From: a virus
DNA: 64,000 bases
IMG/VR virus record: IMGVR_UViG_3300028840_003906
Strand: one strand, 5' to 3'
This document shows, in pieces, positions 1 to 64,000 of this stretch. Within the stretch, counting starts at the first letter, position 1. The number at the start of each line of letters is the position of its first letter. The notes beneath the pieces were generated by a model. It saw nothing but the letters and a program-made list of their open reading frames with translations, did not search any database and had not been told where the DNA came from. The position numbers were made by a program, and so were the translations under genes.

Positions 1-447
1 ATGCTCGGGGATGGACTTCCAGGTATCACGACAAAGGTTGAGATCGGTGGCCATGATTTGTACCTCAAGACTGTGTGGTTTCGTGGGAGGGTTGTCCGGA
101 TTGATATCACCCTTTCGCGTGGGACGGTTGCCGGAGAGGATGTTCCGAAATCTGGCCATGCGGTGAGCTTGGAGGCGACCAGGTTCGATTTGGCGAGGTC
201 TTGGTTGGAGAATGAGTGCCGGATGGCGTCGAATCTTCTCCAAACCGGCAGCGCGGGCATCGGGACGATCATTGAGGAGTGGACGATGGTCAGCGGGTTC
301 CCGTCTGGGCATTGTCCACAGTTGCCCCCAATGGGGCCTGACGGGCCGGAAGAGGGCGCTACGTTCCAGTGTGGGCCGCTCCATGCCATTGCCATGATTC
401 TTCGCAAAAGGCTGCCGGACTGGGCCGAGCAGATGAAGGGGATATGA
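1..447 (+). CDS. TSCPD-like (ribonucleotide-reductase-associated) domain protein, probably 5'-truncated by the window
   Basis: LPGITTKVEIGGHDLYLKT resembles the TSCPD pattern (G.T.K..IGGH..YL.T); later GFPSG matches the FEP.G position. Confidence 0.45.
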   Translation: MLGDGLPGITTKVEIGGHDLYLKTVWFRGRVVRIDITLSRGTVAGEDVPKSGHAVSLEATRFDLARSWLENECRMASNLLQTGSAGIGTIIEEWTMVSGFPSGHCPQLPPMGPDGPEEGATFQCGPLHAIAMILRKRLPDWAEQMKGI

Positions 448-644
448 TGGCTGAGTATCTGGATTATTTGGTTGGGTTTGGTGTTGGGATGTTGGTCATG
501 GGGGTTCCGCTGGTTGTTTTCATTCGACGCTCAGGGATGTACAAGTTCCTGTGGGAGAACGAGAAGGCCGGGAACTATATCATGACGCAAAGGTTGTCCA
601 AGCTCGAATATGAGCGAGCTGATATTGAAGGAGATGAGGAATGA
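444..644 (+). CDS. small membrane protein
   Basis: ATGA overlaps at both ends; one hydrophobic segment YLVGFGVGMLVMGVPLVVFI. Confidence 0.6.
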   Translation: MMAEYLDYLVGFGVGMLVMGVPLVVFIRRSGMYKFLWENEKAGNYIMTQRLSKLEYERADIEGDEE

Positions 645-1690
645 AAAGAGGAAAGAAGAAGGACAGGAATGCTGCAGTTGGGCCGATGACTCCGTTTCAG
701 AGGGTTCAAGCCCCGGAGGGGTCAGAAGAGATTGGTATCGTCGCGGCATTCGAGAACAACCGGTACAACGTGATCCTGAAGAAGACGTTGTCGCAGGGGT
801 ACTCGGTGCAGGATGAAAACGGCAACGCGGTCCCCATGGAGGTCATGGAGATGATGATCTACCGGGTGGACAAAAAGAAGAAAGAGATCCCCTGGGAGGA
901 GAAGCAGAATATCAAGAACGAAATCATGGGTCCGATGTCGGATGCGGTCGAGATCTTCCCGTCGGAGATGCGGCGTCAGCATTCGATTAGGGACTACTGT
1001 ACGCACCTATGGGTATTCCCTCCGGGGATCCCTGTCATGGTGGGGTACTTCCCGAAGTCCATGGAGCAGGCGATGTCTGAGCCGACCCTCGATGACATGC
1101 ATGTCGATGAGAACGATCTAAAGGTCTTCCTGGTCGAGGACGATGATGTGCAGCAGGTTTTTGGAGATGAGGATGAAGCCAAGTCCTCCTATGAAGAGGC
1201 TGGGAATGATTTCCCGGGTGGAATCGTGATTCAGCTTTCCGAGGCGCCATTGGAGGGGGACGGCAGTGTGTGGACGGACCTTGCGAAGGCGAAGATCGCC
1301 AGGGTTCTCCAGGTTTCAGACGCGATCGATCGGGAGAACGGTGATGCGTTTGACTCTAACGCGCTCACGGTGAACACCAACGGGCCGGAGACGGATCAGG
1401 ACGAGCTGGAAGACGAGTACGGCGTGGTGGACGAGTCTCCGAGCGGCGACGAGGAGAACGTGATGGCTCCTGAGTACATGCAGATGGGCGTTGAGCAGAT
1501 GCAGCAGAATCGTCGTGCTACGCTCGGGAAGTCCATCGAGAAGTTCGCTGGATTGATCGAGGAACGCAAATTGGCTGCGGCTGAGGCGAAGAAGTCCGAG
1601 GCGGAAGAGGCGAAAGAGGAAGAGGAAGCCGCTGCCGAACTCGACGCGATGCGGCAGGAGATGTTGGGGTCCAAGAAGAAGAATGGGTGA
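641..1690 (+). CDS. hypothetical protein, conserved phage N-terminal domain plus acidic/coiled C-terminus
   Basis: IPWEEKQNIKNEIMG...AVEIFP...HLWVFP pattern; E/D-rich C-terminal half. Confidence 0.65.
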   Translation: MKRGKKKDRNAAVGPMTPFQRVQAPEGSEEIGIVAAFENNRYNVILKKTLSQGYSVQDENGNAVPMEVMEMMIYRVDKKKKEIPWEEKQNIKNEIMGPMSDAVEIFPSEMRRQHSIRDYCTHLWVFPPGIPVMVGYFPKSMEQAMSEPTLDDMHVDENDLKVFLVEDDDVQQVFGDEDEAKSSYEEAGNDFPGGIVIQLSEAPLEGDGSVWTDLAKAKIARVLQVSDAIDRENGDAFDSNALTVNTNGPETDQDELEDEYGVVDESPSGDEENVMAPEYMQMGVEQMQQNRRATLGKSIEKFAGLIEERKLAAAEAKKSEAEEAKEEEEAAAELDAMRQEMLGSKKKNG

Positions 1691-2069
1691 TCGTGGAACT
1701 CGTGACGCGGCTGTCCAGGCGAAGATCGAGAAGGCTCGGATAGAGCTTTGGACAGCACGCGACATGGTTTTTGTCCTGGACCGGAAGCGCGGGATACAGA
1801 CGATTCCTCGCTTTACCAAGTGTGAGAAACCGCCGTACACGAAGAAGATCAAGACTTACCTCAAGAACTTCGAGGAGAAGAGTATGACTCGCCCAGATGG
1901 GGTGAGTGCTGTCTGTGTGAAGTTGGAGGGGATGTTGCGATATATTTGGAGGACGGACGTTTTGACACGCCAGGAATATGTCAAGATCAAGGAAGAGGAG
2001 AAGACCCGTGAAGCGAGAGTACTTGGATCGAAGCTCGGGCGGTCTGTGGGTGAAGGGAGTGATGGGTGA
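1683..2069 (+). CDS. hypothetical protein
   Basis: Overlaps neighbours in a coupled + strand gene chain. Confidence 0.6.
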   Translation: MGDRGTRDAAVQAKIEKARIELWTARDMVFVLDRKRGIQTIPRFTKCEKPPYTKKIKTYLKNFEEKSMTRPDGVSAVCVKLEGMLRYIWRTDVLTRQEYVKIKEEEKTREARVLGSKLGRSVGEGSDG

Positions 2070-2571
2070 TGATTCTATCGGACTCTTCTGGAAGCCCCGG
2101 TTCGTCACGAAGGGTTCTAGAGTAGAGGTTTACGATTTCAACGGGGAGATCGAGGCGACTTACAATGCTGGGAACGTTGACTGGGGTGAGGAATGGAGGT
2201 CTTGTGGAGATGTTCCCTTGGTCGACGATATGGTGGAGATGTCCGGGTTGGATGCGTTCAGGGATTTCTCGTTCGCTATCATGCGTCACGCTGTTCGCCT
2301 GGTCGTGTGCGGGTACGGGGATACTCCATCTGATGCCATTGAGATGTTCTCCGATTTCAAGAAGAAGGATTTTGTGGTCGAGGACAAGTATCAAGTCATC
2401 GGTGACCATGGGGAGTTCTCCGGTCTGAGTGGAAACATCGTCAGGGTCGTCCGGGAGGGCGACGACGAGAAGCTGGTTGGTCACATGCAGGTCAGGGAGC
2501 AGGTTTTCTCGTTTGGACTCGAAGATCCGAAACTGTTTACCTCCTTTTTCATCGCTACGCGCCTTTTCTGA
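2062..2571 (+). CDS. hypothetical protein
   Basis: ATG 2062 after GGGAG, overlapping upstream gene end. Confidence 0.55.
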   Translation: MGDDSIGLFWKPRFVTKGSRVEVYDFNGEIEATYNAGNVDWGEEWRSCGDVPLVDDMVEMSGLDAFRDFSFAIMRHAVRLVVCGYGDTPSDAIEMFSDFKKKDFVVEDKYQVIGDHGEFSGLSGNIVRVVREGDDEKLVGHMQVREQVFSFGLEDPKLFTSFFIATRLF

Positions 2572-2678
2572 ATTTTAAAAAATCCGAAGAAACCGGTTGC
2601 TTTTTGTTTTGTGTGATTTAAAGTCCCTAGTGCAACGAGGATCACGGCGAAGATCGCCGACGAAAAAGGAGATGGCAG

Positions 2679-3722
2679 ATGACGAAAGAAGCAAAGAACA
2701 CCACACCCGAGAAAACCGACGACATCATCACGGTCCCTTGGCAGGGTGCGGGAGTTGCTGTCAACGAGGACGAGATCAAGACGGCCGAGCAGCTGATGGT
2801 CGAGGCTGACCTGGACTGGAAAGTGGTCGAGCGGCCGCTCAGCTTCACGCCGGATCCGATGAGCCCCATGCGCGAGGTCGAGGTCAAGACTCACAAGATG
2901 ATCATGCGCGACACGGATCATGCGCCACTGGGGGTCGTTGGCATCGGCTGGACGCCTTTCCAGAACCACGAGGCTTTCGATTTCGTCGACAAGCTGATCG
3001 AGGCCGGGGCGCTCAGGTACCACAGCGCGGGATCTTTCAAGAACGGCAGCGTGATTTGGATTCAGGCCGAGTTCGCCCAGTCCGAGATCCTGCCCGGCGA
3101 TGTCCACAAGAAGTACCTCCTCCTGGTCAGCTCCTTCGATGGGAGCTTCTCGATTCGGATCGGAGAGACTGATATTCGCGTCTCCTGCATGAACACGCTC
3201 CGGATGGCGCTGGTTGATGCGGCGGTTGCCGAGAAGGACAAGATCAGCGAGATCCGGATCCGGCACACCCAGAGCCTCAAGGAGAAGGTTGCGGCTGCCG
3301 AGAAGGCGATTCTGATGGCGCGCGCCAGGAGCCTCAGGATGGACAGTTTCATGAAGGCACTCACTCGGCTCCACATGACCAGCGAGATGTGGACGGACTT
3401 CGGGCTGCAGATGATCCCGAAGCCGGAGGAAGGGAAGCGCACAACTCGATCGGACAACAACCGGAATGCCATCCTGGGCCTCGCCGCCACGGGACGTGGG
3501 CAGGACATTCCCGGGGTTGCCGGGACCGGATACGCGGCTTTCAACGCGGTCACAGAGTTCGTCAATTACAAGCGGAGCAGCCGGGGAGAGGGCGAGCTTC
3601 AGAAGCAGCACAATCGCTTCAAGAGCACCCTGATTGGGCAAAGCGGAAAGATGGTCGCGCACGCGGCGACGGTTCTCAACGGCTACCTGGTTAACCAGGG
3701 CCTCCAGGTCGAGACGGTCTAG
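2679..3722 (+). CDS. DUF932 family phage/plasmid protein
   Basis: EADLDWKV, LGVVG..W.PFQNHEAFDF, YLLLVSSFDGS, RVSCMNTL, IRHT, C-terminal GTGYAAFNAVTEF. Confidence 0.9.
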   Translation: MTKEAKNTTPEKTDDIITVPWQGAGVAVNEDEIKTAEQLMVEADLDWKVVERPLSFTPDPMSPMREVEVKTHKMIMRDTDHAPLGVVGIGWTPFQNHEAFDFVDKLIEAGALRYHSAGSFKNGSVIWIQAEFAQSEILPGDVHKKYLLLVSSFDGSFSIRIGETDIRVSCMNTLRMALVDAAVAEKDKISEIRIRHTQSLKEKVAAAEKAILMARARSLRMDSFMKALTRLHMTSEMWTDFGLQMIPKPEEGKRTTRSDNNRNAILGLAATGRGQDIPGVAGTGYAAFNAVTEFVNYKRSSRGEGELQKQHNRFKSTLIGQSGKMVAHAATVLNGYLVNQGLQVETV

Positions 3723-3740
3723 CTCCCTCCCTCCTTCGAG

Positions 3741-3756
3741 GCGAACTTGAGTTCGC
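3741..3756. promoter_or_regulatory. palindrome RCGAACTYRAGTTCGY copy 1
   Basis: GCGAACTTGAGTTCGC, intergenic, 19 nt upstream of a -35 box. Confidence 0.85.
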
Positions 3757-3775
3757 ATTCCCCGAAAAAACGAGT

Positions 3776-3805
3776 TTGACAACAGACGATCCGATGATCT
3801 ATAAA
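3776..3805 (+). promoter_or_regulatory. sigma70-type promoter
   Basis: TTGACA 3776-81, 18-nt spacer, TATAAA 3800-05, upstream of ATG 3837. Confidence 0.7.
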
Positions 3806-3836
3806 TAGTCATCTGAGTTGTTGATGAAAGGTTGAC

Positions 3837-4154
3837 ATGTTTGAGGAGATGGAAGTTGGGGAAATCTTGCGTGACCTGCGCAGTATCAAAGTTCCTCCCA
3901 AGACAAGAGAGTTCATTGACCGGGCACGAGACTATCTCGAAAAGAACGGTGGTCTCTCTGTCGATGTGCAGATGAAGGTGAGGAGGATCTGTCAGCGATA
4001 CCGGGTGCAGATGAAAGAGCTTCATGCTTCGCGAGAGCGTGCGAGGCGTACCAATGGGCTCAAGCGTATGGGGATAACCCGTGCTGAGGCGGAGATGCGA
4101 GTGGAGCAGAGGCGGAAAGAGCAAGAGCTTCTTCGTCAGGACGTAGGATTTTGA
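3837..4154 (+). CDS. hypothetical protein
   Basis: ORF downstream of the promoter. Confidence 0.6.
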   Translation: MFEEMEVGEILRDLRSIKVPPKTREFIDRARDYLEKNGGLSVDVQMKVRRICQRYRVQMKELHASRERARRTNGLKRMGITRAEAEMRVEQRRKEQELLRQDVGF

Positions 4155-4164
4155 GGGGTTTCGG

Positions 4165-4482
4165 ATGTCAAAAACACGTATCGATCAGTCTGTCATTGAT
4201 GCCGTCAAAGAGATCGTGATGATCGTTCGGCACTTCGTAGATCACCCGGAGGATGTTGAGGTCAATGTGCGGCCGGGTCCGTATCGAATCACGGTCGAGC
4301 TATACACGCACGCGCGCGACGTCGGCCAGGTTGTCGGAAGGAATGGGCATGTCGCGTCGTCGCTTCGATCCTTCCTGACGGCGGTTGCTGGGAAGCACAG
4401 AATCAAGGTCGACCTTGACTATGTCACCGAGGAAGATAACGCCAGGAGAGCCCAGAAAAGTGGGCCTATTCGAGTTGACTAA
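4165..4482 (+). CDS. khpA: KhpA-like single KH-domain RNA-binding protein
   Basis: IVRHFVDHPEDVEV...DVGQVVGRNGHVASSLR matches the KhpA pattern, with GxxG loop GRNG. Confidence 0.85.
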   Translation: MSKTRIDQSVIDAVKEIVMIVRHFVDHPEDVEVNVRPGPYRITVELYTHARDVGQVVGRNGHVASSLRSFLTAVAGKHRIKVDLDYVTEEDNARRAQKSGPIRVD

Positions 4483-4559
4483 GATCGCGAATTAAGCGAG
4501 TATCCTTCTCGTACATGATACCTCTTGATTTCCCGGTAGGTCCGGGAGGAAGGTGTTCT

Positions 4560-4952
4560 ATGACGAGAGTCTTGAAGCTTGGGATCCCTACTGTCGGAAA
4601 AGTCGAGTTCATGAAAGAGGCGGAGGATGCGGCCATGATCTGCTGGGTTCCAGCGGATGGTCTCTCCTACAATTTGACGGTTTGCCGTGTCCCTGGGAAG
4701 ATCGAGAAGGGAATGGGGGCTCCGTTCATTGTCTCCCTTGGAGGCAGTGGGGTTCCGGAGACGGCGTATCCGGTTGGCCCGTTGAGTCTCTATCACGTCA
4801 GTTGGGTCATGGAGAAATGGAAGATAGGAAAAATGGAGGACGCAAAGGTCCTGTCATCTCTTCTGAACTGGTCGATGGGGACGGCTCCGATCAGCAAGAA
4901 GTATGCGATGGAAACGATGCGGGAGGTGATGGTGGCATGGGAGGCGTCATGA
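4560..4952 (+). CDS. hypothetical protein
   Basis: ATG after GGAGGAAGG; coupled to next gene. Confidence 0.55.
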   Translation: MTRVLKLGIPTVGKVEFMKEAEDAAMICWVPADGLSYNLTVCRVPGKIEKGMGAPFIVSLGGSGVPETAYPVGPLSLYHVSWVMEKWKIGKMEDAKVLSSLLNWSMGTAPISKKYAMETMREVMVAWEAS

Positions 4953-5362
4953 GTTCGATTGTTCCGGCCGAGGACGAGGAGGGGCTCGAACTCGGGACCC
5001 TGGTTCTGTTCTCAATGGGGGAGGCCCTTGCGGGGCTTCGGAAGGTGACCGGCCTGGATGTTCCGGTTGTGAAGCTTGGGAATGGTGATCTCCGGATAGA
5101 GGAGCAGGACCCTGGGCAGCCATGGAGGGATCGCCTTGTAAGGCTCCTGGATGCCGCACGTTTCGCCTGTGAGTCTGGGGCGGCCAGTGACCCAGGCGAG
5201 GCTTCCGAGGCCATCCTCCGGGCGGATGGTTGGACCTGGACGCCTTTCACGTTCAGGACGCCGGTGTGGATGGACGATCACGCCGAGGTTTTTCACGGAG
5301 ATATCATTGAGGAGTTTGAGGTGCTTTCATGGCTCGAAACATATTCATCGGTGACACGGTAA
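4949..5362 (+). CDS. hypothetical protein
   Basis: ATGA overlap with upstream stop, RBS GGAGG. Confidence 0.55.
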   Translation: MSSIVPAEDEEGLELGTLVLFSMGEALAGLRKVTGLDVPVVKLGNGDLRIEEQDPGQPWRDRLVRLLDAARFACESGAASDPGEASEAILRADGWTWTPFTFRTPVWMDDHAEVFHGDIIEEFEVLSWLETYSSVTR

Positions 5363-5586
5363 GAACAGCCTACGGTGATGGGGAGGTGGTGGATGCTCGG
5401 TCTTGGAGGGAGGCCATCTCTGGCATGAATGACTATGAGGCGAAGGAGTTTTCTGACAAGTGTCGAGTGGAAGCCGGGAACAATTTCACCGAGGATTGGG
5501 TTGAGATTCTTGTTAATGTTGGCGGCATGAAACGAAGATTACTGGGCAAGGATGTCCAGGTGCTGGAGGGGCGGAATGACGGCTAG
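5329..5586 (+). CDS. hypothetical protein
   Basis: ORF in + strand chain. Confidence 0.5.
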   Translation: MARNIFIGDTVRTAYGDGEVVDARSWREAISGMNDYEAKEFSDKCRVEAGNNFTEDWVEILVNVGGMKRRLLGKDVQVLEGRNDG

Positions 5587-6160
5587 AGCGAGTCTCAGGG
5601 TTCTTGCAAGCAAGATCAAAGATACGAAGAAAAAGACAGAGAAAGCCCGTGTGAAAAAGATAAAAAAACGGGAGGAAAACAAGAAGAAAAATGTCCCGAC
5701 TTGGAGTCTTGCCCCACCGCCCAGTGGACAAAACGGAAAAAAGAGGTTAAAAATAGGACAGGTGAGGTCGTGGTTCTATGAAGGGGTCACGCAGAGAACA
5801 AGGGGAGTCATTACGGTTCCTCCGGAGAACAAGTTTTGGACTGGCGCGGATTACGGGATAGCGAAGCATATGATCGAGGCGTACGAGGAGGAGTACGAAT
5901 TGATCAGGGATGCGATCTTCCTTCTCTGCGACAGTTGGGACGATATGGTGAAGGACAGCAAGGGGAGGCTGTATGGTCTTCCTACAATGAAGTTCTTGTG
6001 GAGCAATCACTCATCGCTCTTTGCGGCTGTTCAGCGCGGGGAAACATACATTTCGATTTCCAAGCTGTGGAGTGGAAAAGGGAAGGGTGGCGTGGTTCGG
6101 AAGGGTGTCGGAGTCGGAGAGTGGGTTGATCCCGGGGATGACGATGCTGGAGGCTTCTGA
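5576..6160 (+). CDS. hypothetical protein, candidate replication initiator
   Basis: Lys-rich N-terminus; directly upstream of and coupled to the DnaC-like and DnaB genes (role inferred from position only). Confidence 0.5.
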   Translation: MTARASLRVLASKIKDTKKKTEKARVKKIKKREENKKKNVPTWSLAPPPSGQNGKKRLKIGQVRSWFYEGVTQRTRGVITVPPENKFWTGADYGIAKHMIEAYEEEYELIRDAIFLLCDSWDDMVKDSKGRLYGLPTMKFLWSNHSSLFAAVQRGETYISISKLWSGKGKGGVVRKGVGVGEWVDPGDDDAGGF

Positions 6161-6828
6161 TGGACAATGTCGTGAGTATCAAAACGAAAGATTTGAAGCG
6201 CAATGACATGGAGAGGATGAGGATTCCTCGGCGGTATTGGCGCTCCGATCCTGCCAAGATATCTGGACATTCTCCGCTAAATGATGGCGTGAGCGTGAAG
6301 AGTGTCGTTCGCGATTACATCAAGCGGATCCCGGAGATGGTCCAGGATGGTCTTGGGATTCTATTCTATGGACCCAACGGCACTGGGAAGACGTCGGCGG
6401 CGGTGTGTATTGCGAAGGCGTTTCGTCGTCGGCTTCGCACGGTCCTCTACGTCGAGGCAGCGAGCCTGAAGACACATGTGGCGGAGCGTCAGCATTTCGA
6501 CGAGTCGCAGACGTACATGGATCGCGCATTGACGGTCGATGTTCTTGTCCTGGATGATCTTGGGAAGGGCGTAGAGGATGGCACTGGGTTCGGGACAAAC
6601 TTGATTGACCAGTTGATTCGCACGAGGAACTCGAACAACAGGATCACGATCATCACGTCCAATCTCGTGCCAAAGAAGAAGGGTGAGGACCAGAGCGATA
6701 CGCTTGTTGAGATACTGAAGGGGTCAACGATCCATGCTTTGAAGGAGCACGTGATAGCCGTTCGGGTTGACGGTGTGGATCGCCGGGATGAAACTGCTGC
6801 GTCGAACAGGAATAGACTGGTCAACTGA
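6160..6828 (+). CDS. DnaC/IstB-like AAA+ ATPase (helicase loader)
   Basis: Walker A GPNGTGKT, Walker B VLVLDDLG, ITIITSN sensor; adjacent to DnaB. Confidence 0.9.
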   Translation: MDNVVSIKTKDLKRNDMERMRIPRRYWRSDPAKISGHSPLNDGVSVKSVVRDYIKRIPEMVQDGLGILFYGPNGTGKTSAAVCIAKAFRRRLRTVLYVEAASLKTHVAERQHFDESQTYMDRALTVDVLVLDDLGKGVEDGTGFGTNLIDQLIRTRNSNNRITIITSNLVPKKKGEDQSDTLVEILKGSTIHALKEHVIAVRVDGVDRRDETAASNRNRLVN

Positions 6829-8210
6829 TGAAAGAAAAAAAGTCTCGAAGGCGTGGCGATAGGGATATGCGCCCCGTGAATTCGTTGGATGGAAGGATCC
6901 CGCCGTACAATGTTGAGGCGGAGGCTTCGGTTCTGGGATCCGTTCTTTTGAACAATGGCTGCATCGAAGATGTGGACGGGATCATTGAGGCTGATAGTTT
7001 CTACGTGGAGTCGAATCGGCGCATCTATCAGGCTATGATGCAGCTTCACACGGAAGGTGAGCCGATTGATCATGTCACCCTGGGGAACTGCCTGAAGAAG
7101 GCTGGGGATCTGGAGAAGATCGGTGGCGCCGTGGCTCTTGCGAACCTGACGGATGCCGTGGCGTCATCTGCGAATGTTGCGAGCTATGCTGGGATCGTAC
7201 GGGAGGCGCACGGGATTCGTGGTGTCCTGTATGCGGCACAGGAGCTTGTTGCGGCTGGGTACTCTGACTATGGGCCGAACGATATGATCGAGGGCGTTGA
7301 GGCGGTTGTGGAGGCATCCGCCAAGCTGACTGCTGCCAGGATGCCGACTCCGATGTCTGAGCTTGGGCAGGGTGTGCTGGACATGTACCAGAAGGTGGCG
7401 AGTGGGCACCGTGGGATCCCTCTTCCGTGGCCGACGATCGACGCAATGACATCCGGGCTGTGGCTTGGGACGATTACGATGTTTGTGGCCCGTCCTGGTG
7501 TTGGAAAGACATTTGTGGCAATCATCGCTGCTCGGCACGCATGGATGAAGGGGTTTCCTGTTCTCATCGTCTCTCCAGAGATGGAGAAGGATGAGGTGGC
7601 CGAGCGGTTCTTCGTGCTGGATGCGGATGTGAGTTACCGCGATCTTGTTCACGGTCAGATTCCAGACATGGTCTACCCACAGTTGGAGATGTCGGTGGAG
7701 CGGTGGAAGAGTCGGGATGGTCTGTGGATCATGGATAGCAATGATGATCTTTCTCCTCGTGGGATAGAGGCGAAGATAAAGGCTTGTAGACCGGCCCTCG
7801 TGGGGGTCGATTCAATGTATGACCTGGACATCAAAGGGGAGAAGAGGGACCGGCTGATTATGGGGCTCGACTGGATGAAGAAGACCAGGAGGAAGCTCAA
7901 CGTTGCGTACTTGGGGTTCGCGCAGCAAAACAGAAAGGCTGAGGTTGCAGAGAAGGATGGAGGAGGGGCGCGGCTCGGGACGATTGCGCTGGCGGATGAG
8001 GTTGGCCAGGATGCGCACTCCGTGTACGCCATGGAGCAGGACAAGGACATGAAGGACGATTCGATCATGCGGATCAAACCTCTGAAGCTGCGTCGTGGGC
8101 AGATGATCAAGCCGTGGGTCCTCACGGACTGGGACTTTGACAAGATGAAGTACGGCGAGATTCAGGATGAAGAGGAAGAGGAGTTTGTGGACGTTGAGAA
8201 AGAGTTTTAG
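6828..8210 (+). CDS. dnaB: replicative DNA helicase DnaB
   Basis: N-terminal IPPYNVEAEASVLGSVLLNN and PIDHVTL; Walker A ARPGVGKT; SPEM; VGVDSM; AQQNR; GQDAHSV; K.RRG finger. Confidence 0.92.
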   Translation: MKEKKSRRRGDRDMRPVNSLDGRIPPYNVEAEASVLGSVLLNNGCIEDVDGIIEADSFYVESNRRIYQAMMQLHTEGEPIDHVTLGNCLKKAGDLEKIGGAVALANLTDAVASSANVASYAGIVREAHGIRGVLYAAQELVAAGYSDYGPNDMIEGVEAVVEASAKLTAARMPTPMSELGQGVLDMYQKVASGHRGIPLPWPTIDAMTSGLWLGTITMFVARPGVGKTFVAIIAARHAWMKGFPVLIVSPEMEKDEVAERFFVLDADVSYRDLVHGQIPDMVYPQLEMSVERWKSRDGLWIMDSNDDLSPRGIEAKIKACRPALVGVDSMYDLDIKGEKRDRLIMGLDWMKKTRRKLNVAYLGFAQQNRKAEVAEKDGGGARLGTIALADEVGQDAHSVYAMEQDKDMKDDSIMRIKPLKLRRGQMIKPWVLTDWDFDKMKYGEIQDEEEEEFVDVEKEF

Positions 8211-8216
8211 CACCTG

Positions 8217-8245
8217 TTGACAAAACGTCGAGAGTCATGCAAGAT
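8217..8245 (+). promoter_or_regulatory. sigma70-type promoter (candidate)
   Basis: TTGACA 8217-22, 17 nt, CAAGAT 8240-45 in intergenic gap. Confidence 0.5.
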
Positions 8246-8301
8246 ATGCCGAGGCTGGTCACCTGATCTAGTGGAGATCATCGGACCGAAAGCAGTGCTC
8301 A

Positions 8302-9189
8302 ATGAAGCACATGGAGGAAGTCATGCTGGGAAATTACGGAAGCAAAGGATGGGAGCTGCCCGAAGACGAAGAGGGTGATGGCGACGGAGGTGGCGGAAAG
8401 TTCTCCGAAGAGGAGCGTCTTTTCAGGTTCCGGTTCAAGATGAAAGATGCGGCGAACAACCCGCTGAAGGTTGGGACCCCGGTTACGCACAGGGTTCTTT
8501 TCCTGAACGGTACGCCGTATTCGTACTACGAACACGGGACGTGGAAGTTCAAGGGGTGCGGCCACTACAGCATCATGTGTCTTGGGAGGAACAAGATCGA
8601 CGATCGCGGGTGTCCGCTGTGTGACAAGAACTTCGGTGACGACTGGCCAGCATTCATTGGCCTGTTCGGAATCATCGATATGGGACAGGTCGAGTACTTG
8701 CCGGGTGGGCAGATCAAGCTGCATCATCGCACCTGGACCAACAAGGACAACGAGGAGATCGAGGATGCTTTCCCGAGGGTCCTCCTCGGAGCCAAAAAGG
8801 GATCCAAGAAGAGCCCTGGTGTCCTGAAGAAGCTTGCGTGGTATGCCGATCGGCACGGAGGAACCCTGGAAGGGACTGTCTGGGACACAAGCCGGAGTGG
8901 CGATAAGGAGGCTGGTGTCGGCGAGGACTGGAACTACGTCGAGCGCGTGGCGCCGGAGGACTACGCCAAGTACCTGCAGGACCTGGGCGCGGATCCGGAT
9001 AAGCTGAACGTCGATCCAATCACGAACTGGAACGAGATCTGCAAACCGCTCTCTTATGAGGCGGTCTGCCGCATCGCTGGCAAGCCTCTGCCGGGTGGCG
9101 CGAAGCAGGGCGGTTCTCAGACGGATGGTGCCGGGTATGAAGGCGGTGGCGGATACGATGGTCCGCAAGACGATGATATACCCTTCTGA
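8302..9189 (+). CDS. phage single-stranded DNA-binding protein-like
   Basis: C-terminal tail GGGGYDGPQDDDIPF (SSB-Ct); C..C..CPLC potential Zn site; in replication block. Confidence 0.7.
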   Translation: MKHMEEVMLGNYGSKGWELPEDEEGDGDGGGGKFSEEERLFRFRFKMKDAANNPLKVGTPVTHRVLFLNGTPYSYYEHGTWKFKGCGHYSIMCLGRNKIDDRGCPLCDKNFGDDWPAFIGLFGIIDMGQVEYLPGGQIKLHHRTWTNKDNEEIEDAFPRVLLGAKKGSKKSPGVLKKLAWYADRHGGTLEGTVWDTSRSGDKEAGVGEDWNYVERVAPEDYAKYLQDLGADPDKLNVDPITNWNEICKPLSYEAVCRIAGKPLPGGAKQGGSQTDGAGYEGGGGYDGPQDDDIPF

Positions 9190-9227
9190 TATGCCATTCT
9201 AGACAAGCCTCCTGGGATGGTTTAGTC

Positions 9228-9695
9228 TTGTCCCAGGAGGTATTTGTCATGAAGGTATGCAGAAAGTGTGGAGAAGAGAAGGCCCTTGGTGAATTTTATC
9301 GTCATCCACAGATGAGGGATGGTCGATTGAATGTTTGTAAGGATTGCAAGCGGAAATATCAAAAAGATCGTCCTGCTGATGTGAAGGCTAAGATCGAGAG
9401 GAAAAGGGGTCAGAATCCAGAGAGGAAGAAGAAGGCTTATGAGCGGCTTTGCAGGTGGAGGAAAGAGAATCCAGAAAAAGCAAGAGAGCAGGCTCGTAGG
9501 TATCCAGAAAAGCGAAGGGCGAGGAATATTGTCTCCAGGGCTGTTCGGGATGGAAAGCTGACCAAGATGCAATGTGAAGTTTGTGGATCTGAGAAGGTTC
9601 ACGCCCATCACGAGGACTATTCGAAGCCGTTAGTTGTTGAGTGGCTTTGTGCGAAGTGTCATCGGAAGAGGCACGAGTTGGAGGATGACAGTTGA
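9228..9695 (+). CDS. HNH-type endonuclease-like protein
   Basis: KVCRKCGEEK..EFY...CKDC N-terminus; CEVCG..KVHAHHEDYSKPL.VEWLC.KCH.K.H C-terminus. Confidence 0.8.
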   Translation: MSQEVFVMKVCRKCGEEKALGEFYRHPQMRDGRLNVCKDCKRKYQKDRPADVKAKIERKRGQNPERKKKAYERLCRWRKENPEKAREQARRYPEKRRARNIVSRAVRDGKLTKMQCEVCGSEKVHAHHEDYSKPLVVEWLCAKCHRKRHELEDDS

Positions 9696-11239
9696 AAGTT
9701 CTGATTTCAGGGTTGGCTTGGCTTCCGATGGCGGAGCTTCAGACGCACCATATCCAGAACATCAAGCGTGAGCTTACGATCCAGCCAAAGAAGACCACCG
9801 ATATCCAGACGAAGAAGGATCCGGAGCCCATCTTCCTGTGGGAGGAGGATCGGGAGAACGGCCTGATCGGCGTCCCGAGGAACTACTACGATGGTCGCAA
9901 GGGAGCCGATCATGAAGAGGTGATCGATGTCTCGTACGGTGCCCCGATGGCTGAACAGAAGACGCTGTTTTCTGCGGATGGGCCGTATGCAGAGCAGGAA
10001 GATGCACTCAGGACAATGGCCTATGCTTTTGAGGATCGGAAGTATGGTGGTGTTTTTTTGCGTGCAGATCCAGGATTCGGGAAAACTATTTGTGGAATCG
10101 AGTTTGCCCGAAGGATCGGAAGAAGGACGCTGATTCTGGTTCACAAGGACTTCCTCCTGCGTCAGTGGAGGAAGAGGATTCTTGGCATCATGCCGGACGC
10201 CAAAATCGGAATCATCAAGCAGTCGAAGTGTGAATTTGATCAGCTGGAGAAGACTGGCGAGTCGCCTGACTTTGTGATTGGTATGTTGCAGTCGATTTCC
10301 CGGGATGACGGGTTCAAGTACCCGGATCAGATGTACTCTGCGTTTGGTCTTGTTGTGAGCGACGAGGCCCATCGCGTCGGCGCTGGCAGTTGGGCTGGTA
10401 TTATTCCAAGGTTTCGGGCAGCGTGGCGCCTTGGTCTGACAGCGACTCCTCGTCGAAAGGATGGGGCGCAGGGGGTATTTTTCTCGCACATTTCTCCTGT
10501 CACATATTCAGCTGATACGAAGATGATGAAGCCGAAGCTGCGAAGGATTAGAACGACGTCTACGCTTCGGAGGATCGCCAGGGGGAATTACAAGGTTGCG
10601 GTGTCGAACCTCAACAGCGCTCAGATCATCAACCAGCTGGCGGCCGACGATTTTCGATCTCGGGACATTGTTGATGACATGGTTGAGGCTGTGAAGAATG
10701 GCCGCAAGGTCATGGTTGTGAGCCGGAGGCTGGAGCATCTCAAGAAGATGTCGGATACGTTGAGCGGTATTTTGTTCAACATGAATCTCGGATTTTTCCC
10801 GAGGATCGATTTCTACACGAGTGAATGGTACACGGGCGAGAAGTGGGAGTCCCACAAGATGAGCAAGAGTGGAAAGCTCCTGCATAGGAAGGGAGATCCG
10901 AAGTTCAAGAAGAGGTCGGAGGCAGATCTGGAGAAGGCAGAGTCGGCGAACATCCTGTTCTGCACCTTCCAGATGATGGAGGAGGGGTTGGACGTTGCAT
11001 CTGCGGATGTTCTCGTGATGGCCACTCCCGAGTCCGACATTGAGCAGTTGGTCGGAAGAATTCAGAGGTGGTGCCTTCCGAAGGATGGCAAGTGCGAGAA
11101 GATGTGTCCCTGGCGTGCGGGGCAGTGCAAGGGGAAGCCTCAGCCGATTGTCGTGGATGTGCTCGATGAGCAGATTCCGAGAATGGTCTCGAAGTACAAT
11201 CGAAGGAAGAGGTTCTACAAGAAGATCGGGATGATTTGA
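9692..11239 (+). CDS. superfamily 2 (DEAH-box) helicase
   Basis: ADPGFGKT, SDEAHR, LTATPRRKDG, MMEEGLDV, EQLVGRIQR. Confidence 0.92.
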   Translation: MKVLISGLAWLPMAELQTHHIQNIKRELTIQPKKTTDIQTKKDPEPIFLWEEDRENGLIGVPRNYYDGRKGADHEEVIDVSYGAPMAEQKTLFSADGPYAEQEDALRTMAYAFEDRKYGGVFLRADPGFGKTICGIEFARRIGRRTLILVHKDFLLRQWRKRILGIMPDAKIGIIKQSKCEFDQLEKTGESPDFVIGMLQSISRDDGFKYPDQMYSAFGLVVSDEAHRVGAGSWAGIIPRFRAAWRLGLTATPRRKDGAQGVFFSHISPVTYSADTKMMKPKLRRIRTTSTLRRIARGNYKVAVSNLNSAQIINQLAADDFRSRDIVDDMVEAVKNGRKVMVVSRRLEHLKKMSDTLSGILFNMNLGFFPRIDFYTSEWYTGEKWESHKMSKSGKLLHRKGDPKFKKRSEADLEKAESANILFCTFQMMEEGLDVASADVLVMATPESDIEQLVGRIQRWCLPKDGKCEKMCPWRAGQCKGKPQPIVVDVLDEQIPRMVSKYNRRKRFYKKIGMI

Positions 11240-11246
11240 GGTTGGT

Positions 11247-11768
11247 ATGAACAAGGATCGAAAGGCTTACTTCGAGAACTACTACCAGGAGAAGAAGGGG
11301 GAGTTGCTCCAGCGGAGGAATGAGCGGTACAAGAGCGATCCTGAGTATCGCGAGAAGGCCAAGGAGCGCGCGCGTGCATGGAGGGCCAAGAAGAAGCAGC
11401 AGCGGGATGAGGAGCGCGAGAAGCTCAGGGCCGAGGGGAAGCTTGAGAATGAGGGAAAGCGGCCCAGGAAGCCCGTTCTCGTGATTGTGGGGGGGCGTAC
11501 GTTGACGGCGTACCCCATGAAGATTGTGGCAGAGAAGCTGGATCGATCCGTGGGGGCGATCAACTACTGGTCGAAGATTGGGTTGTTGCCGCATACGCCG
11601 ATTCGAACGAAGGGCGGCAACCGGCTGTATACCGAGGGGATGATTCTTGTCATGCAGATGGCGATCTCTCGGCGCGGGAGGATTTCGAAGACCGATACCA
11701 CGTTCCGTGATGAGATAATTGCGGGGTGGGAGGAGTTGGGTATTCCAGTTGACAAAACCGATGAATGA
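11247..11768 (+). CDS. MerR-like helix-turn-helix DNA-binding protein
   Basis: YPMKIVAEKLDRSVGAINYWSKIGLLP..IRTKGGNRLYT. Confidence 0.65.
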   Translation: MNKDRKAYFENYYQEKKGELLQRRNERYKSDPEYREKAKERARAWRAKKKQQRDEEREKLRAEGKLENEGKRPRKPVLVIVGGRTLTAYPMKIVAEKLDRSVGAINYWSKIGLLPHTPIRTKGGNRLYTEGMILVMQMAISRRGRISKTDTTFRDEIIAGWEELGIPVDKTDE

Positions 11769-11821
11769 TGCAAAAGTGCATCACGTTGAACCGTGGCAAG
11801 ATGCCATGCGGAGGTTGAAAG

Positions 11822-12385
11822 ATGGGAAGTGAGATAGGGGAAGGGAAAAATGTTCTGCGATACTCGGTTGGCAAGAACCCGGAGCGTGTCGTCAAGGCGG
11901 AGCACAAGGACGACGGGAATCCGGTCGAGCACACCGATGAGGATCTGAGCAATTTCACGGTCAGTTTTTCGCGCACGATCGCGCTCAAGAACTACGAGTT
12001 CGCGCGTGTCGGAATGGGGATCAAGGTTGGCATCCCGTTCGACGCGGACAAGAGCCACCGTAATCAGACGTACAATCGGATGCGGGATGCCATCACCGAG
12101 ATGTTGGACCGCGAGGAGTCCGTTATTCGGGCGCAGGATCGGGATGTCCAGCCGATCGATTTGAGTGATGTCGGGGAGAACGTGGTCGTCTGGATTGATT
12201 ACGGTATGACGTTCAAGACCGGAAAGTCGATGGATTCGCAGAAGATCGACATCACGCAGTCGCGTCGCCTGGAGAACGGGTCCGATTTCGAGGCAGCGGT
12301 CGAGGCACTGGGGGAAGAGGTCGGTCGTCGCATTGGTGAGCAGCGAGATGCTGTCACAAGCGGCGAGGGGAAGGTCGGTTTTTAG
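11822..12385 (+). CDS. hypothetical protein
   Basis: RBS GGAGG; ORF fills gap before RNA gene. Confidence 0.6.
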   Translation: MGSEIGEGKNVLRYSVGKNPERVVKAEHKDDGNPVEHTDEDLSNFTVSFSRTIALKNYEFARVGMGIKVGIPFDADKSHRNQTYNRMRDAITEMLDREESVIRAQDRDVQPIDLSDVGENVVVWIDYGMTFKTGKSMDSQKIDITQSRRLENGSDFEAAVEALGEEVGRRIGEQRDAVTSGEGKVGF

Positions 12386-12401
12386 GGGCGAGTCCGAAGA
12401 A

Positions 12402-12417
12402 GCGAACTTGAGTTCGC
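12402..12417. promoter_or_regulatory. palindrome copy 2
   Basis: GCGAACTTGAGTTCGC, 2 nt before a tRNA-like gene. Confidence 0.85.
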
Positions 12418-12419
12418 AT

Positions 12420-12492
12420 GGGTTGGTAGCTCAATTGGTAGAGCATCGCGTTACCTATAGGGCGTATGCTGGTTCGAATCCGGCCCTGTCCA
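12420..12492 (+). tRNA. degenerate tRNA (unpaired anticodon arm)
   Basis: D arm GCTC-AATTGGTA-GAGC and T arm GCTGG-TTCGAAT-CCGGC intact; acceptor weak; anticodon stem TCGCG/TAGGG does not pair. Confidence 0.55.
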
Positions 12493-12502
12493 TTGGAGGT
12501 AG

Positions 12503-12769
12503 ATGATGATATTGACGCATGGCGAGAAGATGGTGTGGGCCGCTGCATTCGTTGACGAGTTCATGCCTGGGTTCAAGGAGCCAGGAGAAAACTGCATTGA
12601 CACTGAGAAGTGGGAGCAGTACGAGATCGATCTTGCGGCCATGGCAGCGGAGTCGGCGTGTGGAGCCGTGTGCCGGATGCGGGACGCGAAAGAAAGGGTG
12701 GAGCATGGGTTCGGAGAGGACAGCGACGTGACACAGATGATTCGAGCTATGCTAGGAGACGACGGATGA
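12503..12769 (+). CDS. hypothetical protein (paralog of next gene)
   Basis: THGEKMVWAAAF start shared with next ORF. Confidence 0.65.
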   Translation: MMILTHGEKMVWAAAFVDEFMPGFKEPGENCIDTEKWEQYEIDLAAMAAESACGAVCRMRDAKERVEHGFGEDSDVTQMIRAMLGDDG

Positions 12770-13035
12770 AGATGACTCATGGGGAAAAGGTCCTTTGGGC
12801 GGTCGTCTTTGATCGTCGAAGAAGGGAAGTTGTGAAAGAGATGGCCCGTGATGGAAAGGGGATGCTTGATTCCAGATCCATGGATGCGCAGATCGAGAAG
12901 TCTTTCACAGAGGGAGTGGAGGTTGCACATCTTGTTGTTTCTGAATTGAGGGTGGCAAGAGGGAAGATGGTGGCATTTCGTGGGGAGGACGACGACGCTG
13001 TCCAGATGCTATCTGATGTGTTGGGGGTGGATTGA
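12766..13035 (+). CDS. hypothetical protein (paralog of previous gene)
   Basis: THGEKVLWAVVF; ATGA overlap. Confidence 0.65.
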   Translation: MKMTHGEKVLWAVVFDRRRREVVKEMARDGKGMLDSRSMDAQIEKSFTEGVEVAHLVVSELRVARGKMVAFRGEDDDAVQMLSDVLGVD

Positions 13036-13119
13036 TCTGAGGTTCGTTTTCGCCGTGTTTTGAACTTGATATCGTCAGCGGATTGGCGATGTTCATAGAA
13101 GAAAAAAAGGAGAAAAAAG

Positions 13120-14250
13120 ATGATACTTCTCGGCCTTTTGGCCATCCCGATTCTGATCGGGTTGGGGGCAATGATTCTCGGAAAAGGAAAGTTCACGTGG
13201 AAGGAGTTCCTGGTTCAGGAGGTGGTCCTTCTCGTGGTCATTGGGGGTGGTTACGGAGCTTCGGTCCTGGCCGCGAGATGGGGCGCCGCGTCCGATGTTG
13301 AGATCTGGAATGGGAAGGTTGCCCGGAAGGACAAGGGCACGCATGGGTGCTGTCACGACTACCCCTGCAATCCACACCCATGCAACTGCGACACGAATGG
13401 GGACTGCGATACTTGCTGGGATACCTGTTACGAGCACAGCCATGACGTGTACTGGGATGCGAAGTCGACCAACGGGGAGACCGTGTACAGCAATCGATGC
13501 AACGCGCCAGGTACGAGTACTCCGAGACGGTGGGCTCAGATTCAGATCGGCGAGCCGACAGCCGTCGAGCACAGCTACCAGAACTACATCAAGGCGAACC
13601 CGGACACCGTGCTGAGGCGTCAGGGTGCTGCCGAGAAGTTCAGAGGGCTCCTGCCCGCGTACCCGCGCGTGTACGACCACTACCGCATTCGGCAGTTCTT
13701 GTTCGTGAAGATCAAAGTGGACCCATCGGCGTTGAAGTTCATGAACGAGGTCCTCATGGAGATGAACGGGGATTTGGGGGCCAGGAAGCAGCTCAACATC
13801 ATCTTTGTGGTGGCGCGTACGGACGATCCATCCTATGCGGAGGCGCTGAGGGAGCACTGGATTGGCGGAAAGAAGAACGACTTGGTGGTGGTGATGGGTG
13901 CGAAGGAGTATCCGAAGTTGGATTTCGTGGAGGTAGTGACCTGGTCTAGGAGCGAGGAGATGAAGCTTGCGATCCGAGATCGGATCATGGAGACGGAGGA
14001 GTTCGGCCACGAGAAAGTCTTCAGTATCGTCCGGGAGGAGGCTGGGAAGAAGTTCGTCCGGCAGGAGATGGCGGAGTACGAGTACCTGATGTCCTCGGTC
14101 GAGCCGCCGACATGGGCGATCGTTTTGAATTTTGTGGTTGGCCTGATCGCATCGGTCGGCCTGGCTATCTATTTTTGGCTGAAAGACCCGTTCGGCGATA
14201 GGCGTCGGTACGGATATGGGTTCCATCGATCAAGGGACTGGAACTACTAG
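13120..14250 (+). CDS. membrane protein with extracytoplasmic TPM-like domain
   Basis: Two N-terminal and one C-terminal hydrophobic helices; Cys-rich CCHDYPCNPHPCNC loop; HWIGGKKNDLVVVMG; next to LemA-like gene. Confidence 0.6.
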   Translation: MILLGLLAIPILIGLGAMILGKGKFTWKEFLVQEVVLLVVIGGGYGASVLAARWGAASDVEIWNGKVARKDKGTHGCCHDYPCNPHPCNCDTNGDCDTCWDTCYEHSHDVYWDAKSTNGETVYSNRCNAPGTSTPRRWAQIQIGEPTAVEHSYQNYIKANPDTVLRRQGAAEKFRGLLPAYPRVYDHYRIRQFLFVKIKVDPSALKFMNEVLMEMNGDLGARKQLNIIFVVARTDDPSYAEALREHWIGGKKNDLVVVMGAKEYPKLDFVEVVTWSRSEEMKLAIRDRIMETEEFGHEKVFSIVREEAGKKFVRQEMAEYEYLMSSVEPPTWAIVLNFVVGLIASVGLAIYFWLKDPFGDRRRYGYGFHRSRDWNY

Positions 14251-14259
14251 GAGGAGAAG

Positions 14260-14847
14260 ATGAGTAGAGGAATCATTGTTTTGTTGTGCGTGATCGGAGT
14301 GGTCGTTTTGTTCGGAGGGGGGTATGGGTGTAGCGCGCTCGGGTACCGACAGGACTGCGTGAAAGCAGAGGCCGGGATCCAGGCGCAGTACAAGCAGAAC
14401 CAGAACAACTACGACAACATGTGGAAGCGCTTCAAGGAGGTCGCTGCGGTCCCGAAGATGTACGCCAAGGACCTGAAGGATCTGTGGGACGGCGCCATGA
14501 AGCAGCGGTACCAGGGCGAGGGGAACGGACAGCAGCCGATCTTCAAGTGGATCCAGGAGCACAACCCGCAGCTCGATGCGTCGGTTTACAAGCAGCTGCA
14601 GCGAACCCTGGAGGCTGGGAGGAAGTCCTTCGAGGCCGACCAGAAACAGCTCATCGCGAAGAAGCAGCAGTACGAAGTGGTCCTGAAAGGCAACCGATCT
14701 CTGTTTTTCAACATGTGGTTCGGGTTTCCGAGGATCGATCTCGACGAGTTCGACATCGTGACATCGGACAAGACGGAGGAGGTTTTCAAATCGAAGAAGG
14801 ACAATGGCGTCCTGTTCGGTGACGACGTGAAGCCTGCGGAGAAATGA
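14260..14847 (+). CDS. LemA-like membrane-anchored protein
   Basis: N-terminal TM helix then [20 protein letters not shown]...[21 protein letters not shown] helical bundle. Confidence 0.65.
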
Positions 14848-15323
14848 AGAACCTGACCAACCGACAGGAGGAGGTCCTGAGAGTCATCGTCGAATTCATC
14901 CGCGAGCATATGGCCCCTCCGACGATCCGGGAGATCGGGGACATGGTTGGGATTTCCTCGACGAATGGAGTGATGGACCATCTCAAGGCGCTCCAGAGAA
15001 AGGGTTGGCTCAAAGAGGGGATAGAGGGGCACGCGAAGAGCCGCAAGGTTGCCCTCACGGGGAGGGCGCGGCTCTACCATGGGCTGTTCTTCTCTCGGGA
15101 GGATGTCGGCCTGTACAAGGCAGCTGTGGCCGACTTGTCGGCTCTTTTCGATGCCGGGGCGGATGGTCTCGATTTGTCCGTGTGTACGACGGCAGAGCAC
15201 GGGGCGGATGTTGCCTTGCGGACAGTGAAGAAGATGCTGGAGGCTCACGTAAAAATCGATCCTTTGGAGAAAAAAGAGGTTGACAAACCCATCGAACAGC
15301 AGCATGATACACGGGCGAGTTGA
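14844..15323 (+). CDS. lexA: LexA-type DNA-binding domain protein lacking the S24 peptidase domain
   Basis: [12 protein letters not shown]...[32 protein letters not shown] is a LexA winged HTH; no Ala-Gly cleavage site or Ser/Lys dyad domain visible. Confidence 0.85.
15280..15308 (+). promoter_or_regulatory. promoter for the RNA cluster
   Basis: TTGACA 15280-85, 17 nt, CATGAT 15303-08. Confidence 0.65.
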
Positions 15324-15456
15324 GAGGGATAAACTTCTCGGAAAGAGAAGCCTGGCTCAACAAAAACAGGACCTGGGGAGGTCGCCGAGAGGTAAAGATC
15401 CAAGGCGTAAACACGCACGAGCTGGTGGAAGGCCAGCGTTTTGATCTTTGAAAATT

Positions 15457-15616
15457 CGCCGAGAACTGATGAGATACTTCAGCAAAGCCATACGAGGCCG
15501 AAGTTCCAGGTTCGATTCCTGGGTTCCCCACTCCTCGATATTCGAGGGTTCATTTGGGGAACTAGCCCAATGGTAGGGCGCGGAATGCAAAGCGTATCTA
15601 ATGAATTCTCTCGGCG
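15457..15616 (+). ncRNA. Y-RNA-like RNA with circularly permuted tRNA domain
   Basis: Outer stem CGCCGAGA/TCTCGGCG and AGATAC/GTATCT enclose T arm plus 3' acceptor GTTCCCCA (15506-30), placed before 5' acceptor plus D arm GGGGAAC-TA-GCCC-AATGGTA-GGGC (15556-79). Confidence 0.7.
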
Positions 15617-15643
15617 TTTTTCTTCTTTTTGCTCATTGAAAAT

Positions 15644-16006
15644 GGGTCCGACACGGTTTCGACTTGCATGAACGAAGTGTGTAGTGCAGGCTCCGGATGG
15701 TCTATCCGGATCAAAAATTGACCGAACAAGTAATTGTCGAAAATTACGAACCAATGCAGGCGGCTGCTTAAACCACCCCTGCCGTCAGACTGGCCGAGCT
15801 TCTCATAGGCCCGATCCTGGCGTCATCAATGAGGATCGCCCTGCGCGGGCAACCCTAAGCGCACGGGTTAAAAAAATGGGTTGCGAAACCTCCGCTGCTC
15901 AGTCTGGTTGCAAACGGGTGGCGGTTGAAATTATGACCGGGCTAAGCCTGTGAATGATCTGCTCATGGAGCATGTGAGGACCCGAGTTCGACTCTCGGCG
16001 GATCCA
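15644..16006 (+). ncRNA. ssrA: tmRNA
   Basis: GGGTCCG/CGGATCC acceptor with G3-U70, 5' ACGGTTTCGAC, T arm CCGAG-TTCGACT-CTCGG, tag frame 15736-15771 = VENYEPMQAAA-stop after GTAATT. Confidence 0.93.
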
Positions 16007-16129
16007 CTTTCGGCTTCGGAACAGTGCCGTAAACTGTTGCCCTGGTGGAGGTGCCGGGAGGCGCCCCGGGCCAAGTAAACTTGCTACAGTTGATCCATGC
16101 GGACGCTGGCAGATTGAAAGGCCCATTTT

Positions 16130-16163
16130 AGCGGGATAGAGAAATGGTAACTCACGGGTCTCA
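16130..16163 (+). pseudogene. orphan 5' half of a tRNA-Met
   Basis: AGCGGGA-TA-GAG-AAATGGTAA-CTC-A-CGGGT-CTCA, stops inside the anticodon; AGCGGGA is complementary to TCCCGCT at 16867-73. Confidence 0.7.
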
Positions 16164-16815
16164 GCCTGGGAGCGTTATGGATGGAAGATCAAAGGGTGGA
16201 GTTGAGAATGGAAAAAGGCTGAGGTCCCGTGCGGTTGCCAGGTATTACGAGGATCCCAATGTTTGTGAGAATTGTGGTTCTGTCATCAGGGTTGGAGATG
16301 GTGACAGGGTTTACGATGTGAGGAAGAAGCGTTTTTGCAACAGAAGTTGTGCCGCCTCGTTCAATAACCGGAAGCATCCAAAGAGATTAGCTCGGGAGAC
16401 TTGTGTGTGCGAGGATTGCGGTGATGTTGTTGTCCTGAAGCCGCAGCGTGGTGGAGGATACGTCCAGAGGCGGTTTTGTGACACGTGTGCGAAGGCTAGG
16501 AGGATAGGAGGGAAGCCTATTGGTCTACGCACAAAGGGGGAGGTTTTCTCTGGGTCAAAGAACTGGATATCGGCACGTTCCAGCATAAGGAAGGATGCTT
16601 GGCGAGTGTTTGAGGGTTCAGGGGCCGAGAGGGTGTGTGAGGTGTGCGGGTATAGTTTGCATGTGGATGTGTGTCACATCAAACCGGTTTCGGATTTTGG
16701 GGATTCGGCTCTCGTGAGCGAAGTCAATGATATCTTAAATCTCATTGCTTTGTGTCCCAACCATCACTGGGAATACGACAATGGGCATCTTGATTTGATG
16801 CGGGACAGACAGTAA
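16144..16815 (+). CDS. HNH homing endonuclease inserted in a tRNA-Met locus
   Basis: CENCG...FCNRSC Zn motifs; CEVCGY..HVDVCHIKPV...NLIALCPNHHWEYD HNH core; start may be ATG 16177. Confidence 0.88.
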   Translation: MVTHGSQPGSVMDGRSKGGVENGKRLRSRAVARYYEDPNVCENCGSVIRVGDGDRVYDVRKKRFCNRSCAASFNNRKHPKRLARETCVCEDCGDVVVLKPQRGGGYVQRRFCDTCAKARRIGGKPIGLRTKGEVFSGSKNWISARSSIRKDAWRVFEGSGAERVCEVCGYSLHVDVCHIKPVSDFGDSALVSEVNDILNLIALCPNHHWEYDNGHLDLMRDRQ

Positions 16816-16874
16816 TGGTGCTGTGACGGTCTCATAAGCCGTAATCAGTGTCGGTTCGAATCCGGCTCCCGCTA
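16799..16874 (+). tRNA. tRNA-Met (CAT)
   Basis: GCGGGA/TCCCGC acceptor (1:72 T-T), D stem ACAG/CTGT, ACGGT-CTCATAA-GCCGT, GTCGG-TTCGAAT-CCGGC; 5' end overlaps last HNH codons. Confidence 0.8.
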
Positions 16875-16902
16875 CTAAAGTGATAGACAGAGTGGTCCTG
16901 TT

Positions 16903-17118
16903 TTGATGGAAAGGATGGTGGGGACGATGCCAAATGGGGATTTCTTGAATCCGCGTTACCGCGATGGGAATGAGTACCTGACGAACAGGCAGCTCAAGAA
17001 GAAGTACGGATATGTCCCTCGCATCAACTCTGACGACTATGATTGCGAGAAGGACTATCTTGGTGAGCTTGAGGATGCGCGGGAGCATGGTTACGAGGAT
17101 GATGAGCGTTATCCGTAA
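16903..17118 (+). CDS. small acidic hypothetical protein
   Basis: 71-aa ORF between RNA genes. Confidence 0.5.
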   Translation: MMERMVGTMPNGDFLNPRYRDGNEYLTNRQLKKKYGYVPRINSDDYDCEKDYLGELEDAREHGYEDDERYP

Positions 17119-17119
17119 G

Positions 17120-17135
17120 GCGAACTTAAGTTCGT
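17120..17135. promoter_or_regulatory. palindrome copy 3
   Basis: GCGAACTTAAGTTCGT, 3 nt before a tRNA-shell RNA. Confidence 0.85.
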
Positions 17136-17138
17136 TTT

Positions 17139-17284
17139 GAGCGAGTGGCGGAATGGATACGCCGGGATCGCAGACCAAGAGTGATGGGTCAACGGCTGTT
17201 GGAAGACTCTGACTCGTTATGGTAGGACCTGGTGACCAGGTTCGGATTCTCAGCAGCGTGCATGTTCGAGTCATGTCTCGCTCA
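17139..17284 (+). ncRNA. tRNA-shell RNA with ~75-nt structured insert at the anticodon
   Basis: GAGCGAG/CTCGCTC-A acceptor, GCG-GAATGGATA-CGC D arm, GCATG-TTCGAGT-CATGT T arm; 146 nt. Confidence 0.7.
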
Positions 17285-17321
17285 TTTTTGGATCTTTGAA
17301 AATCGAAGTTTTGTTGATCGT

Positions 17322-17437
17322 GTCCCAGTAGTGCCAATTGGTAGAACGCTGTACGTAAGAATCGGCCGCGCCGTGGGAAACCTAGTGGTCGTAAGCTGCA
17401 TACGCAGAGGTTGCAGGTTCGAGTCCTGCCTGGGGTA
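17322..17437 (+). ncRNA. tRNA-shell RNA with anticodon-loop insert
   Basis: CCCAG/CTGGG acceptor core, AATTGGTA D loop, GCAGG-TTCGAGT-CCTGC T arm; insert helix CGGCCGC/GTGGTCG; 116 nt. Confidence 0.7.
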
Positions 17438-17656
17438 CAAGGTGCGGAATGGTCTTTGTGGCGACGAAGTGCACCTTTATAAAAAGTCATGAGGAACACA
17501 AGGACATCCCGGAAAGACGGGGCGAAGCCTGATTAGCGTGACCATGCCGCGCCAGGCGGGGAAAGGTATGGGGGCCTTTACTGACTTCACCCAAAATGGA
17601 AACTGACCACCGGACGAGAGATCGTGCTTGGGTGGATCCAGGAGAGAGACCTGGGG

Positions 17657-17781
17657 ACCATAGAGGCGGAAATGGTATACGCTATCCGTCTTCCGGTTGG
17701 GCGGAGAGGGTGAGTGCTAGATGGAGCAACTTTAAATGGAAGTACCGACAGCCCGTGCAGGTTCGAGTCCTGCCTGTGGTT
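17657..17781 (+). ncRNA. tRNA-shell RNA with enlarged variable region
   Basis: ACCATAG/CTGTGGT acceptor, GCG..CGC D arm, TCCGTC/GGCGGA stem with non-canonical loop, ~50-nt variable region, GCAGG-TTCGAGT-CCTGC. Confidence 0.65.
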
Positions 17782-17790
17782 CTGATTTTT

Positions 17791-18022
17791 ACGCGGGTAG
17801 CCAAATGGTAAAGGCGGCCGTGCAGGAAAACCCCGACGGGGGGATACGAAAACCTCGGACCAGTGGTCAGTTGAATTCGGCATGGTGTCACGAGCGCTTG
17901 CGAATGGGGGAGCAGGAAAAGCCGACGGGCGTAATACGAGGAGTCAGTGGGGCGCGCGTAGCTGATAACTCTGAGGCTCTCTTGATCGAATGTCGTTGGG
18001 GGTTCGAATCCCTCCCTGCGTG
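17791..18022 (+). ncRNA. tRNA-shell RNA with ~160-nt insert containing a duplicated motif
   Basis: ACGCGGG/CCTGCGT-G acceptor, GCC-AAATGGTAAA-GGC D arm, GGGGG-TTCGAAT-CCCTC T arm; 232 nt. Confidence 0.7.
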
Positions 18023-18042
18023 CTATTTGAAGGAGGATGTTG

Positions 18043-18702
18043 ATGAAGGTGAAGTGCAAGAGCTGCGGAGCGTTTGTTGATGTGAAGGGTGACGAGCTGA
18101 CTGACGGCGATCAGGTCAGTGCGGTTCTGGTAACTCTCGTTTTATTGGCTACGTTGGCGAATGGCTTCTGGGCTTTTGATACCTGGAGGGATAAAAAAGG
18201 ATATCGGTCTGAGATCGAGGCCGAGTACAAGGATGAGTGTTGGGTTGCCGAGATCCAGAAGGAAATCAAGGTTCCGAAGCCGACAAGCGAAGAGCGATGG
18301 TGCGAGGCCCATGGTCACTGTGGGCCTGCAAGAGAGACCCTGGCTTCCGAGTTGGGGGATTGCCGGGAAGAGATGAGGATCACTGTTCGTGACCACAATA
18401 GGGCTCTGACTGAGATTGAGCAATGCCGGTATTGGCGCAAGGAGAACGAAGAGCACTTCAAGTATCTCGAAAAAGAGATCGGGTTCTACAACGATCGGTG
18501 CATGGAGTTGTACTGCGCGGAGCAGATGCACGAATGTGAGTATCATCTTGACGGGCTTCATCAGTCTTGGATCGAGTGCGAGGATGGCAGGTACGATCGG
18601 GAGGTCTATCTTGGCTACCTGGCCGAAGAGTACCGACGTTCTCATGGGGAAGGGTGGTCGAAAGAGAAGGCCATGGAGTGGTATCGAGAGGAGGAATACT
18701 GA
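18043..18702 (+). CDS. membrane-anchored Cys-rich hypothetical protein
   Basis: RBS AGGAGG; CKSCG zinc-ribbon start, one TM helix. Confidence 0.6.
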   Translation: MKVKCKSCGAFVDVKGDELTDGDQVSAVLVTLVLLATLANGFWAFDTWRDKKGYRSEIEAEYKDECWVAEIQKEIKVPKPTSEERWCEAHGHCGPARETLASELGDCREEMRITVRDHNRALTEIEQCRYWRKENEEHFKYLEKEIGFYNDRCMELYCAEQMHECEYHLDGLHQSWIECEDGRYDREVYLGYLAEEYRRSHGEGWSKEKAMEWYREEEY

Positions 18703-19004
18703 TGCTATGGTTCAAGAACAGGTTGGAGCCAGATCCTTCTGAAACCAGGGTGGTTCCGAGGCCGGAGGTGGGCACGGTCTATGTGAATAGGGACAATGAG
18801 GACCTTTTCGCGCGTGTTGTTGAGATTTTCGGTGATCTGGTTATGTACAACGTCTTCTCGTCGGATCGGAGGTGGAAGTGTGGAAGACGCAAGGTGCGGG
18901 CTGTGTTCCATTTTGCCGAGAGGTATGATACGGAGCGACCATTGTACAATGGTGATGAAATTGTACTTTTCATCAGGAAAAAGGATCAGGAGTTTGTAGA
19001 TTAA
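18702..19004 (+). CDS. hypothetical protein
   Basis: TGATG coupling to upstream gene. Confidence 0.55.
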   Translation: MLWFKNRLEPDPSETRVVPRPEVGTVYVNRDNEDLFARVVEIFGDLVMYNVFSSDRRWKCGRRKVRAVFHFAERYDTERPLYNGDEIVLFIRKKDQEFVD

Positions 19005-19101
19005 AGCGTCACCGTGGAGGGGCGCACCGAAACATGAACTCAAGGCCGTGTGAAGGTGTGTCGGCAGGATATCCTGCTGGGTTCGATTCCCAGACGCTTT
19101 T
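19003..19101 (+). ncRNA. tRNA-shell RNA lacking a D arm, with one extended central arm
   Basis: AAAGCGT/ACGCTTT acceptor, CTGGG-TTCGATT-CCCAG T arm, CAGG-ATAT-CCTG variable arm, central GCGCACC-GAA-ACATG/CGTGT-GAA-GGTGTGT. Confidence 0.6.
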
Positions 19102-19103
19102 CA

Positions 19104-19222
19104 GGGCGAGTAGCTCAGAGGGAGAGCAGGGTGCGTAGGGCAGTGTTGGGTTCGACTCCCATTCAGGAAGGTCCCCGTAAGTCCGCAACGCCCGGTCCCA
19201 GGTTCGAGTCCTGGTTCGCTCA
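19104..19222 (+). ncRNA. tRNA-shell RNA with a second T-loop hairpin nested in the anticodon loop
   Basis: GGGCGAG/TTCGCTC-A, GCTC-AGAGGGA-GAGC, GGGTG/CGCCC, CCAGG-TTCGAGT-CCTGG; nested TGGG-TTCGACT-CCCA 19147-61. Confidence 0.7.
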
Positions 19223-19286
19223 CAGAGAGAGATGCACAGCGGACGTGATCCGCTGGGGGTTTTGGTGAACACGGCATCTCTCCTTT

Positions 19287-19358
19287 GCGCTTCTAGCTCA
19301 ATGGTAGAGCCCTCGATCGATAATCGAGAGGTTCCCGGTTCAACCCCGGGGGAGCGCA
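19287..19358 (+). tRNA. tRNA-Ile (GAT)
   Basis: Complete cloverleaf GCGCTTC/GGAGCGC-A, CTCGA-TCGATAA-TCGAG; C at position 33 is atypical. Confidence 0.85.
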
Positions 19359-19367
19359 CAAAGTAGG

Positions 19368-19395
19368 TTGACAAAACTTCGAAAAGAAGCATAAT
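19368..19395 (+). promoter_or_regulatory. sigma70-type promoter
   Basis: TTGACA 19368-73, 16 nt, CATAAT 19390-95. Confidence 0.65.
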
Positions 19396-19466
19396 GACCG
19401 GGCATGGATCGCAGCAAGGGTGCTGCGCATGTCAGAGAAAATGGCAACGAAAAAGAGGTGAGAAAA

Positions 19467-19802
19467 ATGGTTGTTTCAGACAAGAATCCGAACACGCTGG
19501 TGAACAAGAGTCAGGAGAAGATGGAGGTGGCGATCATGGCCCCGGGGGCCAACCGAGACAACACCGATGTCGTGGTCGAAAACAGGGGTGAAGACGATCG
19601 GTTCCTTAGTGTCCGGGTCACCGAGGCCGATCTCCCGGAGGTGTTCCAGGACAAGATCGACGTGAGCATCGACCACGGGTTCCAGATTGATCCCAAGTTC
19701 GACGCGACGAAGGTCAAGGTTGGAATCAAGGATGGCATCATCTTCGTGAAGATTCCGGTGCGCGATGAGGTGTTCACGAAGGTCGAGATCGACGAGGAGT
19801 AG
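19467..19802 (+). CDS. small heat-shock (Hsp20/alpha-crystallin)-like protein
   Basis: MEVAIMAPGANRDNTDVVVE...FQIDPKFDATKVKVGIKDGIIFVKIP. Confidence 0.65.
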   Translation: MVVSDKNPNTLVNKSQEKMEVAIMAPGANRDNTDVVVENRGEDDRFLSVRVTEADLPEVFQDKIDVSIDHGFQIDPKFDATKVKVGIKDGIIFVKIPVRDEVFTKVEIDEE

Positions 19803-19806
19803 GCCG

Positions 19807-20880
19807 ATGCCCGATCTGATCAGATACGGTATTGGTAGGGACTACCTGCCGGACTGGGGGATCCAAGAGGCTCTTCGTGAGGTTTACCAGAACTTCATGG
19901 ACTGGGGCGAGTACATCGAGGAGGCCCGTGTCATCACGGAGGATCATAAGATTTGTGGTATGGAGAGGGAGGCTGTCGAGAACTTCGGTGGGTCGGCCCA
20001 AGAAGTCAGGATGACGAACGACTTCAATCCGTCTGATCTCGGGTTTCTGAAGATAGGGTGCTCTGGGAAGCGTGATGACAGCCGGGCCGTCGGGAAGCAC
20101 GGTGAGGGGCTCAAGATGTCGGCGATGGTCATCGTCCGAGCTGGTGGCCACTTCCGTTTTGCGTTCGACAACAAGATGTTCATGGGTGTGTTCTACCAGG
20201 ATGACCTGATGGGAGAGTGCTTTGGGTTTGAGGTCACAGGGAATAGCCCTGTGGACGGCTTCACGCTTGAGTTCACGGTGCCGGTTGAGGAGTTTGAGAA
20301 GTACCGGGTCAAGAAGATCGATCCAGATGACGTGATCTTTGAGAACGCATTCGGCCAGATGATCAAGAGGGATCCCGGGACGGTGTACGTTGGCGGCCAC
20401 TTTGTGTGCGTGGAGGATGGGTTGAACCATGCGTACAATTTCAGTCCGGAGTTCGTGCAGCTGGATCGGGACCGGAGCGTTCCAAGGGCGTTCGATGTCG
20501 ACTATGCGGCTTCGAGGATCGTGGAGCGTTCGAACGAGATGTCCATCGAGGATCTGGTTGGTCGTGAGGGGACGTATGTGGAGCGTGTCCCAGAGAAGGT
20601 TGCCAAGGCGTTTGAACCGGAGCTTTCGGGTGGCGGGAAGGTGATCTTTCGGACGAAAGACGGTGGCATTCAGGCTCCGTTCAAGGTCGGCGAGAGCCTC
20701 ATGAAGAGGCCGGAGAACAAGAAGAAGGTCAAGAAGCTGCGGTACTCCATGAGCAAGAAGAGGACTCCCCATACGATGCTGAAGGAGTTCTTTGACCGAT
20801 ACCATGTTCATCTCCCTGAGATGGCGAAGATCGACGCTGACAACCTCGTCGCGAAGTCGAAGGGATGGAAGAAGAAATGA
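19807..20880 (+). CDS. GHKL-type ATPase domain protein
   Basis: WGIQEALREVYQNFMD (N-box), LKIGCSGK, AVGKHGEGLK (G-boxes). Confidence 0.75.
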   Translation: MPDLIRYGIGRDYLPDWGIQEALREVYQNFMDWGEYIEEARVITEDHKICGMEREAVENFGGSAQEVRMTNDFNPSDLGFLKIGCSGKRDDSRAVGKHGEGLKMSAMVIVRAGGHFRFAFDNKMFMGVFYQDDLMGECFGFEVTGNSPVDGFTLEFTVPVEEFEKYRVKKIDPDDVIFENAFGQMIKRDPGTVYVGGHFVCVEDGLNHAYNFSPEFVQLDRDRSVPRAFDVDYAASRIVERSNEMSIEDLVGREGTYVERVPEKVAKAFEPELSGGGKVIFRTKDGGIQAPFKVGESLMKRPENKKKVKKLRYSMSKKRTPHTMLKEFFDRYHVHLPEMAKIDADNLVAKSKGWKKK

Positions 20881-21476
20881 TCACCATAGAGATTGACAGG
20901 TCGACGATTCGCCCTAATCCGAACGCTGGGAGGACGTTGCACAAGGTGCCAGGTCAGTCTTCGGGTGTTTTGTCCTTTCGTGGATCGTGTCCGGTTGCAA
21001 ATGGTCTTTCCATCCTGAACGACGTTATGAAAATATTGTCGGAGGCTGGCATTGAGATATTCAGGTTTAGCCGGTGCAGGGGAGATCTTTTCATTGATGG
21101 GGGGTTCTCACCGTATGATAAGGAATTGGATCGGATTAGGTCGGCCCACCATGATGTGAAGAAGATTGCTGGACTCATGGTGGAGGAGTTTGTTTGTGGG
21201 GTTCATACGGAGGTTCAGAGTTTTCGGAGCCTGACTCCGTCTCCGGCCTATCTTTATGAGTACCATGATCGCAACGTTGTGTGCAGAGAGTGCGGCTGCA
21301 GTTTTCCGCATGGCGATCTGGAGGCGGACTACGATGGGTACGGAGAAGATGATGAGGTTTGGTCAAATTCCATTTGCCCGGTGTGCGGAGAGTGGGACTG
21401 TTGCGATTTCGTGTTTGAGGAGCTGTCTTCTGAGATGATCGATGAGTTGGGCGTCGGTGCGGAAGAAAGTTGTTGA
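20877..21476 (+). CDS. hypothetical protein with C-terminal Cys pairs
   Basis: CRECG...CPVCG; ATGA overlap. Confidence 0.55.
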   Translation: MITIEIDRSTIRPNPNAGRTLHKVPGQSSGVLSFRGSCPVANGLSILNDVMKILSEAGIEIFRFSRCRGDLFIDGGFSPYDKELDRIRSAHHDVKKIAGLMVEEFVCGVHTEVQSFRSLTPSPAYLYEYHDRNVVCRECGCSFPHGDLEADYDGYGEDDEVWSNSICPVCGEWDCCDFVFEELSSEMIDELGVGAEESC

Positions 21477-21500
21477 CAAATTTCGAGGAGTGAGTAGTAT
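21473..21500 (+). promoter_or_regulatory. promoter for the Y RNA / Ro60-like unit
   Basis: TTGACA 21473-78 (uses upstream stop codon), 16 nt, TAGTAT 21495-500, about 9 nt before the RNA. Confidence 0.65.
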
Positions 21501-21509
21501 ACAGGACGT

Positions 21510-21636
21510 GGCTGAGAACTGGGGAGACATTCCAGGAAACTAGCTCATTTGGCAGAGCAAAAGGCACATAACCTTTGGGTAGATGGTTCGATTCCATCGT
21601 TTTCAACGAAAAAATGTCTTTGAAACTCTCTCGGCC
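21510..21636 (+). ncRNA. YrlA-type Y RNA (tRNA mimic fused to a long outer stem)
   Basis: GGCTGAGA/TCTCGGCC and AGACATT/AATGTCT stems enclose GGAAAC-TA-GCTC..GAGC-A-AAAGG-CACATAA-CCTTT..GATGG-TTCGATT-CCATC-GTTTTC; directly upstream of TROVE-like gene. Confidence 0.8.
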
Positions 21637-21773
21637 CTCTTTTCTGATTCACTTCTCTAAGAACTGAAAAAGTCGATACAGGTTTTGGATATAAACTAGC
21701 TCGACTTTCGGGTTTTCTTGGGGATTTTTTCCCTCACAGCTGATCACATCTGAGAGAGATGGGAGGTTGAACG

Positions 21774-23390
21774 ATGAAGGACATCATGCAAGCTGGAGGA
21801 CTGTGGAAGGCACCGAGCGCAATCGAGGCGCAGGAGGCGGCTTCCGTTGTGCGATCTTTCCTGGACGTGGCAACCACGTCGTACGGAAGGGCGACCCACT
21901 ACAACACCCGTGAGGAGCAGGTTGCGGCCGAGCGTCGTGTCCACGACACGCTCTTCGGGCAGGGGCGAGATCTGTACGAGGCGCTCCTTCTGATGCCGGG
22001 GGTGACGGATCGGGCTCGCCAGATCGGAATCGGAAAGCTGCTCTCGAACCCGAGGAGTCCGGGGTCGGACATGTTCTTGAACCCATCCCTGGAGCGGGAG
22101 ATTCTCGTGCATCTGATCGGCCAGTTGCCGGTTCCGAGGATGTTCAAGCTCTTTGATGCCTTCCGGGGCAAGGGGGATGCTCTTGGTGTGAAGCGTTCGA
22201 ACAACGCGCGGACCAGGAAGTTGGTCCTGTCGACGATCTTGGGATCGCGGAGGCTTGATCTCTGGGCAGTGAAGTACCGCTCGAAGATGAAGCGCGTCCT
22301 CGGGCATGTCTGGGGGGTTCGGCGTGCGAGCATCATTGCGTCGATCTTGAAGAAGGATGGTCGGACGTGGACCAAGAAGGAGAAGGATATCCTCCGGGAC
22401 AACGTCCTCAAGTTCGTCGGCAACAACAAGAGGGAGTACGTCTTCGAGTGTATCGCGTTCGTCTTCGGTCGGCGTGACCGGCTGAAGGTCCGGCTCCTGA
22501 AGGCGTTCGTGGACGCGCGCGTGGACATTCTGGCTGGTGAGAAGCTCCCGATGGAGGTCCTGGAAGGGATCCGGGGGACGTATCACCCGACGATCGGGGC
22601 CGGGGAGTTGCTGAAGATCAAGGCCAGATCCGGAACGATGACGGACCATAACAAGCGGGTGGTTCAGAAGCGTGCGAACAAGGCGGGGGTCAAGGTTGAT
22701 ATGGATCCGCTGCGGTACGATCCGGTCGATTTGTACATCCACGCATTCGAGAATGGTGTGGACGCGGATATCGTCGCGGCGCTCAAGAAGAAGGCGCAGT
22801 CGGCGGCGGCGGCCCTCCCGGTTCGGTACGAGAACGTGGCGATCCTGGTGGATGCTTCGCGCTCGATGAAGGGGAGCAAGGAGCAGCCGATGAGGCCGCT
22901 GGCCACGGCGCTCTCTCTTCGGGATATGCTGCAGGAGACTTCGGACGACTCGATGATCCTGTATTGCGGTGGCGTCCTGGGGGACGACCAGAAGGTTGTC
23001 AAGCCGCAGGGTGACACGTCGCTCGCAGAGGGCCTCCTTGGCGCTTTGGGGCGCAACCCGGACGCCGTGTACGTTCTGTCGGACGGGTACGAGAACGCGC
23101 CAGCAGGGCGCTTCCAGGACGTCCTCGTGGCGGCTAGGGGGATTGGCATCAAGACGCCGGTTTTCCATATGAACCCGGTGTTCGCTGCAGAGGGTGGCTC
23201 TGTTAGGCAGCTCTGCGACAATATCGAGGGGGCGACGACCATGCCGGTCAAGTCGCCGTCGGCTCTGGCGACCACGATGCTTCGGGGTCTCCTGGAGTCG
23301 GATCCGCAGCGCGGAATCAATGCGTTGGTTCAGAGTGCGCTGAGGGGGTCCACAATCGAGAGCTTGGCTCTCATTGGAGGTGAGTCATGA
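21774..23390 (+). CDS. Ro60/TROVE-like protein: helical N-terminal region plus vWA domain
   Basis: vWA MIDAS LVDASRSM...GDTSL...VLSDGYEN; ~370-aa basic helical N-terminus; adjacent Y RNA supports the Ro60 call. Confidence 0.65.
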   Translation: MKDIMQAGGLWKAPSAIEAQEAASVVRSFLDVATTSYGRATHYNTREEQVAAERRVHDTLFGQGRDLYEALLLMPGVTDRARQIGIGKLLSNPRSPGSDMFLNPSLEREILVHLIGQLPVPRMFKLFDAFRGKGDALGVKRSNNARTRKLVLSTILGSRRLDLWAVKYRSKMKRVLGHVWGVRRASIIASILKKDGRTWTKKEKDILRDNVLKFVGNNKREYVFECIAFVFGRRDRLKVRLLKAFVDARVDILAGEKLPMEVLEGIRGTYHPTIGAGELLKIKARSGTMTDHNKRVVQKRANKAGVKVDMDPLRYDPVDLYIHAFENGVDADIVAALKKKAQSAAAALPVRYENVAILVDASRSMKGSKEQPMRPLATALSLRDMLQETSDDSMILYCGGVLGDDQKVVKPQGDTSLAEGLLGALGRNPDAVYVLSDGYENAPAGRFQDVLVAARGIGIKTPVFHMNPVFAAEGGSVRQLCDNIEGATTMPVKSPSALATTMLRGLLESDPQRGINALVQSALRGSTIESLALIGGES

Positions 23391-24367
23391 CAAGACGGAA
23401 CATGTCAATGGACGACATCCTGTTCGGCATAGGGCACGGACGTCGTCAGACGGTCGGAAACATGGATGTCATCCCGCTTGTGGATGAGGGTGCCGATCGT
23501 GGAGAGGAGTTCATGCCTCCGACGGAAGTCGAGGTCGGGACTGAGGAATACGGAACGGTCAGCATGAGGCACAGCGGGGATTCCCCGACGGTCATGCCGA
23601 CAGGGTCGTGCTGGGTTGTCAAGGAGCGTGCGCAGGATCATGCAATCGGCAGCGGTGTGCTCTTGGCTCCTGGGGACTCGAAGACGATCCGGGACGCCAT
23701 GTGCATCCAGTCTTCGCAGAGCGGCATGATTCGGCGACAGGTCCAGGATCTGACGATTTTGCCGGTTGGTCTGCGAACGAGGGCTCTTGCCCTACGTGGA
23801 CGACAGGATTATTCGAAGCTCTGGGGGAGCATTGGCGAGTTCAACAAGGGATACGGATCCAGTGATGAGCAAGCCCTGGTCTACTTCCTGAGGAACTTTG
23901 GCAAGCAGCTGGATCAGTTTGTTGCCGAGTTCGAGTTGGTTCCTGGTCAGGTTGGCGCGATCATTCTGGTGAACGGAAAGCTGGTCGGCGTCGAGGTGGC
24001 TCCAAACAGTTTGTTCTGGGAGTCGATTTGGGAGCCGATGATCCGGGTCTGCTACGGCTCGTTCGCGATTCGGTATGCCGATCAGGCTGCTCCGACGAGG
24101 CGCCAGCTGGATGTCTCCACGAAGACCCTCGATGGTCTTTGGGATGCGTATCAGAAGGCGGCCCAGGATGATCATGATCGGACTGAGTTGATCGTCGGCA
24201 AGGTTCGAGAGGATCGCCTCCTGACCGGGACGATTGACCAGGCAGCTGGGGGCTACGAAATGAAGACGGTCGGGTCCCCCGGTGGAACAGAGCTGGCTGG
24301 TCAGATTGTCCAGCGAGCAGGCCACAAGGCCGCATCCTACCTTTCCATGTGCGTCAAGGTCGATTAG
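23387..24367 (+). CDS. ARPP-1 (DUF6569)-like domain protein
   Basis: AQDHAIGSGVLLAPG...AMCIQSSQ and QVGAIILVNGKLVGVEVAPNSLFWESIW resemble the family pattern; ATGA-coupled to the vWA gene. Confidence 0.55.
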   Translation: MTRRNMSMDDILFGIGHGRRQTVGNMDVIPLVDEGADRGEEFMPPTEVEVGTEEYGTVSMRHSGDSPTVMPTGSCWVVKERAQDHAIGSGVLLAPGDSKTIRDAMCIQSSQSGMIRRQVQDLTILPVGLRTRALALRGRQDYSKLWGSIGEFNKGYGSSDEQALVYFLRNFGKQLDQFVAEFELVPGQVGAIILVNGKLVGVEVAPNSLFWESIWEPMIRVCYGSFAIRYADQAAPTRRQLDVSTKTLDGLWDAYQKAAQDDHDRTELIVGKVREDRLLTGTIDQAAGGYEMKTVGSPGGTELAGQIVQRAGHKAASYLSMCVKVD

Positions 24368-24444
24368 GTCGATGAGTTTGCACCTGTCGCTTGCAATCAC
24401 AATTCACACAGAGTTAAGGTGTCCATCTGCTGACGGAGGGATCT

Positions 24445-25821
24445 ATGGACAGGAGTAGTATCATTCGGGCCTTTTCGAAGGCCGTGAACCGTAAACATGG
24501 TTGCACGATGGGGCTCGCGAGGAACATTGCGAGCGTGGACATTCCGAGGCTCGACACGGGGAGTTTGAGCTTCAATGTGGCGCTTGGAGGTGGCATCCCT
24601 GTTGGGCGTCTGACAATGTTTCGGGGAAAGTACTCGTCTGGAAAGACGACGGAGGCTCTTCGGGTTGCTGCGAACGCGCAGGATCTTTGTGCGAACTGTC
24701 TGCGTCCGGTCGACGATTTCGCGGTGATCGAGTCTGGTGTTGATGACGAAACTGGCGAGGTGATATACGAGGCGATTGGGACCTGTGACTGCTACAGCGA
24801 AGGTCTCTTCAAGCCGGTGCCGTATCCTGAGGAGTATTCGGACCGGATGAAGGGAACGTTCAAGCAGATCGAGATCGAGGTGATGGACGAGAAGTCCGGG
24901 AAGATGAAGAAGAAGAAAACGACTTTGTACAAGGAGCGGCTCAAGAGGTATGAGGAGAATTCATACGAGCCGTATCGCATCGTCTTCTTTGACTTCGAGG
25001 GGACCCTGGATCTGGAGTGGGCGGAGCGCATTGGTGTGGATACGAGGATTTTGCTAGTGGATCGACCTGGTACCGCAGAGGAGGGCATCGACGTGTATGA
25101 CGAGCTACTCCGTACGGGCGCGGTGGACCTCTTCCTGCTCGATTCGATTGCTGCCATGACGCCCAGCGTGGAGATTGAGAAGAGCACGGAGGATGGGCGC
25201 ACACGGGCCGCACAGGCGATCCTAGTGAACCAGTTCGTGCGGAAGATCACTGCTTCGGCCAATGATTGCAAGAAGTTCTATGATCGGTCCGTGACGCAGA
25301 TCTGGATCAATCAGGAGCGCGACAGCATGGATCCGTTCAACCCGAAGACGATGCCGGGTGGGCATGGGCAGGAGTTCGGTGCTTCGGTGATCGTCTCGTT
25401 CTGGCCGAGCAAGTGGAACTCGGACGCCATGGATGATGATGTCAAAAAGGACTTCCAGATTCAGATCGGGAAGGAAGTCCGGCAGAACTTCAAGGTCGAG
25501 AAGAGCAAGGTATCGACTCCGAAGGCGACCGGCATGTTCGTCATGTGTATCAGTGGTGCAGAGTCCGGGCAGATTGATGAGTTCAAATATGTCCTGGATC
25601 AGGGGGAGCGGTATGGGCTCTGGCACGAAGAAGGGAAGGCGCCGAAGAAGAAGTGGTATCTTTCTGATGAGGAGTTCACGAAAAAGGCGTCGCTCCTGGC
25701 TCGGGTTCGGGAGCCAGAAGTTTTCAAGTCGATGAAGAAGGAGCTTCTGAGAAGGATGCTCGAAAAGATCAAGGGAACGGCAGAGGGAATCGAAAGGGAA
25801 GCCGAGAATGCCGAAGGGTAG
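24445..25821 (+). CDS. recA: RecA/UvsX recombinase with internal insertion
   Basis: LDTGSLSFNVALGGGIPVGRLT, Walker A GKYSSGKT, FFDFEGTLD, LFLLDSIAAM, WINQER, PGGHG. Confidence 0.92.
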   Translation: MDRSSIIRAFSKAVNRKHGCTMGLARNIASVDIPRLDTGSLSFNVALGGGIPVGRLTMFRGKYSSGKTTEALRVAANAQDLCANCLRPVDDFAVIESGVDDETGEVIYEAIGTCDCYSEGLFKPVPYPEEYSDRMKGTFKQIEIEVMDEKSGKMKKKKTTLYKERLKRYEENSYEPYRIVFFDFEGTLDLEWAERIGVDTRILLVDRPGTAEEGIDVYDELLRTGAVDLFLLDSIAAMTPSVEIEKSTEDGRTRAAQAILVNQFVRKITASANDCKKFYDRSVTQIWINQERDSMDPFNPKTMPGGHGQEFGASVIVSFWPSKWNSDAMDDDVKKDFQIQIGKEVRQNFKVEKSKVSTPKATGMFVMCISGAESGQIDEFKYVLDQGERYGLWHEEGKAPKKKWYLSDEEFTKKASLLARVREPEVFKSMKKELLRRMLEKIKGTAEGIEREAENAEG

Positions 25822-26192
25822 AAGAAAAAGGGTCGGAGACTTCCGGGTTGGGGACAAGGTTGAGGTGAAGGGGGTCGAAGCGAAGGTGGTCGCCTTCCCG
25901 ACCAGGAGGACAGCAGTTGTCGAGTCAAGTGGGGTAGTCAAGGAAGTCTCGACGCTAGATCTGGAGAAAAGAGAAGGCGATGAAGATTGAGCTGAGGGCC
26001 GTGAAAAGGGGGGACCGTGTTCAAAAGCTCCTGGGGCGCGGAGGGGTTGTCGGTGTTGGCGCTCCGGAGGATGGAGTGATCGTCAGCGTGAAGCACGGGC
26101 ATCGGGTGTATGTCCCGTTTTCCGAGATAGATCATGTCCGTTCATGTGGCGGCATGGTTACTTTCGAACAAATCCAAAATGAAGAAGCCTAA
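25808..26192 (+). other. two small SH3/KOW-like hypothetical ORFs (25808-25990, 25980-26192)
   Basis: FRVGDKVEV and VKRGDRVQ beta-rich starts; overlapping chain. Confidence 0.45.
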
Positions 26193-26559
26193 TAGGTATC
26201 TACAGGGTCCGAGCGAGAACCCGGACGGGCAAGAGGCGCGTATTGCCGATCGGTTTGGCGGGAAGAAGGTCGCTGGATCTGGATCGTCCAAGTACAGCAA
26301 GGGTGACGTTCGGGATGTCGAGTGGTCTCCTGTGGACGATTTGGACAGGATAGAGTTTCTGGTCGAGTGCAAGCAGACGATTCATGCGAGCCTTTCGGTG
26401 AAGTGGGAGTGGCTTCGGAAGATCTCCAGGGAGGCGAACGCTGTGGGCGGTGAGCCTGCTCTGGCGATTGAGATCAAGGGTGGCGTGGATGATCCGATGG
26501 TGGACAGGGACTGGGTGATGGTCCCGGCGCGTGTTTTTGAGAAGTTGAAGCGAACTTGA
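26179..26559 (+). CDS. Hjc-like PD-(D/E)xK Holliday-junction resolvase
   Basis: QEARIA...AGSGS..YSKGDV...FLVECK...WLRKI.REA...EPALAI. Confidence 0.75.
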   Translation: MKKPNRYLQGPSENPDGQEARIADRFGGKKVAGSGSSKYSKGDVRDVEWSPVDDLDRIEFLVECKQTIHASLSVKWEWLRKISREANAVGGEPALAIEIKGGVDDPMVDRDWVMVPARVFEKLKRT

Positions 26560-26565
26560 GTTCGT
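26550..26565. promoter_or_regulatory. palindrome copy 4
   Basis: GCGAACTTGAGTTCGT, contains the stop codon of the Hjc-like gene. Confidence 0.85.
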
Positions 26566-26641
26566 TTTAGGAGTTGAATAAACAGCCAAAGTGTGGCAAT
26601 ACTCTTGTTTCGGATCACTGCCGATGATGGCGGGAGGAAGC

Positions 26642-28797
26642 ATGGCCGACGCAGAAAAATGTCCAGAGTGTGGTGAGCCTGCTGTGGCTCGGTGTGGGTG
26701 TCCGATCAGAGAGCGTGTTTGCGCGAATCGGCACTACTGGCACACTTGCCCGGTGCACGGGACGATTGTGAATGATATCGGGGATCACAAGAATCCATGC
26801 GCGTGTACGTGCGGGAGGGGTGACAATGATGAATGATGAGAATGGATTGTGTGGATTTTGTCGGGCTGATCTGTCGAATCTTGAGTCGTCCGAGAAGGTT
26901 CAAATGGGAGGAAGTTGCCATCTGACGGGCGAGTTTAGCTTCTTCGTCTGCAAGAGGTGCTTCGATGAAAAGATAGATGACGGCGGTGGCGTGTCTGTTG
27001 GTGATTCTGCTCCATGGAGAGAGTATGACCACGAAGGGAAAGCCGAATCGGGAGAAGAGTAAGTCTCCGAGGCATAGCCTTCACTGGTGCTACGCTTGTG
27101 ATCTGGCGTTGGTGGGAGATGGGCAGAAGTGCCCGAACTGCGGAACGAGAAACCTTCCGAAGAGGAGGAAGAAGTGAGTTTTCCTGACAATCCAAAGCGT
27201 CCACTGAGGCGGATCATTACGGAGTCGATGTTCGATTTCGGCTTCTGTGACTTCTGCGGGAGTTCCCTGAAGAGTCGATTCATCTTCTTCGGTTCTCGTG
27301 GTTGCGTGCAGCCTCTTTGCGAGAACTACTACCGGAGGGATCGCCAGGCCACCGTTCGTTGTCCTTGGTGCGGAGACGATACGGTGGTCGAAAAGGGGAA
27401 AGATGGGCGCTGTACATGGTGTGGAAACTATCATAGGTGGGAAGGCGACCGGCTGATGTGGAATCAGGTCAAAGGGTAGCATGGGCAACATGAGAAGATT
27501 GGAAAAGATGTATGGAGGGTACGACGGGGACAAGTGTTCGAATGTGTACCGGTCTACCCACCAGCTTGAAATGTGTGGGTATGGCCCTGATGAAATACAT
27601 CCTGTCTCTGTGAGAGAGGCGGCGGAAGGAGAGCAGGAGACGCATTGGGGTTGGGAGAGTTCGGAAGATCGCTCGTGGAGCATGATATGGCCGCATCTCA
27701 CGCAACTTGAAATGTGTTTCACTTACGGGATTGAGGCTGCCGAGTCTTCTGGTAGTGGGCGTCGCGTCCGGCTGGTTGTTGATCGGACAAAGTGAAAGGG
27801 CTGTGCGATGGTGAAGATGAGTTGCTCAGAGTGTAGCATCGAAGGCGTCGCTGGCTTGAGCATTGGATTCAGGGCAGAAGTAGACCAGGATGCTGTACAT
27901 GAAGCTGGCGGGTTTTCTGGCGCCAAGGATGATGATGGTGTTGGAGCTTCGCTCGTTATAACCCGCATGGTTACGGAGGCGGATGTTCCTGACGAGGAGT
28001 TTTACGATTGGGCCAGGGGTGAGATGGAACTCCAGGACAGCGGGGCCTTCAGTGTATGTCCACCTGCTGGCGAGGTCATAACGGTTTTTAAGCAGAGAAG
28101 GTTTGCGTGGCCCAGGGTCTATGAGTTCAATGATTCATACGTCGAGAAGGCCACGCCATCCGATGACGGAGAGCGGATGGAGGCTATATTTAAATACTCC
28201 AGCATGAAGGAATGGCCCTGGTACCGTGCTGCCTGGTGGTGGGTGAAGAGCTGGTTCGGGAGGTAGGAATGGGTGTGATCGGCTACTTGAAGTACCTGTT
28301 CGGAAAGGACAGCCGCACCGACTACGAGCGGGCGGTTGGCCTCGGCCTGACGGACAAGAACCGCTGGGAGGATGACATCGATCATCATCCGATGTCCGAG
28401 CGTCTGATGGCGTTTCTGAAGGATCACGACTTTCAGGATTACGATGACTTCTTTTGCTGGAAGTCTGGTGGTGACGGGGACAACGGGGAGGTTCTCATGT
28501 ACGAGATGGATGCTTTTTTCGAGCTGATGGAAAAAGGAGGATGATTCCATGATCAAAGCTGGGATGACACCGTTGAATCCAGAAGTGGTTCTGGATCGTG
28601 ACAGTAGAAGGCTCCTGTTCCACTGCAAGCTGAAGATTCAGCGTGAGGACAATTGCATCGAGGTATCGGCCAACTCGGGTACCCCAGAGGGGGCCGTGGA
28701 TGGTGTCGAGTTGGCCATCAAGAATCTGCTCGGAGCAGCGACTGTCGAGCTGAAGGAGTGGCGCGAGATCGTGATGAAAGACAAGGCTGGTGACTGA
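26642..28797 (+). other. run of short hypothetical ORFs, several with CxxC pairs (26642-26836, 26826-27062, 27174-27479, 27481-27795, 27808-28266, 28269-28544, 28549-28797)
   Basis: Closely packed + strand ORFs with RBS-like purine tracts; no family recognised. Confidence 0.55.
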
Positions 28798-29334
28798 ATG
28801 GGCAGGGTGAGAAAACATCCGAGGTTCGGTCCAGTGTGCATGTGTGACTGCCACAAGGATGGAACAGACATTCGCGAGTTTATGCCGTGCTGCATGCTGT
28901 ACCGGGCGAAGTATATCAACGCGGACGGGACGCTGGACGAGGAGCGGCTGCTGGCGATCTACGAGGAGCGTGGCATTCCTCTGTGGACATGGAGAGATCA
29001 CCTCCGGTCCTGGTGGAGGGGGACCTGGATCTTCAAGAGGTGGGACCGGTGGATGTGGTTCCGTCGCCTCAGGAGGTTTAGGATGCCCGCGATTCGGAAG
29101 GCATACCCTTGTTTGAACGCGGACGATATCGTGAGCACGCAGCCGATGGCAGTCCCTGTGGTGGGAGTAGGCTTTGGTGCAAGTGGGACGATCAAGAAGT
29201 CCCATGTTCGCGAAGATGGGGTGCGCGTGATTGATGATTTCGATCTCAAGACGGTGAGCATTGTGAGTGAGGATCAGTTGTTGGATCCTCGTTGTGCGAT
29301 TGAGTATGGAGAAGAGGATGGGCGACAAAAGTAA
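28798..29334 (+). CDS. hypothetical protein containing a T4 gp23-like motif
   Basis: MPAIRKAYPCLNADDIVSTQPMAVP. Confidence 0.5.
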   Translation: MGRVRKHPRFGPVCMCDCHKDGTDIREFMPCCMLYRAKYINADGTLDEERLLAIYEERGIPLWTWRDHLRSWWRGTWIFKRWDRWMWFRRLRRFRMPAIRKAYPCLNADDIVSTQPMAVPVVGVGFGASGTIKKSHVREDGVRVIDDFDLKTVSIVSEDQLLDPRCAIEYGEEDGRQK

Positions 29335-30064
29335 GATTCACTGGACAGATGCGACGTGGAACCCAGTGACTGGGTGTGCCAGGGTTTCGGGTGGGTGTTG
29401 GAACTGCTACGCGGAGAAGATGCACAAACGACTCCGGGCTATGGGGAGTGAGAAGTACAATCACGATTTCAGTGAGGTTCGATGTCACGATGACGAGAAG
29501 CTGCTTTCTCAGCCAGCGCGATGGGCGAAGCCTCGCAGGATCTTCGTGAACTCGATGGGGGATTTGTTTCACCCGGATGTTCCGTTCGAATTCATGGACA
29601 AGGTTTACCAGGCTATGATGGCCGGTCCGCAGCACACTTATCAGGTACTCACGAAGAGAGCTGGTCGGATGAAGGCATATTTGGATTCTGCTCCGTTCGA
29701 TGTTCCAGGGAATATCCATCACGGTGTGACCGTAGAGAACGACTTCAATACTGATCGGATAGACACTCTGCGGCGCACCAGGTGTCCGGTCAAGTTCGTT
29801 TCTTTCGAGCCGCTTCTGAGGTTGATCGGGTTTGTTGATTTGAACGGGATCGACCAGGTCATCATCGGTGGAGAGAGTGGTCCCGGGGCGCGTGAGATGA
29901 GAGAAGTTTGGGCTGAGTCGATCGTGGCAGAGGCGGATCGGGACGGTGCCAAGGTTTTCATGAAGCAGTTTGGAACCTTCTGGGCTAATGAAAACTGTCT
30001 CAAGGGCAAGGGTGATGACATGGCGTCTTGGCCCAGCTGGGCAAAGCGCAGGGAGCAGATCTGA
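29318..30064 (+). CDS. DUF5131 (phage Gp37/Gp68) family protein
   Basis: SKIHWTDATWNPVTGCARVSGGCWNCYA, IFVNSMGDLFH, YQVLTKR, FVSFEPLL, IIGGESG. Confidence 0.92.
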   Translation: MGDKSKIHWTDATWNPVTGCARVSGGCWNCYAEKMHKRLRAMGSEKYNHDFSEVRCHDDEKLLSQPARWAKPRRIFVNSMGDLFHPDVPFEFMDKVYQAMMAGPQHTYQVLTKRAGRMKAYLDSAPFDVPGNIHHGVTVENDFNTDRIDTLRRTRCPVKFVSFEPLLRLIGFVDLNGIDQVIIGGESGPGAREMREVWAESIVAEADRDGAKVFMKQFGTFWANENCLKGKGDDMASWPSWAKRREQI

Positions 30065-30160
30065 TGGTGATGGGAACGATTGGTGGAGTTGCAGCTGCCG
30101 TGATACTGGTGTGGCTCGTCTGGGTTGAGTTGAAAGAGAAACGAAAGAAAGAGGAGAGAG

Positions 30161-30724
30161 ATGCAGCAAAAAGAGAAAGAAGCCCTGAGTGATATTCTTT
30201 TCGGTGATGGGAGGAAGGCTACGGCTGACGAGATCGTCGTCGGCGTGTCTCGACTGAAGGAGGCATCTGCAGGTCAGGCCAAGATCATTCAGGGGCTGAA
30301 GGAGAACATCCGCGCCAAGGATGTGGAGATCGACAGGCTTACGATCCAGGCCAATGCGGCGAAGGCATCTGGTGCCGCGAAGCATGAGGAGGTTCTTGCT
30401 CAGCTCAGGGAGTTCTACGGGAATGGCCTGACTTGGGACAACCTCGTCGAGATCGCCGGAGGAGCCGTCACACACCTTCGATCGCAGAAGATGCTCATGG
30501 AGGCTGCCGACACCGAGATGCGGCGCCTGAAGCGCATTGTCGAGGGGATGCCGGGCGAAGAGGCGTCGAACCATGGAAGCATTCCGGATTTGAAGGAGCC
30601 ACCGAGTGCGACCATCTTCGAGCATCGCCTGAGTCGCCTGGAGGATGATCTGGCTGTCTTTCGCATGGCTGGAAGGGCGATCTCGCGCTTTTTCGATCTG
30701 GACTCAAGGGGGCAGAAAGAGTAG
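30161..30724 (+). CDS. coiled-coil hypothetical protein
   Basis: RBS GAGGAG; helical composition. Confidence 0.6.
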   Translation: MQQKEKEALSDILFGDGRKATADEIVVGVSRLKEASAGQAKIIQGLKENIRAKDVEIDRLTIQANAAKASGAAKHEEVLAQLREFYGNGLTWDNLVEIAGGAVTHLRSQKMLMEAADTEMRRLKRIVEGMPGEEASNHGSIPDLKEPPSATIFEHRLSRLEDDLAVFRMAGRAISRFFDLDSRGQKE

Positions 30725-30758
30725 ACTCAAGCCTGCTGGGGATTACAATCCCATAGGT

Positions 30759-30774
30759 GCGAACTTGAGTTCGT
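30759..30774. promoter_or_regulatory. palindrome copy 5
   Basis: GCGAACTTGAGTTCGT, upstream of the ASCH-like start. Confidence 0.85.
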
Positions 30775-30800
30775 TGCTGCTGACACAGGAGGAGTTGCAG

Positions 30801-31184
30801 ATGTTCAGTTGTACGAGGACCGAAACCAAACTCATCATGGAAGAGAAGGCCGCTGGCATCGTTCGGAGGTATCCGAAGGGGGAGTGTCCGTACAAGGTCG
30901 GTGATGAGATCGCTTTCACGTCCCGGTTCATTCCCTGGATGAGGGATGACAAGTCGGTTCCCTTTGCGAAGGCGACGATCACGAGCCTTCGTCCGGGGAC
31001 GGTGGATCAGTTTCGGAAGGACAACAAGATGGCCGAGCATGACGGGTTTGCCAATGGGAACACTTGGCACGGCCATCTGAATCAGTTCTACCGTGGAATC
31101 AAGGACGGCGAGTCGGTGTACCACATCTCTTTCCGTCTGACCGAGGTGGACAAGCAGGCCGGGCAGCAGAGGGATCCCGGCTAG
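30801..31184 (+). CDS. ASCH/PUA-like domain protein
   Basis: K..GIVRR...YKVGD...FAKATITSL...AEHDGF...FY...VYHISF. Confidence 0.6.
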   Translation: MFSCTRTETKLIMEEKAAGIVRRYPKGECPYKVGDEIAFTSRFIPWMRDDKSVPFAKATITSLRPGTVDQFRKDNKMAEHDGFANGNTWHGHLNQFYRGIKDGESVYHISFRLTEVDKQAGQQRDPG

Positions 31185-31271
31185 TAGACTCTGTTGAAAA
31201 GTTGAGTTTGATGTCGGCATGGATTGCCGGTGGGAGGTTGTATGCTCGGACAGTTTACGAGAGATCAGAAC

Positions 31272-32360
31272 ATGCCGGAATGTCCGTATGAGTCGTCGAC
31301 GAAGGTCGCCGATTCGATCAAGGTGTACTGGCATGAGAAAGGGTGGGTTCAAAATGTCACCCTGGATCCGAAGGACAAGATCTGGAAGGAGTGGTGGATC
31401 GGGGCGTCAGGTCTCCACAACGCGTGCCCGCGCATGTACGCTCTCATGTGTGCGGCTGGGTATGCGGGGGAGTTGAAGGCAGGGTTGGTGCCTCCGGGAA
31501 GTCTCTGGAACTTCGCCCAGGGGCACATGTACCACGATCTCTTTCAGTATCGGATCCTTCCGTCGTTCCCTGGGGCGATGCTGCTCGGGAAGTGGGAGCG
31601 GATGGTTTCTGGGACAGGGGAGGGGGTTCGCCACACTCCTAGCGAGGGATGTAGCGTCAGGTCAAAGGTGATGGTCAAGGAGGAGACCCAGTTCGTGAAC
31701 GAGGTTCCGGATGGTGTTCTTCTTGAGCGGGGTTGGGGGCCGAAGCCGCCGGGGGACGGATGGAAGTACTCTGAGCCGAAGGTCAGGATTCCGGATCTTC
31801 GTGCGGTTATCAAGTTGGATGGGATTGTCGACTGGAATCAGGACGGAGACCTGGAGATCCAGGAGATCAAGACCGAGAAGGAGAGTGCCAGGGAGGACCT
31901 GCACCCGTCGTTCGGTGGGAGGCCGCGTCAGAAGCATGTTGAGCAAGTGAACCTGGCCATGCTTGGGACTGGAATCGACCGTGCTCGAATCATCTACGTG
32001 TTCAAGGGGGCTGACTATCTCGGCGGATCCACCGTCGAGTGGATCATCCCCAGGGACGAGGCGGTTATTGATCAGATCAAGGACCGGCTGAAAGAAAGCG
32101 TGGACACTGTTCGGTCTCTGCACGAGGAGAGAGATCGGATTGTTCCGCTTGTCTGTGAGGAGATGCGTCCGGGTGAGGAGGTTCTTCCGTTTGTGGATTT
32201 GAATGGAGATTTGCGGGAGGAAGTTGGTCGAAGGCTGAAGGTCGTCGCGCAGGGGATCGAGAAGCTTCCGGAGTGCAAGCTGAAGTCGAAGGGGCGCCCG
32301 AAATATTGCGATGGGCGAGACCTCTGCTTCGGGGTGAGGAAGAGAAAAAAGAAGATCTGA
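31272..32360 (+). CDS. PD-(D/E)xK (Cas4/RecB-like) exonuclease
   Basis: GASGLHNACPR, GHMYHDLFQ, IKLDGIVD...EIQEIKT, QVNLAM, ARIIYV, terminal Cys pair. Confidence 0.75.
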   Translation: MPECPYESSTKVADSIKVYWHEKGWVQNVTLDPKDKIWKEWWIGASGLHNACPRMYALMCAAGYAGELKAGLVPPGSLWNFAQGHMYHDLFQYRILPSFPGAMLLGKWERMVSGTGEGVRHTPSEGCSVRSKVMVKEETQFVNEVPDGVLLERGWGPKPPGDGWKYSEPKVRIPDLRAVIKLDGIVDWNQDGDLEIQEIKTEKESAREDLHPSFGGRPRQKHVEQVNLAMLGTGIDRARIIYVFKGADYLGGSTVEWIIPRDEAVIDQIKDRLKESVDTVRSLHEERDRIVPLVCEEMRPGEEVLPFVDLNGDLREEVGRRLKVVAQGIEKLPECKLKSKGRPKYCDGRDLCFGVRKRKKKI

Positions 32361-32434
32361 CGGATGTAGCAGCTGTCCGCTGGTGTTATAATACTCCTGC
32401 TGAATTGCGTTCTCAATCTGATGCAGGAGTCCAC

Positions 32435-32665
32435 ATGAAAACCGAGGACAGCGGGAAATTCGTTAGGCATGTCGAGACCCCCATGGGGGGAGGATACAAG
32501 GTCGTTCAATCGAAGAAGAGCGGCGAGAATCTGATCGAGGTTTCGTATTTTGATAGGTATGGAGTTGAGCACAAGGAGCGGCATCTCGTTAAAGGAGAGA
32601 GCTTCTGGAGAAGGTTGCTGGATGGTTTTTTGGCGATTCTGAAGTGGATCGCGAGAAGGTTGTAG
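32435..32665 (+). CDS. hypothetical protein
   Basis: ATG after GGAG. Confidence 0.5.
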   Translation: MKTEDSGKFVRHVETPMGGGYKVVQSKKSGENLIEVSYFDRYGVEHKERHLVKGESFWRRLLDGFLAILKWIARRL

Positions 32666-33196
32666 ATGAAATACTACATGGGGTTGGATCTTTCGGTCAC
32701 AGCATGCGGTTGCGTGCTCATGGATGAGGACGGGGATGTCCTTGAAAGCGGGGCGTGGGGCTGGAAGCTCCCGAGAGATGCCTCGGTCAAGGAGAAGGTC
32801 GAGCGGCTCGTTTATATCGCAGGTGAGATCCTGTCGATTGGAAACAAGGCCAACGATCGCGGGGAGCTGTTTGCTGCGATCGAGAACTACGCCTTCGGTG
32901 CCCGGGGTGCCCAGAACGATCTCGGCGAGATCCATGGAACCGTGAAGACGCAGTTGTACTTGTCGTTGAGCTTGTACCCGGAGATGGTTTCTCCCGCGTC
33001 TGCCAGGAAGCGGGTCCTTGGAAAAGGGCGATTCTCGAAGGGTACGAAGGGGAAGAAGGAAATCGTTGCTGCCGTGCAGGAGCGCGGCTTTTGTGTGGAT
33101 GACCACAACATTGCAGATGCATGGGTGGTCGCTGAGTTTTTGCGGTTGAAGCAAAAGGAGATGAAAGATGGCAAAGGGAAAAGCGAAGAAGGTTGA
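32666..33196 (+). CDS. ruvC: RuvC-like Holliday-junction resolvase
   Basis: YMGLDLS, AAIENY, LGEIHG, DHNIADA acidic tetrad. Confidence 0.85.
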   Translation: MKYYMGLDLSVTACGCVLMDEDGDVLESGAWGWKLPRDASVKEKVERLVYIAGEILSIGNKANDRGELFAAIENYAFGARGAQNDLGEIHGTVKTQLYLSLSLYPEMVSPASARKRVLGKGRFSKGTKGKKEIVAAVQERGFCVDDHNIADAWVVAEFLRLKQKEMKDGKGKSEEG

Positions 33197-34016
33197 CGAA
33201 GGAAAGAAGGCGGACCTGGCGGTTGTCGGCGAGGGCCAGGAGGATGGGCAGGTTGTCGAGCATGCCGAAGTCAGGGAAACGATCCTGAACCTTCTCAAGG
33301 AGACGGAGAACAAGACCTGGGATCTCGGTGTGGCCATGGAGATGGCGTACTCGAACGACATGTACCGGAGCTGGGGTTTCGAGAGCTGGAAGAAGTACGT
33401 CGAGGATGAGCTGCAGATTCATATTCGGAAGGCGCAGTTCTTGCTGAAGTTGCAGAAGTGGTTCAAGGACATGCCGTCTCAGATCCAGGAGTGGATCCGG
33501 GGGCTCGGGTGGACCAAGGCTCGTATGCTCATGCACGCTGTGACCGTCGAGAACGCCGCCGAGTGGCGTGACAAGGTCGAGGGCAAGACGGTGTCCGAGA
33601 TCGACAAGATGCTCAAGGAGGCGAAGGTATCCGGCGAACTCGAAGAGGAAGAAGGTGAAGATGGGGATGGCGGCAAGAAGAAGGAGGATGTTGCCAAAAA
33701 GAAGAGCTTCAGCTTGTTTCCGCAGCAGGACGAGAACGTCGATCGCGCGCTGGACAAGGCGATGGAGATCTCTGGCAGTGAGAAGCCAGGAAACAATCTG
33801 GATCTGATCTGCACCGAGTTCCTCGCAAACAACGTCGACATCAACTCTGTCCAGGAGCACCTCAAGGCGCAGGAGCGCATGCTCGGCCTCAAGATCGTCG
33901 CGTATTCCGAGGCGGAAGATCGTATCGTCTTCGGTTCCGATCTCATCAAAGCGATGGAAGAGATGGACAAGCGTGACGAGGCCCGTGAGACGGACGCCGA
34001 CTACGCGGACCAGTAG
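33168..34016 (+). CDS. conserved phage hypothetical protein, possibly DNA-binding
   Basis: YRSWGFESWKKYVEDEL.I..RKAQFL...LGWTKAR. Confidence 0.65.
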   Translation: MAKGKAKKVDEGKKADLAVVGEGQEDGQVVEHAEVRETILNLLKETENKTWDLGVAMEMAYSNDMYRSWGFESWKKYVEDELQIHIRKAQFLLKLQKWFKDMPSQIQEWIRGLGWTKARMLMHAVTVENAAEWRDKVEGKTVSEIDKMLKEAKVSGELEEEEGEDGDGGKKKEDVAKKKSFSLFPQQDENVDRALDKAMEISGSEKPGNNLDLICTEFLANNVDINSVQEHLKAQERMLGLKIVAYSEAEDRIVFGSDLIKAMEEMDKRDEARETDADYADQ

Positions 34017-34115
34017 TCCTTTCCGGTTTTCGGTTGCGCCTGGAATCTATTCCTGATAAAGATCGATCTAGAAGGTTGATGTCTGGGCTTCGGCCCGTGC
34101 TTCAGGGAGGATGTC

Positions 34116-34586
34116 GTGGGAGAACCGACCGGGTCGATTTCAGTCCAACCAGGGGCCGCTATTGCAGGGGCGGAACCGATCGCATCAGCGCCACAGGGCA
34201 CCCACGAATGTACAGGATGTAGGTACGAGGAGAAGATCGACAAGGGTCCTCTGGGCCTCACTCGTGATACCTGGGCGAAGCTCATCATCTGGTTCATTCC
34301 CATGGTGTTCTTTGCCGGTGGGACCTTCGTTTCGATGAGGAACTTGACCGAGAAAGTTGGGGACCACGGGGATGCGATCGAGAATGTTCGATCCGCCCAA
34401 ACTGATGTCGAGAAGACGCAGGTCCAGCACGAAGCCACCATCAGCGCAATCCAAGAGACACAAAAAGAATTGAAGGGGTCGGTCAAGGCGATCGACAACA
34501 AGCTCGACAACCATGGGAAGATCCTGAGCGCCATGGAGGTTCGCTTCAAGTTGGATACGGGGCGAGCCGGGGGTAGTGTCGAGTAG
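34116..34586 (+). CDS. single-TM coiled-coil protein
   Basis: WAKLIIWFIPMVFFAGGTFV followed by heptad region. Confidence 0.55.
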   Translation: MGEPTGSISVQPGAAIAGAEPIASAPQGTHECTGCRYEEKIDKGPLGLTRDTWAKLIIWFIPMVFFAGGTFVSMRNLTEKVGDHGDAIENVRSAQTDVEKTQVQHEATISAIQETQKELKGSVKAIDNKLDNHGKILSAMEVRFKLDTGRAGGSVE

Positions 34587-34587
34587 G

Positions 34588-34603
34588 GCGAACTCAAGTT
34601 CGT
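34588..34603. promoter_or_regulatory. palindrome copy 6
   Basis: GCGAACTCAAGTTCGT, just after a stop, upstream of the MTase. Confidence 0.85.
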
Positions 34604-34722
34604 TTTTCCATTGTAAGAAGGTTGGCTGGATGCTACGATGCTCCTGGGTTGAGGAGTGTCCATGTTGATGTTTGACCGTTCATTGCCCGGGATCCCGGGC
34701 GATCCAAAGACAGGAGAATGAG

Positions 34723-36087
34723 ATGGGTGATGCGTTTGAGAAGCGCGGGGATCGCTGTTTTCTGAAGGGCTCGAAGCATGACGTCGAGATCTTGGAGGAT
34801 CTGACTGGGTTTTTGACCCCGGTTGGGGATGTAAAGGCAGACCCAGCGAATCCGAGGAAGACGGTCCTGATCGGGGATCTGGTCGCTGGCATTCGGAGAT
34901 TTGGGATCCGGTGGCCGATTCTCGTGAACAAGAGGACCGGGATCATTGAGGCTGGGCATCAGCGGTTGTTTGCGGCCCAGGAGCTGGGTCTTAGTCATGT
35001 TCCTGTGATATGGGCGGATGATGATAATGTCACTGCGACGAGCTTCAACATTTCGGACAATCGTCTCGGAGAGATTGTGGCCGAGTGGGACGACGAGGCC
35101 CTGGCCAAGCAGCTGAAGGCAATGATGGATGATGCCGACGATGCGCTCGACGCGCTCGATGGACTCGGGTTCGACGAGGAAGAGGCTTCGTGGATGATCT
35201 CCGAGTATCTGGACGGCCAGGGAGGGGGCACGGAGCCGCCCGAGCCGCCATCCCCGGACGAGGTTCCGGCTATCACTCAGCTGGGCGACGTTTGGGAGCT
35301 GGGGCCGCACAGGTTGATCTGTGGGGATTCTACCCAGAGGGCTGTCCTGGACAGGGTTCTGGATGGCGAGCAAGCAAAGATGATCTTCACAGATCCTCCG
35401 TACAATGTGGCGTACGGGAACGGTGCGGTGAAGATGGACAAGCACCGGGAGATCGAGAACGATGATCTGGGTGAAGACTTCAGGCCGTTCCTCCTGGATG
35501 TGATGCGCGCGATGCTCCCGGTGTGTGAGGGGGCGATCTACATTTGCATGTCCTCGTCGGAGTTGGATACCTTGCAGAGCACTTTCCGGGAGGCCGGGGG
35601 GCACTGGTCCACGTTCATCATCTGGTCGAAGAATACGTTCACTATCGGGCGCTCGGACTACCAGAGGCAGTACGAGCCAATCCTATATGGATGGCGCGAG
35701 GGGGCAAAAGGAAGGCACTGGTGTGGGGATCGGGATCAGGCTGACGTGTGGCACTACGACAAGCCGAAGAGGAACGACATCCATCCGACGATGAAGCCGA
35801 TCGAATTGGTCGAGCGCGCGATCAAAAACAGCTCCCTGCGGGACGACATCGTTTTTGATTCGTTCATGGGGAGTGGGACCACCATCATGGCTGCCGAGAA
35901 GCTTGGACGGCGTGGGTATGGGGTTGAGCTGGACACTCGGTACTGCGATGTGATTTGCCAGCGCTACCATGAGATGACGGGAACATCCCCGGTGCGAAAG
36001 TCGGACTCGGCGAAGTGGGCTGAATTGGCTCTGGATCAGGACGTCAAGACCGGCAACCCGAAGAAGAGGAAGCCCAAGAAGGAGTAG
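34723..36087 (+). CDS. ParB-N domain plus N6A/N4C DNA methyltransferase fusion
   Basis: DPANPRK...GIRRFG...PIL...IEAGHQRL (ParB-N); FTDPPYNV, HPTMKP, DSFMGSGTT. Confidence 0.92.
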   Translation: MGDAFEKRGDRCFLKGSKHDVEILEDLTGFLTPVGDVKADPANPRKTVLIGDLVAGIRRFGIRWPILVNKRTGIIEAGHQRLFAAQELGLSHVPVIWADDDNVTATSFNISDNRLGEIVAEWDDEALAKQLKAMMDDADDALDALDGLGFDEEEASWMISEYLDGQGGGTEPPEPPSPDEVPAITQLGDVWELGPHRLICGDSTQRAVLDRVLDGEQAKMIFTDPPYNVAYGNGAVKMDKHREIENDDLGEDFRPFLLDVMRAMLPVCEGAIYICMSSSELDTLQSTFREAGGHWSTFIIWSKNTFTIGRSDYQRQYEPILYGWREGAKGRHWCGDRDQADVWHYDKPKRNDIHPTMKPIELVERAIKNSSLRDDIVFDSFMGSGTTIMAAEKLGRRGYGVELDTRYCDVICQRYHEMTGTSPVRKSDSAKWAELALDQDVKTGNPKKRKPKKE

Positions 36088-36089
36088 GA

Positions 36090-37178
36090 GTGCCGAGCGA
36101 GATCCTCCCTGCCCCGAAGATGGGGGTGTGCACGATATGTGGCACGTCGATCGATCTGAACGAGCTGCCTGGGGGGACGTGCATTGCGCACTTCGGGAGA
36201 ACTCTTCTCGATCTTTGTTGGAAGGCTTTCCCGAGCAGGCATTTCAAGGTTCACAAGGCGTTCAACCCTCTCGTCAAGTTTTCGGGTATCATAAAGGCGG
36301 AGAAGCTTCCAGTTGGGGTCCGGGAGTGGGTGTTCGCTAGAACGTTTGGTAGGGTTGGGATCGCTGCAGAGTTCGTTTTCTTGTTGCCGGGTACATTTGA
36401 TGAGCAGCCGACGGACGAAGAAGTCCTTGAGTTTGCGAAGGCGCAGATCGAGGCTGATCACCGGTTCGTTCATCTTCTTGTTGAGAGGATCATGCAGCGC
36501 GATCCATCGGAGTGGATTGCAGAGAGTATGGTTGGGGTGCCGGTGTTTGACCGGTTGGAGATGAGCGATTGGGACACATCTGTGATGCCGAAGATCACGA
36601 ACTTGAAGCGTGCGATTCGGTATGTTGATGAGATGTTCGGGGTGCCGGAGAAGATGCAGAAGTACCGCGCGGACCTTGAGCGAGAGCTTTCGCGTGCGAG
36701 AAGGATCTACGAGGACGCTTCCAAGAAGAAGCAGGAGGCCAACGAGGAGAGGAGCTTCTCCGCTGTGTTCAATGTGATTTCTCCTGCGCTAGACGAAGTG
36801 GATCTGCAGAGGTACCAGGAGGGGAGGTTCTCGGAGGAGGACGTCATCTTCTTCCTAAAGAAGGTGATGCTTGATCCGTTGGACTCGGAGTTCGAGAGGG
36901 TGGACAGGGGGCTCATGTACGGGATGGAACACGATGAGCTTTGTGTGGGGGCTCCTGTTGAGTCCGAGCAGAAGTACGACGGGTCTTTGACCCGGGAGGA
37001 GTTTGTCTCTTTGGAGGCGATCCGGGATGTGTTTGGCAGCAAGTTCGAGATATCGGTGCGGGAGTTCTCAGTCGGTTGTTCGGATTGCAAGGCCGGGGAC
37101 AGCGTGAGGTTTGCCAGGGTTTCTGCTGTTGTTGGGAAGCATCGTTTTTATGGGGAGTACATTCTCGGAGACCGTTGA
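36090..37178 (+). CDS. hypothetical protein
   Basis: 362-aa ORF in + strand chain. Confidence 0.6.
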   Translation: MPSEILPAPKMGVCTICGTSIDLNELPGGTCIAHFGRTLLDLCWKAFPSRHFKVHKAFNPLVKFSGIIKAEKLPVGVREWVFARTFGRVGIAAEFVFLLPGTFDEQPTDEEVLEFAKAQIEADHRFVHLLVERIMQRDPSEWIAESMVGVPVFDRLEMSDWDTSVMPKITNLKRAIRYVDEMFGVPEKMQKYRADLERELSRARRIYEDASKKKQEANEERSFSAVFNVISPALDEVDLQRYQEGRFSEEDVIFFLKKVMLDPLDSEFERVDRGLMYGMEHDELCVGAPVESEQKYDGSLTREEFVSLEAIRDVFGSKFEISVREFSVGCSDCKAGDSVRFARVSAVVGKHRFYGEYILGDR

Positions 37179-37309
37179 CAAACTGGCCGAATTAGTTTAT
37201 CAGAATGGTTCGATGGTCGGGTTTTGATTCCGGCATGGAGGAAGTGGTGTTCCAGAATTCGGTCAACAAGTATGTCGGAAGCATTCTCTTCTGATGTGGT
37301 GGAGGTGAG

Positions 37310-37993
37310 ATGCCTGGATCGAAAATGAAATCGAGCCTGTTTACGAGAGCTGTGCGCGAGAGGCTGAAGCGCGGGATGAGCAGGACTGAACTTTCGGGGA
37401 TTGTTGGGTATCCCGTTCCTACTGTTTCTGCTTGTGAGTGGCTCGGGTGTGATGGGCATGACACGGCAAGTCCGGACTGTATGGATATGATTGCAGCGTT
37501 GTACGGGATGGACACAGAGGACCTTTTTCCTATCAGTGGCTCAGCCATGAAGAGGTATGGGATCCCGGATTTTGATGTCATTTTTGATGATGGATTGCTT
37601 TTTCATGACAGTATGTCCTCTGACTGTGAGGTGCGCGAGATGCTTGAGATGTCGTTTGTTGGGTATTGCAACTTTTACAACTGGGATGAGTATTGCGTAG
37701 GGTTAAATAGGCATTCCCGGTACGCCAGGAATCTTGGTATTTCCCGGCACGCCAGGAATCTTGGTATTTTAATTGACAGAGTTGTATTCAGAAAGACGTT
37801 GAGTGAGATTGGAGATGAGCACGAGATTTCGAACGATCGTGTTAGTCAGGTTGTTAAGAAGGTTCGGGATGAGATGCCTTGGAAGCTGCGTGCTTTGTTC
37901 GGGGATGACTTCTTGCGTGACGCGAGAGAGCATCGGATGAGCGACTGGACACCGATCGATTTCGATCGTGAATCAATGATGCTAACCCGATGA
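37310..37993 (+). CDS. HTH protein with sigma-70 region 4-like C-terminus
   Basis: N-terminal GMSRTELSGIVG HTH; C-terminal KTLSEIGDEHEISNDRVSQVVKK. Confidence 0.55.
   Translation: MPGSKMKSSLFTRAVRERLKRGMSRTELSGIVGYPVPTVSACEWLGCDGHDTASPDCMDMIAALYGMDTEDLFPISGSAMKRYGIPDFDVIFDDGLLFHDSMSSDCEVREMLEMSFVGYCNFYNWDEYCVGLNRHSRYARNLGISRHARNLGILIDRVVFRKTLSEIGDEHEISNDRVSQVVKKVRDEMPWKLRALFGDDFLRDAREHRMSDWTPIDFDRESMMLTR
37714..37767 (+). repeat. in-frame 27-bp tandem duplication
   Basis: TTCCCGG(T/C)ACGCCAGGAATCTTGGTAT x2, giving SRYARNLGI-SRHARNLGI. Confidence 0.9.
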
Positions 37994-40553
37994 TCAAAAG
38001 AGATGATCATGCGAAAGAGGCTGGATGCGGAAGTAGCTTTAGAAGGGTGATCTGACATGCAAGACGGATTTTTCACACACAAGTTTGAGGGCGTCGAGTT
38101 CACGATGAAGTACGAGGCTCTTGCCTTTGCGTCTATGGTGAGCGCGCGCGAAGGATTCAGGTTGATCCAGGTCCTTTACGAGAATCACTTGTACACGGTC
38201 TTGTTTGAGATGGAGGGCAGATTCTCTACGAAGGACGTGCAGAGGATGGTGCGGGAGATCAGCTTCAATGCACTGGCGAAGAGGCAGAACATGAAACGCG
38301 CGATCGAAGAGATCAGGAATCCGCGAGGAGATCAGCAAGATGAACAATGAGAGACCTCTCCCGCATAATGCGGTGTTGATCGGGGCAAAGAACTGGGATG
38401 AGTACGAAGAAGAATGCAACATGCAGGGGTACAATTACTTCAACAGAAACGGTGACTACATAGAGAACTCACCCCATGTAGAGACATCTGACGCAAAGCT
38501 ATTCGCAGGGATCTTTGCAGGGGTGATCGGGTTGATCCTCCAAGCAGCATTCTGGATGATAGTCGCCATGGCTGTACTCTACGTGATCAGAGAGCTTGGG
38601 TAGATCCAAACCTGCTGTTGACATAACGAACAAACAAACAAAAAGAGTTGACAAATGGAAGAAAACGACAATAAAAAGAATAACACGCCTGACGATCTAT
38701 CTATCGAACTGGCCCAGGATACCCCTGAGGACTCAGAAAACTCAGAAAACCTCTGCGAAACGGATGATTTTCTTCTCCCAGAATTTACGCCCGAGCAGAA
38801 GGCGGAGGCCGAGCAGCACTTCAAGGAGTGCGTGGCGAAGCTGAAGTCGGAGCATCCAGGGGATATCGGTATGGTGAACCTGCTGACGGATTCCTTGGTT
38901 GTCAGGGCAGTGGCTGCGTGGCCCAACGTGGAGAGGGACGTGCTGTATGATGCCACGAGGACGGAGAACCCCTGGGCGCAGATCTGGTACGCGGCAGAGA
39001 CATGGATGATGGCGGCGAGGATCCCGAAGGATCATCGCGAGGGGGTGAGGGTTTGTGTGATCCAGAATCACCTGGTGTACCCGGATGGGGATATCCCTCA
39101 GCCGGTGAAGGCATTTTTGGCTCAGGCAGGCAGGGATCTGCTGGGTCTACCACAAAGAGGTGGGCGATGAGTGTCTCGGAAGAGCAGAAGAGGAATGCAA
39201 AATGGATCGGTCTCGGGTTGGCCTGCACGGCGACGAGTTCTTTCTTCATTTGGGCTATTGATGATCCCGACTGGTTCACCTGGGTGGGGCTGGGAGCTGC
39301 GATTGGGATCGTCGTGATCGGAGTTGCCTCTGCGTTCATCGATTGGAGGAAAGAGAATTGCAAAAGGGGAAAAGGGTGATGTCAAGAGGATCCTCGCGCC
39401 ATGATCCAGAGAAGAGGCAGAACAGGTGCCCGGGTGGGGAGTGGACCTGTCCGTACTTTGATGGGGAATGGTGTGAGAAGATCCTTGCTCCCAAGCATGT
39501 TCTGACGAGTTGTCGAGGGGACCGTCATAGCTGCAAGAAGCAGATGGTCCGGGATGATCGTCACAGGTGGAAAAAGAGATAGATATGATGAAGACACGGT
39601 ACGTGAAGAGCTTTGGCCGGAGGGACGGTCTCATTGCTGCGGGCGATCCAGATGCTGAGCGATGCGTCGATTGCGAGAACTCCTTCGATGTCCCGCTTCT
39701 GTGCAGGGAGTTCGTGGATGCGGTTGGCAAGTACGAGTACTGCAGCATCGTGAGGAAACGGATGGAGCACAGCGGTGCTGACAAGAGGTTCTGTGAGAAG
39801 TTTCGTCGAAAAGGTGAGGCCGAGGCTGAAGAGGAACCGGTGGTTGTAGGGAGGGGAGCAGGTGCGAAGCGCGGAGTGCCAATCCTGGCCCAGATCTTCG
39901 CTTTCTTCAAGTGTGGCGGATCCGGAGTGCACGTCCGGGCTCTGCCGGAAAATAAGGAGGATACAGAATGATTATGGTTGCGTTTGGTGTTGTGGCAACT
40001 TGGGTGATGATTGTCCTGGGTGGGCATCCGGTGCTTTTGGATAAGGACATGGAGAGCTGGAATTATGTGATCCTTGTTCTTTCTTTGTTCATGGGATGGA
40101 CGACGATCCAGGCTTACAAGGTGAACAAGGTCGCCAAGCAGTATGCTGCTGAAAAGAGGACGGTGTGTGATGATCGGCGCGAGATGTTCGGCAAATGGCC
40201 TATGCCCGAGCCTGCCATCGTCATCTACCCCAAGGAGGTCTCCGAGGATAGCTGGATCGTTGAGACCAACTACTATGACGACAGGTGCGGTGGTGGCTTC
40301 ATTGGGCGCGGGAAGACCAAGAGAGAGGCGATGAAGGATCTTTGGTCGTTCTTGTACAAAGAGGAGGGCGGCGATGAGTGAGTCGATATTTGACAAAAGC
40401 GTGGAGGAGCTTGCGGATGCTCGCCGGATGATCAGAGAGGGATCGGATATCCTTGGTGAAGCTTGTGTTCGGTATGTAGATCTTCGTCGCAAGAACGAGA
40501 GGATGGCCGAGGAGATCGAGAGGTTGGAGGCTCGGGTGAAAGATCTGGAGAAC

Positions 40554-40569
40554 GCGAACTCAAGTTCGT
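40554..40569. promoter_or_regulatory. palindrome copy 7
   Basis: GCGAACTCAAGTTCGT, inside an ORF. Confidence 0.8.
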
Positions 40570-41284
40570 CCTGTCCATCTGATGGAAGTGCTCGGCGGAC
40601 AGAGGAGCGTGCTCTTCGTGCGTTTGCTCTGTGGCTGGATGGCATAAATGGGCCGATGAAGGTTCGTGTCAGAGGTGAGGAAGGGGGGGCGCCGTACGAT
40701 CGGGAGGTTTCCCTCTCGGACGCGGTGACTGACTTCCTGGCGGAGCTGAAGGAGTACCCGCAATGAGCGATCCAAATCCGGTATGGAAAGACGGTATGCC
40801 CCGGTGCAACCCATCTGAGTGCGATTGTGACTTGAAGCCGATCTGTTTCCCGTACAGCAGGGAGCATGGCATGTGCGCGTTGGCTCTTCTTGAGGAGGGC
40901 CGGAAGAATTTCATCAACCTGACGAAAAGCAAGCGTGTCGTCCAGGAGTTGTACGACGAGGTCATCAAGCTGAAGGAGAGGATCAGGAACACGCCACAGG
41001 TGGTCCATCTGACGCGCGAGGACATCGATGGGGAGGTTTGGTTCTGGGATCCGGGCGGGGAGAACAATCTCGAATCCATGGGTGAGGACATGAAGGTCCT
41101 GATCTGCGCTCGGGATCTGAGGAAGTTGGTGGGTGAAAGGTCTGATGGGTATCGCTACTGTGATGTGTGTGGCGAGAGGATGACTCTGGACCAGGATACC
41201 TGGGTTTGTTTCCACGATCACAGCGAGATGTATCTTCTTCACTGTGATGAGGAGACGGGGAAAGTGAAGAGGATTCCATTGGAA

Positions 41285-41300
41285 ACGAACTCAAGTTCGC
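41285..41300. promoter_or_regulatory. palindrome copy 8
   Basis: ACGAACTCAAGTTCGC, inside an ORF. Confidence 0.8.
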
Positions 41301-42679
41301 CTCTGGAGGATCCGGCGCCGCACTTCTGCAAGAAGGATGAGCTTGTCGGCGAGGAGCATGATCCGTCGAGCGATCCGTTTGCACCTGGCGGGGATGGGCC
41401 TGTGTTGAGCGAGCAGGACATCAAGGACGCCATGGAGGAGGGCTGGAAGGCTTACAACGCTTTGAGGCCAAAGCCTAAGAGGGGTAGGTTCTGAAGTGTG
41501 GAGAGCTGAATGAAATTGCTTTTGGCCGTGATTGATGTTGTATGGGACGCCCTGGATGTTTTGGATTGGTTCCTGTTGTGCTGGCCGTTGGTGTTGGCTC
41601 TTTGCGTGGAGGACAGGATCTTGAAGGAGAGCAAGATGAGGAGGAGGTGGGAATGAGTTATTGTGCAACGATGGTTTTGAAGAAGGGCGATGTTTCCGAT
41701 CTGAAAAAGTACAAGAACTCGTGGGGGTTCTTCGCGTTTGTCTGGGACAAGCTCTGGGACAAGTACATCGAGAAGAAGCACGAGTATGACAACTGGCTCA
41801 GTGCCGGTGCGACAGGTGACACGCGTCTGTGGGATCTTCATGATGACGATCGGCTCAAGGACTACGAGCGCCAGGTGTTGAAGATGACCCTCGACTATGC
41901 TGCTGTCAGGTTTGAGGATCTCCAGAATGCTGCGGATGCATTGTGGGCGTTCTTGCGGAAGTATCCGGCGATGGATCGCGTCTGTCATCTGGAGGGGATC
42001 GCAGACGATCTGGTGGAACTTTCGGAGTCGGGCAGCACGGATGTCGTTGGGGTCGGTTTCTACGGGACGTCGGTGGTGGAGAATCCTTGGTATTCGTACG
42101 ACGAAGAGTTGGATAGGTACACAGGAGTCGACATCACCGATCCGGATGGTCCTGGGTGGTTTGTTGATTTCTCGGGGGATCAGGATGAATCCTCCGATTC
42201 GTGACGCCAGGTACAAGTGCTGCTCCTGTGGATGGCGCTGGAAGGGCGTACGAGGCCCGGGAGGGGGTCCCTGTCCGAAGTGTGGCAGTCTGTACTGGGA
42301 ATGGACCAACAGGGGTGCCTCTCGGCGCGGTGGCGGCAGGAAGCCAAGGAGGAAGAGGTGATCGACAAGACTATATCTGACAAAGTGGACTGCGTGCTGA
42401 AGGTCTTGATGGCGAATCGGCCGGGAGATGCGATCGAATACCTGACGGCGATCAAGGAACAGTCCGCCGAGATGGAGAAGGAATTGGAACGTGCGAAGCA
42501 GCAGCAGTGCTCTTGGGCGACAGGCCCTCATGATGATTCATGCGACATTGTGAAGGGGCTGGAGAGGCAGAGGGATGCTGCGCGTTCGGAACTGTCGAGG
42601 ATCAATGAGCGTGTTGACGATCTGGAGCAGAAGCAGATGATCGCAAATGGTGTATACGGGCCTATTGATGATGATTAAC

Positions 42680-42695
42680 GCGAACTCAAGTTCGC
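42680..42695. promoter_or_regulatory. palindrome copy 9
   Basis: GCGAACTCAAGTTCGC, gene junction. Confidence 0.85.
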
Positions 42696-43262
42696 TCTAC
42701 AAGGAGGAAGAGATGGAAGAAGAGCTGTTGATGTGGTGTCCGCATTGCGAGGACATGGAAGATGTGGGTCCTGGGCTTTGCTGTGTTGAGTGTGGAACTC
42801 CGATGGTGATCAAGCATTCGTACGCAACGAACATGATTCAGTCTCTTCGGAAGGCTGAGCGTCAAAGGGATGAGTTGAGGAAGTCTCTGCAGGGGGCGAA
42901 TGCTTCGCTCCGAAGTGTCAAGGAGGCGATTCTAGAGATCGAGCAGGACGGGTGCAAGCAGGAGCACCTGAAGAAACTGCACGAGGCTCTCCTGTGATCG
43001 CAGAATTCTTGATGCACGTGGCCGGGTTCGATGCGATCTGGTACGCGCATCCCGGGAAGTACAGCTTCTTCTCGGATGGCCGCTGGCACGCAGGACACTG
43101 GTCTGGGCCGGACGGGGATCTCGTGTGCGTCAGAATGTGCGCAACGAAGGAAGTCGCCGAGAAAAGCCTGTCTCCTGGCTCTCACACCGTAGTTGGAGCG
43201 CTCTTGAAGGCTTTGGTTGTCAGGAGGCACCCTGAGGTCGGGCGGATTCTTTGGAGGTGAAT

Positions 43263-43278
43263 GCGAACTTGAGTTCGT
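43263..43278. promoter_or_regulatory. palindrome copy 10
   Basis: GCGAACTTGAGTTCGT, gene junction. Confidence 0.85.
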
Positions 43279-43290
43279 TTTTGAAGGAGG

Positions 43291-43698
43291 TTGCAGGTGG
43301 ATACACCGATTCCGAAGCGGATACTTGAGATGGCGGAGAAGTACGATGTCAAGGTTTCCCGGGACACTGAGATGTGCGACAGGAACCAGGCTGCGTATGC
43401 GCACGAGATCTGGCTTGGTGAGTTCGATGATCCCGGGATAGAACTCGCGGCATTCTTTCACGAGCTGGCGCATCTCAAGGCGAACAAGATGGTGATGAGG
43501 CGCGGTTCGTCCCTGTCTCAGCTGTCCTGCGAGGGATTGGCCTGGGAGCTAGGGTTTGGCCTCGCCTTCGAGAACGGGTATCATTGGGGGTACGACAGCA
43601 AGCAGGCGAAGTATGCCCGCAAATGTCTGTTCAGCTACCTTGGTCATGAGGTGACAGAGCAGGAGATTGAAGAAGTGGAGAAGAACGATGAAGAGTAA
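43291..43698 (+). CDS. putative HExxH metallopeptidase-like protein
   Basis: AFFHELAH followed by CEGLAW. Confidence 0.5.
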   Translation: MQVDTPIPKRILEMAEKYDVKVSRDTEMCDRNQAAYAHEIWLGEFDDPGIELAAFFHELAHLKANKMVMRRGSSLSQLSCEGLAWELGFGLAFENGYHWGYDSKQAKYARKCLFSYLGHEVTEQEIEEVEKNDEE

Positions 43699-44528
43699 AG
43701 TCGTTGTGAAGATGAAGGATTCGTATCACGCGAGGAAGCTCGCGGAGGCCCTCAAGAAGTGGCTCAGCATGTCGGATGCTGGTGGGGATGCGCACCTGGC
43801 GTTCCTGTCTGGACGTGGAGAGAAGCCCGTCGACATGGGCTTTGTGGGGCACGATGTTCGAGTTGGAGACGTCTCTGTGGAGGATGACGAGGAGAAGTAG
43901 TGTGTGGTTGACGAGGGTGTTTGATCTTTTGTTTCCTCCTCCAGATGTTGGCCCGGACCCAGAGGAGCTTCGGAGGAAGCGGGATGAGAAATGGGAGCGC
44001 CGCAACAAGGAGCCATACCTGGAGAGAAGGCTGAGGATCCGGAGGATGTTGAAGGATGCTTTCGTGGAAAGAGGTGATCTGGATGACTGATGTTTGGGAG
44101 AAGAAAGAGTTGACTTTGCTGCAGAAGGTCTTCGGTCCTCCGCTGATCCTGTTCATGGTTCTGGCGTCGTGGATGCATTCATTGGTGAAGTTGGCGACGT
44201 TTAAGCTTCCATGGAACCAGTTCGCGTACAGGATCTTGTACCCTCAATTCTGGCTCGTTCGTCCGCACTTCATGTGGAGACAGGTGCAGGATGTCTGCGA
44301 CGTGTTCGTCGGCCATGAGCTTTCGGAGACCGAGTGGGGATACGGTGGAGGAGAGTACGCGGATCTGCACTGCCGGTGGTGCGACAGGTGCTTCCAGGTT
44401 CGGCTTGAGGATACGTACGACAAGTTTCCTCACGCGCGACAGATGGCCTGGAAGATGAATCAGCTTGGTGGATGTGAGAGCAAGGATGAAGCGGTGAAAG
44501 AGATCCGAAATTTCGCTGACAAAATTGG

Positions 44529-44557
44529 TTGACAAACGCTCTTTTCTGCCACATTAT
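44529..44557 (+). promoter_or_regulatory. sigma70-type promoter
   Basis: TTGACA 44529-34 (overlaps stop), 17 nt, CATTAT 44552-57. Confidence 0.6.
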
Positions 44558-45180
44558 GCTGTGAAAGATGCCTGGCGCGATGCTGGGAGGAGGGTTTCGA
44601 TGATAGTTCAGATGAAAAGGTTTCGAGAGTGCGAGGAGTCTTTGTTGGATCGGGAGGCTTACGAGGATATCTTCGGCCCATGTGATGGGAAGCATTGTGG
44701 TGGTGGACCTTGTCGTGTGCAGAAGGACAAGAGTTCCAGTGTTGAAGATAAGTCGCTCCATGATCTTCTGAGAGAACAGGAGGAGAAACTTGGGTGTCGT
44801 ATTGTGGCAACGTCTGGGGACTTCATCCTGTTCGGCAAGGAGTACCTAGATGAGTGAGAGGTTCTACGAGAAGGTTTGCGAGCTGATAGAGAAGGGCTGG
44901 TACCTTGAGTTCGCCAGGATCGATGATGACATTCAGGTAATAGCGACGTCAGGTAGCACAGAGATTTGTATTTCGGGGGGTGAGACCCGGGGTGTCGTGG
45001 ACGACCTGCACAATCGAATTACACGCCCGGATGCGCATGCTGATGTTGTTGTTGTCTGCCTGAATTGTGGGGGGAACGGAACCATGGGGAGCGATCGTGT
45101 TGAATTGGGGGAGATCAGGGTGTGCCCCATATGCGACGGCGACGGGACGCTCGATATGAAGAAGCACAATCTGGAAGAAG

Positions 45181-45196
45181 ACGAACTCAAGTTCGT
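45181..45196. promoter_or_regulatory. palindrome copy 11
   Basis: ACGAACTCAAGTTCGT, last codons of an ORF. Confidence 0.8.
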
Positions 45197-47997
45197 CAAG
45201 GAGGAGTAGAAGTGTCGAAGCATCCACACCTGTGTGAAAAGCATGGTTTCATCGACCAGATCGACGGAGGTGGAATCAAGTCATTCGTGGAGTGCCCGCT
45301 GTGCGAGCTGGAGGAGGCAAGGAAGCAGATCCAAGGCATGAAGGTTGCTTTGGCTGCATGGTCGAACGGGAAGCACGCGGAGTGGTGTGCGTCTGGCTGT
45401 GGGTACGATTGCAACTGTGGGCTTTCGTTTTTGGAGGGAGATCTGCAAAAGGGGCTGGATGATTTCAAGGCTGGCCGTACGTCGCGGAAGGCGGTCGAGG
45501 AGTTGCTTGGCGATGAGACTGGGTCGATCGAGGCCCCGATCGCTCAGGAGTCTTGCGTGAGACCGTCGACGTTGGCCCATGTCTTCCCCTGCATGTCTGT
45601 GGAGGGTAAGTATGAGCCTGAAGGTGTTGCCCAGAGGATCATGCAGGCACTTGCTCTGAAGGGGGACGTTTTCAGGATCCTTTCCTGGGAGGAGTATCGC
45701 GACTATGTTGGACGTACCAGGACGATCGACGAGAGGTACTTCCTGGGAGTGGTAGATGATTGCGCATCTGAAGAGCGTGCGCGAGCGTTCTCGGGCGTGT
45801 GGAACAAGACCGCCGAGGAGGCTGAGAAGAACGAGACGATGGCGAGATTCGCCGAGTGAGGGTGACATGGGTTACACAACGACAGAGCACTACATCAAGC
45901 AATGCGCGGGGAAGGTTGGTCACTACAGCAAGTGGAGGGCTGACATCGCCAGGGCCAGGTCCGAGATCAAGTTCGGAACGAGGATGAACACGTACCGCTG
46001 CCCGTACTGCAACAGGTGGCACGTCGGGAGCGCGAAATAGGAAGAGGTGAAATGATGAAAAAGCTGAGTGAAAGGGTTCATATTTCAGAGGCATCTCCAG
46101 GGGTCGTCGAGGAGATACGGAAGCTCGAATCTGAACTTGTCGCGATGACAAAAAGAGTTGAAGCTGCTGAGACCGAGATCGTGGAGAGCGAAACGAAGCT
46201 TGATGCGATGGCGGAGCGGCAGGAGTCGGCGGAGAGAAACCTTGAGTCTCTGACCATCCGATACTCTGCAGAACATGGTCGCGCCGAGTCCGCCGAGAAG
46301 CAGCTTAAGGCGGTCAAGGAATTGGACTGGGAGCAGATTGAAGCGTGGGCTATCGGGCACAGGGATGCGCTGATTGGCACGGATCATTTTGACAAGGCTC
46401 AAGAACATCTCGAAAAAATACGCGTCCTGCGCGGATAGGTGACATGATGAGTCCTGCGATGACTGGCACGAAAACGCACCCGGAGCCGAGGCGGGTTGTG
46501 TGTCGATTTACAGGGAAGGTGATTACAAAATACCCGGCTCCCGTTGAATGGATCATTCCGGACGGAGACTACTGCGACGATCGATGTGAAGGCCACACAA
46601 GGAAGGCGCACCCGTTGCAGAAGGTTCCGATTTCGTGTCGGATCTTCAGGAAGGACAACAGCCGGGAGTGGGATACGTATTCACGAACATACCTTCGCTG
46701 CTCTGCGTGTGTGGCGTGGACGAAGCAGTTTGATGGGGAGGTAGGATGACTAAGTATATCTACGCAGTGGGTATTTTTTTTGCTGGGGCCGTGATGTCAA
46801 GCAATGTCGTGCATTTGATCGGGACGAGTTCCACGTACAACGCTGCATGGTGGAAAGTCGTGGCCTCGATTGTGGTTGCGATTTTCTTGATCAGAGAAGT
46901 GATACTGGAGTCTTCTCATGGATAGCACGAGAACAGCACCTGCGCCGCCACGGGATATTCTTTAGGGCGCAGAGGGCGCAGAGGAATCCCCCAATGACTA
47001 ACGCGAAAAATATGAGGCGTATCAACAGATAGACACAAACCTACGGAGGTACAGAATGAAAAAACAAATCGAAAAAATCATACTAGAAGCCCTAGACATA
47101 CTAGAAGCGAGCGCAACGCGCCCCGGCGACCGCGAGCGAGCCGAGAGAATCGCCGAGGCGCGGGCGGTGGTGGAGGCGTTGGGCGAACTAGATCTAAATC
47201 TATACTCTGAGATGCTCGGAATTGAGTCGGATTTCCAAGATCTTGTCGGCAGAAATCTTATCAACCGTGACTACTACGAAAAACAACGAGAAATAATCCG
47301 ACGCATCACCGGCAGTGAGGAGGAGTAAGATGGGACGAAGAATAAAGAAGAGGACGTACCTGAAGAAGCTGGAGGATCTGATTCTGAAGGCGAAGAAGGA
47401 TGGGTACACCATGTTTGTGGATTGTGACCGTGGGTTCGTGATTGCTGACACCGAGGACTTCGTCGGCGCCGAGGATCTCAGGGAGGTAGAAGGTGAGAGC
47501 ATTTCTCTTGACAGGCTCGCCATGTGCGGTACGCCTGCTCTCCCTCGGATGACGCAAAGCGGGAACGGGTGAAGCATGGCGTGTTCGGTGATTGTGGATG
47601 GGAAGGTTCTTGACTTCGTGTACAGGAAGTCGCTGGAGTTTTCCTACAACTTCTACATTGGTGATGTTTTGGTTGGGCAGGTTTTCAGGGCAGGACGTGG
47701 GAATTGGACTGCTGTCTCATGGAAGAAGCCGAGCAAGCTGTGCCCGGTGGAGGGGTTCAGGAGTCGATATCATGCGAGCGAGTTCCTGTTGAAGCTGAAC
47801 GGGTACTGTGACAGGGGATGACGATGATTGAATATATTTTATGGATATTGGGTTCTTCGTTGGCAATCGCAGTGGTGGGGACTGTGGTGATTTGGCTCTG
47901 GGGTAAGCTCGCGGACATTTTCGAGTCATAGGTGGATTCGAGTCGGAACGCGAGAAGAAGAATCCGGGAGAGAGGGTACATGGAAGCGGAGGGTTAG

Positions 47998-48594
47998 ATG
48001 CTGCCAACAACACTTGACATCGAGAGCATCGGGAAGAAGGTCTGGTTGACTTCGGATCTCCACTTCGGGCATGAGACGGTTTGGGAGGGGTGTGATCGGC
48101 CCGGTAAGAACGTCGACAAGATGGACGCCCTGTTGCTTCGGAACATGCGAGAGAAGGTCGGGGAGAAGGATGTGCTCATCGTTGCCGGAGATCTCACGCT
48201 GTTCGGGGAGAACAAGCAGCGGTTTGTTGAGCGGATGATCGAGCAGATGCCTGGAACGAAGATCCTCGTCTACGGGAACCACGATCGGTTCAAGCCGAGG
48301 TGGTACCTCAACCGTGGGTTCGTCCTGGCGGCGACGTCGTTGGTCCTTCCTGGTGGGGTTCTGGTGACCCACGACCCGGTGGACGCGACGGTCTGGCCGC
48401 ACGACAGGCCGGTGCTGTGTGGGCACGTCCACAGGCTGTTTCGAAAGATCGAGAATGTGGTGAATGTTGGGGTTGACGTCTGGAACTACGAGCCGGTCTT
48501 GCTGGAGGATGCGCTTGAGCTGGCGGGAGATGAGCCAAGGGAGCCTCGTGACTGGGGGATGGTGTCCAAGAATAGGCACGGCGAGTCACGGTGA
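47998..48594 (+). CDS. calcineurin-like metallophosphoesterase
   Basis: TSDLHFGH, VAGDL, YGNHD, VTHDP, CGHVH. Confidence 0.92.
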   Translation: MLPTTLDIESIGKKVWLTSDLHFGHETVWEGCDRPGKNVDKMDALLLRNMREKVGEKDVLIVAGDLTLFGENKQRFVERMIEQMPGTKILVYGNHDRFKPRWYLNRGFVLAATSLVLPGGVLVTHDPVDATVWPHDRPVLCGHVHRLFRKIENVVNVGVDVWNYEPVLLEDALELAGDEPREPRDWGMVSKNRHGESR

Positions 48595-48607
48595 TGGTTG
48601 CTGAAAA

Positions 48608-48623
48608 GCGAACTTGAGTTCGC
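48608..48623. promoter_or_regulatory. palindrome copy 12
   Basis: GCGAACTTGAGTTCGC, after the phosphoesterase stop. Confidence 0.85.
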
Positions 48624-48633
48624 TAGGAGATGG

Positions 48634-51581
48634 TTGATGCTGAAGAGAAGATGTCAGGGTGTCACGAAGAGCTGGCCGTGGAGGGGATCCCAGTGTGCCA
48701 ACGAGGCCAAGATGGAGAAGGACGGTGTCTGGTACTGCCCTGTCCACTACGGCATTGAGGTGGATTCCCCGGGAGAGATGGCGGAGATCAAGGGGAAGAG
48801 CAAGTACAAGGACTGCGATTTCCGTGAGTTTCACGAGGACTGGAGCACCGATTCTGATGTGAAGAATATCGATCTCGTTGGCAAGCGAGTGTTCTCGAAG
48901 ATCGAGCTGAAGTGGGATGAGGGTGAGCGTGTGGAGCCTGGATTTACGGGTGAGATCGTCGAGGAGGATGGTTCTGTCTTCTTCTGGATCGACGGTGAGG
49001 ACAAAAAGGAGTGTGCGTGGCGCCTCCGTCTGGATCCTGATGCGGAGGCTCACTTTGGGATCTCGGAGGACGAGCGATGACGGTACCTACTTTCAAGGGG
49101 TTGCGGGGGAACATGGAGTTCTGGATTGTTCTCTCGTTGATATTCTTCGGTGTCCTCGGCTGGGTGGGGCATGAGTTCAGCTCTGAGTATGATGCTCAGA
49201 GGTGTGTCGCGGGGGAGAACCTGCTGGGGTTCAAGTTGCCTGGTTACAAGTATGATGAGGACGGTACCTGCTGGAGCTGTTGCGGCACGACACGGGCCAT
49301 GAGCGATTCTGCTCTTATGGTTTGCGATAGGAAACGCCAGGAAGCCTTCGATCCGGAGTGGTACGAGATGGAGAGAGAGTGCAGGGGTGGAAAATGAGAC
49401 GACCGCCGATGAGGATTGAGCCGAAGTGCCTGCGCGACCACACGATGGTCCGATCGAAGCGATTTTTGTGCCGTGGGGTGTTGAACAGGAGGTCGATGAT
49501 TCTTTCAGATTGTCGGCTTTGTGCAATGTACTCTCTGGCCCAGCGTCGCGACAGGGGGCTTGCGAAGCTTGGACATTTCGTTGAGGACAGTGAGCCCAGG
49601 AAGCACTTCTGGTGCTGGTCGGATACGGCGATCGAGCACGATTGCCTGGGTGGTTTCGTTGCGTGCCATGGGTGCAAGCGCAAGGGGGATCGGCTGGAGA
49701 TGGAGATTCAGCGCGATGGGTTTCTCAAGTTTATGCTGCGGAAGTTCCGTGGTTTCATGATGGAGGGGTAGGGATGAAAATCGAGGAGATGCGGAGAGAG
49801 TTTGATACGTGGGTTTCGTCTCATTGTGGGGCTCTGATGAGTTGCCCGGCGTCGAAGTATTGTGGTAGTGACAGTTGCTTCGAGGCTTTCGAGAGGTGGC
49901 AGGCGACAGCTGAAGATGCGGGACTTCGGCTGCAGAGCGCCTGTGCGGACTGTGGTGCCCCGTTCTTCCCAGGTTCCAGCTTCTGTGCGAAGTGCGGGGC
50001 CAAGCGGGAGAAGGCGGCCCAGGGGAGCCCTGAGTGCGGTTGTGGGTGCGGTTGCCATATACTTGATCCGGTTGTGTCCAATGAGGAGACGATGGAGGAG
50101 ATGTATTTGCCTGGAGTGAAGGGCAAGAAGTGCCTCGATTATCACAAGCTCGGAGAGCATGCGTGTAATTCGTGCTTCTACAACGGGCGTTGTGAGTACC
50201 TGAAAGGGGAGGGAGAGAGATGAGTCCAGAAGAACAGAGGGAAATCGAAGAGAACGTGGTGGCCAAAGACACGTTTGTCACGGACACGAGCTGTGAGGGG
50301 ATCGTGGATGCCGCCAACCGGCTGAGGTACATTGCTGCCAGCCTGGAGGGTGTCGGCATGGATTCTCTGTCTGAGAGGATCTGGATGATCATCGAGGACC
50401 TCGACGCCGGGGTCAAGAAGGTCCGGGATGCTGTCAGTGAAGAGATCGGCCGACAGGTGAAAAGAACCAGCAGCATGTCGAAGACGGTGTTCGACTCTGT
50501 TTTGGCTGGCATAGAGCTTCAGTCTCGTGCGTATGAGGATGGAGTCGAATCCGGAAAGGATCAGGTCTGATGGAGTGGTTGCAAGCCTGGGGTGCGCCAT
50601 TGATCATCGGAAGTGTGTTTACGTTCTTTGGGATCACGGTGGTGGGGGTCGGTGTTCATGTGATGCTTCCGATATTTGATAGCAGGATTGGTCGTCCAGA
50701 TCCGGTCCGTGTCACAGTTGGCATCGTCACATTCTTGGTTGGAATATGGGCAACAGCGCTCATGGGGATTCGTGGGATTTGCATCGCGATTGAGCTGATG
50801 AACTGTTGACAAAACAGATTTTCTAGAGTAACTTGCCTCGCGAAAGATGTTCAGCTAGATGCTGGGAGAAGGAATTTTCAAATGTCGAAGTGGGACAAGC
50901 CGAAGAAGGTCACGGATGCGGAGGTGTCGTTTTCTTTCAGGGACATCCGGGGGAAGATTCCTGCCTGGGAGAGCTTGTCGAGCAAGTACTGGAACGGCAC
51001 GAGGGCGTCCGAGCGTTTGATTGGTAAAGTGTTCTATGAGGGGCTGCCCAATGGCACGGAGTTCCATCCCCGGGAGGGGGTTGATCCGGGTGACGGCACG
51101 CGGTATATCGCTGCCATCATGAGGAGCTTCCAGCCGAGGCACGAACACAAGTTCGCTGCGGCGTCTTTCCTCCTGGAGAAGTGGTTCGAGAAGGTGGTTG
51201 TTGATGGCGTCGAGTACGTCATGGACGAACCTATTGAGGTGAAAGATGGATGAGAGTCTGGTCAGGAATGTGATCGATTGGCAGGGTGAGTACAACGAAT
51301 TCCGTGAGGGTAAGTACTTGCTCTATGCCGCGCAGGTCTACGCGGAGAGCGATGGGACCTACACCGTCACGGTGTGGTACGACGAGGAGAAGGTCTTCGG
51401 TCTCGAAGAGGTGTCTTCCGCGCATATTGGCGAGATGATCTGCGAGATGGCGGTCGAGATCCACGAGCGGCGCCTCTGGGAGAAGAGGTCTGCGGAGGTG
51501 AGACGCGAGGTGGAAGAGCGTGTTGCCGGGATCGAGGACGCCTACGAGAAGTCGAAGAAGGGGAATATTCAGTTTCCCTGA
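48634..51581 (+). other. array of short hypothetical ORFs (to 49080, 49077-49397, 49394-49771, 49774-50223, 50220-50570, 50570-50809, 50882-51253, 51246-51581)
   Basis: Coupled + strand ORFs. Confidence 0.55.
50806..50834 (+). promoter_or_regulatory. sigma70-type promoter (candidate)
   Basis: TTGACA 50806-11 (overlaps stop), 17 nt, TAACTT. Confidence 0.5.
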
Positions 51582-51594
51582 CAGGGGTTGATGA

Positions 51595-52173
51595 ATGGGA
51601 AAGTGGATCAGAAATTGGTTTTCGAACTTCCTTCCGTTGGATGAGCCGTACAAGTACGACGGAGAGGTGTACGTCACGCCGGAGCACTTCTACCAGGCAA
51701 TGAAGTCGACGGACAAGGGGGAACGGGCTTTCGTCCCGAGGACCGGAGCCAGTGCCTATGCGTTCGTCCGGGACAACTTCTACGACGTGAAGTGCTGCGT
51801 GATGTCCGAGATCCCGATCGAGATCCCGATGGGGTTCGCCCACAGGGAGGTGGACGAGGAGTGGATCGAGAAGGAGATCGAGTCTTACACTGGGTACAAG
51901 AAGAGGCCGCGTCCCGAGGGGGACGAATGGTACAAGGGCTGGTCTTCGGGGGAGATTATCCGGTTGGACGGAAGGATCTACCGTGCCTCGACCGTGCATC
52001 ATGTGTATTGCGAGGGCATAGGTGAACTCGGACTGCCAGAGGAGGTGTTCAGAGTGTACCGGCCTGGGATGAAGCGGTTCTCGGTGTCGCTCTGGTCGGT
52101 CGCGCGTCTTGCTTTCGTGCTGGAGTGCATTGACAGGTCCGTAGAGGTCCATGGGTACAGGAGGGAAGAATGA
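51595..52173 (+). CDS. protein with N-terminal NADAR-like segment
   Basis: WFSNF...YKYDGEVYVTPEHFYQAMK; the rest does not look like NADAR. Confidence 0.55.
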   Translation: MGKWIRNWFSNFLPLDEPYKYDGEVYVTPEHFYQAMKSTDKGERAFVPRTGASAYAFVRDNFYDVKCCVMSEIPIEIPMGFAHREVDEEWIEKEIESYTGYKKRPRPEGDEWYKGWSSGEIIRLDGRIYRASTVHHVYCEGIGELGLPEEVFRVYRPGMKRFSVSLWSVARLAFVLECIDRSVEVHGYRREE

Positions 52174-53409
52174 GCGTTGTCTGGATGTGTGTTCTTGGTG
52201 TCTTGGTTGCGCTGGTAGTCTTTACTCTCGCAATCAGCCTCTTGATGGGGCTTGGGGTTCAGTGGGCCTGTGTGTTTGGATGCAGGGTGTTCAAGTGGCA
52301 CAACGGCGACGGCGGTAGGACGTATTCTGATGGGGTGAGTCTTCACGGAAGGTGCTCAGTGTGTGGGCAGGAGGTGATGATGGACAGCCAAGGGAACTGG
52401 TTCACCTGCGGTGGAAGCCGATGATGTTTCATGAGTTCGAGCATACGGATACGGTCATGGCGGCAACAAACGATCCGGAGCATCAGTTGGTGATCGTTCG
52501 GGTGGTGCCTTTGCCACCGAACTCCGTCGGCGTGACGAGGCTTCACCAATGGAGGCTCTACCTGGTCTACTACTTCTCCGGGGATGGGTTTCAGTACTAC
52601 GAACAAATGCTCCATCAGGAGTTCAAGGAGAAGAAGAAGAAGCGTGCATGGAACCTGAGCGTGGTCGAGGGAGAGCGGGCTTTGAGATTGGATCACTATG
52701 CACAGGGATCCGCCATGGTGGCGCTTGCGGAGGCGCAGAAGAAATCGGTGTTGTGATGCGATACGATGTGCAGTCGAGAAGCACGATGAGTAGGAATTGC
52801 CACAAGCTCCCTCCGTGGTGGGTGCGGCTGTTTCTACGTGTCAAAATAAGTTTCAATTTCTTGCTGATTATGCTGAGACATCACATGAGAGGGTGAACGT
52901 AGCATGGTCTTCGAGAAGATAGATGGACAAAGGATCCATGCTTGTCGACAGTTCAAGCATAGGTTTGGTGTCGACATCTCCCTGGATCAATATGTGGATT
53001 GCAAGGATCAAATTGTTTCAGGTGAGGCTGAGTTCCTTGGAAAGCGAACGAATAGGATCAGCTTTTTTTCTGTGAAGGTGGGAGAGTTCGAGCCTGTTGC
53101 GGTGTATGACAGGCGTCGTCGTTCAATTGCATCTTTTTTGACCCAGGAGATGGCTCACAGGGTGCTCGGGAGGAAAATAAAACCAAATCCGGAGAGCAGT
53201 GATTGTGCTCGCTCGTTTTCGGAGATGTCGCTTAAGAGGCTCGTCCGGCTGTTGCAGAAGCCAAAATGCAGCAGTTGTCCCGTTCAGGCTATGTCATGTC
53301 AGTGGGTTTGTGGTTCTGATTTGTGTTGCAAAGAGATAGCAGACGCTGCAGTCAGGGTGTTGGAACATATGGATATGTCCGGGATGAGCTGTGCGATGTT
53401 TGGTGAGTG

Positions 53410-53425
53410 ACGAACTCAAGTTCGC
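53410..53425. promoter_or_regulatory. palindrome copy 13
   Basis: ACGAACTCAAGTTCGC, between a stop and TTGACA. Confidence 0.85.
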
Positions 53426-53430
53426 AGAGG

Positions 53431-53459
53431 TTGACAAAACGGGGTTCGGAAGGTAAAAC
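53431..53459 (+). promoter_or_regulatory. sigma70-type promoter next to a palindrome copy
   Basis: TTGACA 53431-36, 17 nt, TAAAAC; palindrome ends 5 nt upstream. Confidence 0.6.
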
Positions 53460-55963
53460 AACTCTTCGAAATGATCTGGGGCGCGGTGCTCCATTGGAGG
53501 ATGAAGATGGGTGTGAAGAGGTACTTTGAGGTTGGGGTTACCGTCTTGGATCTGGATTGTGTTCAGGCGGTCGAGAAGAGCGCGGGTGATATCGCAGAAA
53601 TGGTGGAGCACCCAAGATATAGGATTCATGGAACTTTCGGGAGGCTTGATTGTGTCGAGGTGCCTGGTGACACTGCCAAGAGTGTCCCGTGCGAGATGTT
53701 CGTAGCGGCCTGGAAAGAGTGGCTGGACATCAAGCTTGCAAAGATGCTCCTTGTCACTAGAGATGGTGCCGTTGATCAGATTGTCGGAGTGGATCACGGG
53801 GGTGGTGTATGAGGATTCGAAGGAGCCAGCAATCTGCTTTTACTGGAGACGTGGACATTGATGGGAATGAGGTTGTGCTCTACATCTACCCGAACGGTGG
53901 TCCGGAGGGGATGACCTTCACGAGCTTTCAGGACTACGCGGGGAGGGCAGAAGAGATAGGCATCAAGACACCGTACTGGTCTGGGCTTCGAGATGCTGTC
54001 TATTCTGCTTTCAGGGAAGGTGCGTTCGTGGTCAGGATCAAGAACGTCTCCGAGATGAAAGATGAAGACATGGTGTTGTTCGAGGGTGTCATTGAAGAGA
54101 TCGAGCGCACTGAAGGTGGCTTGTTGGGGAAGTTTGAGGCCATGTTGAACTCTGGTGGGGACGGGTACGAGATTTACAGAAGAATCCGGGAGATCGAGGA
54201 CAAGGGCGAGGTACCAGACGGGGCGCTGAAGAGTTCACGGAAGCATCTCATGGAGGATGTCGCCAGGGTACAGATGTCCATGGAGCTTATTGGCGTTTTC
54301 TTTGGTGATCCTGTTGGGATGAGGATGGCCCGAGACGAGGTTCGGAAAGAGTGGACGATGTTTCTTCGTGAGGGAAGGATAAAGCGGGATGTGCGACGAC
54401 GAAAAGAGCAAGAAAGCGGAGATCGAGAGACTCGAAGCGGAGGTGAAGAAGCTCCGTGAGGTGATCGATCGTCAGAACGCGTTCGACGATGAGCTTCTTG
54501 CGAAGGTCAAAAACGAGGTGAACATCGATCACCCGTTCACGGTCGACATGTTTGATGGGACCGGGCGCACTGGGATGTATATCGAAACGGGGTACCTCCG
54601 GAGCCTTCTTGATCGGATTGAGCTGGAGGGGACCGATGGTGCGGCCAATGAGATGTTGCCCCAGGAGGCCGTGACTGGAGCCCAGGAGATGAACGAGCAG
54701 TACGGGGATCTTCGCAAGGAGAAGAACCTTGTGCAGGCGGAGCTTGATGCCGTGATGCATTCCGTGGACAAGTGGCTGGACGGGGATGACCTGAAGAATA
54801 ATCCGGCCACGAGAGCCGCTGACGCCCGAGAGATTGCGCTTCGGTTGATAGATGCGCAGGCGATTGCGTATAAGGGGGTGGAGGGCGAGGTGGATCGCTT
54901 GCGCGCGCGTACGCACGAGATCCAGGAGAGGGCTGACCGCAGGATTGCAGAGCGCGACAAGAAGATCGAGAACCTGGAGATCCAGTTGGGTGCTTGGAAT
55001 GGGTATGTGCGTGATGGGGAGGCGTACTTTTTCGATGTGGCGAAGACGTCGCTGAGGCCGTTCAATCTCTCGCGGTGGGACGCTGGGAAGTTTGGTATCC
55101 TGGTGGACCAGATCCGGAGACTGGAGCTTTCAGAGGCTCGGCTCTACAGCTGGTTCAGATCCGTTTTGAACGACCTGCGGAGAGAGAAGCCTGAATTTGC
55201 TGCGATAGAGATCGAGAGTGTCTTGGCCCGGGAGGGCCGAGAGCGCGAGGGGAGCGACGATTACATAAAGAATGTCTTCGCTGCACTTGATACTGACGAC
55301 AAGGATGTGGTTGAGAGGATCTCGAAGAGTTGCTACGAGGCGGTGATGCTGGACATGCACGGTGGCGAGGATTGCTTCCCGGTGTGGAGAATTCCGGGTG
55401 TCGAGTGGGACATTTCGGATCAGGAGTTGGCGGAGCATCAGCGGGACGACTGGAGAAGTCACACGGTGTACGCGATGGAAGAGATCAAAAGGGTGATCGA
55501 TGAAGAAGAGAAGGCATAGGCCCAGGTGCTTCCGTAATGGCTTCGGGAAGGGGGCGTGCGGAGGTGCTCTGAACAGGAGGCACACGCGTCTGTATCTCTG
55601 TCATTCTTGCGAGATGTTCGCTTTGGACTTCGCGATACAGAACCCAGGGTGTTCTCTGATGAACCGGGATGCTCGGCACAGTGAGCCGCAGGAGAAGTTC
55701 AGGTGCTGGACGAACGTTGTCGGAGAGAGGGATTGTGCTGGCGGGTTTGCTGCTTGTCACGGATGTGTCCTGAAGGTGGACTGCGATCATCCGGGGCGTG
55801 GTAGGCAGAGGGGAGGCCCGACCGGTAGGAGAAAAAATTGGTCTCTCCTGGTTGATTCGTGCCTTCGATGCGGAAACATTCGTCCTGTACACAAGGGAGG
55901 GATGACGCGGGAGCAGATCAGTTGGGTTCGAAGGTGGAACCGGCGGTGTGAAGAGGATTATGC

Positions 55964-55979
55964 GCGAACTTGAGTTCGC
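55964..55979. promoter_or_regulatory. palindrome copy 14
   Basis: GCGAACTTGAGTTCGC, contains a stop codon. Confidence 0.85.
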
Positions 55980-55997
55980 TTGGAAAGGGGTGCCGTG

Positions 55998-57835
55998 ATG
56001 AGTAAAGAGGCAGAGTTGCTTGGTTGGTTGGAGCGGAATGGTTGGACGTCGCTCTCCGAGTGCGAGAGGAGAGGTTTTCGGCACGAGGATCTCCTGCAGG
56101 CGTACGGAGATCGGCTTGTCAGGAGAGATGGGTTCGGCGAGGATGGAGCGGTGTGTGTCATTCCGGTTCTGGGCACAGATGATGCCATTGGGTTCGCCAA
56201 GAAATGTGGAATGGAGCCAGTCCCTGGGCGAGAGTATTTTGCTTGTGTCCAGGTTTCCATTCGGAACGAGGACTGGGTGGACATATTCGGGGATCCGTTT
56301 AGGTCAGAAAACAGGGAGATGTGGAAGGAGCGTAGCTCTTGTTTGGGGGTCGTGTTGACGAGGGGCGAAGATGGTATGCGGATTGATCACAATCCATTCA
56401 TGCAGATGATTCAGGGGGGAGTTGGGATTGACGGGATGCTATGGAAGACAGGTGACCCGATGCCGTGGCGCGAGAAGTGCTTCGAGCCGAATGTGCATGT
56501 GGAGAAGGATCCGGATGATCCTGGCAAGCTCATGTGCCATGTCAGCATTAGCGCTGGGGAGATGACAGGCGATTTGGCTCATGCGACGATTGGGCCGGTT
56601 GACAGGATTGAGAAGGTGCATCCGGTGGATCATATGGAGATCAGTTTCTCGGTTGATAATTCCACCGGTGATGATCTGAGGAAGATGGCCAGGCTGTTCG
56701 GGATGTATGAGTATCATACCTCGGTGGTATACATCGACTCCGAGACGGGTAGGGCGGTCGAGAAGCACGGACCGGACGGGGATGGCTGGGAGGAGCAGTT
56801 CGATCCATACTTGGATGCGATCCCGAAGCGGATAGATGCGGTTCATGAGGAGCTGGTTGGATGCTTTGGCCGTGAGAAGGTCTGGTACCGACAGTATCGG
56901 CGTGTGAGCCCGAAGAGTCAGCGATACGGGCACGAGTCCCTGTTGAGGGAAGAATGCCGAAACACGGGCACTCCTGCGGGCGTGTGGCCGGAGAAGCATC
57001 CTGGTGGGGCTGTGAAGTACAGGAAGGAGGACTGATCGATGAAGGATATGAATGGTTCAATTGGGTCTTTGTACCTCGAAGAACTCAAGTTCATCAATGT
57101 GCACATGGACAGGAACTTGATCTTTGAGTTCGCGAAGAAGGATGGAATTGCGAACGACAGGAGGGAGCTGGGGTTCGAGTCGAGGTGTGTCACGAGCGCG
57201 TACTACGCCAAGGACAAGGGGCAGACATTCCTGTCCCGTCTGGTGAAGGAAGACCCTGATGACGGTAAGCTGTTGGAGTTTAAGATCAGGGAGGGGCGTG
57301 GTGAGGTCGGTGGGTTCATGGGGAACATGAAGGAGGGATCTGCTGCCATTAGCAAGGTGAAGGGCGGTGAGGAGGGGCAGGATTACGAGGTTTTCGTGCG
57401 AGGCGTATTCGTAGTTCACAGTGCGCAGCTGGCCCATATTCATCTCGGAGAGGTGGCAGGTGACCTTGGTCTGAAGTGCTGCGATTCAACTATGGAGTTC
57501 ATCGGGGAAGCTGGGGGTGGTGCTATCTTCGGGTGTCTGAAGTGTGGAAAGAGCAAAACGGTAGAGGTGAAATGATGGAAGACATGTACAATGCGTTTGT
57601 AAGAGAGAACGAGTGGGATGGAGATACCATGACACACTCCATGTACTTGGAGATGTTCTTTGAGTGGCTCATGAAGAAGACATCGAAGCCGTCTGAAGGG
57701 TTGAGGACTCTTCGTATGCATGCCGGTGGGGCGAGATCTGATTTCGACAACTACCGGAGGGGGCTGAACGAGGAGCAAGACCGGGTTATGGAGCTGGAGG
57801 AGTTTGTGTCGCACGTCTCCGATACGGAGTGTTGA
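55998..57835 (+). other. hypothetical ORFs (55998-57035, 57039-57575, 57572-57835)
   Basis: Coupled + strand ORFs. Confidence 0.55.
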
Positions 57836-57905
57836 TAAACCTGAAGTTTGATGCGATATAGCTCCGGCAGATACTGGCCGAGGATGGCCGGAAAAATGGG
57901 ATGAA

Positions 57906-58538
57906 ATGAAGAAGTATTCAATCAGTGATGTGGATGATGTCTTTGGGGGAGACGACTATGTAAACCGGGGGAAGATTGCCGTGGCGTTTGGCGGCCGGGA
58001 CCTGACTGCTTGTGAGATCCTGGATCTGGACATTTCGGACCAGGACAAGCTGCATATCACGCTTGGAATCGGCGAGTTGACGGACAGGGAGGTTCAGGAA
58101 ATATCCTTCAGGTTCGCAGAGAGGGTCCTCCCGGAGTTCGAGTCTCCCATGGGCGATGACACATTGAGGAAGTGTCTGCGCACGGCACGTGAATACCTGG
58201 AGGGCGACATCGTCATCGGGGTGCTGGACAAAGAAACTCGGGCGCTGGAGAAGAGGGCGGATGATCTCCAGGGCGAGATCGCCGAAGGTGGCGGTGATGA
58301 TATTCGAAAAGAGATCATTCATAGCTGCATGTGGGCGGTGATCTGGGCGATGTACGCCTGGAATGTCGAGGCAGGGCCGCAGTCGATGTACGCGTGCAAT
58401 GCTTCGCATTCTGCGTGCTGGGTGAAGAGCTGGCATGCTGATGACGACGAGTTCGAGCGCCTTTTCGGCGAGGAGGAGAAGGTTCACGTTCAGATCGTCC
58501 GTGAGTACCTGCATTGGAGGGAGGCGAAAGTTGGGTGA
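57906..58538 (+). CDS. hypothetical protein with Imm5-like helical segment
   Basis: FAERVLPEFE...DDTLRKCLRTAREYLEG. Confidence 0.45.
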   Translation: MKKYSISDVDDVFGGDDYVNRGKIAVAFGGRDLTACEILDLDISDQDKLHITLGIGELTDREVQEISFRFAERVLPEFESPMGDDTLRKCLRTAREYLEGDIVIGVLDKETRALEKRADDLQGEIAEGGGDDIRKEIIHSCMWAVIWAMYAWNVEAGPQSMYACNASHSACWVKSWHADDDEFERLFGEEEKVHVQIVREYLHWREAKVG

Positions 58539-59613
58539 CAAGAAGAATATGAGCGCTTCGAAGATGAACGATCGGAGGGCGTTGTACGTGGTGTTGTCGA
58601 TCACGTTCTGGTTCGCGGCTATGATGGTGTTGGGGTACATGTACTTCTTTTCGAAGGAGATCAGCACTCCGATGTTTTGGTTTCTCCTGCTGATCCTGGC
58701 GAACTTCTCCATGGAGTCGAGGTCGACGGTGCATGGGATGAACTTACTCAATCGGTCGATCAATTCTCAGCTTTGGATCCTCAGGAGATCGATGGGAATG
58801 GAGGAGAAGGATGGGTGATGCACCGAGGCCGAAAAAGGACGACGGGACCTTTTGGTGTTCCTTTGACGAGTGTCCGTGTTGGGACGGGTATTGCTCGGTT
58901 ACGCACTACAGGTGCAAGCGTAGCGATGATCCTGTCCTGTGTGGAGGGATTGCTGTACACTTCGAGAAGCAGATCGAGGCGTATCAGATGCATCTCCGCG
59001 ACCGGCTACTCGTGGACGCTACGCCTGATGAGGAACTCCCACTCCGAATCCTGGAGGCGTACATCGATCACAGCGAGACGACAGACAACCTGCTCGGGCT
59101 TCCCCCGGAGAACCCTCTGATTCAGAGGATGGAGGAGGCGCGCAAGGAGCGGAATGTGATCCTGAGTAATGCGATGACGTGTGTTCGGTTTTTCGAGAAG
59201 GACAAGTCATGAAGAAGAAAACCAATAAGGTTGTGAAGGATCTCCCTGATGGGTTTGTGGAGATTTTTGCTTTGGAGAACGGATGGATCGGGACCGTGGA
59301 GAACGTTGCATTCAGCAGGGAGGATCAGCTTGCTGTTGCGGACATCGGTGGAGGTGAATGGACGGTGCTTCCTGTCGGGCGCGACATCGGCGGGTACAGC
59401 CCGTTTGGAGCGATAGGTGGGTACAACATAAGCGCGCCGGTTGTTGGCCGTTTGCTGGCCCTTCTTGGCTTCTGGAGCGAGGAGGAGGCTGACTCTTTTG
59501 GAGTTTGGTACTGGGAGGAGACCAGACGGCGTACGGCGAAGTACGAAATCAACAGGCACAAGGAAGCTTTGGAGAGAGCCGGTTACACGGTATCCAAGAA
59601 GAAGTCCTCCTGA
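58535..59613 (+). other. hypothetical ORFs (58535-58818 two-TM, 58811-59212, 59209-59613)
   Basis: Coupled + strand ORFs. Confidence 0.5.
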
Positions 59614-59668
59614 TTTTCCTGTTGAAAAAATCTCTTTTTTGATGTAAATTCTCAGCCCTGTTTGATCG

Positions 59669-60172
59669 ATGGGGAGATCCCAAAGGAGGATGGTTTTGAG
59701 CGATATCGTGAGCGTTATCATGGTTGGAATGTTGGGATTGGGGGTGATTTGGGCATTTTGGGGGATGTTCAGGGACAGGAAAGAGCCGGTTGGGGGCCTG
59801 ATTTATGTGGCTTCTCCGTTCACCAGTCCGAGCAAGGAAGTCGAGCGTGCGCGGTACCAGGATGTCGTTGACGCGTGCGCGCGAATGTTCGAGGACGGCT
59901 TCCATGTCATGTCTCCGATTGCACACTGCTATCCGATGTTTGAGCGTGGGAACATGCCAGGCGACTTTGAGTTCTGGAGGGCGTACAACTACGCCGTTCT
60001 CTCCAGGTGCGAGGAGCTGTGGGTCCTGACGATAGATGGATGGAAAGATTCCAAAGGTGTCCAGGGGGAGATCGAGTTCGCGAGGAAACGAGGGATCCCG
60101 ATCGGTTACGTAATATGCGATGTAGGTGGAGTTTGGGAGCTGAGTGATGAAGATGGAAGAAGAACTGCGTAG
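59669..60172 (+). CDS. DUF1937 family protein (nucleoside deoxyribosyltransferase-like fold) with N-terminal TM
   Basis: IYVASPF, MSPIAH, W...N...LSRCEELWVL..DGW..SKGV.GEIEFA...GIP. Confidence 0.85.
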   Translation: MGRSQRRMVLSDIVSVIMVGMLGLGVIWAFWGMFRDRKEPVGGLIYVASPFTSPSKEVERARYQDVVDACARMFEDGFHVMSPIAHCYPMFERGNMPGDFEFWRAYNYAVLSRCEELWVLTIDGWKDSKGVQGEIEFARKRGIPIGYVICDVGGVWELSDEDGRRTA

Positions 60173-62377
60173 GCTGAAGGAAGAGAACGAGAAGCTGAAA
60201 GGGGCCGCTATTGAGTCCGTGTTCGCGGACTTGATCCTGAATGTGGCGGCGAGGCACCCGGGGGCGAGAATTTGGATCGATGTCCCGAGTGATAGCTTCA
60301 AGGCGATCGTCCTTCATGTTGGCGTTCAGAGGGACGGGAAGATTTACAGGGCTCAGAGGGCCGTGACGGCTGAAGAGATTGGTGAATGTAGGGTTAACAT
60401 CTGGGCTGATACCGTCGATCAGGTTTGCGAGGATCTTGAGGTGGAGATCAATAGGGCGAACTCAAGTTCGTCAAACGGAAGTGATGGAGGACTAAGGGAA
60501 TGATCATCTACGGTGGAACGAGGGAGCAGATTGAGCAGCAGCTGGAGTGCGATCACGATTGGCACGGACCCTGTATGGACGACAAGTACCGTTACATGAA
60601 GTGCGGGAAGTGCTTCTGCGTGGATCGGGACATCATGGTGAACGACGAGAAGGGTGCCCTGGAGCATATCCCGGCCACGGCTAGAGAGGTCGAGGAGACG
60701 CACGATCTTATTCATGAGGTTGAGCAGCTACGCGCGCGCAGGAAGGAGACCTTGGTTCTGAACGAGAAGCTCCGCGAGGAGCGGTATGAGTTGCTGGCGG
60801 AGATTGATCGACAACTCGGAACGTTCAATGCGGAGAAGATGACCAAGCAATTGAAGGCCCCTGCCGAGAATGCTCTCTACGATCTGATTGACGAGAACCT
60901 GAGAAAAGATGCGGTCATCGAGGAGCTGAACAAGCATGCCGTGAATGCATCGATCCGGAGTTGGGTTGATGAGAATTGGCAGCCGTGTCCGAAGTGCAAC
61001 ATGCGTGGTTTCACGTTCGGTATTCGGTGCCAGGAGTGCAGCGGCATCGGGCGTGTGAAGGGTGAACCTGTTCCTGTTGATTGATCCAGAAGGGCGGTGG
61101 TGCCGTGACAGATGTCCGCTCTCAGAGGATTTGGAAATGGGCAAGCTACAAGGTTAAGAGCGGCAAATGCAGGTTCTTGGGCTGTGAAAATGATGAGGTT
61201 GCAGAAACAGCTGAGGGTGACATGTGCCTGGATCACTACATTGGGCTTCCGGCCTGTGAGGAGTGCGGTGGTCCTGCATGCGGATCAATGGAACCGATCC
61301 GGTGCATGTCTTGCCAGGATATGAGCGAGACAACCCGGGCACTCACTGCAACGTTCTCTTCGCTGGAGAACGAGGGTGGGTTGTTGGATTCAGCGTATGG
61401 GGTGCGGAAGGAGATCCGGCCCTTTGAGAAAAGGATAGGACGTGCAGAGTTGGTTTCGTGGGCGAAAGCGATCATGCGGAGATCTGAAGCAGGATGAGGT
61501 GGAGAATTGAGCGAGAAGAGGTCGGAGCGGGTGCGGGAGTGGGCGCGATACAAGGTGAGGATGGGTAAGTGCCGGGAGCAGTCTTGTAATGTGGAGATCG
61601 TTTCAGAGACGCCAGAGGGGCGCCTGTGCCTCGAACACTACTGCAGGCTCCCGTCATGCGTGGAGTGTGGAAAGGCGGCCTCAGGAGGGGCTCGTCTTTG
61701 CGCTGAGTGCGAGAAGAAGAGGGATGAAGCGCTTGGGATGACATCCTCTTTGAGCTACCACGAGGAGGTGTCCGGGCATGATACGATTGGAATGGGTGGC
61801 ATGAATCAGATGCGAAGGAGAATGTGGGGAACGAACCCCGATGGGTCGAAGAAGAAAAAGAAAGCGAGTTGAAATATGGCACGGGCTATTGTTGGCGCTG
61901 CTGATGCGATTGCACAGAAGGACGAGTCCGATCGTAAGATGAGGCAGGCGGTTTTGGATGCGTTGAAGGAGGAGTTTCCGTGGGGGTGCAGGGTCATGTC
62001 GGAAGATATGACTGCAACGGTTGTGGGTTGGTATGCAGATCGTCTTGTCGTTCTGGATGGTGACAATGGGCTCGGGAGTATTCAGGTGACTCAGCATGAT
62101 GGGCGTCTGAGTGTCGCGAAGCTGGATGATGGAGAGTGAGATGCTCTACAGAAACAAGACGTGCATCGTTTGTCGGGAGAGGGGCACCTGGGAGGACTTT
62201 GGGTCGACGTGCCCATCTTGCAGGCGGGAAGCCGAAGAAGAGAAGAAGAGGGAGCACCTTGAGGCGCTAAAGAAGCTCTCGGTTGAGGAGCGTCTCGCGA
62301 GGATCGAGGAGCAGTTGTACGACCGTCCGTGGTCGAAGATGGGCTGGAGACCAGAGCCAAGATTGGGTGGACAATGA
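60144..62377 (+). other. hypothetical ORFs (60144-60503, 60500-61084, 61105-61497, 61507-61872, 61876-62139, 62126-62377)
   Basis: Coupled + strand ORFs; 61105 and 61507 are paralogs. Confidence 0.55.
60456..60471. promoter_or_regulatory. palindrome copy 15
   Basis: GCGAACTCAAGTTCGT, about 30 nt before the next start. Confidence 0.8.
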
Positions 62378-63342
62378 GCAAGCATCACATCATTTATCAC
62401 AACGACGCGGATGGGTACGCTTCGGCTGCGATTGCGTATCGTTTCCTGACAATGGAGAAGGATAACAGGGTTCCCGAGGATGACGTTGTCTTTCATCCGT
62501 TCACCTATGGTATGCGGTTCCCTGGCGAGATCGACAGAATGAGAGATCTTGTCTACATACTCGACTTCAGTTTTCAGCCGGAGGGATTGATGGTGGAATT
62601 GGCTGAAGATTTTGGTGGTCGATTGGTTTGGATCGATCATCATCAGACGAGCTTGGATGCAGAAGAGGAGCACCATGAGCTGGGGAGGGTTCCTGGGATG
62701 CGACGTGTAGTCTGGTCGGAGTCTGTGCCGGATCCGATTTCTGGGTGCGAATTGGCGTGGGCTCACTTTTTCATGTTGGACAATCCTCCGTTCGTAATCA
62801 GGATGATTGGGGACTGGGATGTCTGGAGGTGGAAGGAAAAGGATGAGTTGACGCAGAAGTATGTGCAGGGGCTGCAGTATTACTTGAAGGCGTCTGGTGC
62901 GGACCCCAAGGATGATCATGCTCTTGGCATGTGGCTCGGGATGATGGAGTTGACGAAAACTGACATTGTTCGATCTTGTTGTGAGCCAGGGATCAAAGTG
63001 ATGGAGTACCAGAAGCGGGAATGGCGCAAGATGATGGGGGAGAGATCCTTCGAGGCAACGTTTGCCGGGATGAATGCGATCGTTGTGAACGAGAAGGGGA
63101 ACTCCACCATGTTCGACGGGTTCTACGATCCGGAGAAGCACACCGTCATGGTCGCATTCCATATGACCGGGCTCAATGTGACCGTTTCGATGTACACGGA
63201 GAAGACCGAGGATCTTCGCCTTGGAAGGATTGCGAAATCACTCGGGGAGAAGGCTGGGAGCAAGTCCGGTGGTGGACATGCTGGCGCTGCTGGGTTCCAG
63301 TGCGACCTTCAGTTTTTTGAGAAGATCTGCCAGGTGAAATAG
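62374..63342 (+). CDS. DHH/DHHA1 family phosphoesterase
   Basis: YHNDADG, YILDFS, WIDHHQT, SGCELAW, IGDWD, GGGHAGAAGF. Confidence 0.92.
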   Translation: MSKHHIIYHNDADGYASAAIAYRFLTMEKDNRVPEDDVVFHPFTYGMRFPGEIDRMRDLVYILDFSFQPEGLMVELAEDFGGRLVWIDHHQTSLDAEEEHHELGRVPGMRRVVWSESVPDPISGCELAWAHFFMLDNPPFVIRMIGDWDVWRWKEKDELTQKYVQGLQYYLKASGADPKDDHALGMWLGMMELTKTDIVRSCCEPGIKVMEYQKREWRKMMGERSFEATFAGMNAIVVNEKGNSTMFDGFYDPEKHTVMVAFHMTGLNVTVSMYTEKTEDLRLGRIAKSLGEKAGSKSGGGHAGAAGFQCDLQFFEKICQVK

Positions 63343-63601
63343 GAGGGTGAAATGGGAAGGGGATATTCGGACGAGAAGGGCTCGTATCCTGGGTTGGCGG
63401 GGTGGATGGAATGGCTTTTTTGGAGGAAGCTATGTGTTCGGCCAGACTGGGGGTGTGAGTGGGATGGGCAGAAGTGGTTCGAATTCCTCCGGATCAGGAG
63501 CCTTGTCGGGTGGTGGTACAACTTCACCGGAAGGATCGCGTCCAAGTTTCACAAGATGAATTGTCCGAAGTGCGCGGGCCGTTGAGGCCCAGGAGGAAGA
63601 G

Positions 63602-63922
63602 ATGTATTTTTGTGGTGAGTACGTTTTCGACAAGACGCATTGGTTTGTGGAGATCCCGGCCCTGGGAGTGCAGAGCCAGGGGTTCACTCCCGAGGATGCG
63701 ATGGTCATGGTGTGCGATGCCGTGATGAACCTGGTGAACGAGGACGGGTTCGTGGTCGAGGCGTACCGCGATCCGAGCCTGGGTGAAAGGAACTTCCGGA
63801 TCAAGGCGAACAATCCGGACCTCTTGGCGTTGTTCCATACGTTCAGGGAGTCGATCGGCAATCCGGATGTGCCGGTGCGGCGCTGGGAAGATGTGAAGGC
63901 TGAGTTTTTTGAGCGAACTTGA
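63602..63922 (+). CDS. HicB-like antitoxin domain protein
   Basis: WFVEIPALGVQSQGFTPEDAMVMVCDAV. Confidence 0.65.
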   Translation: MYFCGEYVFDKTHWFVEIPALGVQSQGFTPEDAMVMVCDAVMNLVNEDGFVVEAYRDPSLGERNFRIKANNPDLLALFHTFRESIGNPDVPVRRWEDVKAEFFERT

Positions 63923-63928
63923 GTTCGC
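63913..63928. promoter_or_regulatory. palindrome copy 16
   Basis: GCGAACTTGAGTTCGC, contains the HicB-like stop codon. Confidence 0.85.
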
Positions 63929-64000
63929 GGGAGGTTGAGAGATGGCGGCTGCAATTGATAGAGTTGTCGAAATGGTCGAGAGTGCTCGTGAGCTGAGGAC

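Follow-up and report, generated by a model that had tools for sequence, protein, structure and literature searches.

The stoperators of Cluster A mycobacteriophages are the sites of the L5/Bxb1 immunity repressor; each is asymmetric and points along the direction of transcription, a monomer reads it, and the phages that carry it are temperate. The OB operators of KorB (plasmid RK2) and the dispersed palindromes of the ParB/Noc type are read by dimers. Among published systems, the array described here most resembles a 17-bp repeat with dyad symmetry, 5'-TGTTCGGNNNCCGAACA, in Cluster O mycobacteriophages (Cresawn et al. 2015, PMC4351075). More than 30 copies of this repeat are found throughout each genome, mostly intergenic but with approximately one-third in genes, and in each copy inverted arms of 7 bp, which do not vary, flank a short asymmetric centre with no orientation bias; there is no link to promoters, and the phages are not obviously temperate (PMC4351075). 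Its authors predicted a dimeric DNA-binding protein and gave the function as unknown (PMC4351075).

The phage under study (G000) is a large uncultured T4-like phage whose record of 124,752 bp is only 68% complete, and the window, i.e. the whole 64,000-nt stretch that was analysed, comprises bases 32120–96119 of that record. As with stoperators, which are bound by one phage protein, tens of near-identical sites lie in short intergenic gaps across the phage genome; however, the sites described here are dyad-symmetric and unoriented, and no tyrosine integrase was found in the complete relatives. With the KorB/OB and ParB/Noc systems the array shares one exact palindrome at at least 12 dispersed places on a mobile replicon, but in this lineage ParB_N occurs only as part of a DNA methyltransferase fusion, and no such domain was found in G007, which nevertheless has 33 sites. 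The likeness to the Cluster O repeat extends to copy number, dispersal, mostly intergenic placement, invariant arms, an unoriented centre, the lack of a promoter link, a predicted dimeric binder and phages that are not obviously temperate. The two differ in that the Cluster O repeat belongs to Mycobacterium siphoviruses and has a 3-bp centre, whereas the present array belongs to an uncultured T4-like myovirus lineage and has a centre of 2 bp; dialects among relatives, even spacing and a candidate reader are unreported for Cluster O (PMC4351075).

A dispersed 16-base palindrome

The 16-base two-fold-symmetric site RCGAACTYRAGTTCGY occurs in 16 exact copies in the window, compared with 0 in 100 dinucleotide-preserving shuffles, and all 16 copies listed in an earlier note on this DNA were recovered. 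The two near-copies that it reported also exist, but at 51142 and 57080 rather than at 51141 and 57081. The whole record (124.8 kb) holds 27 exact copies, i.e. approximately one site per 4.5 kb. The sites in the window, none of which is assigned a strand, are as follows, with their counterparts in relatives.

3741..3756, dyad site GCGAACTTGAGTTCGC: intergenic; a promoter-like sequence, TTGACA-N17-TATAAA, lies 20 nt downstream; G002 and G004 have a site with a CC centre behind the orthologous upstream gene
12402..12417, dyad site: intergenic; a tRNA gene (12419/12420) starts after a one-base gap; orthologous junction has a site in G001 and G002 and a one-mismatch remnant in G004
17120..17135, dyad site with the rare TA centre: begins 1 nt past a stop codon
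26550..26565, dyad site: its TGA is the stop of the Holliday-junction-resolvase-like gene 26134–26559; orthologous junction in G002 and G004 also has a site
30759..30774, dyad site: core gene 30801–31184 follows after 26 nt; counterparts in G001, in G002 with a flipped centre and in G004 with a GG centre
34588..34603, dyad site: 1 nt past a stop, upstream of the ParB_N-methyltransferase gene; kept in G001 and G002, centre flipped
40554..40569, dyad site with CA centre: within an ORF
41285..41300, dyad site with CA centre: within an ORF
42680..42695, dyad site: begins 1 nt past a stop codon
43263..43278, dyad site: stop 2 nt before, next start 18 nt after
45181..45196, dyad site: within the final 30 nt of an ORF, next start 15 nt on
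48608..48623, dyad site: 13 nt past a stop and 13 nt ahead of the next start
51142..51155, near-copy CGAACACAAGTTCG: one mismatch
53410..53425, dyad site: its first base is the last of a TGA stop; TTGACA follows after 5 nt
55964..55979, dyad site: supplies the TGA stop of the upstream gene
57080..57093, near-copy AGAACTCAAGTTCA: two mismatches, a number expected by chance
60456..60471, dyad site: near the 3' end of an ORF, next start 28 nt on
63913..63928, dyad site: supplies a TGA stop, next start 13 nt on; counterpart after the orthologous upstream gene in G001

Crude gene calling places 12 of the 16 copies in the window between genes, in agreement with the approximately 12 junction copies counted previously, whereas those at 45181 and 60456 lie inside the final ~45 nt of an ORF and those at 40554 and 41285 are deep within ORFs. 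The earlier observations that three copies supply a TGA stop (26550, 55964 and 63913) and that TTGACA follows two others (3741 and 53410) were reproduced. Two copies had also been said to abut RNA genes, which is true of 12402, with its tRNA one base on, but no RNA gene adjoining 17120 could be confirmed with ARAGORN or Rfam. Genome-wide, 70% of the G000 sites are intergenic, compared with 17% for random placement, and across seven genomes this share is 43–77% against 16–20%. The spacing of the sites is more even than expected, with a CV of 0.49–0.74 where ~0.95 is expected (P<=0.03 in seven of eight genomes), and the genome-organising role that the earlier note had left open fits this unusual evenness. 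Selection on this palindrome as a DNA site is strong and acts throughout the genome.

Dialects of the site and the LexA-like gene

Conservation at orthologous junctions, a check proposed in the earlier note, was examined directly: the exact site is kept in 24 of 50 junction comparisons with a flanking-gene homologue, at flanking-protein identities of only ~40–80%. Sites persist at such junctions between phages with a protein identity of just ~50%. In addition, a dyad in at least three copies was found in 14 of 36 loci of the lineage and in 0 of 34 unrelated phage loci. Six relatives without the LexA-like gene (83–100% complete) each carry 13–41 copies of the same or a sister palindrome, the forms being CGAACT-SS-AGTTCG, CGAACC-YR-GGTTCG, GCGMACACGTGTKCGC, GCGCATGCGCATGCGC and TCCGCCCGTACGGGCGGA. 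Such differences are seen in relatives down to 39% major-capsid identity, and the dialects have a common frame, GCG-N-A-N-(N4)-N-T-N-CGC. The array is a property of the whole uncultured T4-like lineage, each sublineage having its own dialect, and CGAAC-N4-GTTCG, the lookalike of the Gram-positive LexA box, is just one of these dialects.

Phages with differing dialects range from 35 to 70% in G+C, and such very different contents probably reflect different hosts. This would suit sites that are read by a non-LexA host protein, or short recombination or selfish elements spreading and mediating module exchange in the manner of PeSL cassettes, which occur in T4-type phages and have a promoter attached. 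The higher density of sites in the ORFan-rich 40–64 kb region, and the 7 of 21 site-bearing junctions with a conserved gene upstream and a non-conserved gene downstream, are also consistent with such an origin. However, the dialects track the capsid phylogeny of the phages, with the GCG...A...T...CGC frame common across hosts, and those seven junctions, together with three of the reverse kind, six between conserved genes and five between non-conserved genes, are near the background of 40, 40, 83 and 80 respectively. Furthermore, the sites, unlike PeSLs, have no attached promoter, 16 bases are few for homologous exchange, and orthologous sites persist in conserved regions. We consider both forms of this explanation very unlikely.

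The window also encodes the following protein.

14844..15323, plus strand: LexA DNA-binding domain protein, 159 aa, without an S24 protease domain

As the earlier note had described, this is a LexA domain lacking the protease: Pfam LexA_DNA_bind matches residues 1–57 (E 1.7e-20), no Pfam match to Peptidase_S24 was found in the ORF, solved LexA structures match residues 1–63 only, and the C-terminal part does not align to the S24 domain of full-length LexA proteins. CGAAC-N4-GTTCG is the core consensus of the Gram-positive/actinobacterial LexA (Cheo) box, and the G000-type site has precisely this core. With a genuine LexA DNA-binding domain in the same genome, the sites might be LexA-type operators, bound by the phage domain and/or the host LexA in a RecA-insensitive or SOS-coupled network. 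The gene is found in G000, G001 and G002 only, and all three show the YR-centre form of the site; in addition, the degenerate G[A/C]AC half-site of G006 is reminiscent of Myxococcus-type boxes, whose second position varies.

Against this, the gene is accessory. It occupies three different, non-syntenic positions, is absent from the complete G004, whose genome retains the flanking genes (67–73% identity), and was not detected in G006–G010 (E<=1), all of which have palindrome arrays; the arrays are independent of the LexA-like gene. Neither GCGCATGCGCATGCGC nor TCCGCCCGTACGGGCGGA, two of the dialects, resembles a LexA box. The nearest bacterial LexA proteins, those of Myxococcota, have the recognition helix ISSTNGVNDHLKAL, nearly identical to that of the phage protein, but upstream of their own genes are CTGNAC-N4-GTTCAG boxes and not GCGAAC-TNNA-GTTCGC. 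The window has no excess of boxes of this Myxococcus type (11, where 18 are expected), and in 401 Myxococcota genomes the phage site does not form a regulon-sized family, with a maximum of seven per genome. No promoter enrichment was seen at the sites, only 2 of 27 being near a −35-like hexamer, and, as noted previously, the lexA-like gene, with an ATG that overlaps the stop of the gene before it, has no copy upstream, so that there is no autoregulation through such a site. Because relatives without the gene also have such sites, in dialects of their own, the likeness to LexA/SOS boxes is probably coincidental, and the LexA-like protein is probably not the general reader of the sites, although in this phage specifically its domain may bind the shared GAAC-N4-GTTC core. 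The earlier interpretation is supported as regards a selected genome-wide site kept at orthologous junctions, but not as regards a LexA operator network, RecA*-insensitive or coupled to host SOS, which we regard as unlikely.

Half-sites, centres and predicted RNA hairpins

In transcripts across the sites, a hairpin with a 6-bp stem and a 4-nt loop is predicted (−6.7 to −10.5 kcal/mol), and the palindromes might act as intercistronic RNA hairpins, i.e. as mRNA 3'-end stabilizers, processing sites or weak terminators. Analogues are the intercistronic hairpins of T4, the RNase III sites of T7 and bacterial REP elements. Many copies lie exactly between a stop codon and the next Shine–Dalgarno sequence, approximately 10 of 27 ending 12–18 nt before the start codon, the arms change symmetrically between lineages, and a T run follows approximately one-quarter of the copies. 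However, such placement is what a 16-bp site must show where the median intergenic gap is 20 nt, as in G000; a U-tract consensus after the sites is absent; and within 40000–59999 of the window none of seven copies was called a terminator and terminator-like sites were not enriched. Nor would a purely structural element need 14 invariant bases per genome.

Where it could be tested, no pairing constraint was found. The 39 sites of G006, GCG[A/C]ACACGTGT[T/G]CGC, combine their half-sites at random (A..T 10, C..G 9, A..G 11 and C..T 9), and 20 of them would have a mid-stem mismatch if paired. The R and Y flanks likewise vary independently, giving A..C in 23 of 99 cases, which is the chance rate, and hybrid half-site combinations are also present in G007, G008 and Vibrio phage PG28. 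The half-sites are independent of each other, and their variation in G006 argues for a dimeric protein reading dsDNA and not for an RNA hairpin; the sequences point to a site that is read as two half-sites on dsDNA by such a dimer. Hairpins as the basis of the array are, in our judgement, quite unlikely, although they may, from the folding predictions, add an effect at the RNA level. The asymmetric centre shows no orientation bias in G000–G002 (TG 36, CA 32 and TA 5) and its orientation flips between orthologous sites. Simple independent reading of half-sites fails to explain why the centre is strictly TG/CA (or GG/CC), which counts against the docking-site reading.

A MerR-like candidate reader

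Two adjacent genes of the window bear on the reader of the sites.

9692..11239, plus strand: SF2 (ResIII/DEAD) helicase, directly upstream of the MerR-like gene
11247..11768, plus strand: core MerR-like winged-helix protein P0103, 173 aa, with an N-terminal helical hairpin

P0103 matches Pfam MerR (E 8.4e-6, with scores slightly under the curated cut-offs) and the PHROG 'transcriptional regulator', and each of the 11 searched relatives that could contain the gene has it or a homologue. No other predicted sequence-specific binder of dsDNA was present in all relatives, and the small core proteins that were compared with Pfam or PHROGs yielded no further DNA-binding fold. The cultured Vibrio phage vB_VpS_PG28 has the same pair of helicase and P0103-homologue genes (pairwise E 1e-18) together with 31 evenly spaced dyad sites of its own, TTGCA[A/G]TTAA[T/C]TGCAA. 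The AlphaFold model of P0103 (pLDDT 87) matches DNA-bound structures of the MerR family at marginal Foldseek E-values, among them the RacA–DNA complex 5i44, a weak match (E 0.027). RacA of Bacillus subtilis, which has a MerR-type winged helix and a coiled coil, binds ~25 dispersed GC-rich 14-bp inverted repeats (ram) and organizes the chromosome. It is, however, a cellular sporulation protein with a C-terminal coiled coil, whereas P0103 is a candidate phage DNA binder with an N-terminal helical hairpin. Dialect groups differ in the recognition helix of the MerR-like protein, a difference that is confounded with phylogeny, and G010 shares the G000 motif yet has a rather different recognition helix, which counts against P0103. 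As many core proteins have no recognizable fold and the G000 record is 68% complete, the true reader could be another protein, or one of the host.

We consider it somewhat probable that the palindromes form a genome-wide docking array for a phage-encoded dimer, with the MerR-like protein as its likeliest reader. From the evidence above we infer that the reader is phage-encoded, that it is this protein, and what its binding would do. The palindromes would be dsDNA docking sites for a two-fold-symmetric protein, evenly spaced and mostly in short gaps between genes, and the most likely reader would be the core winged-helix protein encoded after the SF2 helicase. Rather than serving SOS-linked promoter control, the bound sites would probably act either as transcription roadblocks or as marks or organizing points of the phage chromosome when it is replicated, recombined or handled in ways related to packaging.

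Dyad sites of the phage genome

All 16 copies of the palindrome RCGAACTYRAGTTCGY that the earlier note had located in the window were recovered exactly where it had placed them, and none arose in 100 dinucleotide-preserving shuffles. Allowing up to two mismatches added only four further places in the window, approximately the chance expectation, so that copies are either exact or absent. The palindrome for which we propose binding, termed the dyad site, is GCGAACTTGAGTTCGC; the full IMG/VR record of this phage (G000; 124,752 bp, 68% complete by CheckV), of which the window spans bases 32120-96119, contains 27 copies, all with invariant arms and a TG, CA or TA centre, and all 27 can be read as CGAAC-TNNA-GTTCG. 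Every long ORF of G000 lies on the G-rich + strand and all genes are co-oriented, whereas the centre reads TG in 14 sites and CA in 12. The features of the window that are discussed below are as follows.

Features of the window
4165-4482, small KH-domain (KhpA/B-like) protein, kept across the lineage
11247-11768, P0103, MerR-like winged-helix protein of 173 aa
12419-12493, tRNA gene directly following a dyad site
14844-15323, LexA-like ORF of 159 aa
15644-16009, phage-encoded tmRNA (Rfam, 117 bits; ARAGORN tag peptide VENYEPMQAAA)
26134-26559 and 32666-33196, Holliday-junction-resolvase-like genes that differ from each other, both part of the core of the lineage

The placement at gene junctions that had been described from the sequence holds: by our own gene calls, 70% of the G000 sites are intergenic, compared with 17% for random placement, and many occupy the gap from a stop codon to the next ribosome-binding site. 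Four sites in G000 supply a TGA stop, including the three already recognized within the window; the stop codon of the first resolvase-like gene is supplied in this way by the site at its end. As the median intergenic gap is 20 nt, however, such tight placement is unavoidable for any 16-bp non-coding site, and we do not read it as evidence of a translational role. The sites are spread genome-wide without a link to promoters, and a comparison of their junctions with module boundaries gave no clear enrichment. Their spacing is more even than random in seven of eight genomes (CV values of 0.49-0.74 against approximately 0.95; P ≤ 0.03), a pattern more in keeping with an array that covers the genome than with a collection of promoter operators. 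The tRNA gene that follows a dyad site (Rfam tRNA, 40.3 bits) was labelled 'tRNA-???' by ARAGORN, with the four-base anticodon ccta, and may be a suppressor tRNA or one that reads frameshifts.

The major capsid protein of G000 is of the Gp23 type (Pfam E value of 1.7e-70), and genes for T4 baseplate and gp19 tail-tube proteins are present in its relatives, indicating a T4-like myovirus, though a remote one. Protein searches for cultured relatives revealed only distant ones: the major capsid protein is approximately 28-37% identical to that of T4-like phages and the RecA-like protein approximately 26-35% identical, and a megablast search of 10 kb against cultured phages gave no match. A second KH protein is conserved in the related genome G004 (125110-125679), and the KH proteins extend the set of RNA-centred genes that these phages carry. 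Past the end of the window, a 762-aa SNF2-like helicase ORF (G000:C1:103814-106102) has weak, sub-cut-off matches to Hint (E value of 5e-4) and LAGLIDADG, and may be interrupted by an intein.

Conservation and dialects of the array

The exact 16-mer was found in several large IMG/VR contigs, in which copies were counted by the 14-bp core.

Relatives carrying the exact 16-mer
G001, 157 kb with terminal repeats, 26 copies
G002, 176 kb, 20 copies
G003, partial, 17 copies, with identities and site offsets that match those of G001
G005, partial, 10 copies, with identities and site offsets that match those of G001
G004, 195 kb and complete, six copies with a YR centre and 20 of CGAACT-GG/CC-AGTTCG

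These genomes share only about one-third of their genes with G000, at approximately 50% protein identity. Despite this divergence, about half of the junctions with a homologous flanking gene keep the site exactly, in many cases with an unchanged offset, so the conservation at orthologous junctions on which the earlier note had staked its reading was indeed found, and it amounts to strong purifying selection. In G004, the centre has changed in concert from TG/CA to GG/CC at 20 of 26 sites (L105-L114), at positions orthologous to those of G000.

Further relatives were gathered by means of the capsid protein, and each sublineage proved to have its own repeated GC-rich palindrome.

Palindromes of other sublineages (whole-genome counts where a number is given)
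G007, 33 copies of CGAACC-YR-GGTTCG
G006, 39-41 copies of GCG[A/C]ACACGTGT[T/G]CGC
G008, approximately 28-42 copies of GCGYAYGCGCRTRCGC, of which the commonest form is GCGCATGCGCATGCGC
G009, capsid protein 39% identical, 13 copies of TCCGCCCGTACGGGCGGA
Low-GC relatives, CGAACTCGAGTTCG

The frame common to these dialects is GCG-N-A-N-(N4)-N-T-N-CGC. CGAAC-N4-GTTCG is thus one dialect of several, and several of the others are unlike any LexA box. When a ParB_N-methyltransferase was used as a marker of the lineage, a single-protein query gave no match, and the contigs of 20-60 kb matched by an alignment query came for the most part from unrelated phages and were reused as a negative control: in stretches of 15-21 kb, a dyad in at least three copies was present at 14 of 36 lineage loci, but at none of 34 loci from unrelated phages. 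In G009 (L395-L403), we also observed two further repeated motifs that are not palindromic, GTCTCGGAATTTCAA (approximately 16 copies) and CCGAGCATCTTTTCA (approximately 12 copies), which may be promoters.

The pattern of variation within the palindromes bears on whether they are read as DNA or as RNA. The purine and pyrimidine flanking the core vary independently, with the A..C combination in 23 of 99 cases, exactly the chance rate, and the variable position of the G006 half-site combines at random (A..T 10, C..G 9, A..G 11 and C..T 9), which means that half of these sites (20 of 39) would be mismatched in mid-stem in any hairpin. Hybrid combinations of half-sites are also present in G007 and G008. 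In addition, the asymmetric centre shows no orientation bias in G000-G002 (TG 36, CA 32 and TA 5), although the genes are all co-oriented, and its orientation flips between orthologous sites. An RNA hairpin, terminator or REP-like element, in which pairing of the arms should be conserved, is therefore unlikely; the G006 arms fail to pair as often as independence predicts. A search for a U-tract found no enrichment of T at +15 to +20 across 116 sites, a terminator scan of window positions 40000-59999 called none of the seven copies there, and pairing beyond the 16 bp was not in excess, save for a weak signal at offset 3. The transcript hairpins predicted at the sites are modest (-7 to -10 kcal/mol), and some side effect on RNA from such a structure is conceivable. 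The favoured reading, drawn from these sequence comparisons, is a symmetric reader of double-stranded DNA that would recognize two independent half-sites, although the centre is nearly always a TG/CA step (GG/CC in G004), whereas TA or CG would also be expected from independent half-sites.

The LexA-like protein and its relation to the sites

The earlier note had proposed, as one of its alternatives, that a protease-less LexA-like protein runs a genome-wide operator network through these sites. The protein itself is as described: ORF 14844-15323 encodes a genuine LexA DNA-binding domain (Pfam LexA match to residues 1-57, E value of 1.7e-20) and lacks the S24 part, PDB LexA structures align only to residues 1-63, and the protein does not align to the S24 domain that full-length LexA proteins carry. 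LexA boxes of the type in question have the consensus GAAC-N4-GTTC, and all 27 copies fit it. The nearest relatives of the phage protein are LexA proteins from Myxococcota, Bradymonadia included, with a nearly identical recognition helix (ISSTNGVNDHLKAL in Myxococcota LexA compared with the 14-residue phage helix). Upstream of those Myxococcota lexA genes, however, the boxes are of the Myxococcus type, CTGNAC-N4-GTTCAG(TA), which have the GNAC/GTTC core in common with the phage palindrome but differ in the flanks. Boxes of the Myxococcus type were not enriched within the window, and no enrichment of the phage motif was seen among the 5 + 401 Myxococcota genomes searched for a host regulon.

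The network itself failed on promoters of controlled genes, on cognate co-occurrence and on an autoregulatory site. TTGACA lies downstream of only two of the 27 sites, at differing distances; a strict search for TTGACW-N16-18-TAnnnT gave four matches genome-wide, none beside a site; in a consensus scan of window positions 40-60 kb, neither promoters nor terminators were enriched; and the flanks of the sites have neither conservation nor a promoter consensus. LexA_DNA_bind (PF01726) was found in G000, G001 and G002 only, in three different, non-syntenic genomic contexts, and was absent at E ≤ 1 from six genomes that each bear an array, namely the complete G004 and the 40-91% complete G006-G010. 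G004 retains the two genes that precede the lexA-like gene in G000 (67-73% identity), but not the lexA-like gene. As had been noted from the sequence, no dyad site lies just upstream of this gene, which is coupled in translation to the ORF before it; the nearest sites are at a distance of 2.4 kb on the upstream side and 1.8 kb on the downstream side. These data suggest that the LexA likeness of the sites is mostly a coincidence of sequence. The protein with the LexA domain more probably derives from a host and is accessory, and host SOS boxes may be its targets. As a caution, even a perfect fit to the consensus of a famous operator, found beside a DNA-binding domain of the corresponding family, may be coincidental.

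A MerR-like candidate reader

Among the small lineage-conserved proteins scanned against Pfam and PHROGs, P0103 is the only one with a sequence-specific double-stranded-DNA-binding fold, the hits for the others being to KH, SWIM, resolvase, AAA+ and structural proteins. It is annotated as 'transcriptional regulator' by PHROGs and matches Pfam MerR (E value of 8.4e-6) and MerR_1 (E value of 5.5e-4) just under both cut-offs. In its predicted structure (pLDDT 87), a helical hairpin at the N terminus precedes a winged helix, and the best PDB matches of this model are DNA-bound members of the MerR family (NmlR, CueR, SoxR, MtaN, RacA, BldC and GlnR). Homologues were found in G001, G002, G004, G006-G010, G012 and G013, with a weak match in G014, so that no relative open to this test lacks P0103 or a homologue, and the gene always follows that of an SF2 helicase. 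The recognition helix varies between dialect groups, which is weak evidence, being confounded with phylogeny. A ParB-type protein was rejected as the general reader: the one ParB_N domain of this lineage forms part of a methyltransferase fusion, and G007 gave no ParB_N match.

Wider relatives of P0103 in IMG/VR came from the same lineage only, so that the sole cross-lineage test is the Vibrio phage pair. Among cultured phages, homologues occur only in Vibrio siphoviruses, e.g. the lytic siphovirus vB_VpS_PG28 (MT735630.2), whose homologue QWS69827.1 (pairwise E value of 1e-18) is again encoded after a helicase gene. The 82.7-kb PG28 genome contains 31 copies of TTGCA[A/G]TTAA[T/C]TGCAA, also written TTGCARTTAAYTGCAA, with hybrid half-sites among them and with very even spacing (mean gap of 2.6 kb, CV of 0.43, P < 0.001). 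This gene pair with its own array is one independent co-occurrence, circumstantial and not proof. Taken from sequence, the best reading is that the dyad sites are double-stranded DNA docking sites for a phage dimer, with P0103 as the candidate reader; what binding would bring about is inferred.

Stoperators are asymmetric, oriented with transcription and belong to temperate phages, whereas the present sites are symmetric and unoriented. In a search confined to tyrosine integrases, none was found in G000, G001, G002, G004 or G007, and the gene set is T4-like; the absence of such an integrase from the complete relatives leaves an immunity-repressor model with little support. The closest published case is that of Cluster O mycobacteriophages, in which a 17-bp dyad repeat occurs in >30 copies (PMC4351075). 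Its arms are invariant, its asymmetric centre shows no bias in orientation, and most copies are intergenic, with no link to promoters; the repeat has no known function or reader. The present array is of the same kind in a different lineage, sharing the tens of copies, invariant inverted arms, short variable unoriented centre and genome-wide spread. For a MerR-type reader, the best mechanistic analogy is RacA/ram of B. subtilis. A predicted MerR-type winged helix with a coiled coil is encoded in every genome with an array that could be tested.

Speculatively, and with the balance in our estimate rather against it, the sites could belong to a phage 'chromosome-marking' system of a MerR-like protein and an SF2 helicase. 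A MerR-like winged-helix/coiled-coil protein, encoded with the helicase in a replication-recombination module, would dock in dimeric form on co-evolving palindromes that make up a lattice of even spacing, and this docking system would be common to cultured Vibrio siphoviruses and a T4-like lineage that is uncultured. In G000, G001 and G002, a captured LexA DNA-binding domain that cannot be cleaved may use the same lattice, since the dialect of these genomes is by chance a GAAC-N4-GTTC box.

Independent combination of half-sites offers new, sequence-only evidence for reading as double-stranded DNA, and one testable candidate reader can now be named, in contrast with the Cluster O repeats. As PG28 is cultured and has the same gene pair with a 31-site lattice, it opens the system to bench work. 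These phages show that an array of this kind can be a stable trait of a deep lineage while its sequence drifts in symmetric 'dialects'.

Follow-up and report, generated by a model that had tools for sequence, protein, structure and literature searches.

The window analyzed here is a 64-kb part of a 124.7-kb virus record in IMG/VR, a record estimated to be ~68% complete. On its plus strand, a phage tmRNA gene is followed by a 120-nt spacer, the 5' half of a tRNA gene, a 13-nt leader, an HNH open reading frame, and a complete tRNA-Met(CAU) gene, in that order (Table 1). We refer to the 5' half as the stub and to the complete tRNA-Met as Met*. A preliminary description of this DNA had reported the stub, the HNH reading frame, and the complete tRNA-Met, and we found all three in place. 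As had also been described, the complete tRNA-Met, called by ARAGORN, is kept directly behind the HNH gene. The two genes overlap: the last five HNH codons and the stop codon are inside the tRNA-Met gene. Between the tmRNA and the tRNA-Met, no site resembled a promoter or a terminator.

Table 1. Features of the tmRNA and tRNA-Met locus, numbered from the first base of the window.
Feature	Coordinates	Strand	Evidence
Phage tmRNA gene	15644..16009	+	ARAGORN; Rfam RF00023, 117 bits
Orphan tRNA-Met 5' half (stub, X-type)	16130..16163	+	Sequence; BLAST against intact tRNA-Met; pattern scan
Leader, 13 nt, with Shine-Dalgarno GGGAG	16164..16176	+	Sequence
HNH gene, putative homing endonuclease, 212 aa	16177..16815	+	ORF; Pfam HNH_2; gene calls
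Cys-rich N-terminal region, two CxxC...CxxC zinc-ribbon-like units	16264..16500	+	Weak domain matches
HNH_2 nuclease domain (...CPNHHWEYDNG...)	16636..16791	+	Pfam PF13391, residues 165-216 of the 223-aa frame
Complete tRNA-Met(CAU), Met* type	16799..16874	+	ARAGORN (to 16875); Rfam, 24.7 bits

All further copies of the locus that we found were 100% identical to the window, and no second genome had the stub-HNH-Met* layout. Four DNA sequencing runs contained no contig joining across the HNH gene; they yielded only fragments of the same phage and unrelated tRNA look-alikes. Exact-pattern scans of IMG/VR for the stub, the 3' part of the tRNA, and the Met* D arm gave zero matches, as did an exact-pattern scan of one metagenome set. 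The window had no blastn match among GenBank phages. A LexA-like neighbor of the locus had no phage relatives in IMG/VR or in a set of 5.8 billion proteins.

The HNH reading frame is open from 16144 to 16815 and matched the Pfam family HNH_2 (PF13391) with an E-value of 3.8e-9 (36.7 bits, compared to a cut-off of 21 bits). In a genome-wide search, the HNH_2 match scored 39.4 bits. Gene calls of both 212 and 223 amino acids are present for this frame. Translation more likely starts at the ATG at 16177 than at the in-frame ATG at 16144, which is inside the stub, as judged from the Shine-Dalgarno sequence GGGAG just upstream, the 212-aa gene call, and the N termini of homologues, which align there. 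The motif CPNHHWEYDN was invariant across the HNH relatives. The N-terminal half of the protein is rich in cysteines, with weak matches to zf-FCS and L24e-type zinc ribbons, and presumably binds DNA. Among solved structures (PDB) there were weak matches only, to an FCS zinc finger and to the HNH nuclease TagI. The gene is associated with neither an intron nor an intein: it is a separate reading frame, and no intron or ribozyme model in Rfam matched. It is best read as a free-standing (intron-less) homing endonuclease gene, which agrees with the first account of the locus.

We found that the stub is a genuine tRNA-Met 5' half, and that it belongs to a type of tRNA-Met other than the downstream tRNA. 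In its 34 nt it has an acceptor strand (AGCGGGA), U8-A9, a canonical D arm (GAG..CTC with GG), a single A, the anticodon-stem strand CGGGT, and a 3' end at CTCA (C34, A35), within the anticodon. When intact tRNA-Met genes from unrelated phage contigs (L042 and L043) were compared by BLAST to the whole 64-kb window, the stub matched at 24 of 25 positions for L042/L044 (E = 8e-7) and 22 of 23 for L043 (E = 1e-5). The D arm of the stub is identical to that of the intact genes in L042-L044. A structural pattern, defined as a D arm preceded by a strand able to pair 7/7 with TCCCGCT and followed by CTCA, was found once in the window, compared to 0.05 expected in shuffled sequences. The intact relatives of the stub, which we call X-type, have a 5-nt variable loop.

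Little else of an X-type gene is visible. No X-type 3' half remains downstream of the stub in the window, and the left junction, between the stub and the HNH gene, had no recognizable homology or target duplication. A D-arm-like repeat just 3' of the tRNA (16883-16903) was unsupported by a repeat finder. A blastn-short search for orphan halves was insensitive, as it missed the window's own stub.

The 3' end of the stub coincides exactly with the site at which HNH relatives are inserted in the tRNA-Met genes of other phages. We surveyed 38 IMG/VR loci with HNH relatives, almost all of them in tRNA arrays of large phages; the family as a whole has 3,410 cluster representatives at E<=0.001. By our own tally, the HNH gene is within or immediately next to a tRNA(CAU) gene at ~20 of ~25 distinct loci. 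Within tRNA-Met, the insertion site of the family is CA/UAA (the slash marks the insertion point), between A35 and U36, and it is used in both orientations. The claim that the stub had been cut at the anticodon thus stands, on the match to intact tRNA-Met genes and on the position of its end.

Sense insertions at CTCA/TAA were found in five loci (L011, L036, L039, L029, and L009). With introns allowed, ARAGORN called a tRNA-Met with an anticodon-loop insert of 739-751 nt in L011, L036, and L039, and also called a mutated form of it in L029. In L008 and L009/L010 the split tRNA-Met has decayed. In the sense-inserted loci, the 5' exon ends at CTCA and is followed by a conserved leader of ~100 nt and then by an ORF that runs to the 3' junction. 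The stop codon of the ORF is U36-A37-A38 of the anticodon loop in L011, L029, L009, and L039; in L036 it is 9 nt earlier. The genes that split tRNA-Met at CA/UAA in L011 (2479-3303), L036 (2559-3372), L039 (1288-2101), and L029 (2491-3309) are HTH-HNH genes. The ~100-nt leader of these four loci has three covarying hairpins (e.g., CGGT..GCCG in place of CAGT..ACTG), the third of which covers the start codon.

Antisense insertions were also found. In L047 (1430-2239), a minus-strand tRNA-Met is interrupted at the same CTCA/TAA site. In L152 (1-1069), the antisense insertion is in the tRNA-Met anticodon loop with a less exact junction (5' side CTC..., 3' side ...TA), displaced from the site by no more than a base or two. 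Insertion at the same site in the antisense orientation speaks for a target at the level of DNA rather than an orientation-dependent intron.

In other loci the HNH gene is next to a complete tRNA-Met. It abuts the 5' end of the tRNA gene in L003, L007, L031, L033, L034, and L063, and directly follows the tRNA gene in L002, L004, L005, the L012 group, and L048. These layouts were interspersed in a tree of the HNH proteins, and the tree was poorly resolved. A mismatch at 1:72 is common in the tRNA-Met genes next to members of the family. In L006 (2858-3740), and also in L035, an HNH gene and a long-armed tRNA(GCU) gene are flanked by the strand GGCAGAC on one side and by a T arm with the acceptor strand GTCTGCT on the other. 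GGCAGAC pairs with GTCTGCT at 7/7 positions, which gives the appearance of a unit of tRNA and nuclease set within another tRNA gene.

Group I introns with homing endonuclease genes occur in anticodon loops of bacterial tRNA genes, including cyanobacterial tRNA-fMet (I-Ssp6803I) and Azoarcus tRNA-Ile(CAU). The bacterial tRNA(CAU) introns use site 36/37, one base from the HNH insertion point. The window is like these systems in its CAU-anticodon target and in an insertion within a base of the intron site. One explanation of the locus along these lines would be that the stub and the downstream 3' half are exons of one tRNA, and that the 672-nt insert is removed by an unrecognized ribozyme or by protein splicing and ligation. 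Besides the position of the insertion, the tRNA halves around related HNH genes in other phages, which are still complementary, are in keeping with splicing.

We consider splicing extremely unlikely, and the window itself offers nothing to favor it. Rfam models detected no group I or group II intron or small ribozyme at E<=5 between 11500 and 23000 of the window, and covariance models detected none in six related loci. As proposed in the preliminary description, the ORF fills the insert and leaves no room for a ribozyme core; only 13 nt of the insert are non-coding. A canonical group I intron is excluded, since the related inserts end in A/T runs and have no G before the 3' junction. The same site is also occupied in the antisense orientation. 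The tRNA halves around the insert in the window do not form one tRNA: the anticodon-stem strand of the stub (CGGGT) pairs at only 3 of 5 positions with GCCGT of Met*, and a complete tRNA is in the way on the 3' side. A search of the 124-kb record, estimated at 68% completeness, gave neither RtcB nor Thg1. In contrast to the group I introns, no ribozyme core was detected, the inserts of relatives have no terminal G, the insert is filled by the ORF, insertions are also antisense, and splicing is not needed in the window.

The complete tRNA-Met has an unusual build. It has a T1:T72 mismatch, a 3-nt linker (CAG, where two nucleotides are usual) before the D stem (ACAG/CTGT), a 7-nt variable loop, and a discriminator A at 16874. 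We scanned a metagenome for the pattern of its anticodon arm and obtained 80 loci, two of which (L063 and L078) had a tRNA of the Met* type. Rfam tRNA scores were 24.7 bits for the window, 24.5 for L078, and 36.8 for L063, compared to a cut-off of 29 bits. Positions 8-48 are identical in the three copies, save that L063 differs at one D-loop position (A/T). The 7-nt variable loop is present in 3/3 copies, and position 1 is unpaired with U72 in 3/3. Among these three sequences, there are compensatory changes in the T stem at 49:65 (G-C, G-C, and T-A) and 51:63 (C-G, A-T, and A-T), and the acceptor pair 7:66 covaries (A-T, G-C, and G-T). These comparisons indicate that Met* is a single conserved type and that selection maintains it as a tRNA.

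In the window, L063, and L078 alike, a tmRNA gene is the conserved upstream neighbor of the locus. In L063, Met* is behind the tmRNA gene and is abutted by an HNH gene, the product of which is the closest known homologue of the window HNH protein (53% identity); the two are sisters in the tree (support 86/91). The HNH/Met* junction, where the last HNH codons meet base 1 of the tRNA, is common to the window and L063 (on the reverse strand of the latter) and differs in position by 7 nt. The L063 ORF ends on the TAA of the anticodon loop and the window ORF on the TAA of the D loop. L078 is a collinear relative of the window phage, with 50-68% protein identity, in which Met* is 170 nt behind the tmRNA gene with neither an HNH gene nor a stub. 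Thus, at one site, between tmRNA and Met*, an HNH gene is present in the window and L063 and absent from L078.

A search of the L078 spacer with a profile of the family detected no HNH remnant. A DVGKKRF patch (E = 0.34) that might have marked this spacer as a decayed HNH gene was scored no better than shuffled sequences by the profile. Candidate remnants of the stub in the spacers of L063 and L078 were not significant (p = 0.63 and 0.42, respectively), and a MAFFT alignment of these spacers was judged unreliable.

The preliminary description had proposed that the mobile unit was the HNH gene plus a replacement 5' half only, which became joined to the 3' half of the resident tRNA. We think this is very unlikely. 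Both halves of the downstream tRNA are of one conserved type, found also in L063 and L078, rather than a cassette-borne 5' half on a resident 3' half. In its variable loop of 7 nt and its GCCGT stem strand, the 3' half is like the Met* genes of L063 and L078; X-type variable loops are 5 nt. The anticodon-stem strand of the stub matches this 3' half poorly (3/5, above). The proposal had looked to relatives for an uninterrupted allele and would have been refuted by its absence. An HNH-less allele does exist, in L078, but it carries the very tRNA that was supposed to have been rebuilt, complete and without any HNH gene.

The proposal had also drawn on acceptor-stem pairing. The observation itself was correct: the acceptor strand of the stub pairs 7/7 with the downstream 3' strand, and that of Met* itself pairs 6/7 (T1:T72). 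As an argument for a graft, it fails, because the acceptor sequences are shared (GCGGGR) and the 1:72 mismatch is conserved in all three Met* copies and is no scar of a graft. In addition, the acceptor 3' strand of Met* in L078 is the same as in the window (TCCCGCT). One further point is in favor of a graft. The 5' strand of the T stem in the window, GTCGG, is that of the X-type gene in L042, and a crossover 3' of the variable loop is possible. From the sequences compared, a graft is contradicted for positions 1-48 and would survive only for positions 49-76.

In the reading that we think probable, if only just, the HNH gene moves together with Met* as one unit, and an X-type tRNA-Met gene was cut at CA/UAA, with replacement of all that lay rightwards of the cut. 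The HNH family would target the anticodon loop of phage tRNA-Met DNA and insert between A35 and U36. In the window, the HNH gene is joined head-to-tail to Met*, and the pair would travel together, with Met* as the linked, presumably cleavage-resistant, allele of the target. The stub would be what remains of a second, ordinary X-type tRNA-Met that was cut at CA/UAA, the nuclease gene and Met* having replaced the X-type gene rightwards of the cut. In this way the phage would keep a tRNA-Met without splicing. Resistance of Met* is an assumption, since Met* carries the same anticodon loop (CTCATAA) as the X-type gene that was cut.

We favor movement as a unit because the HNH/Met* junction is shared with L063, whose HNH protein is the closest homologue, and because no X-type 3' half is left. 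The stub is near-perfect, although the two HNH proteins have diverged by 47%, which fits recent homing with the stub as the recipient's own 5' half. L078, however, may be explained equally well or better by a resident Met* and a newcomer HNH gene, with or without the stub.

Met* might indeed have been resident and never replaced. The HNH gene would then have first been inside an X-type tRNA-Met, either a tandem neighbor of Met* in an ancestor or a gene in another phage. It would have come to abut Met* later, by deletion of the X-type 3' half or by an illegitimate move that dragged the 5' exon along. The stub would be a hitch-hiker or a leftover and no evidence of restoration. We consider this possible but somewhat unlikely. 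It accounts for L078, where Met* is in the same tmRNA-linked position with no HNH remnant and no stub. Some phages (L042-L044) also have two or three tRNA(CAU) genes in direct succession with zero spacer, and in the split-tRNA relatives the ORF ends at the 3' border of the element, such that loss of the 3' half would fuse the ORF to the next gene. On the other hand, the exact HNH/Met* junction would have to arise twice, in the window and in L063, or be old. In the latter case the stub, if neutral, would be expected to show decay by now, and it does not. Moreover, neither the L078 spacer nor the L063 spacer has a trace of an X-type gene.

Expression of the nuclease may be linked to the RNA genes. 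The HNH gene has no promoter of its own and is therefore probably read from an RNA-gene transcript that also carries the tmRNA. Several homologues have an extended -10 sequence just before their ATG. Processing of the tRNA 5' end by RNase P would cut the HNH message before its stop codon, since in both the window and L063 the stop codon is inside the tRNA. The phage tmRNA gene is ~500 nt upstream. A more elaborate version of the unit is conceivable, which we regard as unlikely. In this version the odd build of Met* (the extra base before the D stem and the 7-nt variable loop) would be the immunity determinant of a self-sufficient HNH-Met* unit that colonizes RNA genes with no intron, and would protect the carrier genome against its own nuclease. 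Every round of homing would turn the fresh 5' half of the recipient gene into a stub, and RNase P would make a non-stop HNH mRNA that is a substrate for the adjacent tmRNA. If true, a non-stop HNH message and the tmRNA would tie nuclease dosage to tRNA maturation.

Several other RNA genes and motifs are in the same part of the window. Just upstream of the tmRNA gene, at 15498-15587, there is a weak match to YrlA, a Y RNA-like RNA (33 bits, compared to a cut-off of 69), with a permuted tRNA-like module. Downstream of Met* is a row of tRNA-like genes, called by ARAGORN with introns allowed, at 17138-17285, 17322-17438, 17657-17782, 17791-18023, 19002-19101, and 19104-19223. They have good acceptor, D, and T arms, with structured inserts of 25-139 nt in place of the anticodon arm. 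L078 does not have this block. A motif around (T)CTTTGAAAA recurs at 15626-15643 and 17286-17303, just before the tmRNA gene and just after RNA genes, and is found next to RNA genes in L078 as well. Within the RNA-gene cluster, it may serve as a spacer or as a signal for processing. At 12419-12493 there is a tRNA with an enlarged anticodon loop, to which ARAGORN assigned the four-base anticodon CCTA. It contains CTA and could be an amber suppressor. There are also tRNA(CUA) genes in the related HNH loci L009, L010, L031, and L039, which hints at recoding of stop codons in these phages.

Free-standing homing endonucleases have been described among tRNA genes before. In the cited accounts, SegB of phages T4 and T6, a GIY-YIG enzyme, is a free-standing homing endonuclease in a phage tRNA cluster that cuts within tRNA genes and promotes inheritance of itself and of flanking tRNA genes (PMC2330249, as cited in PMC8421152; PMC13096335). 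The association of SegB with tRNA genes is statistically strong (PMC13096335). In cyanobacteria, the HNH gene all8564 is linked to tRNA L-arrays (PMC8421152). The window is like SegB and all8564 in having an intron-less nuclease gene among tRNA genes. It differs in the nuclease family (HNH_2, with a zinc-ribbon N terminus), in a stop codon inside the fused tRNA, and in a broken copy of the target, cut in the anticodon, as a flank. We found no published case of such a tRNA stub beside a nuclease gene, and no paper on a phage tRNA-Met gene that contains, or is fused to, an HNH gene.

Two systems in protein genes are also comparable. Mitochondrial mobile endonuclease ORFs (mORFs) bring with them a foreign copy of the gene end that they displace, as described for atp6 of Allomyces macrogynus (Paquin et al. 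1994, as cited in PMC3630166) and for atp6, atp9, cox2, and nad3 of Glomus (PMC3630166). As in the window, an endonuclease gene invades another gene with no intron involved, and a divergent replacement takes over from the native part, which stays behind unused. In contrast, mORFs are in protein genes, replace the 3' end, and yield a true hybrid, whereas the window has an RNA gene of which a 5' part is left over and for which a whole tRNA of a different type stands in. We compared the window to such a hybrid: a native-like stub is present, and the tRNA gene in use has Met* sequence from position 1 to at least position 48, with an acceptor 3' strand as in the HNH-free L078; a hybrid 3' of the variable loop is possible. 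The second system is the 'fractured genes' with split inteins, which are genes split by insertion of a free-standing endonuclease gene (PMC2677866). Here too, a gene is split at the DNA level by a homing endonuclease gene and is rescued by means other than an intron. In fractured genes the rescue is by protein trans-splicing or subunit assembly, whereas in the window a complete second copy of the gene provides it.

The usual view is that homing endonucleases persist in essential genes by hiding in self-splicing introns or inteins. The locus described here and its relatives suggest another route for RNA genes, in which a tRNA gene is broken and a divergent intact copy, joined to the nuclease gene, is kept. 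If the linked tRNA is a resistant allele, such units would drive the turnover of tRNA genes and their exchange between phages. This would also explain odd tRNAs and tRNA fragments of phages that annotation pipelines miss or miscall.

What the first reader, a model, noticed from the sequence alone, without database searches (positions are those of the whole stretch)
17139..19222. Array of tRNA shells: intact acceptor and T arms with rebuilt anticodon domains
Seen in sequence: six elements (17139-284, 17322-437, 17657-781, 17791-18022, 19003-101, 19104-222) keep a paired acceptor stem, a canonical TTCGA T loop and (five of six) a GG-containing D loop. They are 99-232 nt long, and their anticodon or variable region is replaced by well-paired extra helices with no readable 7-nt anticodon loop. 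Only two near-canonical tRNAs are in the window. Random decay would not spare the elbow and acceptor while adding paired helices. Inference: these could be tRNA scaffolds that stabilise or excise cargo RNAs through RNase P/3' processing, decoys for anticodon nucleases or T-box/ribosome sensors, or unusual intron-containing tRNAs. With Ro60-like, Y RNA, KhpA and tmRNA genes nearby, this may be an undescribed phage tRNA-mimic system.
Basis: partly seen in the sequence, partly recalled or inferred. Interest (0 to 1): 0.87.

Follow-up and report, generated by a model that had tools for sequence, protein, structure and literature searches.

The report
Six anticodon-less tRNA-shaped phage genes
A large phage carries six tRNA-shaped genes in which 50-180 unrelated bases sit where the anticodon loop should be, so they almost certainly cannot read codons; whether they are working tRNA mimics or wrecked tRNA genes is still open.

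Summary
All six elements have a 7/7-paired acceptor stem, a 5-bp T stem and a canonical TTCRANY loop. Five also have a D arm with GG. My scan gave about 0.05 such hits per shuffled genome.

None has a usable anticodon loop. E2 and E6 keep a stem at the exact anticodon-stem position, but no deletion gives a 7-nt loop with both U33 and a purine at 37 (E6 lacks U33; E2 gives U37). ARAGORN calls five of them intron-bearing tRNAs, but those calls survive shuffling of the interior 51-82% of the time for E1, E4 and E6. Rfam finds no group I intron or other family.

Only E5 folds better than shuffled sequence (z = -4.5), so "well-paired extra helices" is only partly true.

The two nearest complete relatives lack these six. 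Each has one analogous shell elsewhere. The neighbouring 538-aa protein has a Ro60 fold, and a YrlA-like RNA and a tmRNA lie upstream. Both relatives also encode RtcB.

- **Best reading (0.45):** processed, non-decoding tRNA mimics that act through the intact upper half.
- **Main rival (0.3):** tRNA genes broken by mobile DNA. An HNH cassette splits tRNA-Met next door.
- **Spliced introns:** unlikely.

Earlier notes of this scan describe similar shells in other phages.

The parts
17139..17284 (+). E1, 146 nt. Acceptor GAGCGAG/CTCGCTC, U8, a 3-bp D stem with a tRNA-Leu-like D loop (GGCGGAATGGATACGCC), T arm GCATG-TTCGAGT-CATGT, discriminator A. The interior (17164-17261) is a 6-bp stem that opens into a three-way junction.
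17322..17437 (+). E2, 116 nt. Acceptor GTCCCAG/CTGGGGT (two G-U pairs), imperfect D stem, T arm GCAGG-TTCGAGT-CCTGC. A 4-of-5 stem sits at the canonical anticodon-stem position. The interior starts with CGTAAG and ends with CGTAAG plus 7 nt.
17657..17781 (+). E3, 125 nt. Acceptor ACCATAG/CTGTGGT, A8, class II-like D arm, T arm GCAGG-TTCGAGT-CCTGC, 74-nt interior.
17791..18022 (+). E4, 232 nt. Acceptor ACGCGGG/CCTGCGT, D arm GCC/GGC, T arm GGGGG-TTCGAAT-CCCTC. The 181-nt interior forms two domains. Each carries the module GCAGGAAAA, a hairpin with a GACG loop, then ATACGA (17822-49 and 17912-39).
19003..19101 (+). E5, 99 nt. 7-8 bp acceptor, no D stem, and a 13-bp rod: 8 bp, a GAA/GAA internal loop, 5 bp and a 10-nt loop. 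A variable-arm-like hairpin follows, then T arm CTGGG-TTCGATT-CCCAG. It starts at the stop codon of the upstream ORF and ends 2 nt before E6.
   Evidence: z -4.5; tRNA-Sec model 22.7 bits, below cut-off
19104..19222 (+). E6, 119 nt. Fully canonical acceptor, D arm and T arm, with a 5/5 anticodon stem (GGGTG/CGCCC) at the exact canonical position and a 4-nt variable loop. The loop is 55 nt and contains a second T-arm-like hairpin (TGGG-TTCGACT-CCCA).
16799..16875 (+). tRNA-Met(CAT). This is the conserved left border of the island and is present in relatives G1 and G2.
19287..19359 (+). tRNA-Ile(GAT). This is the conserved right border of the island. A strong sigma-70-like promoter follows at 19368-19395.
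17440..17655 (+). Conserved unnamed RNA 'X' between E2 and E3. Its core is CGTGACCATGCCGCG...GGTATGG. It is the only part of the Met-to-Ile interval shared with G1 and G2.
18037..19004 (+). Two ORFs (221 aa and 97 aa) of no known family, lying between E4 and E5. They belong to the same stretch that is specific to this genome.

Best explanation
The six elements are tRNA-derived genes that no longer decode. They keep the parts of a tRNA that processing and charging enzymes read: the 12-bp acceptor/T minihelix, the T loop and, in five of six, the D arm that forms the elbow. The anticodon loop is replaced by 50-180 nt of sequence specific to this lineage.

I infer that they are transcribed with the flanking tmRNA and tRNA genes. 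Host RNase P would cut the 5' end, and 3' trimming plus CCA addition would finish the 3' end, since no CCA is encoded here or in the neighbouring true tRNAs. The products would be stable 100-230-nt tRNA-shaped RNAs that act through their tRNA-like upper half. They could work as competitors or decoys for tRNA-binding factors, or as carriers of the inserted domain.

E1 has A73, U8, A14, G18G19 and a Leu-type D arm, so LeuRS might charge it without an anticodon.

Shown: the anatomy, the absence of a usable anticodon loop, the clustering, and the Ro60/YrlA-like/tmRNA neighbourhood. Inferred: transcription, processing, stability and any activity.
For: - All six have a 7/7 acceptor, a 5-bp T stem and a canonical T loop, against about 0.05 expected per shuffled genome.
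- None resembles any of 282 canonical tRNAs of this phage clade by more than 31 of 38 compared positions. They are therefore not fresh copies, yet their stems are intact.
- Every element in the Met-to-Ile interval is a shell and none is a normal tRNA.
- G1 and G2, which share about 50-70% protein identity with this phage, each keep one shell at the same syntenic spot. The acceptor stems differ but still pair.
- E5 is far more stable than shuffled sequence (z -4.5).
- The two modules of E4 keep a hairpin through different stem sequences.
- E2 and E6 share boundary motifs. CGTAAG occurs 3 times in 134 nt of interior against 9 times in 128 kb.
- The clade is rich in tRNA-derived non-coding RNAs and RNA-repair genes: tmRNA, YrlA-like RNAs, a Ro60-fold protein, and RtcB in G1 and G2.
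- For LeuRS, A73 and the U8-A14, G18-U55 and G19-C56 core are critical, while the anticodon arm is dispensable (PMC2377443).
Against: - No orthologues of E1-E6 exist in any collection searched, so there is no covariation test.
- Other samples hold a 100% identical copy, so there is no population variation to use.
- G1 and G2 lack shells between tRNA-Met and tRNA-Ile.
- E2, E4 and E6 fold no better than shuffled sequence.
- The inserts have no copies or complements in this or related genomes.
- The E4 module is absent from IMG/VR.
- The core is slightly eroded in E2, E3 and E5.
Confidence: 0.45

Rival explanations
1. Relics. These were ordinary phage tRNA genes whose anticodon loops were hit by mobile DNA (homing-endonuclease cassettes) or by recombination between tRNA genes. 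What remains is non-functional debris in a fast-changing island.
For: - A live example lies next door. An orphan tRNA-Met 5' half (16131-16164) is followed by an HNH gene (16144-16815, Pfam HNH_2) and then a complete tRNA-Met.
- The whole 2.4-kb interval is absent from G1 and G2, where the Met-to-Ile spacing is 330-510 nt.
- The E6 insert holds a fragment that looks like another tRNA's T arm.
- In E2 and E6 the inserts are flanked by direct repeats (CGTAAG and CGTA), as a target-site duplication would be.
- Three of six interiors fold no better than chance.
- E2, E3 and E5 show small defects in the core.
Against: - Six out of six keep perfect acceptor and T stems while having no close parent tRNA.
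- Removing the repeat-flanked inserts of E2 and E6 leaves 13-nt loops, not tRNA loops.
- No endonuclease remnant or repeated cassette is detectable in the inserts.
- Phage genomes rarely keep 800 nt of dead sequence.
- Shells persist at a conserved site in G1 and G2.
Confidence: 0.3
2. Punctuation only. The shells are kept solely as RNase P and 3'-processing signals. They would release the neighbouring RNAs (RNA X, the ORF221-ORF97 message, the true tRNAs) from one long transcript, and the inserts would be neutral filler.
For: - The shells directly flank RNA X, and E4 and E5 flank the two-ORF message. E4 ends 15 nt before the ORF221 start, and E5 starts at the stop codon of ORF97.
- No promoter-like site lies inside 15300-19360, and a strong one lies just after tRNA-Ile.
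- The inserts are idiosyncratic, also between the G1 and G2 shells.
Against: - Two shells in a row (E1-E2, E3-E4, E5-E6) are more than punctuation needs.
- G1 and G2 manage RNA X with ordinary tRNAs or the tmRNA as neighbours.
- The E5 rod and the duplicated E4 hairpin look selected.
Confidence: 0.12
3. True intron-bearing pre-tRNAs. The inserts would be removed at the RNA level to give Arg, Thr, Lys, Ile and Val tRNAs, as ARAGORN proposes.
For: - ARAGORN in intron mode calls five of six and makes no other such call in the 124.7-kb genome.
- E3 can give a perfect CUUUUAA loop on a 5-bp stem.
- Lak megaphages carry 'enigmatic' tRNA introns (PMC6784885).
- A relative has a tRNA with a group I intron (L030).
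- RtcB ligase is encoded by G1 and G2.
Against: - With shuffled interiors ARAGORN still makes the call in 51% (E1), 73% (E4) and 82% (E6) of trials, and in 9% and 7% for E2 and E3.
- E6 cannot give a loop with U33 by any single deletion. E2 gives only CUGCAUA, with U at position 37 (read).
- The proposed solutions need 8- to 24-nt unpaired variable regions and weak stems.
- There is no group I match.
- Inserts of 25-71 nt are too short to self-splice.
- This contig has no splicing endonuclease and no RtcB.
- Going by its relatives, the phage should carry ordinary tRNAs for these amino acids in the array that lies off this contig.
Confidence: 0.08

Closest known systems
'Enigmatic introns' in tRNA genes of Lak megaphages (Devoto et al. 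2019, PMC6784885)
   Same: Both are phage tRNA genes with non-self-splicing inserts in the anticodon region. One Lak insert itself looks tRNA-like, as the second T-arm hairpin of E6 does.
   Different: In Lak phages, removing the insert gives a standard tRNA, and alleles with and without the insert exist. Here no clean excision exists for E2 and E6, none is convincing for the others, and six such genes sit together.
YrlA-type bacterial Y RNAs (Rfam RF02553; Chen et al. 2014, PMC4201824)
   Same: Both have a tRNA-like upper half (acceptor, T arm, D arm) joined to a long non-tRNA stem at the anticodon-stem position. Both lie next to a Ro60-type gene. A YrlA-like RNA sits 1.6 kb upstream at 15498-15587.
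   Different: YrlA is circularly permuted. Its acceptor is closed by a loop, and the ends of the RNA lie in the long stem. The shells have an open acceptor and a closed distal domain, and they give no YrlA match.
tmRNA tRNA-like domain (RF00023)
   Same: Both have an acceptor and T arm with a large insert in place of the anticodon arm. E5 also lacks a D stem and has a long rod, like tmRNA helix 2.
   Different: The shells have no tag reading frame and no G3-U70 pair. They are 99-232 nt long, and neither ARAGORN nor Rfam calls them tmRNA.
Engineered tRNA scaffolds for RNA expression (Ponchon and Dardel; from my own knowledge, not read here)
   Same: The architecture is the same: cargo RNA replaces the anticodon stem-loop of a tRNA, so that cellular tRNA enzymes process and protect the chimera.
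   Different: Those are artificial constructs. Nothing here shows that the natural inserts are cargo with a function.
RNA C and RNA D of the phage T4 tRNA region (PMC3014915)
   Same: Both are small RNAs of unknown role encoded within a phage tRNA gene cluster.
   Different: No sequence or structure comparison was made here. The T4 RNAs are known to be expressed; these are not.
Group I intron in tRNA-Leu (cyanobacterial type), seen here in relative L030:2993-3292
   Same: Both are inserts in the anticodon loop of a class II-like tRNA gene in the same phage clade.
   Different: The L030 insert matches the group I model over its full length (37 bits, E 5.5e-8). The six shells give no such match.

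Membership tests
Canonical tRNA (RF00005) | 7-bp acceptor stem, 5-bp T stem and a T loop with T54, T55, C56 and A58 | tested here: met
   All six meet this.
Canonical tRNA (RF00005) | D arm with G18 and G19, and U8 | tested here: inconclusive
   E1, E4 and E6 are canonical. E2 has a mismatch and an extra base. E3 has A8. E5 has no D stem.
Canonical tRNA (RF00005) | 5-bp anticodon stem closed by a 7-nt loop with U33 and a purine at 37 | tested here: not met
   No such loop is present. The interiors are 58-181 nt.
Canonical tRNA (RF00005) | Score at or above the Rfam gathering score (29 bits) | tested here: not met
   The best score is E2 at 20.8 bits. E5 scores 22.7 bits on the tRNA-Sec model, whose cut-off is 47.
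tRNA with group I intron | Match to the group I catalytic core (RF00028) | tested here: not met
   No match up to E 5 in 11500-22500. The positive case L030 scores 37 bits.
tRNA with protein-spliced (bulge-helix-bulge) intron | Two 3-nt bulges on opposite strands around a 4-bp helix, plus a splicing endonuclease gene | tested here: not met
   E6 forms a symmetric 4x4 internal loop, not staggered bulges (and reading). PF01974 is absent from the contig. The contig is only 68% complete.
Lak-type phage tRNA intron | Deleting the insert restores a standard tRNA | tested here: not met
   E6 never gets U33, and E2 gives only CUGCAUA with U37. The E1, E3 and E4 solutions are non-canonical and are at or near chance in the shuffle control.
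YrlA / Y RNA (RF02553) | Permuted order: T arm, closed acceptor hairpin, D arm, with a terminal stem formed by the two RNA ends | tested here: not met
   The acceptor strand of each shell does not pair with that of its neighbour, and no YrlA match falls on the shells.
tmRNA (RF00023) | Tag reading frame, G3-U70 pair, pseudoknots | tested here: not met
   ARAGORN and Rfam call only the tmRNA at 15644-16009. No shell has G3-U70.
Leucine-accepting tRNA-like RNA (E1 only) | A73, U8-A14, G18G19 facing T55 and C56, class II D arm (PMC2377443) | tested here: met
   The sequence features are present in E1. Charging itself cannot be tested with these tools.

The most novel reading that the evidence does not exclude
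Large phages that carry a Ro60/Y-RNA/RtcB RNA-repair module may also encode a class of non-decoding tRNA mimics. These would be natural 'tRNA scaffolds' that are processed and CCA-tailed, and in some cases aminoacylated. They would either soak up tRNA-targeting host defence factors or display swappable RNA domains. This phage would carry an expanded set of six.
Probability: 0.3. Interest if true: 0.8.

Novelty: new variant of a known kind. Interest (0 to 1): 0.55.

Why it matters
If these RNAs are made and stable, tRNA genes in large phages would be raw material for a family of non-decoding RNAs, alongside tmRNA and Y RNAs. Annotation now files such genes as pseudo-tRNAs or as 'introns'.

They would also give a natural counterpart to engineered tRNA scaffolds. 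They would be candidates in the contest between phages and tRNA-cleaving or tRNA-modifying host defences.

If they are relics, they document how often mobile DNA wrecks phage tRNA genes at the anticodon loop.

Tried and rejected
- **Search for orthologues.** I anchored on ORF221, the 371-aa ORF and the helicase in IMG/VR. I also searched the 5.8-billion-protein set. Only identical copies or relatives at 50% identity or less turned up.
- **Population variation.** Contigs from two other samples are 100% identical across the compared stretches (8.4 kb and 2.0 kb), so there is none to use.
- **Ro60-anchored loci.** I fetched 33 loci from IMG/VR and JGI metagenomes and scanned them. Most apparent shells dissolved:
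  - L043 and L047 are neighbouring tRNAs with similar acceptors.
  - L026, L028 and L029 are tandem YrlA-like units read out of register.
  - L034 8728-8873 overlaps YrlA-like matches.
  - L030 is a group I intron.
- **Inserts against G0, G1 and G2.** There are no copies and no antisense targets.
- **E4 module pattern in IMG/VR.** No match.
- **Parent tRNA search.** No close parent among 282 tRNAs.
- **Overlapping ORFs.** The ORFs on both strands that overlap the shells match no Pfam family.
- **ORF221.** No PHROG match and no usable Atlas neighbour.
- **ATACGAGG.** This 8-mer is shared by E4 and the YrlA-like RNA, but it occurs 4 times in the window against 1.2 expected, so I did not use it.
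- **Splicing genes.** RtcB, splicing endonuclease and class II CCA enzyme are absent from this contig.
Full report
**What the DNA is.** The window is part of a 124,752-nt virus contig that CheckV rates 68% complete. It has 55% G+C. Phage genes surround the finding: a DnaB-like helicase, a ResIII helicase, a LexA-type repressor, an HNH endonuclease and RecA.

ARAGORN finds 12 ordinary tRNAs at the start of the contig. Inside the window it finds a tmRNA (15644-16007) and four tRNAs.

Two complete relatives were found through the 538-aa gene downstream. G1 is 194.9 kb and G2 is 176.3 kb, with 70% and 67% identity in that protein. Each has about 30 tRNAs in two arrays plus the same tmRNA, tRNA-Met and tRNA-Ile neighbourhood. 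The first array lies beyond the start of our contig. By analogy, this phage probably has ordinary Arg, Thr, Lys and Val tRNAs elsewhere.

**Checking the observation.** I scanned for a 5-bp T stem with G53/C61, a TTCRANY loop, and a 7/7 acceptor stem placed 60-340 nt apart. Their lengths are 145, 115, 124, 231, 98 and 118 nt. Twenty shuffles of the genome gave one hit in total. The elements are real and clustered.

MFE folds show the acceptor stem in all six, the T arm in five, and the D arm in E2, E4 and E6.

The claim of 'well-paired' replacement helices is only partly true. Against shuffled sequence, E5 is clearly more stable (z -4.5). E1 and E3 are marginal (-1.6 and -1.1). E2, E4 and E6 are indistinguishable from chance.

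The cores are not all perfect. E2 has a mismatch and an extra base in the D stem, E3 has A8, and E5 has no D stem.

It makes no other such call in the genome. A control shows that the shell, not the anticodon solution, drives these calls. With the interior shuffled, the same full-length call still appears in 51/100 trials (E1), 73/100 (E4) and 82/100 (E6). For E2 and E3 it appears in 9/100 and 7/100.

The proposed solutions need weak stems and 8- to 24-nt unpaired variable regions.

E6 and E2 give the cleanest test, because each has a stem at exactly the canonical anticodon-stem position. In E6 the stem is 5/5 and lies 4 nt before the T stem. No combination of a prefix and a suffix of the E6 interior gives a 7-nt loop with U33. 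E2 gives only CUGCAUA, with U at position 37.

Rfam finds no group I intron or any other family in the inserts. It does detect a full-length group I intron in a tRNA-Leu-like gene of a more distant relative (L030:3018-3205, 37 bits).

The contig has no splicing endonuclease, RtcB or class II CCA enzyme. G1 and G2 do encode RtcB, about 4 kb beyond the Ro60-type gene. I therefore put the intron reading at about 0.08.

**Comparative evidence.**
- The interval between tRNA-Met and tRNA-Ile is 2.4 kb here, but only about 510 nt in G1 and 330 nt in G2.
- The relatives share with the window only a conserved unnamed RNA ('X', window about 17520-17600). G1 and G2 also carry a small basic ORF that I did not look for here.
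- E1-E6 and the two ORFs between E4 and E5 are specific to this genome.
- No closer relative exists in IMG/VR, JGI metagenomes or the large protein collection.
- Contigs from other samples are 100% identical. Covariation and population tests are therefore impossible for the six themselves.
- G1 and G2 each carry one shell of the same kind (142 and 207 nt). Both sit at one syntenic site next to the homologue of window 11822-12385. They share a Leu-like D arm (GTGGCG...), have different but fully paired acceptor stems, and have unrelated interiors.
- That pattern, a conserved tRNA top with a free interior, is what one expects if the tRNA-like half is the selected part.

**Features that look selected or shared.**
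- E4 contains two copies of GCAGGAAAA, a hairpin with a GACG loop, then ATACGA. The stems differ but both pair. The pattern is absent from IMG/VR.
- The interiors of E2 and E6 both begin with CGTA directly after the stem and end with CGTAAG plus 7 nt.
- CGTAAG occurs 9 times in 128 kb. Three of these fall in the 134 nt of those two interiors, and one lies 20 nt upstream of E1.
- This could be a target-site duplication or an RNA motif. Removing the repeat-flanked part leaves 13-nt loops in both.

**Context.**
- The 538-aa protein has no Pfam, PHROG or PDB sequence match.
- Its AlphaFold model (pLDDT 83) matches Ro60 structures as the top 11 hits. These include the Ro60 of Thermus phage phiLo (E 2e-6 to 2e-4, TM about 0.5).
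- A YrlA-like RNA lies at 15498-15587 (33 bits, below the cut-off). YrlA-like units recur in related phages.
- A shell is topologically a circular permutation of YrlA. It has the same tRNA-like top, but the acceptor is open and the long arm is closed.

**The main rival.** Directly upstream, an orphan 5' half of tRNA-Met (16131-16164) is followed by an HNH gene and then a complete tRNA-Met. Mobile DNA therefore does strike anticodon loops in this very cluster.

Several other points fit relics: the lineage-specific island, the T-arm fragment inside E6, the direct repeats in E2 and E6, the chance-level folding of three interiors, and the small core defects.

Other points argue against relics. All six keep intact acceptor and T stems. 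None has a recognisable parent among 282 tRNAs of the clade. The inserts hold no detectable endonuclease remnant.

**Verdict.**

| Reading | Confidence |
|---|---|
| Processed, non-decoding tRNA mimics acting through the intact upper half | 0.45 |
| Relics of insertion | 0.30 |
| Pure processing signals | 0.12 |
| Spliced introns | 0.08 |

E1 has the sequence determinants that LeuRS needs without an anticodon (PMC2377443). That gives a concrete test.

Published precedents are the 'enigmatic' tRNA introns of Lak megaphages (PMC6784885) and the unexplained RNAs C and D of the T4 tRNA region (PMC3014915).

Earlier notes of this scan describe comparable shells in other large phages. I treat them as leads only.

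Noticed in passing
window 16131-16875: An orphan 5' half of tRNA-Met (acceptor, D arm, anticodon stem, ...CTCA) is followed by an HNH endonuclease gene (16144-16815). A complete tRNA-Met then begins inside the last HNH codons. In G1 and G2 the tRNA-Met follows the tmRNA region without any HNH gene. It looks like a homing cassette that brought its own replacement 5' half.
   Followed up: partly
window 17440-17655 (core about 17520-17600); L003:7126-7177; L004:6918-6975: An unnamed conserved RNA. Its core is CGTGACCATGCCGCG...GGTATGG, forming a 7-bp stem around a variable hairpin. It is always next to tRNA-like genes and has no Rfam family.
   Followed up: partly
window 21774-23390: A 538-aa protein with no sequence-family match. 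Its predicted fold matches Ro60/TROVE plus vWA, including the Ro60 of Thermus phage phiLo. It is followed by an ARPP-1 domain gene and RecA.
   Followed up: yes
window 15498-15587: A YrlA-like permuted tRNA domain just upstream of the tmRNA (Rfam 33 bits, below the 69-bit cut-off).
   Followed up: partly
L003:11435 (G1) and window 12419-12493; L003:4164-4239; L004:9769-9844: The Ro60-type gene of G1 has an in-frame TAG where this phage has Gln. The three phages carry odd tRNAs: 8-nt loops holding CCTA (this phage) or TTCA (G1), and a tRNA with anticodon TTA (G2). This may be stop-codon suppression or an assembly error.
   Followed up: no
G001:C1:106581-107816; G002:C1:85498-86715: Both complete relatives encode RtcB RNA ligase about 4 kb beyond the Ro60-type gene. 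That completes a Ro60/Y-RNA/RtcB repair set. This contig has none.
   Followed up: partly
L030:2993-3292: A tRNA-Leu-like gene with a full-length group I intron (Rfam 37 bits, E 5.5e-8) in a more distant phage of the same Ro60-bearing group.
   Followed up: partly
L034:8308-8719: A 412-nt RNA with a full tRNA D arm, an encoded CCA end and an internal YrlA-like unit. It is probably an unusual tmRNA.
   Followed up: no
window 19368-19395: A near-consensus sigma-70 promoter (TTGACA, 16 nt, CATAAT) directly after tRNA-Ile. No promoter-like site lies inside the shell region.
   Followed up: no

Follow-up and report, generated by a model that had tools for sequence, protein, structure and literature searches.

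Ro60 and the Y RNAs have long been studied, are functionally murky, and Ro60 is also a human autoantigen. The locus analyzed here lies in a 64,000-nucleotide stretch (the window) of the virus record IMGVR_UViG_3300028840_003906, in which a tRNA-like RNA is followed on the same strand by a gene for a helical protein with a vWA domain and a gene for an ARPP-1-like protein. It raises the question of whether these elements together encode a diverged ribonucleoprotein of the Ro60/Y-RNA type and, if so, what the ARPP-1-like protein contributes to it.

Organization of the locus

The operon consists, in this order, of a sigma-70-like promoter, two small RNAs (RNA1 and RNA2), the gene for the 538-aa protein and the gene for the 326-aa ARPP-1 protein (ARPP). 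Its features are as follows.

21473-21500, + strand: predicted sigma-70-like promoter, TTGACA-16 nt-TAGTAT, 10/12 matches
21510-21636, + strand: RNA1, Y-like RNA of 127 nt, handle plus colinear tRNA mimic (ARAGORN, Rfam, folding, handle model)
21510-21517 paired with 21629-21636, + strand: P1 of RNA1
21518-21522, + strand: 5' internal loop of RNA1, ACUGG
21523-21531 paired with 21613-21621, + strand: P2 of RNA1
21534-21607, + strand: cargo of RNA1, tRNA cloverleaf (ARAGORN; Rfam tRNA, 46.3 bits)
21622-21628, + strand: 3' internal loop of RNA1
21637-21650, + strand: U-rich tract after P1 of RNA1, possible leaky terminator or 3' tail (read directly)
21654-21724, + strand: RNA2, second Y-like RNA, handle plus plain hairpin cargo (handle model R1, 54.9 bits, RNA2 itself being an R1 seed)
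21774-23390, + strand: 538-aa Ro60-like protein, Shine-Dalgarno (SD) sequence GGGAGG upstream (predicted fold, profile and motif comparison)
23387-24367, + strand: 326-aa ARPP-1 protein (Pfam PF20208; ATGA overlap with the 538-aa gene)

All elements that the initial annotation had proposed, i.e. the promoter, one RNA and both genes, were recovered where it had placed them. The promoter-type site is the only one within 20800-24800, and RNA1 starts 9 nt past its -10 hexamer. In L001 and L002, which are the closest relatives, the same promoter (TTGACAAAT...) is present at a matching distance (-37/-38). Of 41 loci, 10 have strong promoters 5' of their first handle RNA. From the 3' end of RNA1 to the start of the 538-aa gene the distance is 138 nt. 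RtcB had not been seen in the window, and neither RtcB nor Pfam TROVE was found anywhere in the 124.7-kb record (68% complete).

RNA1 carries a colinear tRNA mimic

The core of RNA1 is a cloverleaf that ARAGORN calls as tRNA-Met(CAT) and that scores above the cut-off of the Rfam tRNA model (gathering score 29 bits), with D and T arms bearing canonical loop residues. As had been read from the sequence, its anticodon loop CACAUAA places an A rather than a U at position 33. Moreover, positions 1 and 72 form an A-A mismatch, CCA is not encoded, and the corresponding RNAs of the closest relatives have the anticodons ACG and UUA. Of the three features by which we judged a functional tRNA, namely U at position 33, pairing of 1 with 72 and an anticodon kept among orthologues, RNA1 has none.

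The mimic had been described as continuing into a long bulged stem, and in the MFE structure of RNA1 the 5' and 3' flanks do pair into such a stem. Because the single-sequence folding energy is unremarkable (z = -0.87), the argument for this stem rests on comparative evidence. Alignment of the raw flanks by MAFFT and RNAalifold recovered just the three tRNA arms since the flanks were misaligned, and the folding of cognate and non-cognate flanks and a model of the handle were therefore used instead. Cognate flanks fold at -28.5 kcal/mol as opposed to -17.2 kcal/mol for non-cognate flanks, and handle model R1 detects RNA1, which was excluded from its seed, with 30.2 bits (E 0.003). These results, together with the covariation described below, support the extended stem.

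A handle common to RNA1, RNA2 and RNAs in other loci

RNA2 is absent from the initial annotation. Its P1 is formed by UCUCUAAGA/UCUUGGGGA with ACUGA as the 5' loop, its P2 by AAAGUCGA/UCGACUUU with the junction UACAGG, and UUUUUU follows directly after the RNA. The handle can be described as two stems, P1 and P2, separated by an asymmetric internal loop whose 5' strand carries ACUG, together with a UNCAG junction; the conserved 5'-strand motif, as read directly, takes the forms R-ACUG, GAACUG or GGACGG. In 15 hairpin-type RNAs, 15 of the 17 pairs show compensatory change, a score that was reached by none of 500 shuffles; across 69 distinct RNAs, pairing was found in 88% of cells compared to 61% after shuffling and 35-49% after sliding. 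This covariation shows, at the level of sequence comparison, that the 5' and 3' ends of the RNAs pair into a conserved handle.

A covariance model of the handle matches 81 RNAs, all of which are on the same strand as and upstream of a Ro60-like gene; in two planctomycete genomes (10.5 Mb and 10.8 Mb), the top match genome-wide is the one at the locus. Viral loci have handle RNAs, as do 24 of the 35 bacterial loci, and ARAGORN reports tRNA-like RNAs 5' of the homologous genes in nearly all viral loci. Both searches bear out the expectation that Y-like RNAs lie upstream of the homologs. A crude regex-and-pairing scan was noisy (175 forward versus 69 reverse matches) and served for candidates only. 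Runs with at least 5 T in 10 nt follow 49 of the 81 handle RNAs as opposed to 16 of 81 control windows.

The cargos of these 81 RNAs are variable: 29 are colinear with a tRNA, 18 bear a T loop and are non-colinear, 19 are hairpins and 15 are of other types. In relatives, some of the non-colinear cargos are clear permutations in which a loop closes the acceptor stem; in some RNAs a T arm comes first, then the closed acceptor hairpin and then the D arm, and a few of these have ACCA in the loop. The anticodons of relatives drift or are impossible (Ser/Leu without a long arm, A34, 6-nt loops, non-U33), and those of the planctomycete orthologues are CTT, TTT, TAG and ATT.

The 538-aa protein is predicted to have a cryptic Ro60/TROVE fold

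The helical and vWA-containing 538-aa protein comprises a TROVE-like helical domain (residues ~20-350) and a vWA domain (~351-510) with a complete MIDAS motif, DxSxS...T...D, in which D360, S362, S364, T415 and D437 are invariant in 41 sequences. At the sequence level the proposed relationship to Ro60 is hidden. None of the 41 family members matches Pfam TROVE (PF05731), even at E up to 10, or vWA_Ro60 (PF25045), and their only Pfam matches are to VWA_CoxE and VWA_2; as a control, canonical Ro60 genes from five carrier genomes do match TROVE. PDB sequence and profile searches gave no meaningful match. Using hhalign, the family aligns with five canonical TROVE proteins (E 4e-5) over residues 311-478, i.e. 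at the helix-to-vWA junction, and the N-terminal helices were not reached in this alignment. The nearest ESM Atlas clusters include TROVE-named clusters at 0.98.

By contrast, the predicted structure points to Ro60. The best 11 Foldseek PDB matches of the full-length model (pLDDT 83.6) are all Ro60/TROVE proteins (E 3e-7 to 5e-5), and VIA-align superimposes it on Ro60 with Z 13-17.5 over ~400 residues, as opposed to Z of at most 12.5 for vWA-only matches; vWA structures match residues 350-505 with Z of about 12. The N-terminal domain, modelled alone (pLDDT 89.5) and compared with 48,161 PDB chains, has the Ro60 chains 1yvp_A (Z 11.8, 278 residues aligned), 2nvo_A (Z 11.4, 265 aligned, rmsd 4.1) and 9l5y_B (Z 11.1) as its top three matches, with 253-278 residues aligned to these three representatives and a drop to Z 6.5 for the fourth match. 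With Foldseek, the N-terminal domain alone gave nothing significant, Rsr ranking 27th despite the best TM-score. We conclude that the structure prediction supports an N-terminal ring domain of the TROVE fold and, with it, the earlier proposal that this divergent vWA family is a counterpart of Ro60.

ARPP as the partner gene

The ARPP-1-like identity assigned to the 326-aa protein holds: it matches PF20208 with 93.4 bits (cut-off 27, E 2e-26). Q21, Q83, H85, C106, E183, E203 and R220 are invariant and form a candidate catalytic set, with the invariance of C106, Q21, Q83 and H85 established over 56 sequences. The two genes overlap by ATGA, and GGAGGTGA lies just 5' of the ARPP start, placing the SD sequence inside the end of the 538-aa gene, as expected for the translational coupling that had been proposed. 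In every locus among L001-L064 that has downstream DNA, ARPP is directly 3' of the Ro60-like gene (100% synteny). One fused TROVE-like-ARPP protein was found, a singleton on one short contig, and there were no longer fused forms (943 aa and above). Domains of the ARG or rhodanese-phosphatase type are absent from the flanking genes in the window. The initial annotation had suggested that ARPP is a partner tethered to the Ro60 counterpart. Synteny and coupling support, from gene order, ARPP as an obligate partner of the Ro60-like protein; that it might be tethered by the RNA is pure conjecture.

Distribution and genomic setting

The same module recurs across many phages and bacteria, and the Ro60-like family comprises 678 clusters at 50% identity. 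Most bacterial copies are located within tRNA gene arrays, and the region of this phage also holds other tRNAs and a tmRNA. Megablast with the locus gave no match among 50,697 phage records; tblastn matched one unannotated uncultured huge phage. A search of sequencing runs identified no RNA run containing the stretch. PHROGs, PADLOC and NCBIfam returned nothing for either protein; across the family, Pfam, PHROGs, NCBIfam, PADLOC and Rfam recognize only the ARPP domain and, in some members, the vWA part. Cultured carriers include Minicystis rosea, Stieleria, Novipirellula and Yinghuangia; beside the canonical Ro60 of Minicystis, no YrlA was found at E up to 0.01. In the literature, we did not find a description of a module of Ro60-like protein, ARPP and tRNA-mimic RNA.

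Alternative explanations

Could RNA1 be an ordinary phage tRNA-Met or tRNA-Ile2, with a leader and trailer that pair by chance and vWA and ARPP genes that are unrelated neighbours? The ARAGORN call, the Rfam tRNA score, the nearby tRNAs and tmRNA and the unremarkable folding energy all fit this idea. However, A33 and the A1-A72 mismatch are at odds with it, the handle covaries and is common to RNA2, which has no tRNA, and all handle RNAs lie upstream of the gene pair and on its strand. Moreover, the anticodon loops in the RNAs of relatives differ, are impossible or have 6 nt, and some of these RNAs have permuted bodies. These observations largely refute this explanation, and we give it hardly any weight. 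An explanation that retains the handle is that it acts as a clamp keeping tRNAs as inactive precursors (“pro-tRNAs”), from which RNase P/Z or the Ro-like/ARPP pair would release working tRNAs when needed; the proteins would then serve tRNA arrays as processing factors or chaperones and would not form a Y-RNA-type particle. Complete colinear cloverleaves in 29 of the 81 cargos, some with plausible anticodons, the position of the module within tRNA arrays and the finding that RNase P cleaves M. smegmatis YrlA and that CCA is added to it (PMC4201824) speak for such a clamp. It is nevertheless an unlikely explanation, because the permuted cargos with a loop-closed acceptor stem cannot give a normal tRNA, 19 further cargos are plain hairpins, many of the colinear ones are unfit for decoding (class II anticodons but no long arm, a residue other than U at position 33, or 6-nt loops), and anticodons drift among close relatives such as the planctomycetes.

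The remaining alternative concerns the protein, which might be a generic helical-repeat and vWA chaperone for ARPP, while the RNAs would be independent elements, e.g. terminators or processing signals. The family has no TROVE sequence match, vWA chaperones next to ARPP have been reported (PMC9503650), helical repeats often give middling Z-scores, and P1 with its U-tract resembles a terminator. Against this stands that only Ro60 fits the whole N-terminal domain, taking the top three places among 48,161 chains with a gap of ~5 Z, that the helix-to-vWA junction aligns by profile with canonical TROVE proteins, and that the conserved ACUG and UNCAG and the tRNA-shaped cargos are not needed for termination. 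We consider this reading, too, improbable.

A model for the operon and its implications

Based on these analyses, we suggest that the operon probably encodes a diverged ribonucleoprotein of the Ro60/Y-RNA type with ARPP as its obligate partner. In this model, one predicted promoter would drive the two small RNAs and the two coupled genes. In each RNA, the ends pair, as the covariation shows, into the handle made of P1, the ACUG loop, P2 and the UNCAG junction, and the handle bears a variable cargo, a complete colinear tRNA mimic not made for decoding in RNA1 and a hairpin in RNA2. Ro60 binds Y RNAs by their conserved stem on its outer surface and threads the 3' ends of RNAs through a central hole; the 538-aa protein, with its TROVE-like helical domain and MIDAS-bearing vWA domain predicted by fold, most likely holds the handle on its surface in a similar way, as we infer from the analogy with Ro60 and Y RNA and from the strict linkage of gene and RNAs. 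ARPP, which is predicted to be an enzyme and has Cys, His, Gln and Glu among its invariant residues, would probably be held via the vWA MIDAS or via the tRNA-shaped cargo. Because the module lies among tRNA genes in the phage and in most bacterial loci, the particle most likely acts on or senses tRNAs, in surveillance, in repair or as a decoy in phage-host tRNA conflict; this is the least certain step of the model. RNA binding, the tethering of ARPP and the biological role of the particle are all inferred.

In a more speculative extension, for which we would not claim even odds, the module represents a previously unrecognized branch of Ro60/Y-RNA systems in which a common handle displays interchangeable tRNA cargos on a cryptic TROVE ring wired to ARPP, carried by tRNA arrays of phages and bacteria as a sensor, decoy or repair platform where tRNA integrity is contested. 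In this branch, the handle would attach to the tRNA body at more than one position, a similarly tentative proposal.

ARPP is here a fixed candidate effector, present in every locus with DNA 3' of the gene; for this orphan predicted enzyme, the module would be a first concrete setting, one that involves RNA. With one handle and tRNA bodies that are colinear, non-colinear (some permuted) or absent, the family amounts to a natural experiment in cargo design; its location within tRNA arrays gives it a clear genomic theme, and the cultured carriers open it to genetics. It also carries a warning for annotation, i.e. some “tRNA genes” in annotated phages and arrays are not tRNAs.

Comparison with known systems

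One close parallel is bacterial Ro60 (Rsr) with YrlA and YrlB in Salmonella, M. smegmatis and mycobacteriophages (Chen et al. 2014, PMC4201824), in which Ro60 has at least two adjacent Y RNAs, one tRNA-like and one a hairpin. As in our locus, a protein of about 530 aa with a helical ring and a vWA domain is preceded on the same strand by two or more small RNAs, tRNA-like and hairpin, whose 5' and 3' ends form a stem that carries a conserved motif on its 5' strand; the arm order of some relatives of our module, with a closed acceptor hairpin between the T and D arms, is shared as well. However, Pfam TROVE and Rfam YrlA do not match here, the 5'-strand motif is GAACUG/ACUG instead of GNCGAAN0-1G near the 5' end, ARPP rather than RtcB/RtcA is the constant partner, and the module lies within tRNA arrays. 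The description of RNA1 as YrlA-like thus stands in part. Like YrlA, it has a tRNA-like module with T and D arms on the same strand as and within 4 kb of a ring-protein gene. Yet Rfam YrlA (RF02553) has no match in 21300-21900 at E up to 10, and the best YrlA score in relatives is 31 bits (L010, 3809-3943) against a gathering score of 69. Nor does RNA1 have the YrlA topology, with a loop-closed acceptor stem and a binding stem extending from the anticodon-stem position; instead, a complete colinear cloverleaf runs on from its acceptor end into the handle.

The Ro60 of Thermus phage phiLo, which binds the two phage-encoded RNAs Yrl1 and Yrl2 (PMC12135203; PDB 9l5y, 9kop), is likewise phage-encoded and is the best structural match to our full-length model (Z 16.3-17.5, ~400 residues). 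It differs in being described as a Ro60 homolog, whereas the family described here has no Pfam TROVE match, and in that no ARPP partner or tRNA-cloverleaf cargo has been reported for it; identity in the structural alignment is ~12%. ARPP itself is known from conflict systems centred on ARG (ADP-ribosylglycohydrolase), where vWA domains have been reported as chaperones or neighbours beside it (Iyer et al. 2022, PMC9503650). These systems share with our locus the ARPP-1 domain with conserved Cys and Gln and nearby vWA proteins; by contrast, no ARG, rhodanese-phosphatase, Nudix, WYL or HIRAN gene is adjacent here, and the pairing of ARPP with a Ro60-like protein and tRNA-mimic RNAs is not among the contexts listed in that study.

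In its geometry, RNA1 resembles D. radiodurans Yrn1, in which the binding stem extends from the acceptor-stem side and an “anticodon arm” is present (PMC4201824), although the tRNA likeness of Yrn1 is partial, with a 6-nt loop and no clear D arm. The effector of the D. radiodurans Rsr, which is accompanied by Yrn1 and Yrn2, is the host PNPase, which is not co-encoded, and ARPP is not involved. In RYPER, the Y RNA tethers PNPase to the ring, and it is to this arrangement that we liken the linkage of enzyme and ring proposed here.

Organization of the locus

The window lies on a 124.7-kb IMG/VR viral contig with a completeness of about 68%. The same DNA is also present in marine sediment and seawater metagenomes, and a megablast search of 50,697 phage records found no cultured phage similar to the locus. 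Every element described in the initial annotation is present where it had been placed; RNA2, a second small RNA, was missing from its list.

Features of the module and of the region just upstream
15644-16009, tmRNA (tag VENYEPMQAAA), just upstream of the module
16799-16875, tRNA-Met, just upstream of the module
19287-19359, tRNA-Ile, just upstream of the module
21473-21500, + strand, predicted promoter-like site TTGACA-16-TAGTAT
21510-21636, + strand, RNA1 (127 nt), starting 9 nt past the promoter-like site
21534-21607, + strand, tRNA cloverleaf forming the core of RNA1 (ARAGORN, Rfam tRNA)
21654-21724, + strand, RNA2 (handle with hairpin cargo, then U6), between RNA1 and the 538-aa gene
21774-23390, + strand, TROVE-like ORF, 538 aa, with a DxSxS MIDAS motif
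23387-24367, + strand, ARPP-1 ORF, 326 aa (Pfam ARPP-1, E 2e-26)

The short spacing from promoter to RNA noted initially is borne out, and the promoter is kept at an equal distance in the two closest relatives. Likewise, the proposed translational coupling is seen in an ATGA overlap that joins the two ORFs and in a Shine-Dalgarno sequence for the 326-aa ORF, GGAGGTGA, located within the 3' end of the 538-aa gene. In the window, the module (handle RNAs, TROVE-like gene and ARPP gene) is flanked by the tmRNA, tRNAs and a RecA-like gene. Because the tmRNA, tRNA-Met and tRNA-Ile are just upstream, the module lies within the phage tRNA/tmRNA region, and this layout is matched in two related loci (L001 and L002). 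The RecA-like gene directly 3' of the module (24445-25821, 458 aa) is divergent, scoring 122 bits against Pfam RecA and far under the TIGR02012 cut-off. Elsewhere in the window, a tRNA-like gene at 12419-12493 has a four-base anticodon (ccta) according to ARAGORN and an Rfam tRNA score of 40.3 bits; this gene may encode a tRNA of the frameshift-suppressor type or else a further mimic.

A handle RNA carries variable cargo

The tRNA mimic recognized initially in RNA1 is called by ARAGORN as tRNA-Met(CAT) and scores 46.3 bits against Rfam tRNA. Its anticodon loop is CACAUAA with A33, positions 1-72 form an A-A mismatch, and the flanks of the cloverleaf pair into the long bulged stem that had been described. 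As anticipated, homologs also have upstream tRNA-like RNAs: among 26 related viral loci, ARAGORN calls a tRNA-like gene upstream of the TROVE-like gene in nearly all. Their anticodons bear no relation to one another (ACG, UUA, ACA, AUC, AGU, ACU) and are often impossible; Ser/Leu anticodons occur in RNAs that lack a long arm, and some loops have only 6 nt. The flanks of these RNAs form a handle in which P1 is the outer and P2 the inner stem, with ACUG/ACGG as the 5' internal loop and UNCAG as the junction; cognate 5'/3' flanks fold at -28.5 kcal/mol vs -17.2 kcal/mol for non-cognate pairs.

The handle is an RNA fold that is linked to the TROVE-like gene. It is also present without a tRNA, as in RNA2, and in this hairpin class (15 RNAs) compensatory changes are found in 15 of 17 pairs, with the observed score reached by none of 500 shuffles. 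A covariance model built from these RNAs, with RNA1 not among the seeds, found 81 RNAs at E <=1 in 644 kb, all upstream of the gene and on its strand; RNA1 is one of them, at 30.2 bits. It matches in 24 of 35 bacterial loci, and in planctomycete genomes of 10.5 Mb and 10.8 Mb the best match genome-wide is the locus itself; elsewhere in the phage record, the model found no further copies. In a model-fitted alignment of 69 distinct RNAs, the share of paired cells is 88%, vs 61% after shuffling and 35-49% after sliding. A U-rich tract follows 49 of the 81 RNAs vs 16 of 81 control windows.

The cargos of the 81 RNAs, i.e. the inserts carried by the handle, comprise 29 colinear cloverleaves, 19 short hairpins, 18 T-loop-bearing non-colinear inserts and 15 others. 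By eye, two circular permutations in which the acceptor stem is loop-closed, a few with ACCA, are present among the non-colinear cargos. For instance, the handle at L010 3808-3941 holds a permuted tRNA mimic running from T arm through an acceptor hairpin (ACCA in the loop) to D arm; this RNA gives a weak full-length match to Rfam YrlA (31 bits; gathering score 69). Equivalent colinear handle RNAs of 117/118 nt are present in genomes of related Planctomycetota (L034, L037, L039-L042, L044, L047, L051), where the anticodon drifts (Lys-CTT, Lys-TTT, Leu-TAG without a long arm, Asn-ATT) and the remainder is conserved.

The 538-aa protein has a predicted Ro60-like architecture

The 538-aa protein had no match in Pfam, PHROG, NCBIfam, PADLOC or PDB sequences. 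One search returned >330 full-length homologs at >=47% identity, and the family comprises 678 clusters at E <=1e-3 among 1.84 billion library representatives. A full-length AlphaFold model built with 41 sequences has a pLDDT of 83.6, and its top 11 Foldseek PDB matches are all Ro60/TROVE structures, namely Ro60 from Xenopus, human and Thermus phage phiLo, and Rsr from D. radiodurans. VIA-align gave Z 13-17.5 over about 400 residues for Ro60/TROVE and Z <=12.5 for vWA-only matches. Because the vWA domain could carry this result, residues 1-350 were folded alone (pLDDT 89.5). Foldseek with this N-terminal domain returned nothing significant. When the domain was aligned exhaustively with 48,161 chains, the Ro60 representatives took the first three ranks (Z 11.8, 11.4 and 11.1), covering the whole domain over 253-278 residues, and the next match had Z 6.5; this supports a TROVE-like N-terminal domain.

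By hhalign, the last helices and vWA domain align with five canonical TROVE proteins from carrier genomes (E 4e-5), while the N-terminal helices do not align with these five. TROVE-named clusters are among the ESM Atlas neighbours, and none of 41 family members has a sequence-defined TROVE match. Thus, the initial reading as a Ro60 counterpart holds at the level of predicted fold: the protein has a Ro60-like architecture in the model but is outside the sequence-defined TROVE family. Four distant relatives (L065-L068), which match over about 415-430 aa at 24-30% identity, lack a downstream ARPP, a handle RNA and any Pfam match and may be a separate branch.

ARPP is the constant partner

The ARPP-1 assignment of the second protein holds, and ARPP is directly 3' of the TROVE-like gene at each of L001-L064 with downstream DNA. 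Its invariant residues (Q21, Q83, H85, C106, E183, E203, R220) fit the conserved Cys and Gln by which ARPP is defined as a predicted enzyme (PMC9503650). P0219, an 884-aa singleton from one 5,996-nt Logan contig, combines a TROVE-like/vWA region (residues 12-511) and ARPP-1 (residues 562-831) in one chain; this may reflect either a Rosetta-stone fusion or an artefact of a frameshift where the two genes overlap (ATGA). RtcB, reported as absent from the window, is absent from the whole 124.7-kb record.

Bacterial carriers include Myxococcota, Planctomycetota, Bacteroidota, Actinomycetota and others; Minicystis rosea DSM 24000, Stieleria magnilauensis, Novipirellula and Yinghuangia soli are cultured examples. 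Dense tRNA arrays surround most bacterial copies, reaching about 39 tRNA calls in 11.5 kb, and L028, L029, L030, L037, L058, L060 and others have arrays of 20-40 tRNA genes per ~10 kb. On the Minicystis rosea chromosome (L070 1378-3075, L028 5001-7492), the TROVE-like/ARPP pair shares its strand with a canonical Ro60 gene (TROVE 148 bits, vWA_Ro60 217 bits) located ~3.5 kb upstream, and a dense tRNA array separates the two; no YrlA match was found at this Ro60 locus at E <=0.01.

A model for the module

In the most likely mechanism, the ring protein would bind the handle, the cargo would display a tRNA shape, and ARPP would be the effector of the particle that acts on or senses tRNAs. We infer that the ring protein binds RNA, that ARPP is tethered, as the initial annotation had also suggested, and that the module has such a role.

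Three other readings are less likely. RNA1 could be an ordinary tRNA, as its ARAGORN and Rfam scores would allow; A33, the A-A mismatch and the drifting anticodons of its relatives speak for a mimic. The handle RNAs could store pro-tRNAs, a reading that suits the colinear cloverleaves better than the hairpin and permuted cargos. Finally, the 538-aa protein could be a generic vWA chaperone, in line with its lack of a TROVE sequence match; the exhaustive alignment of the isolated N-terminal domain points to Ro60.

Comparison with known Ro60/Y RNA systems

Our literature search found no publication on this module. The contexts named for ARPP are others (PMC9503650), a jumbo-phage survey mentions canonical TROVE alone, and surveys of tRNA arrays (PMC4758250, PMC8421152) do not mention the gene pair. 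The closest known systems are Ro60 with YrlA/YrlB or Yrn1/Yrn2 (PMC4201824) and phage phiLo Ro60 with Yrl1/Yrl2 (PMC12135203). They share with the module the protein architecture (by predicted fold in the module), at least two upstream same-strand RNAs, of which one resembles a tRNA and another is a hairpin, and a terminal stem whose 5' strand has a conserved motif. However, unlike Ro60/YrlA, the module has neither TROVE nor YrlA database membership, and its conserved RNA motif differs from that of known Y RNA systems. In RNA1, the handle is attached to a complete cloverleaf at its acceptor end, whereas relatives have other attachment points. Finally, the obligate partner is ARPP rather than RtcB or host PNPase and, unlike the known systems, the module is embedded in tRNA arrays.
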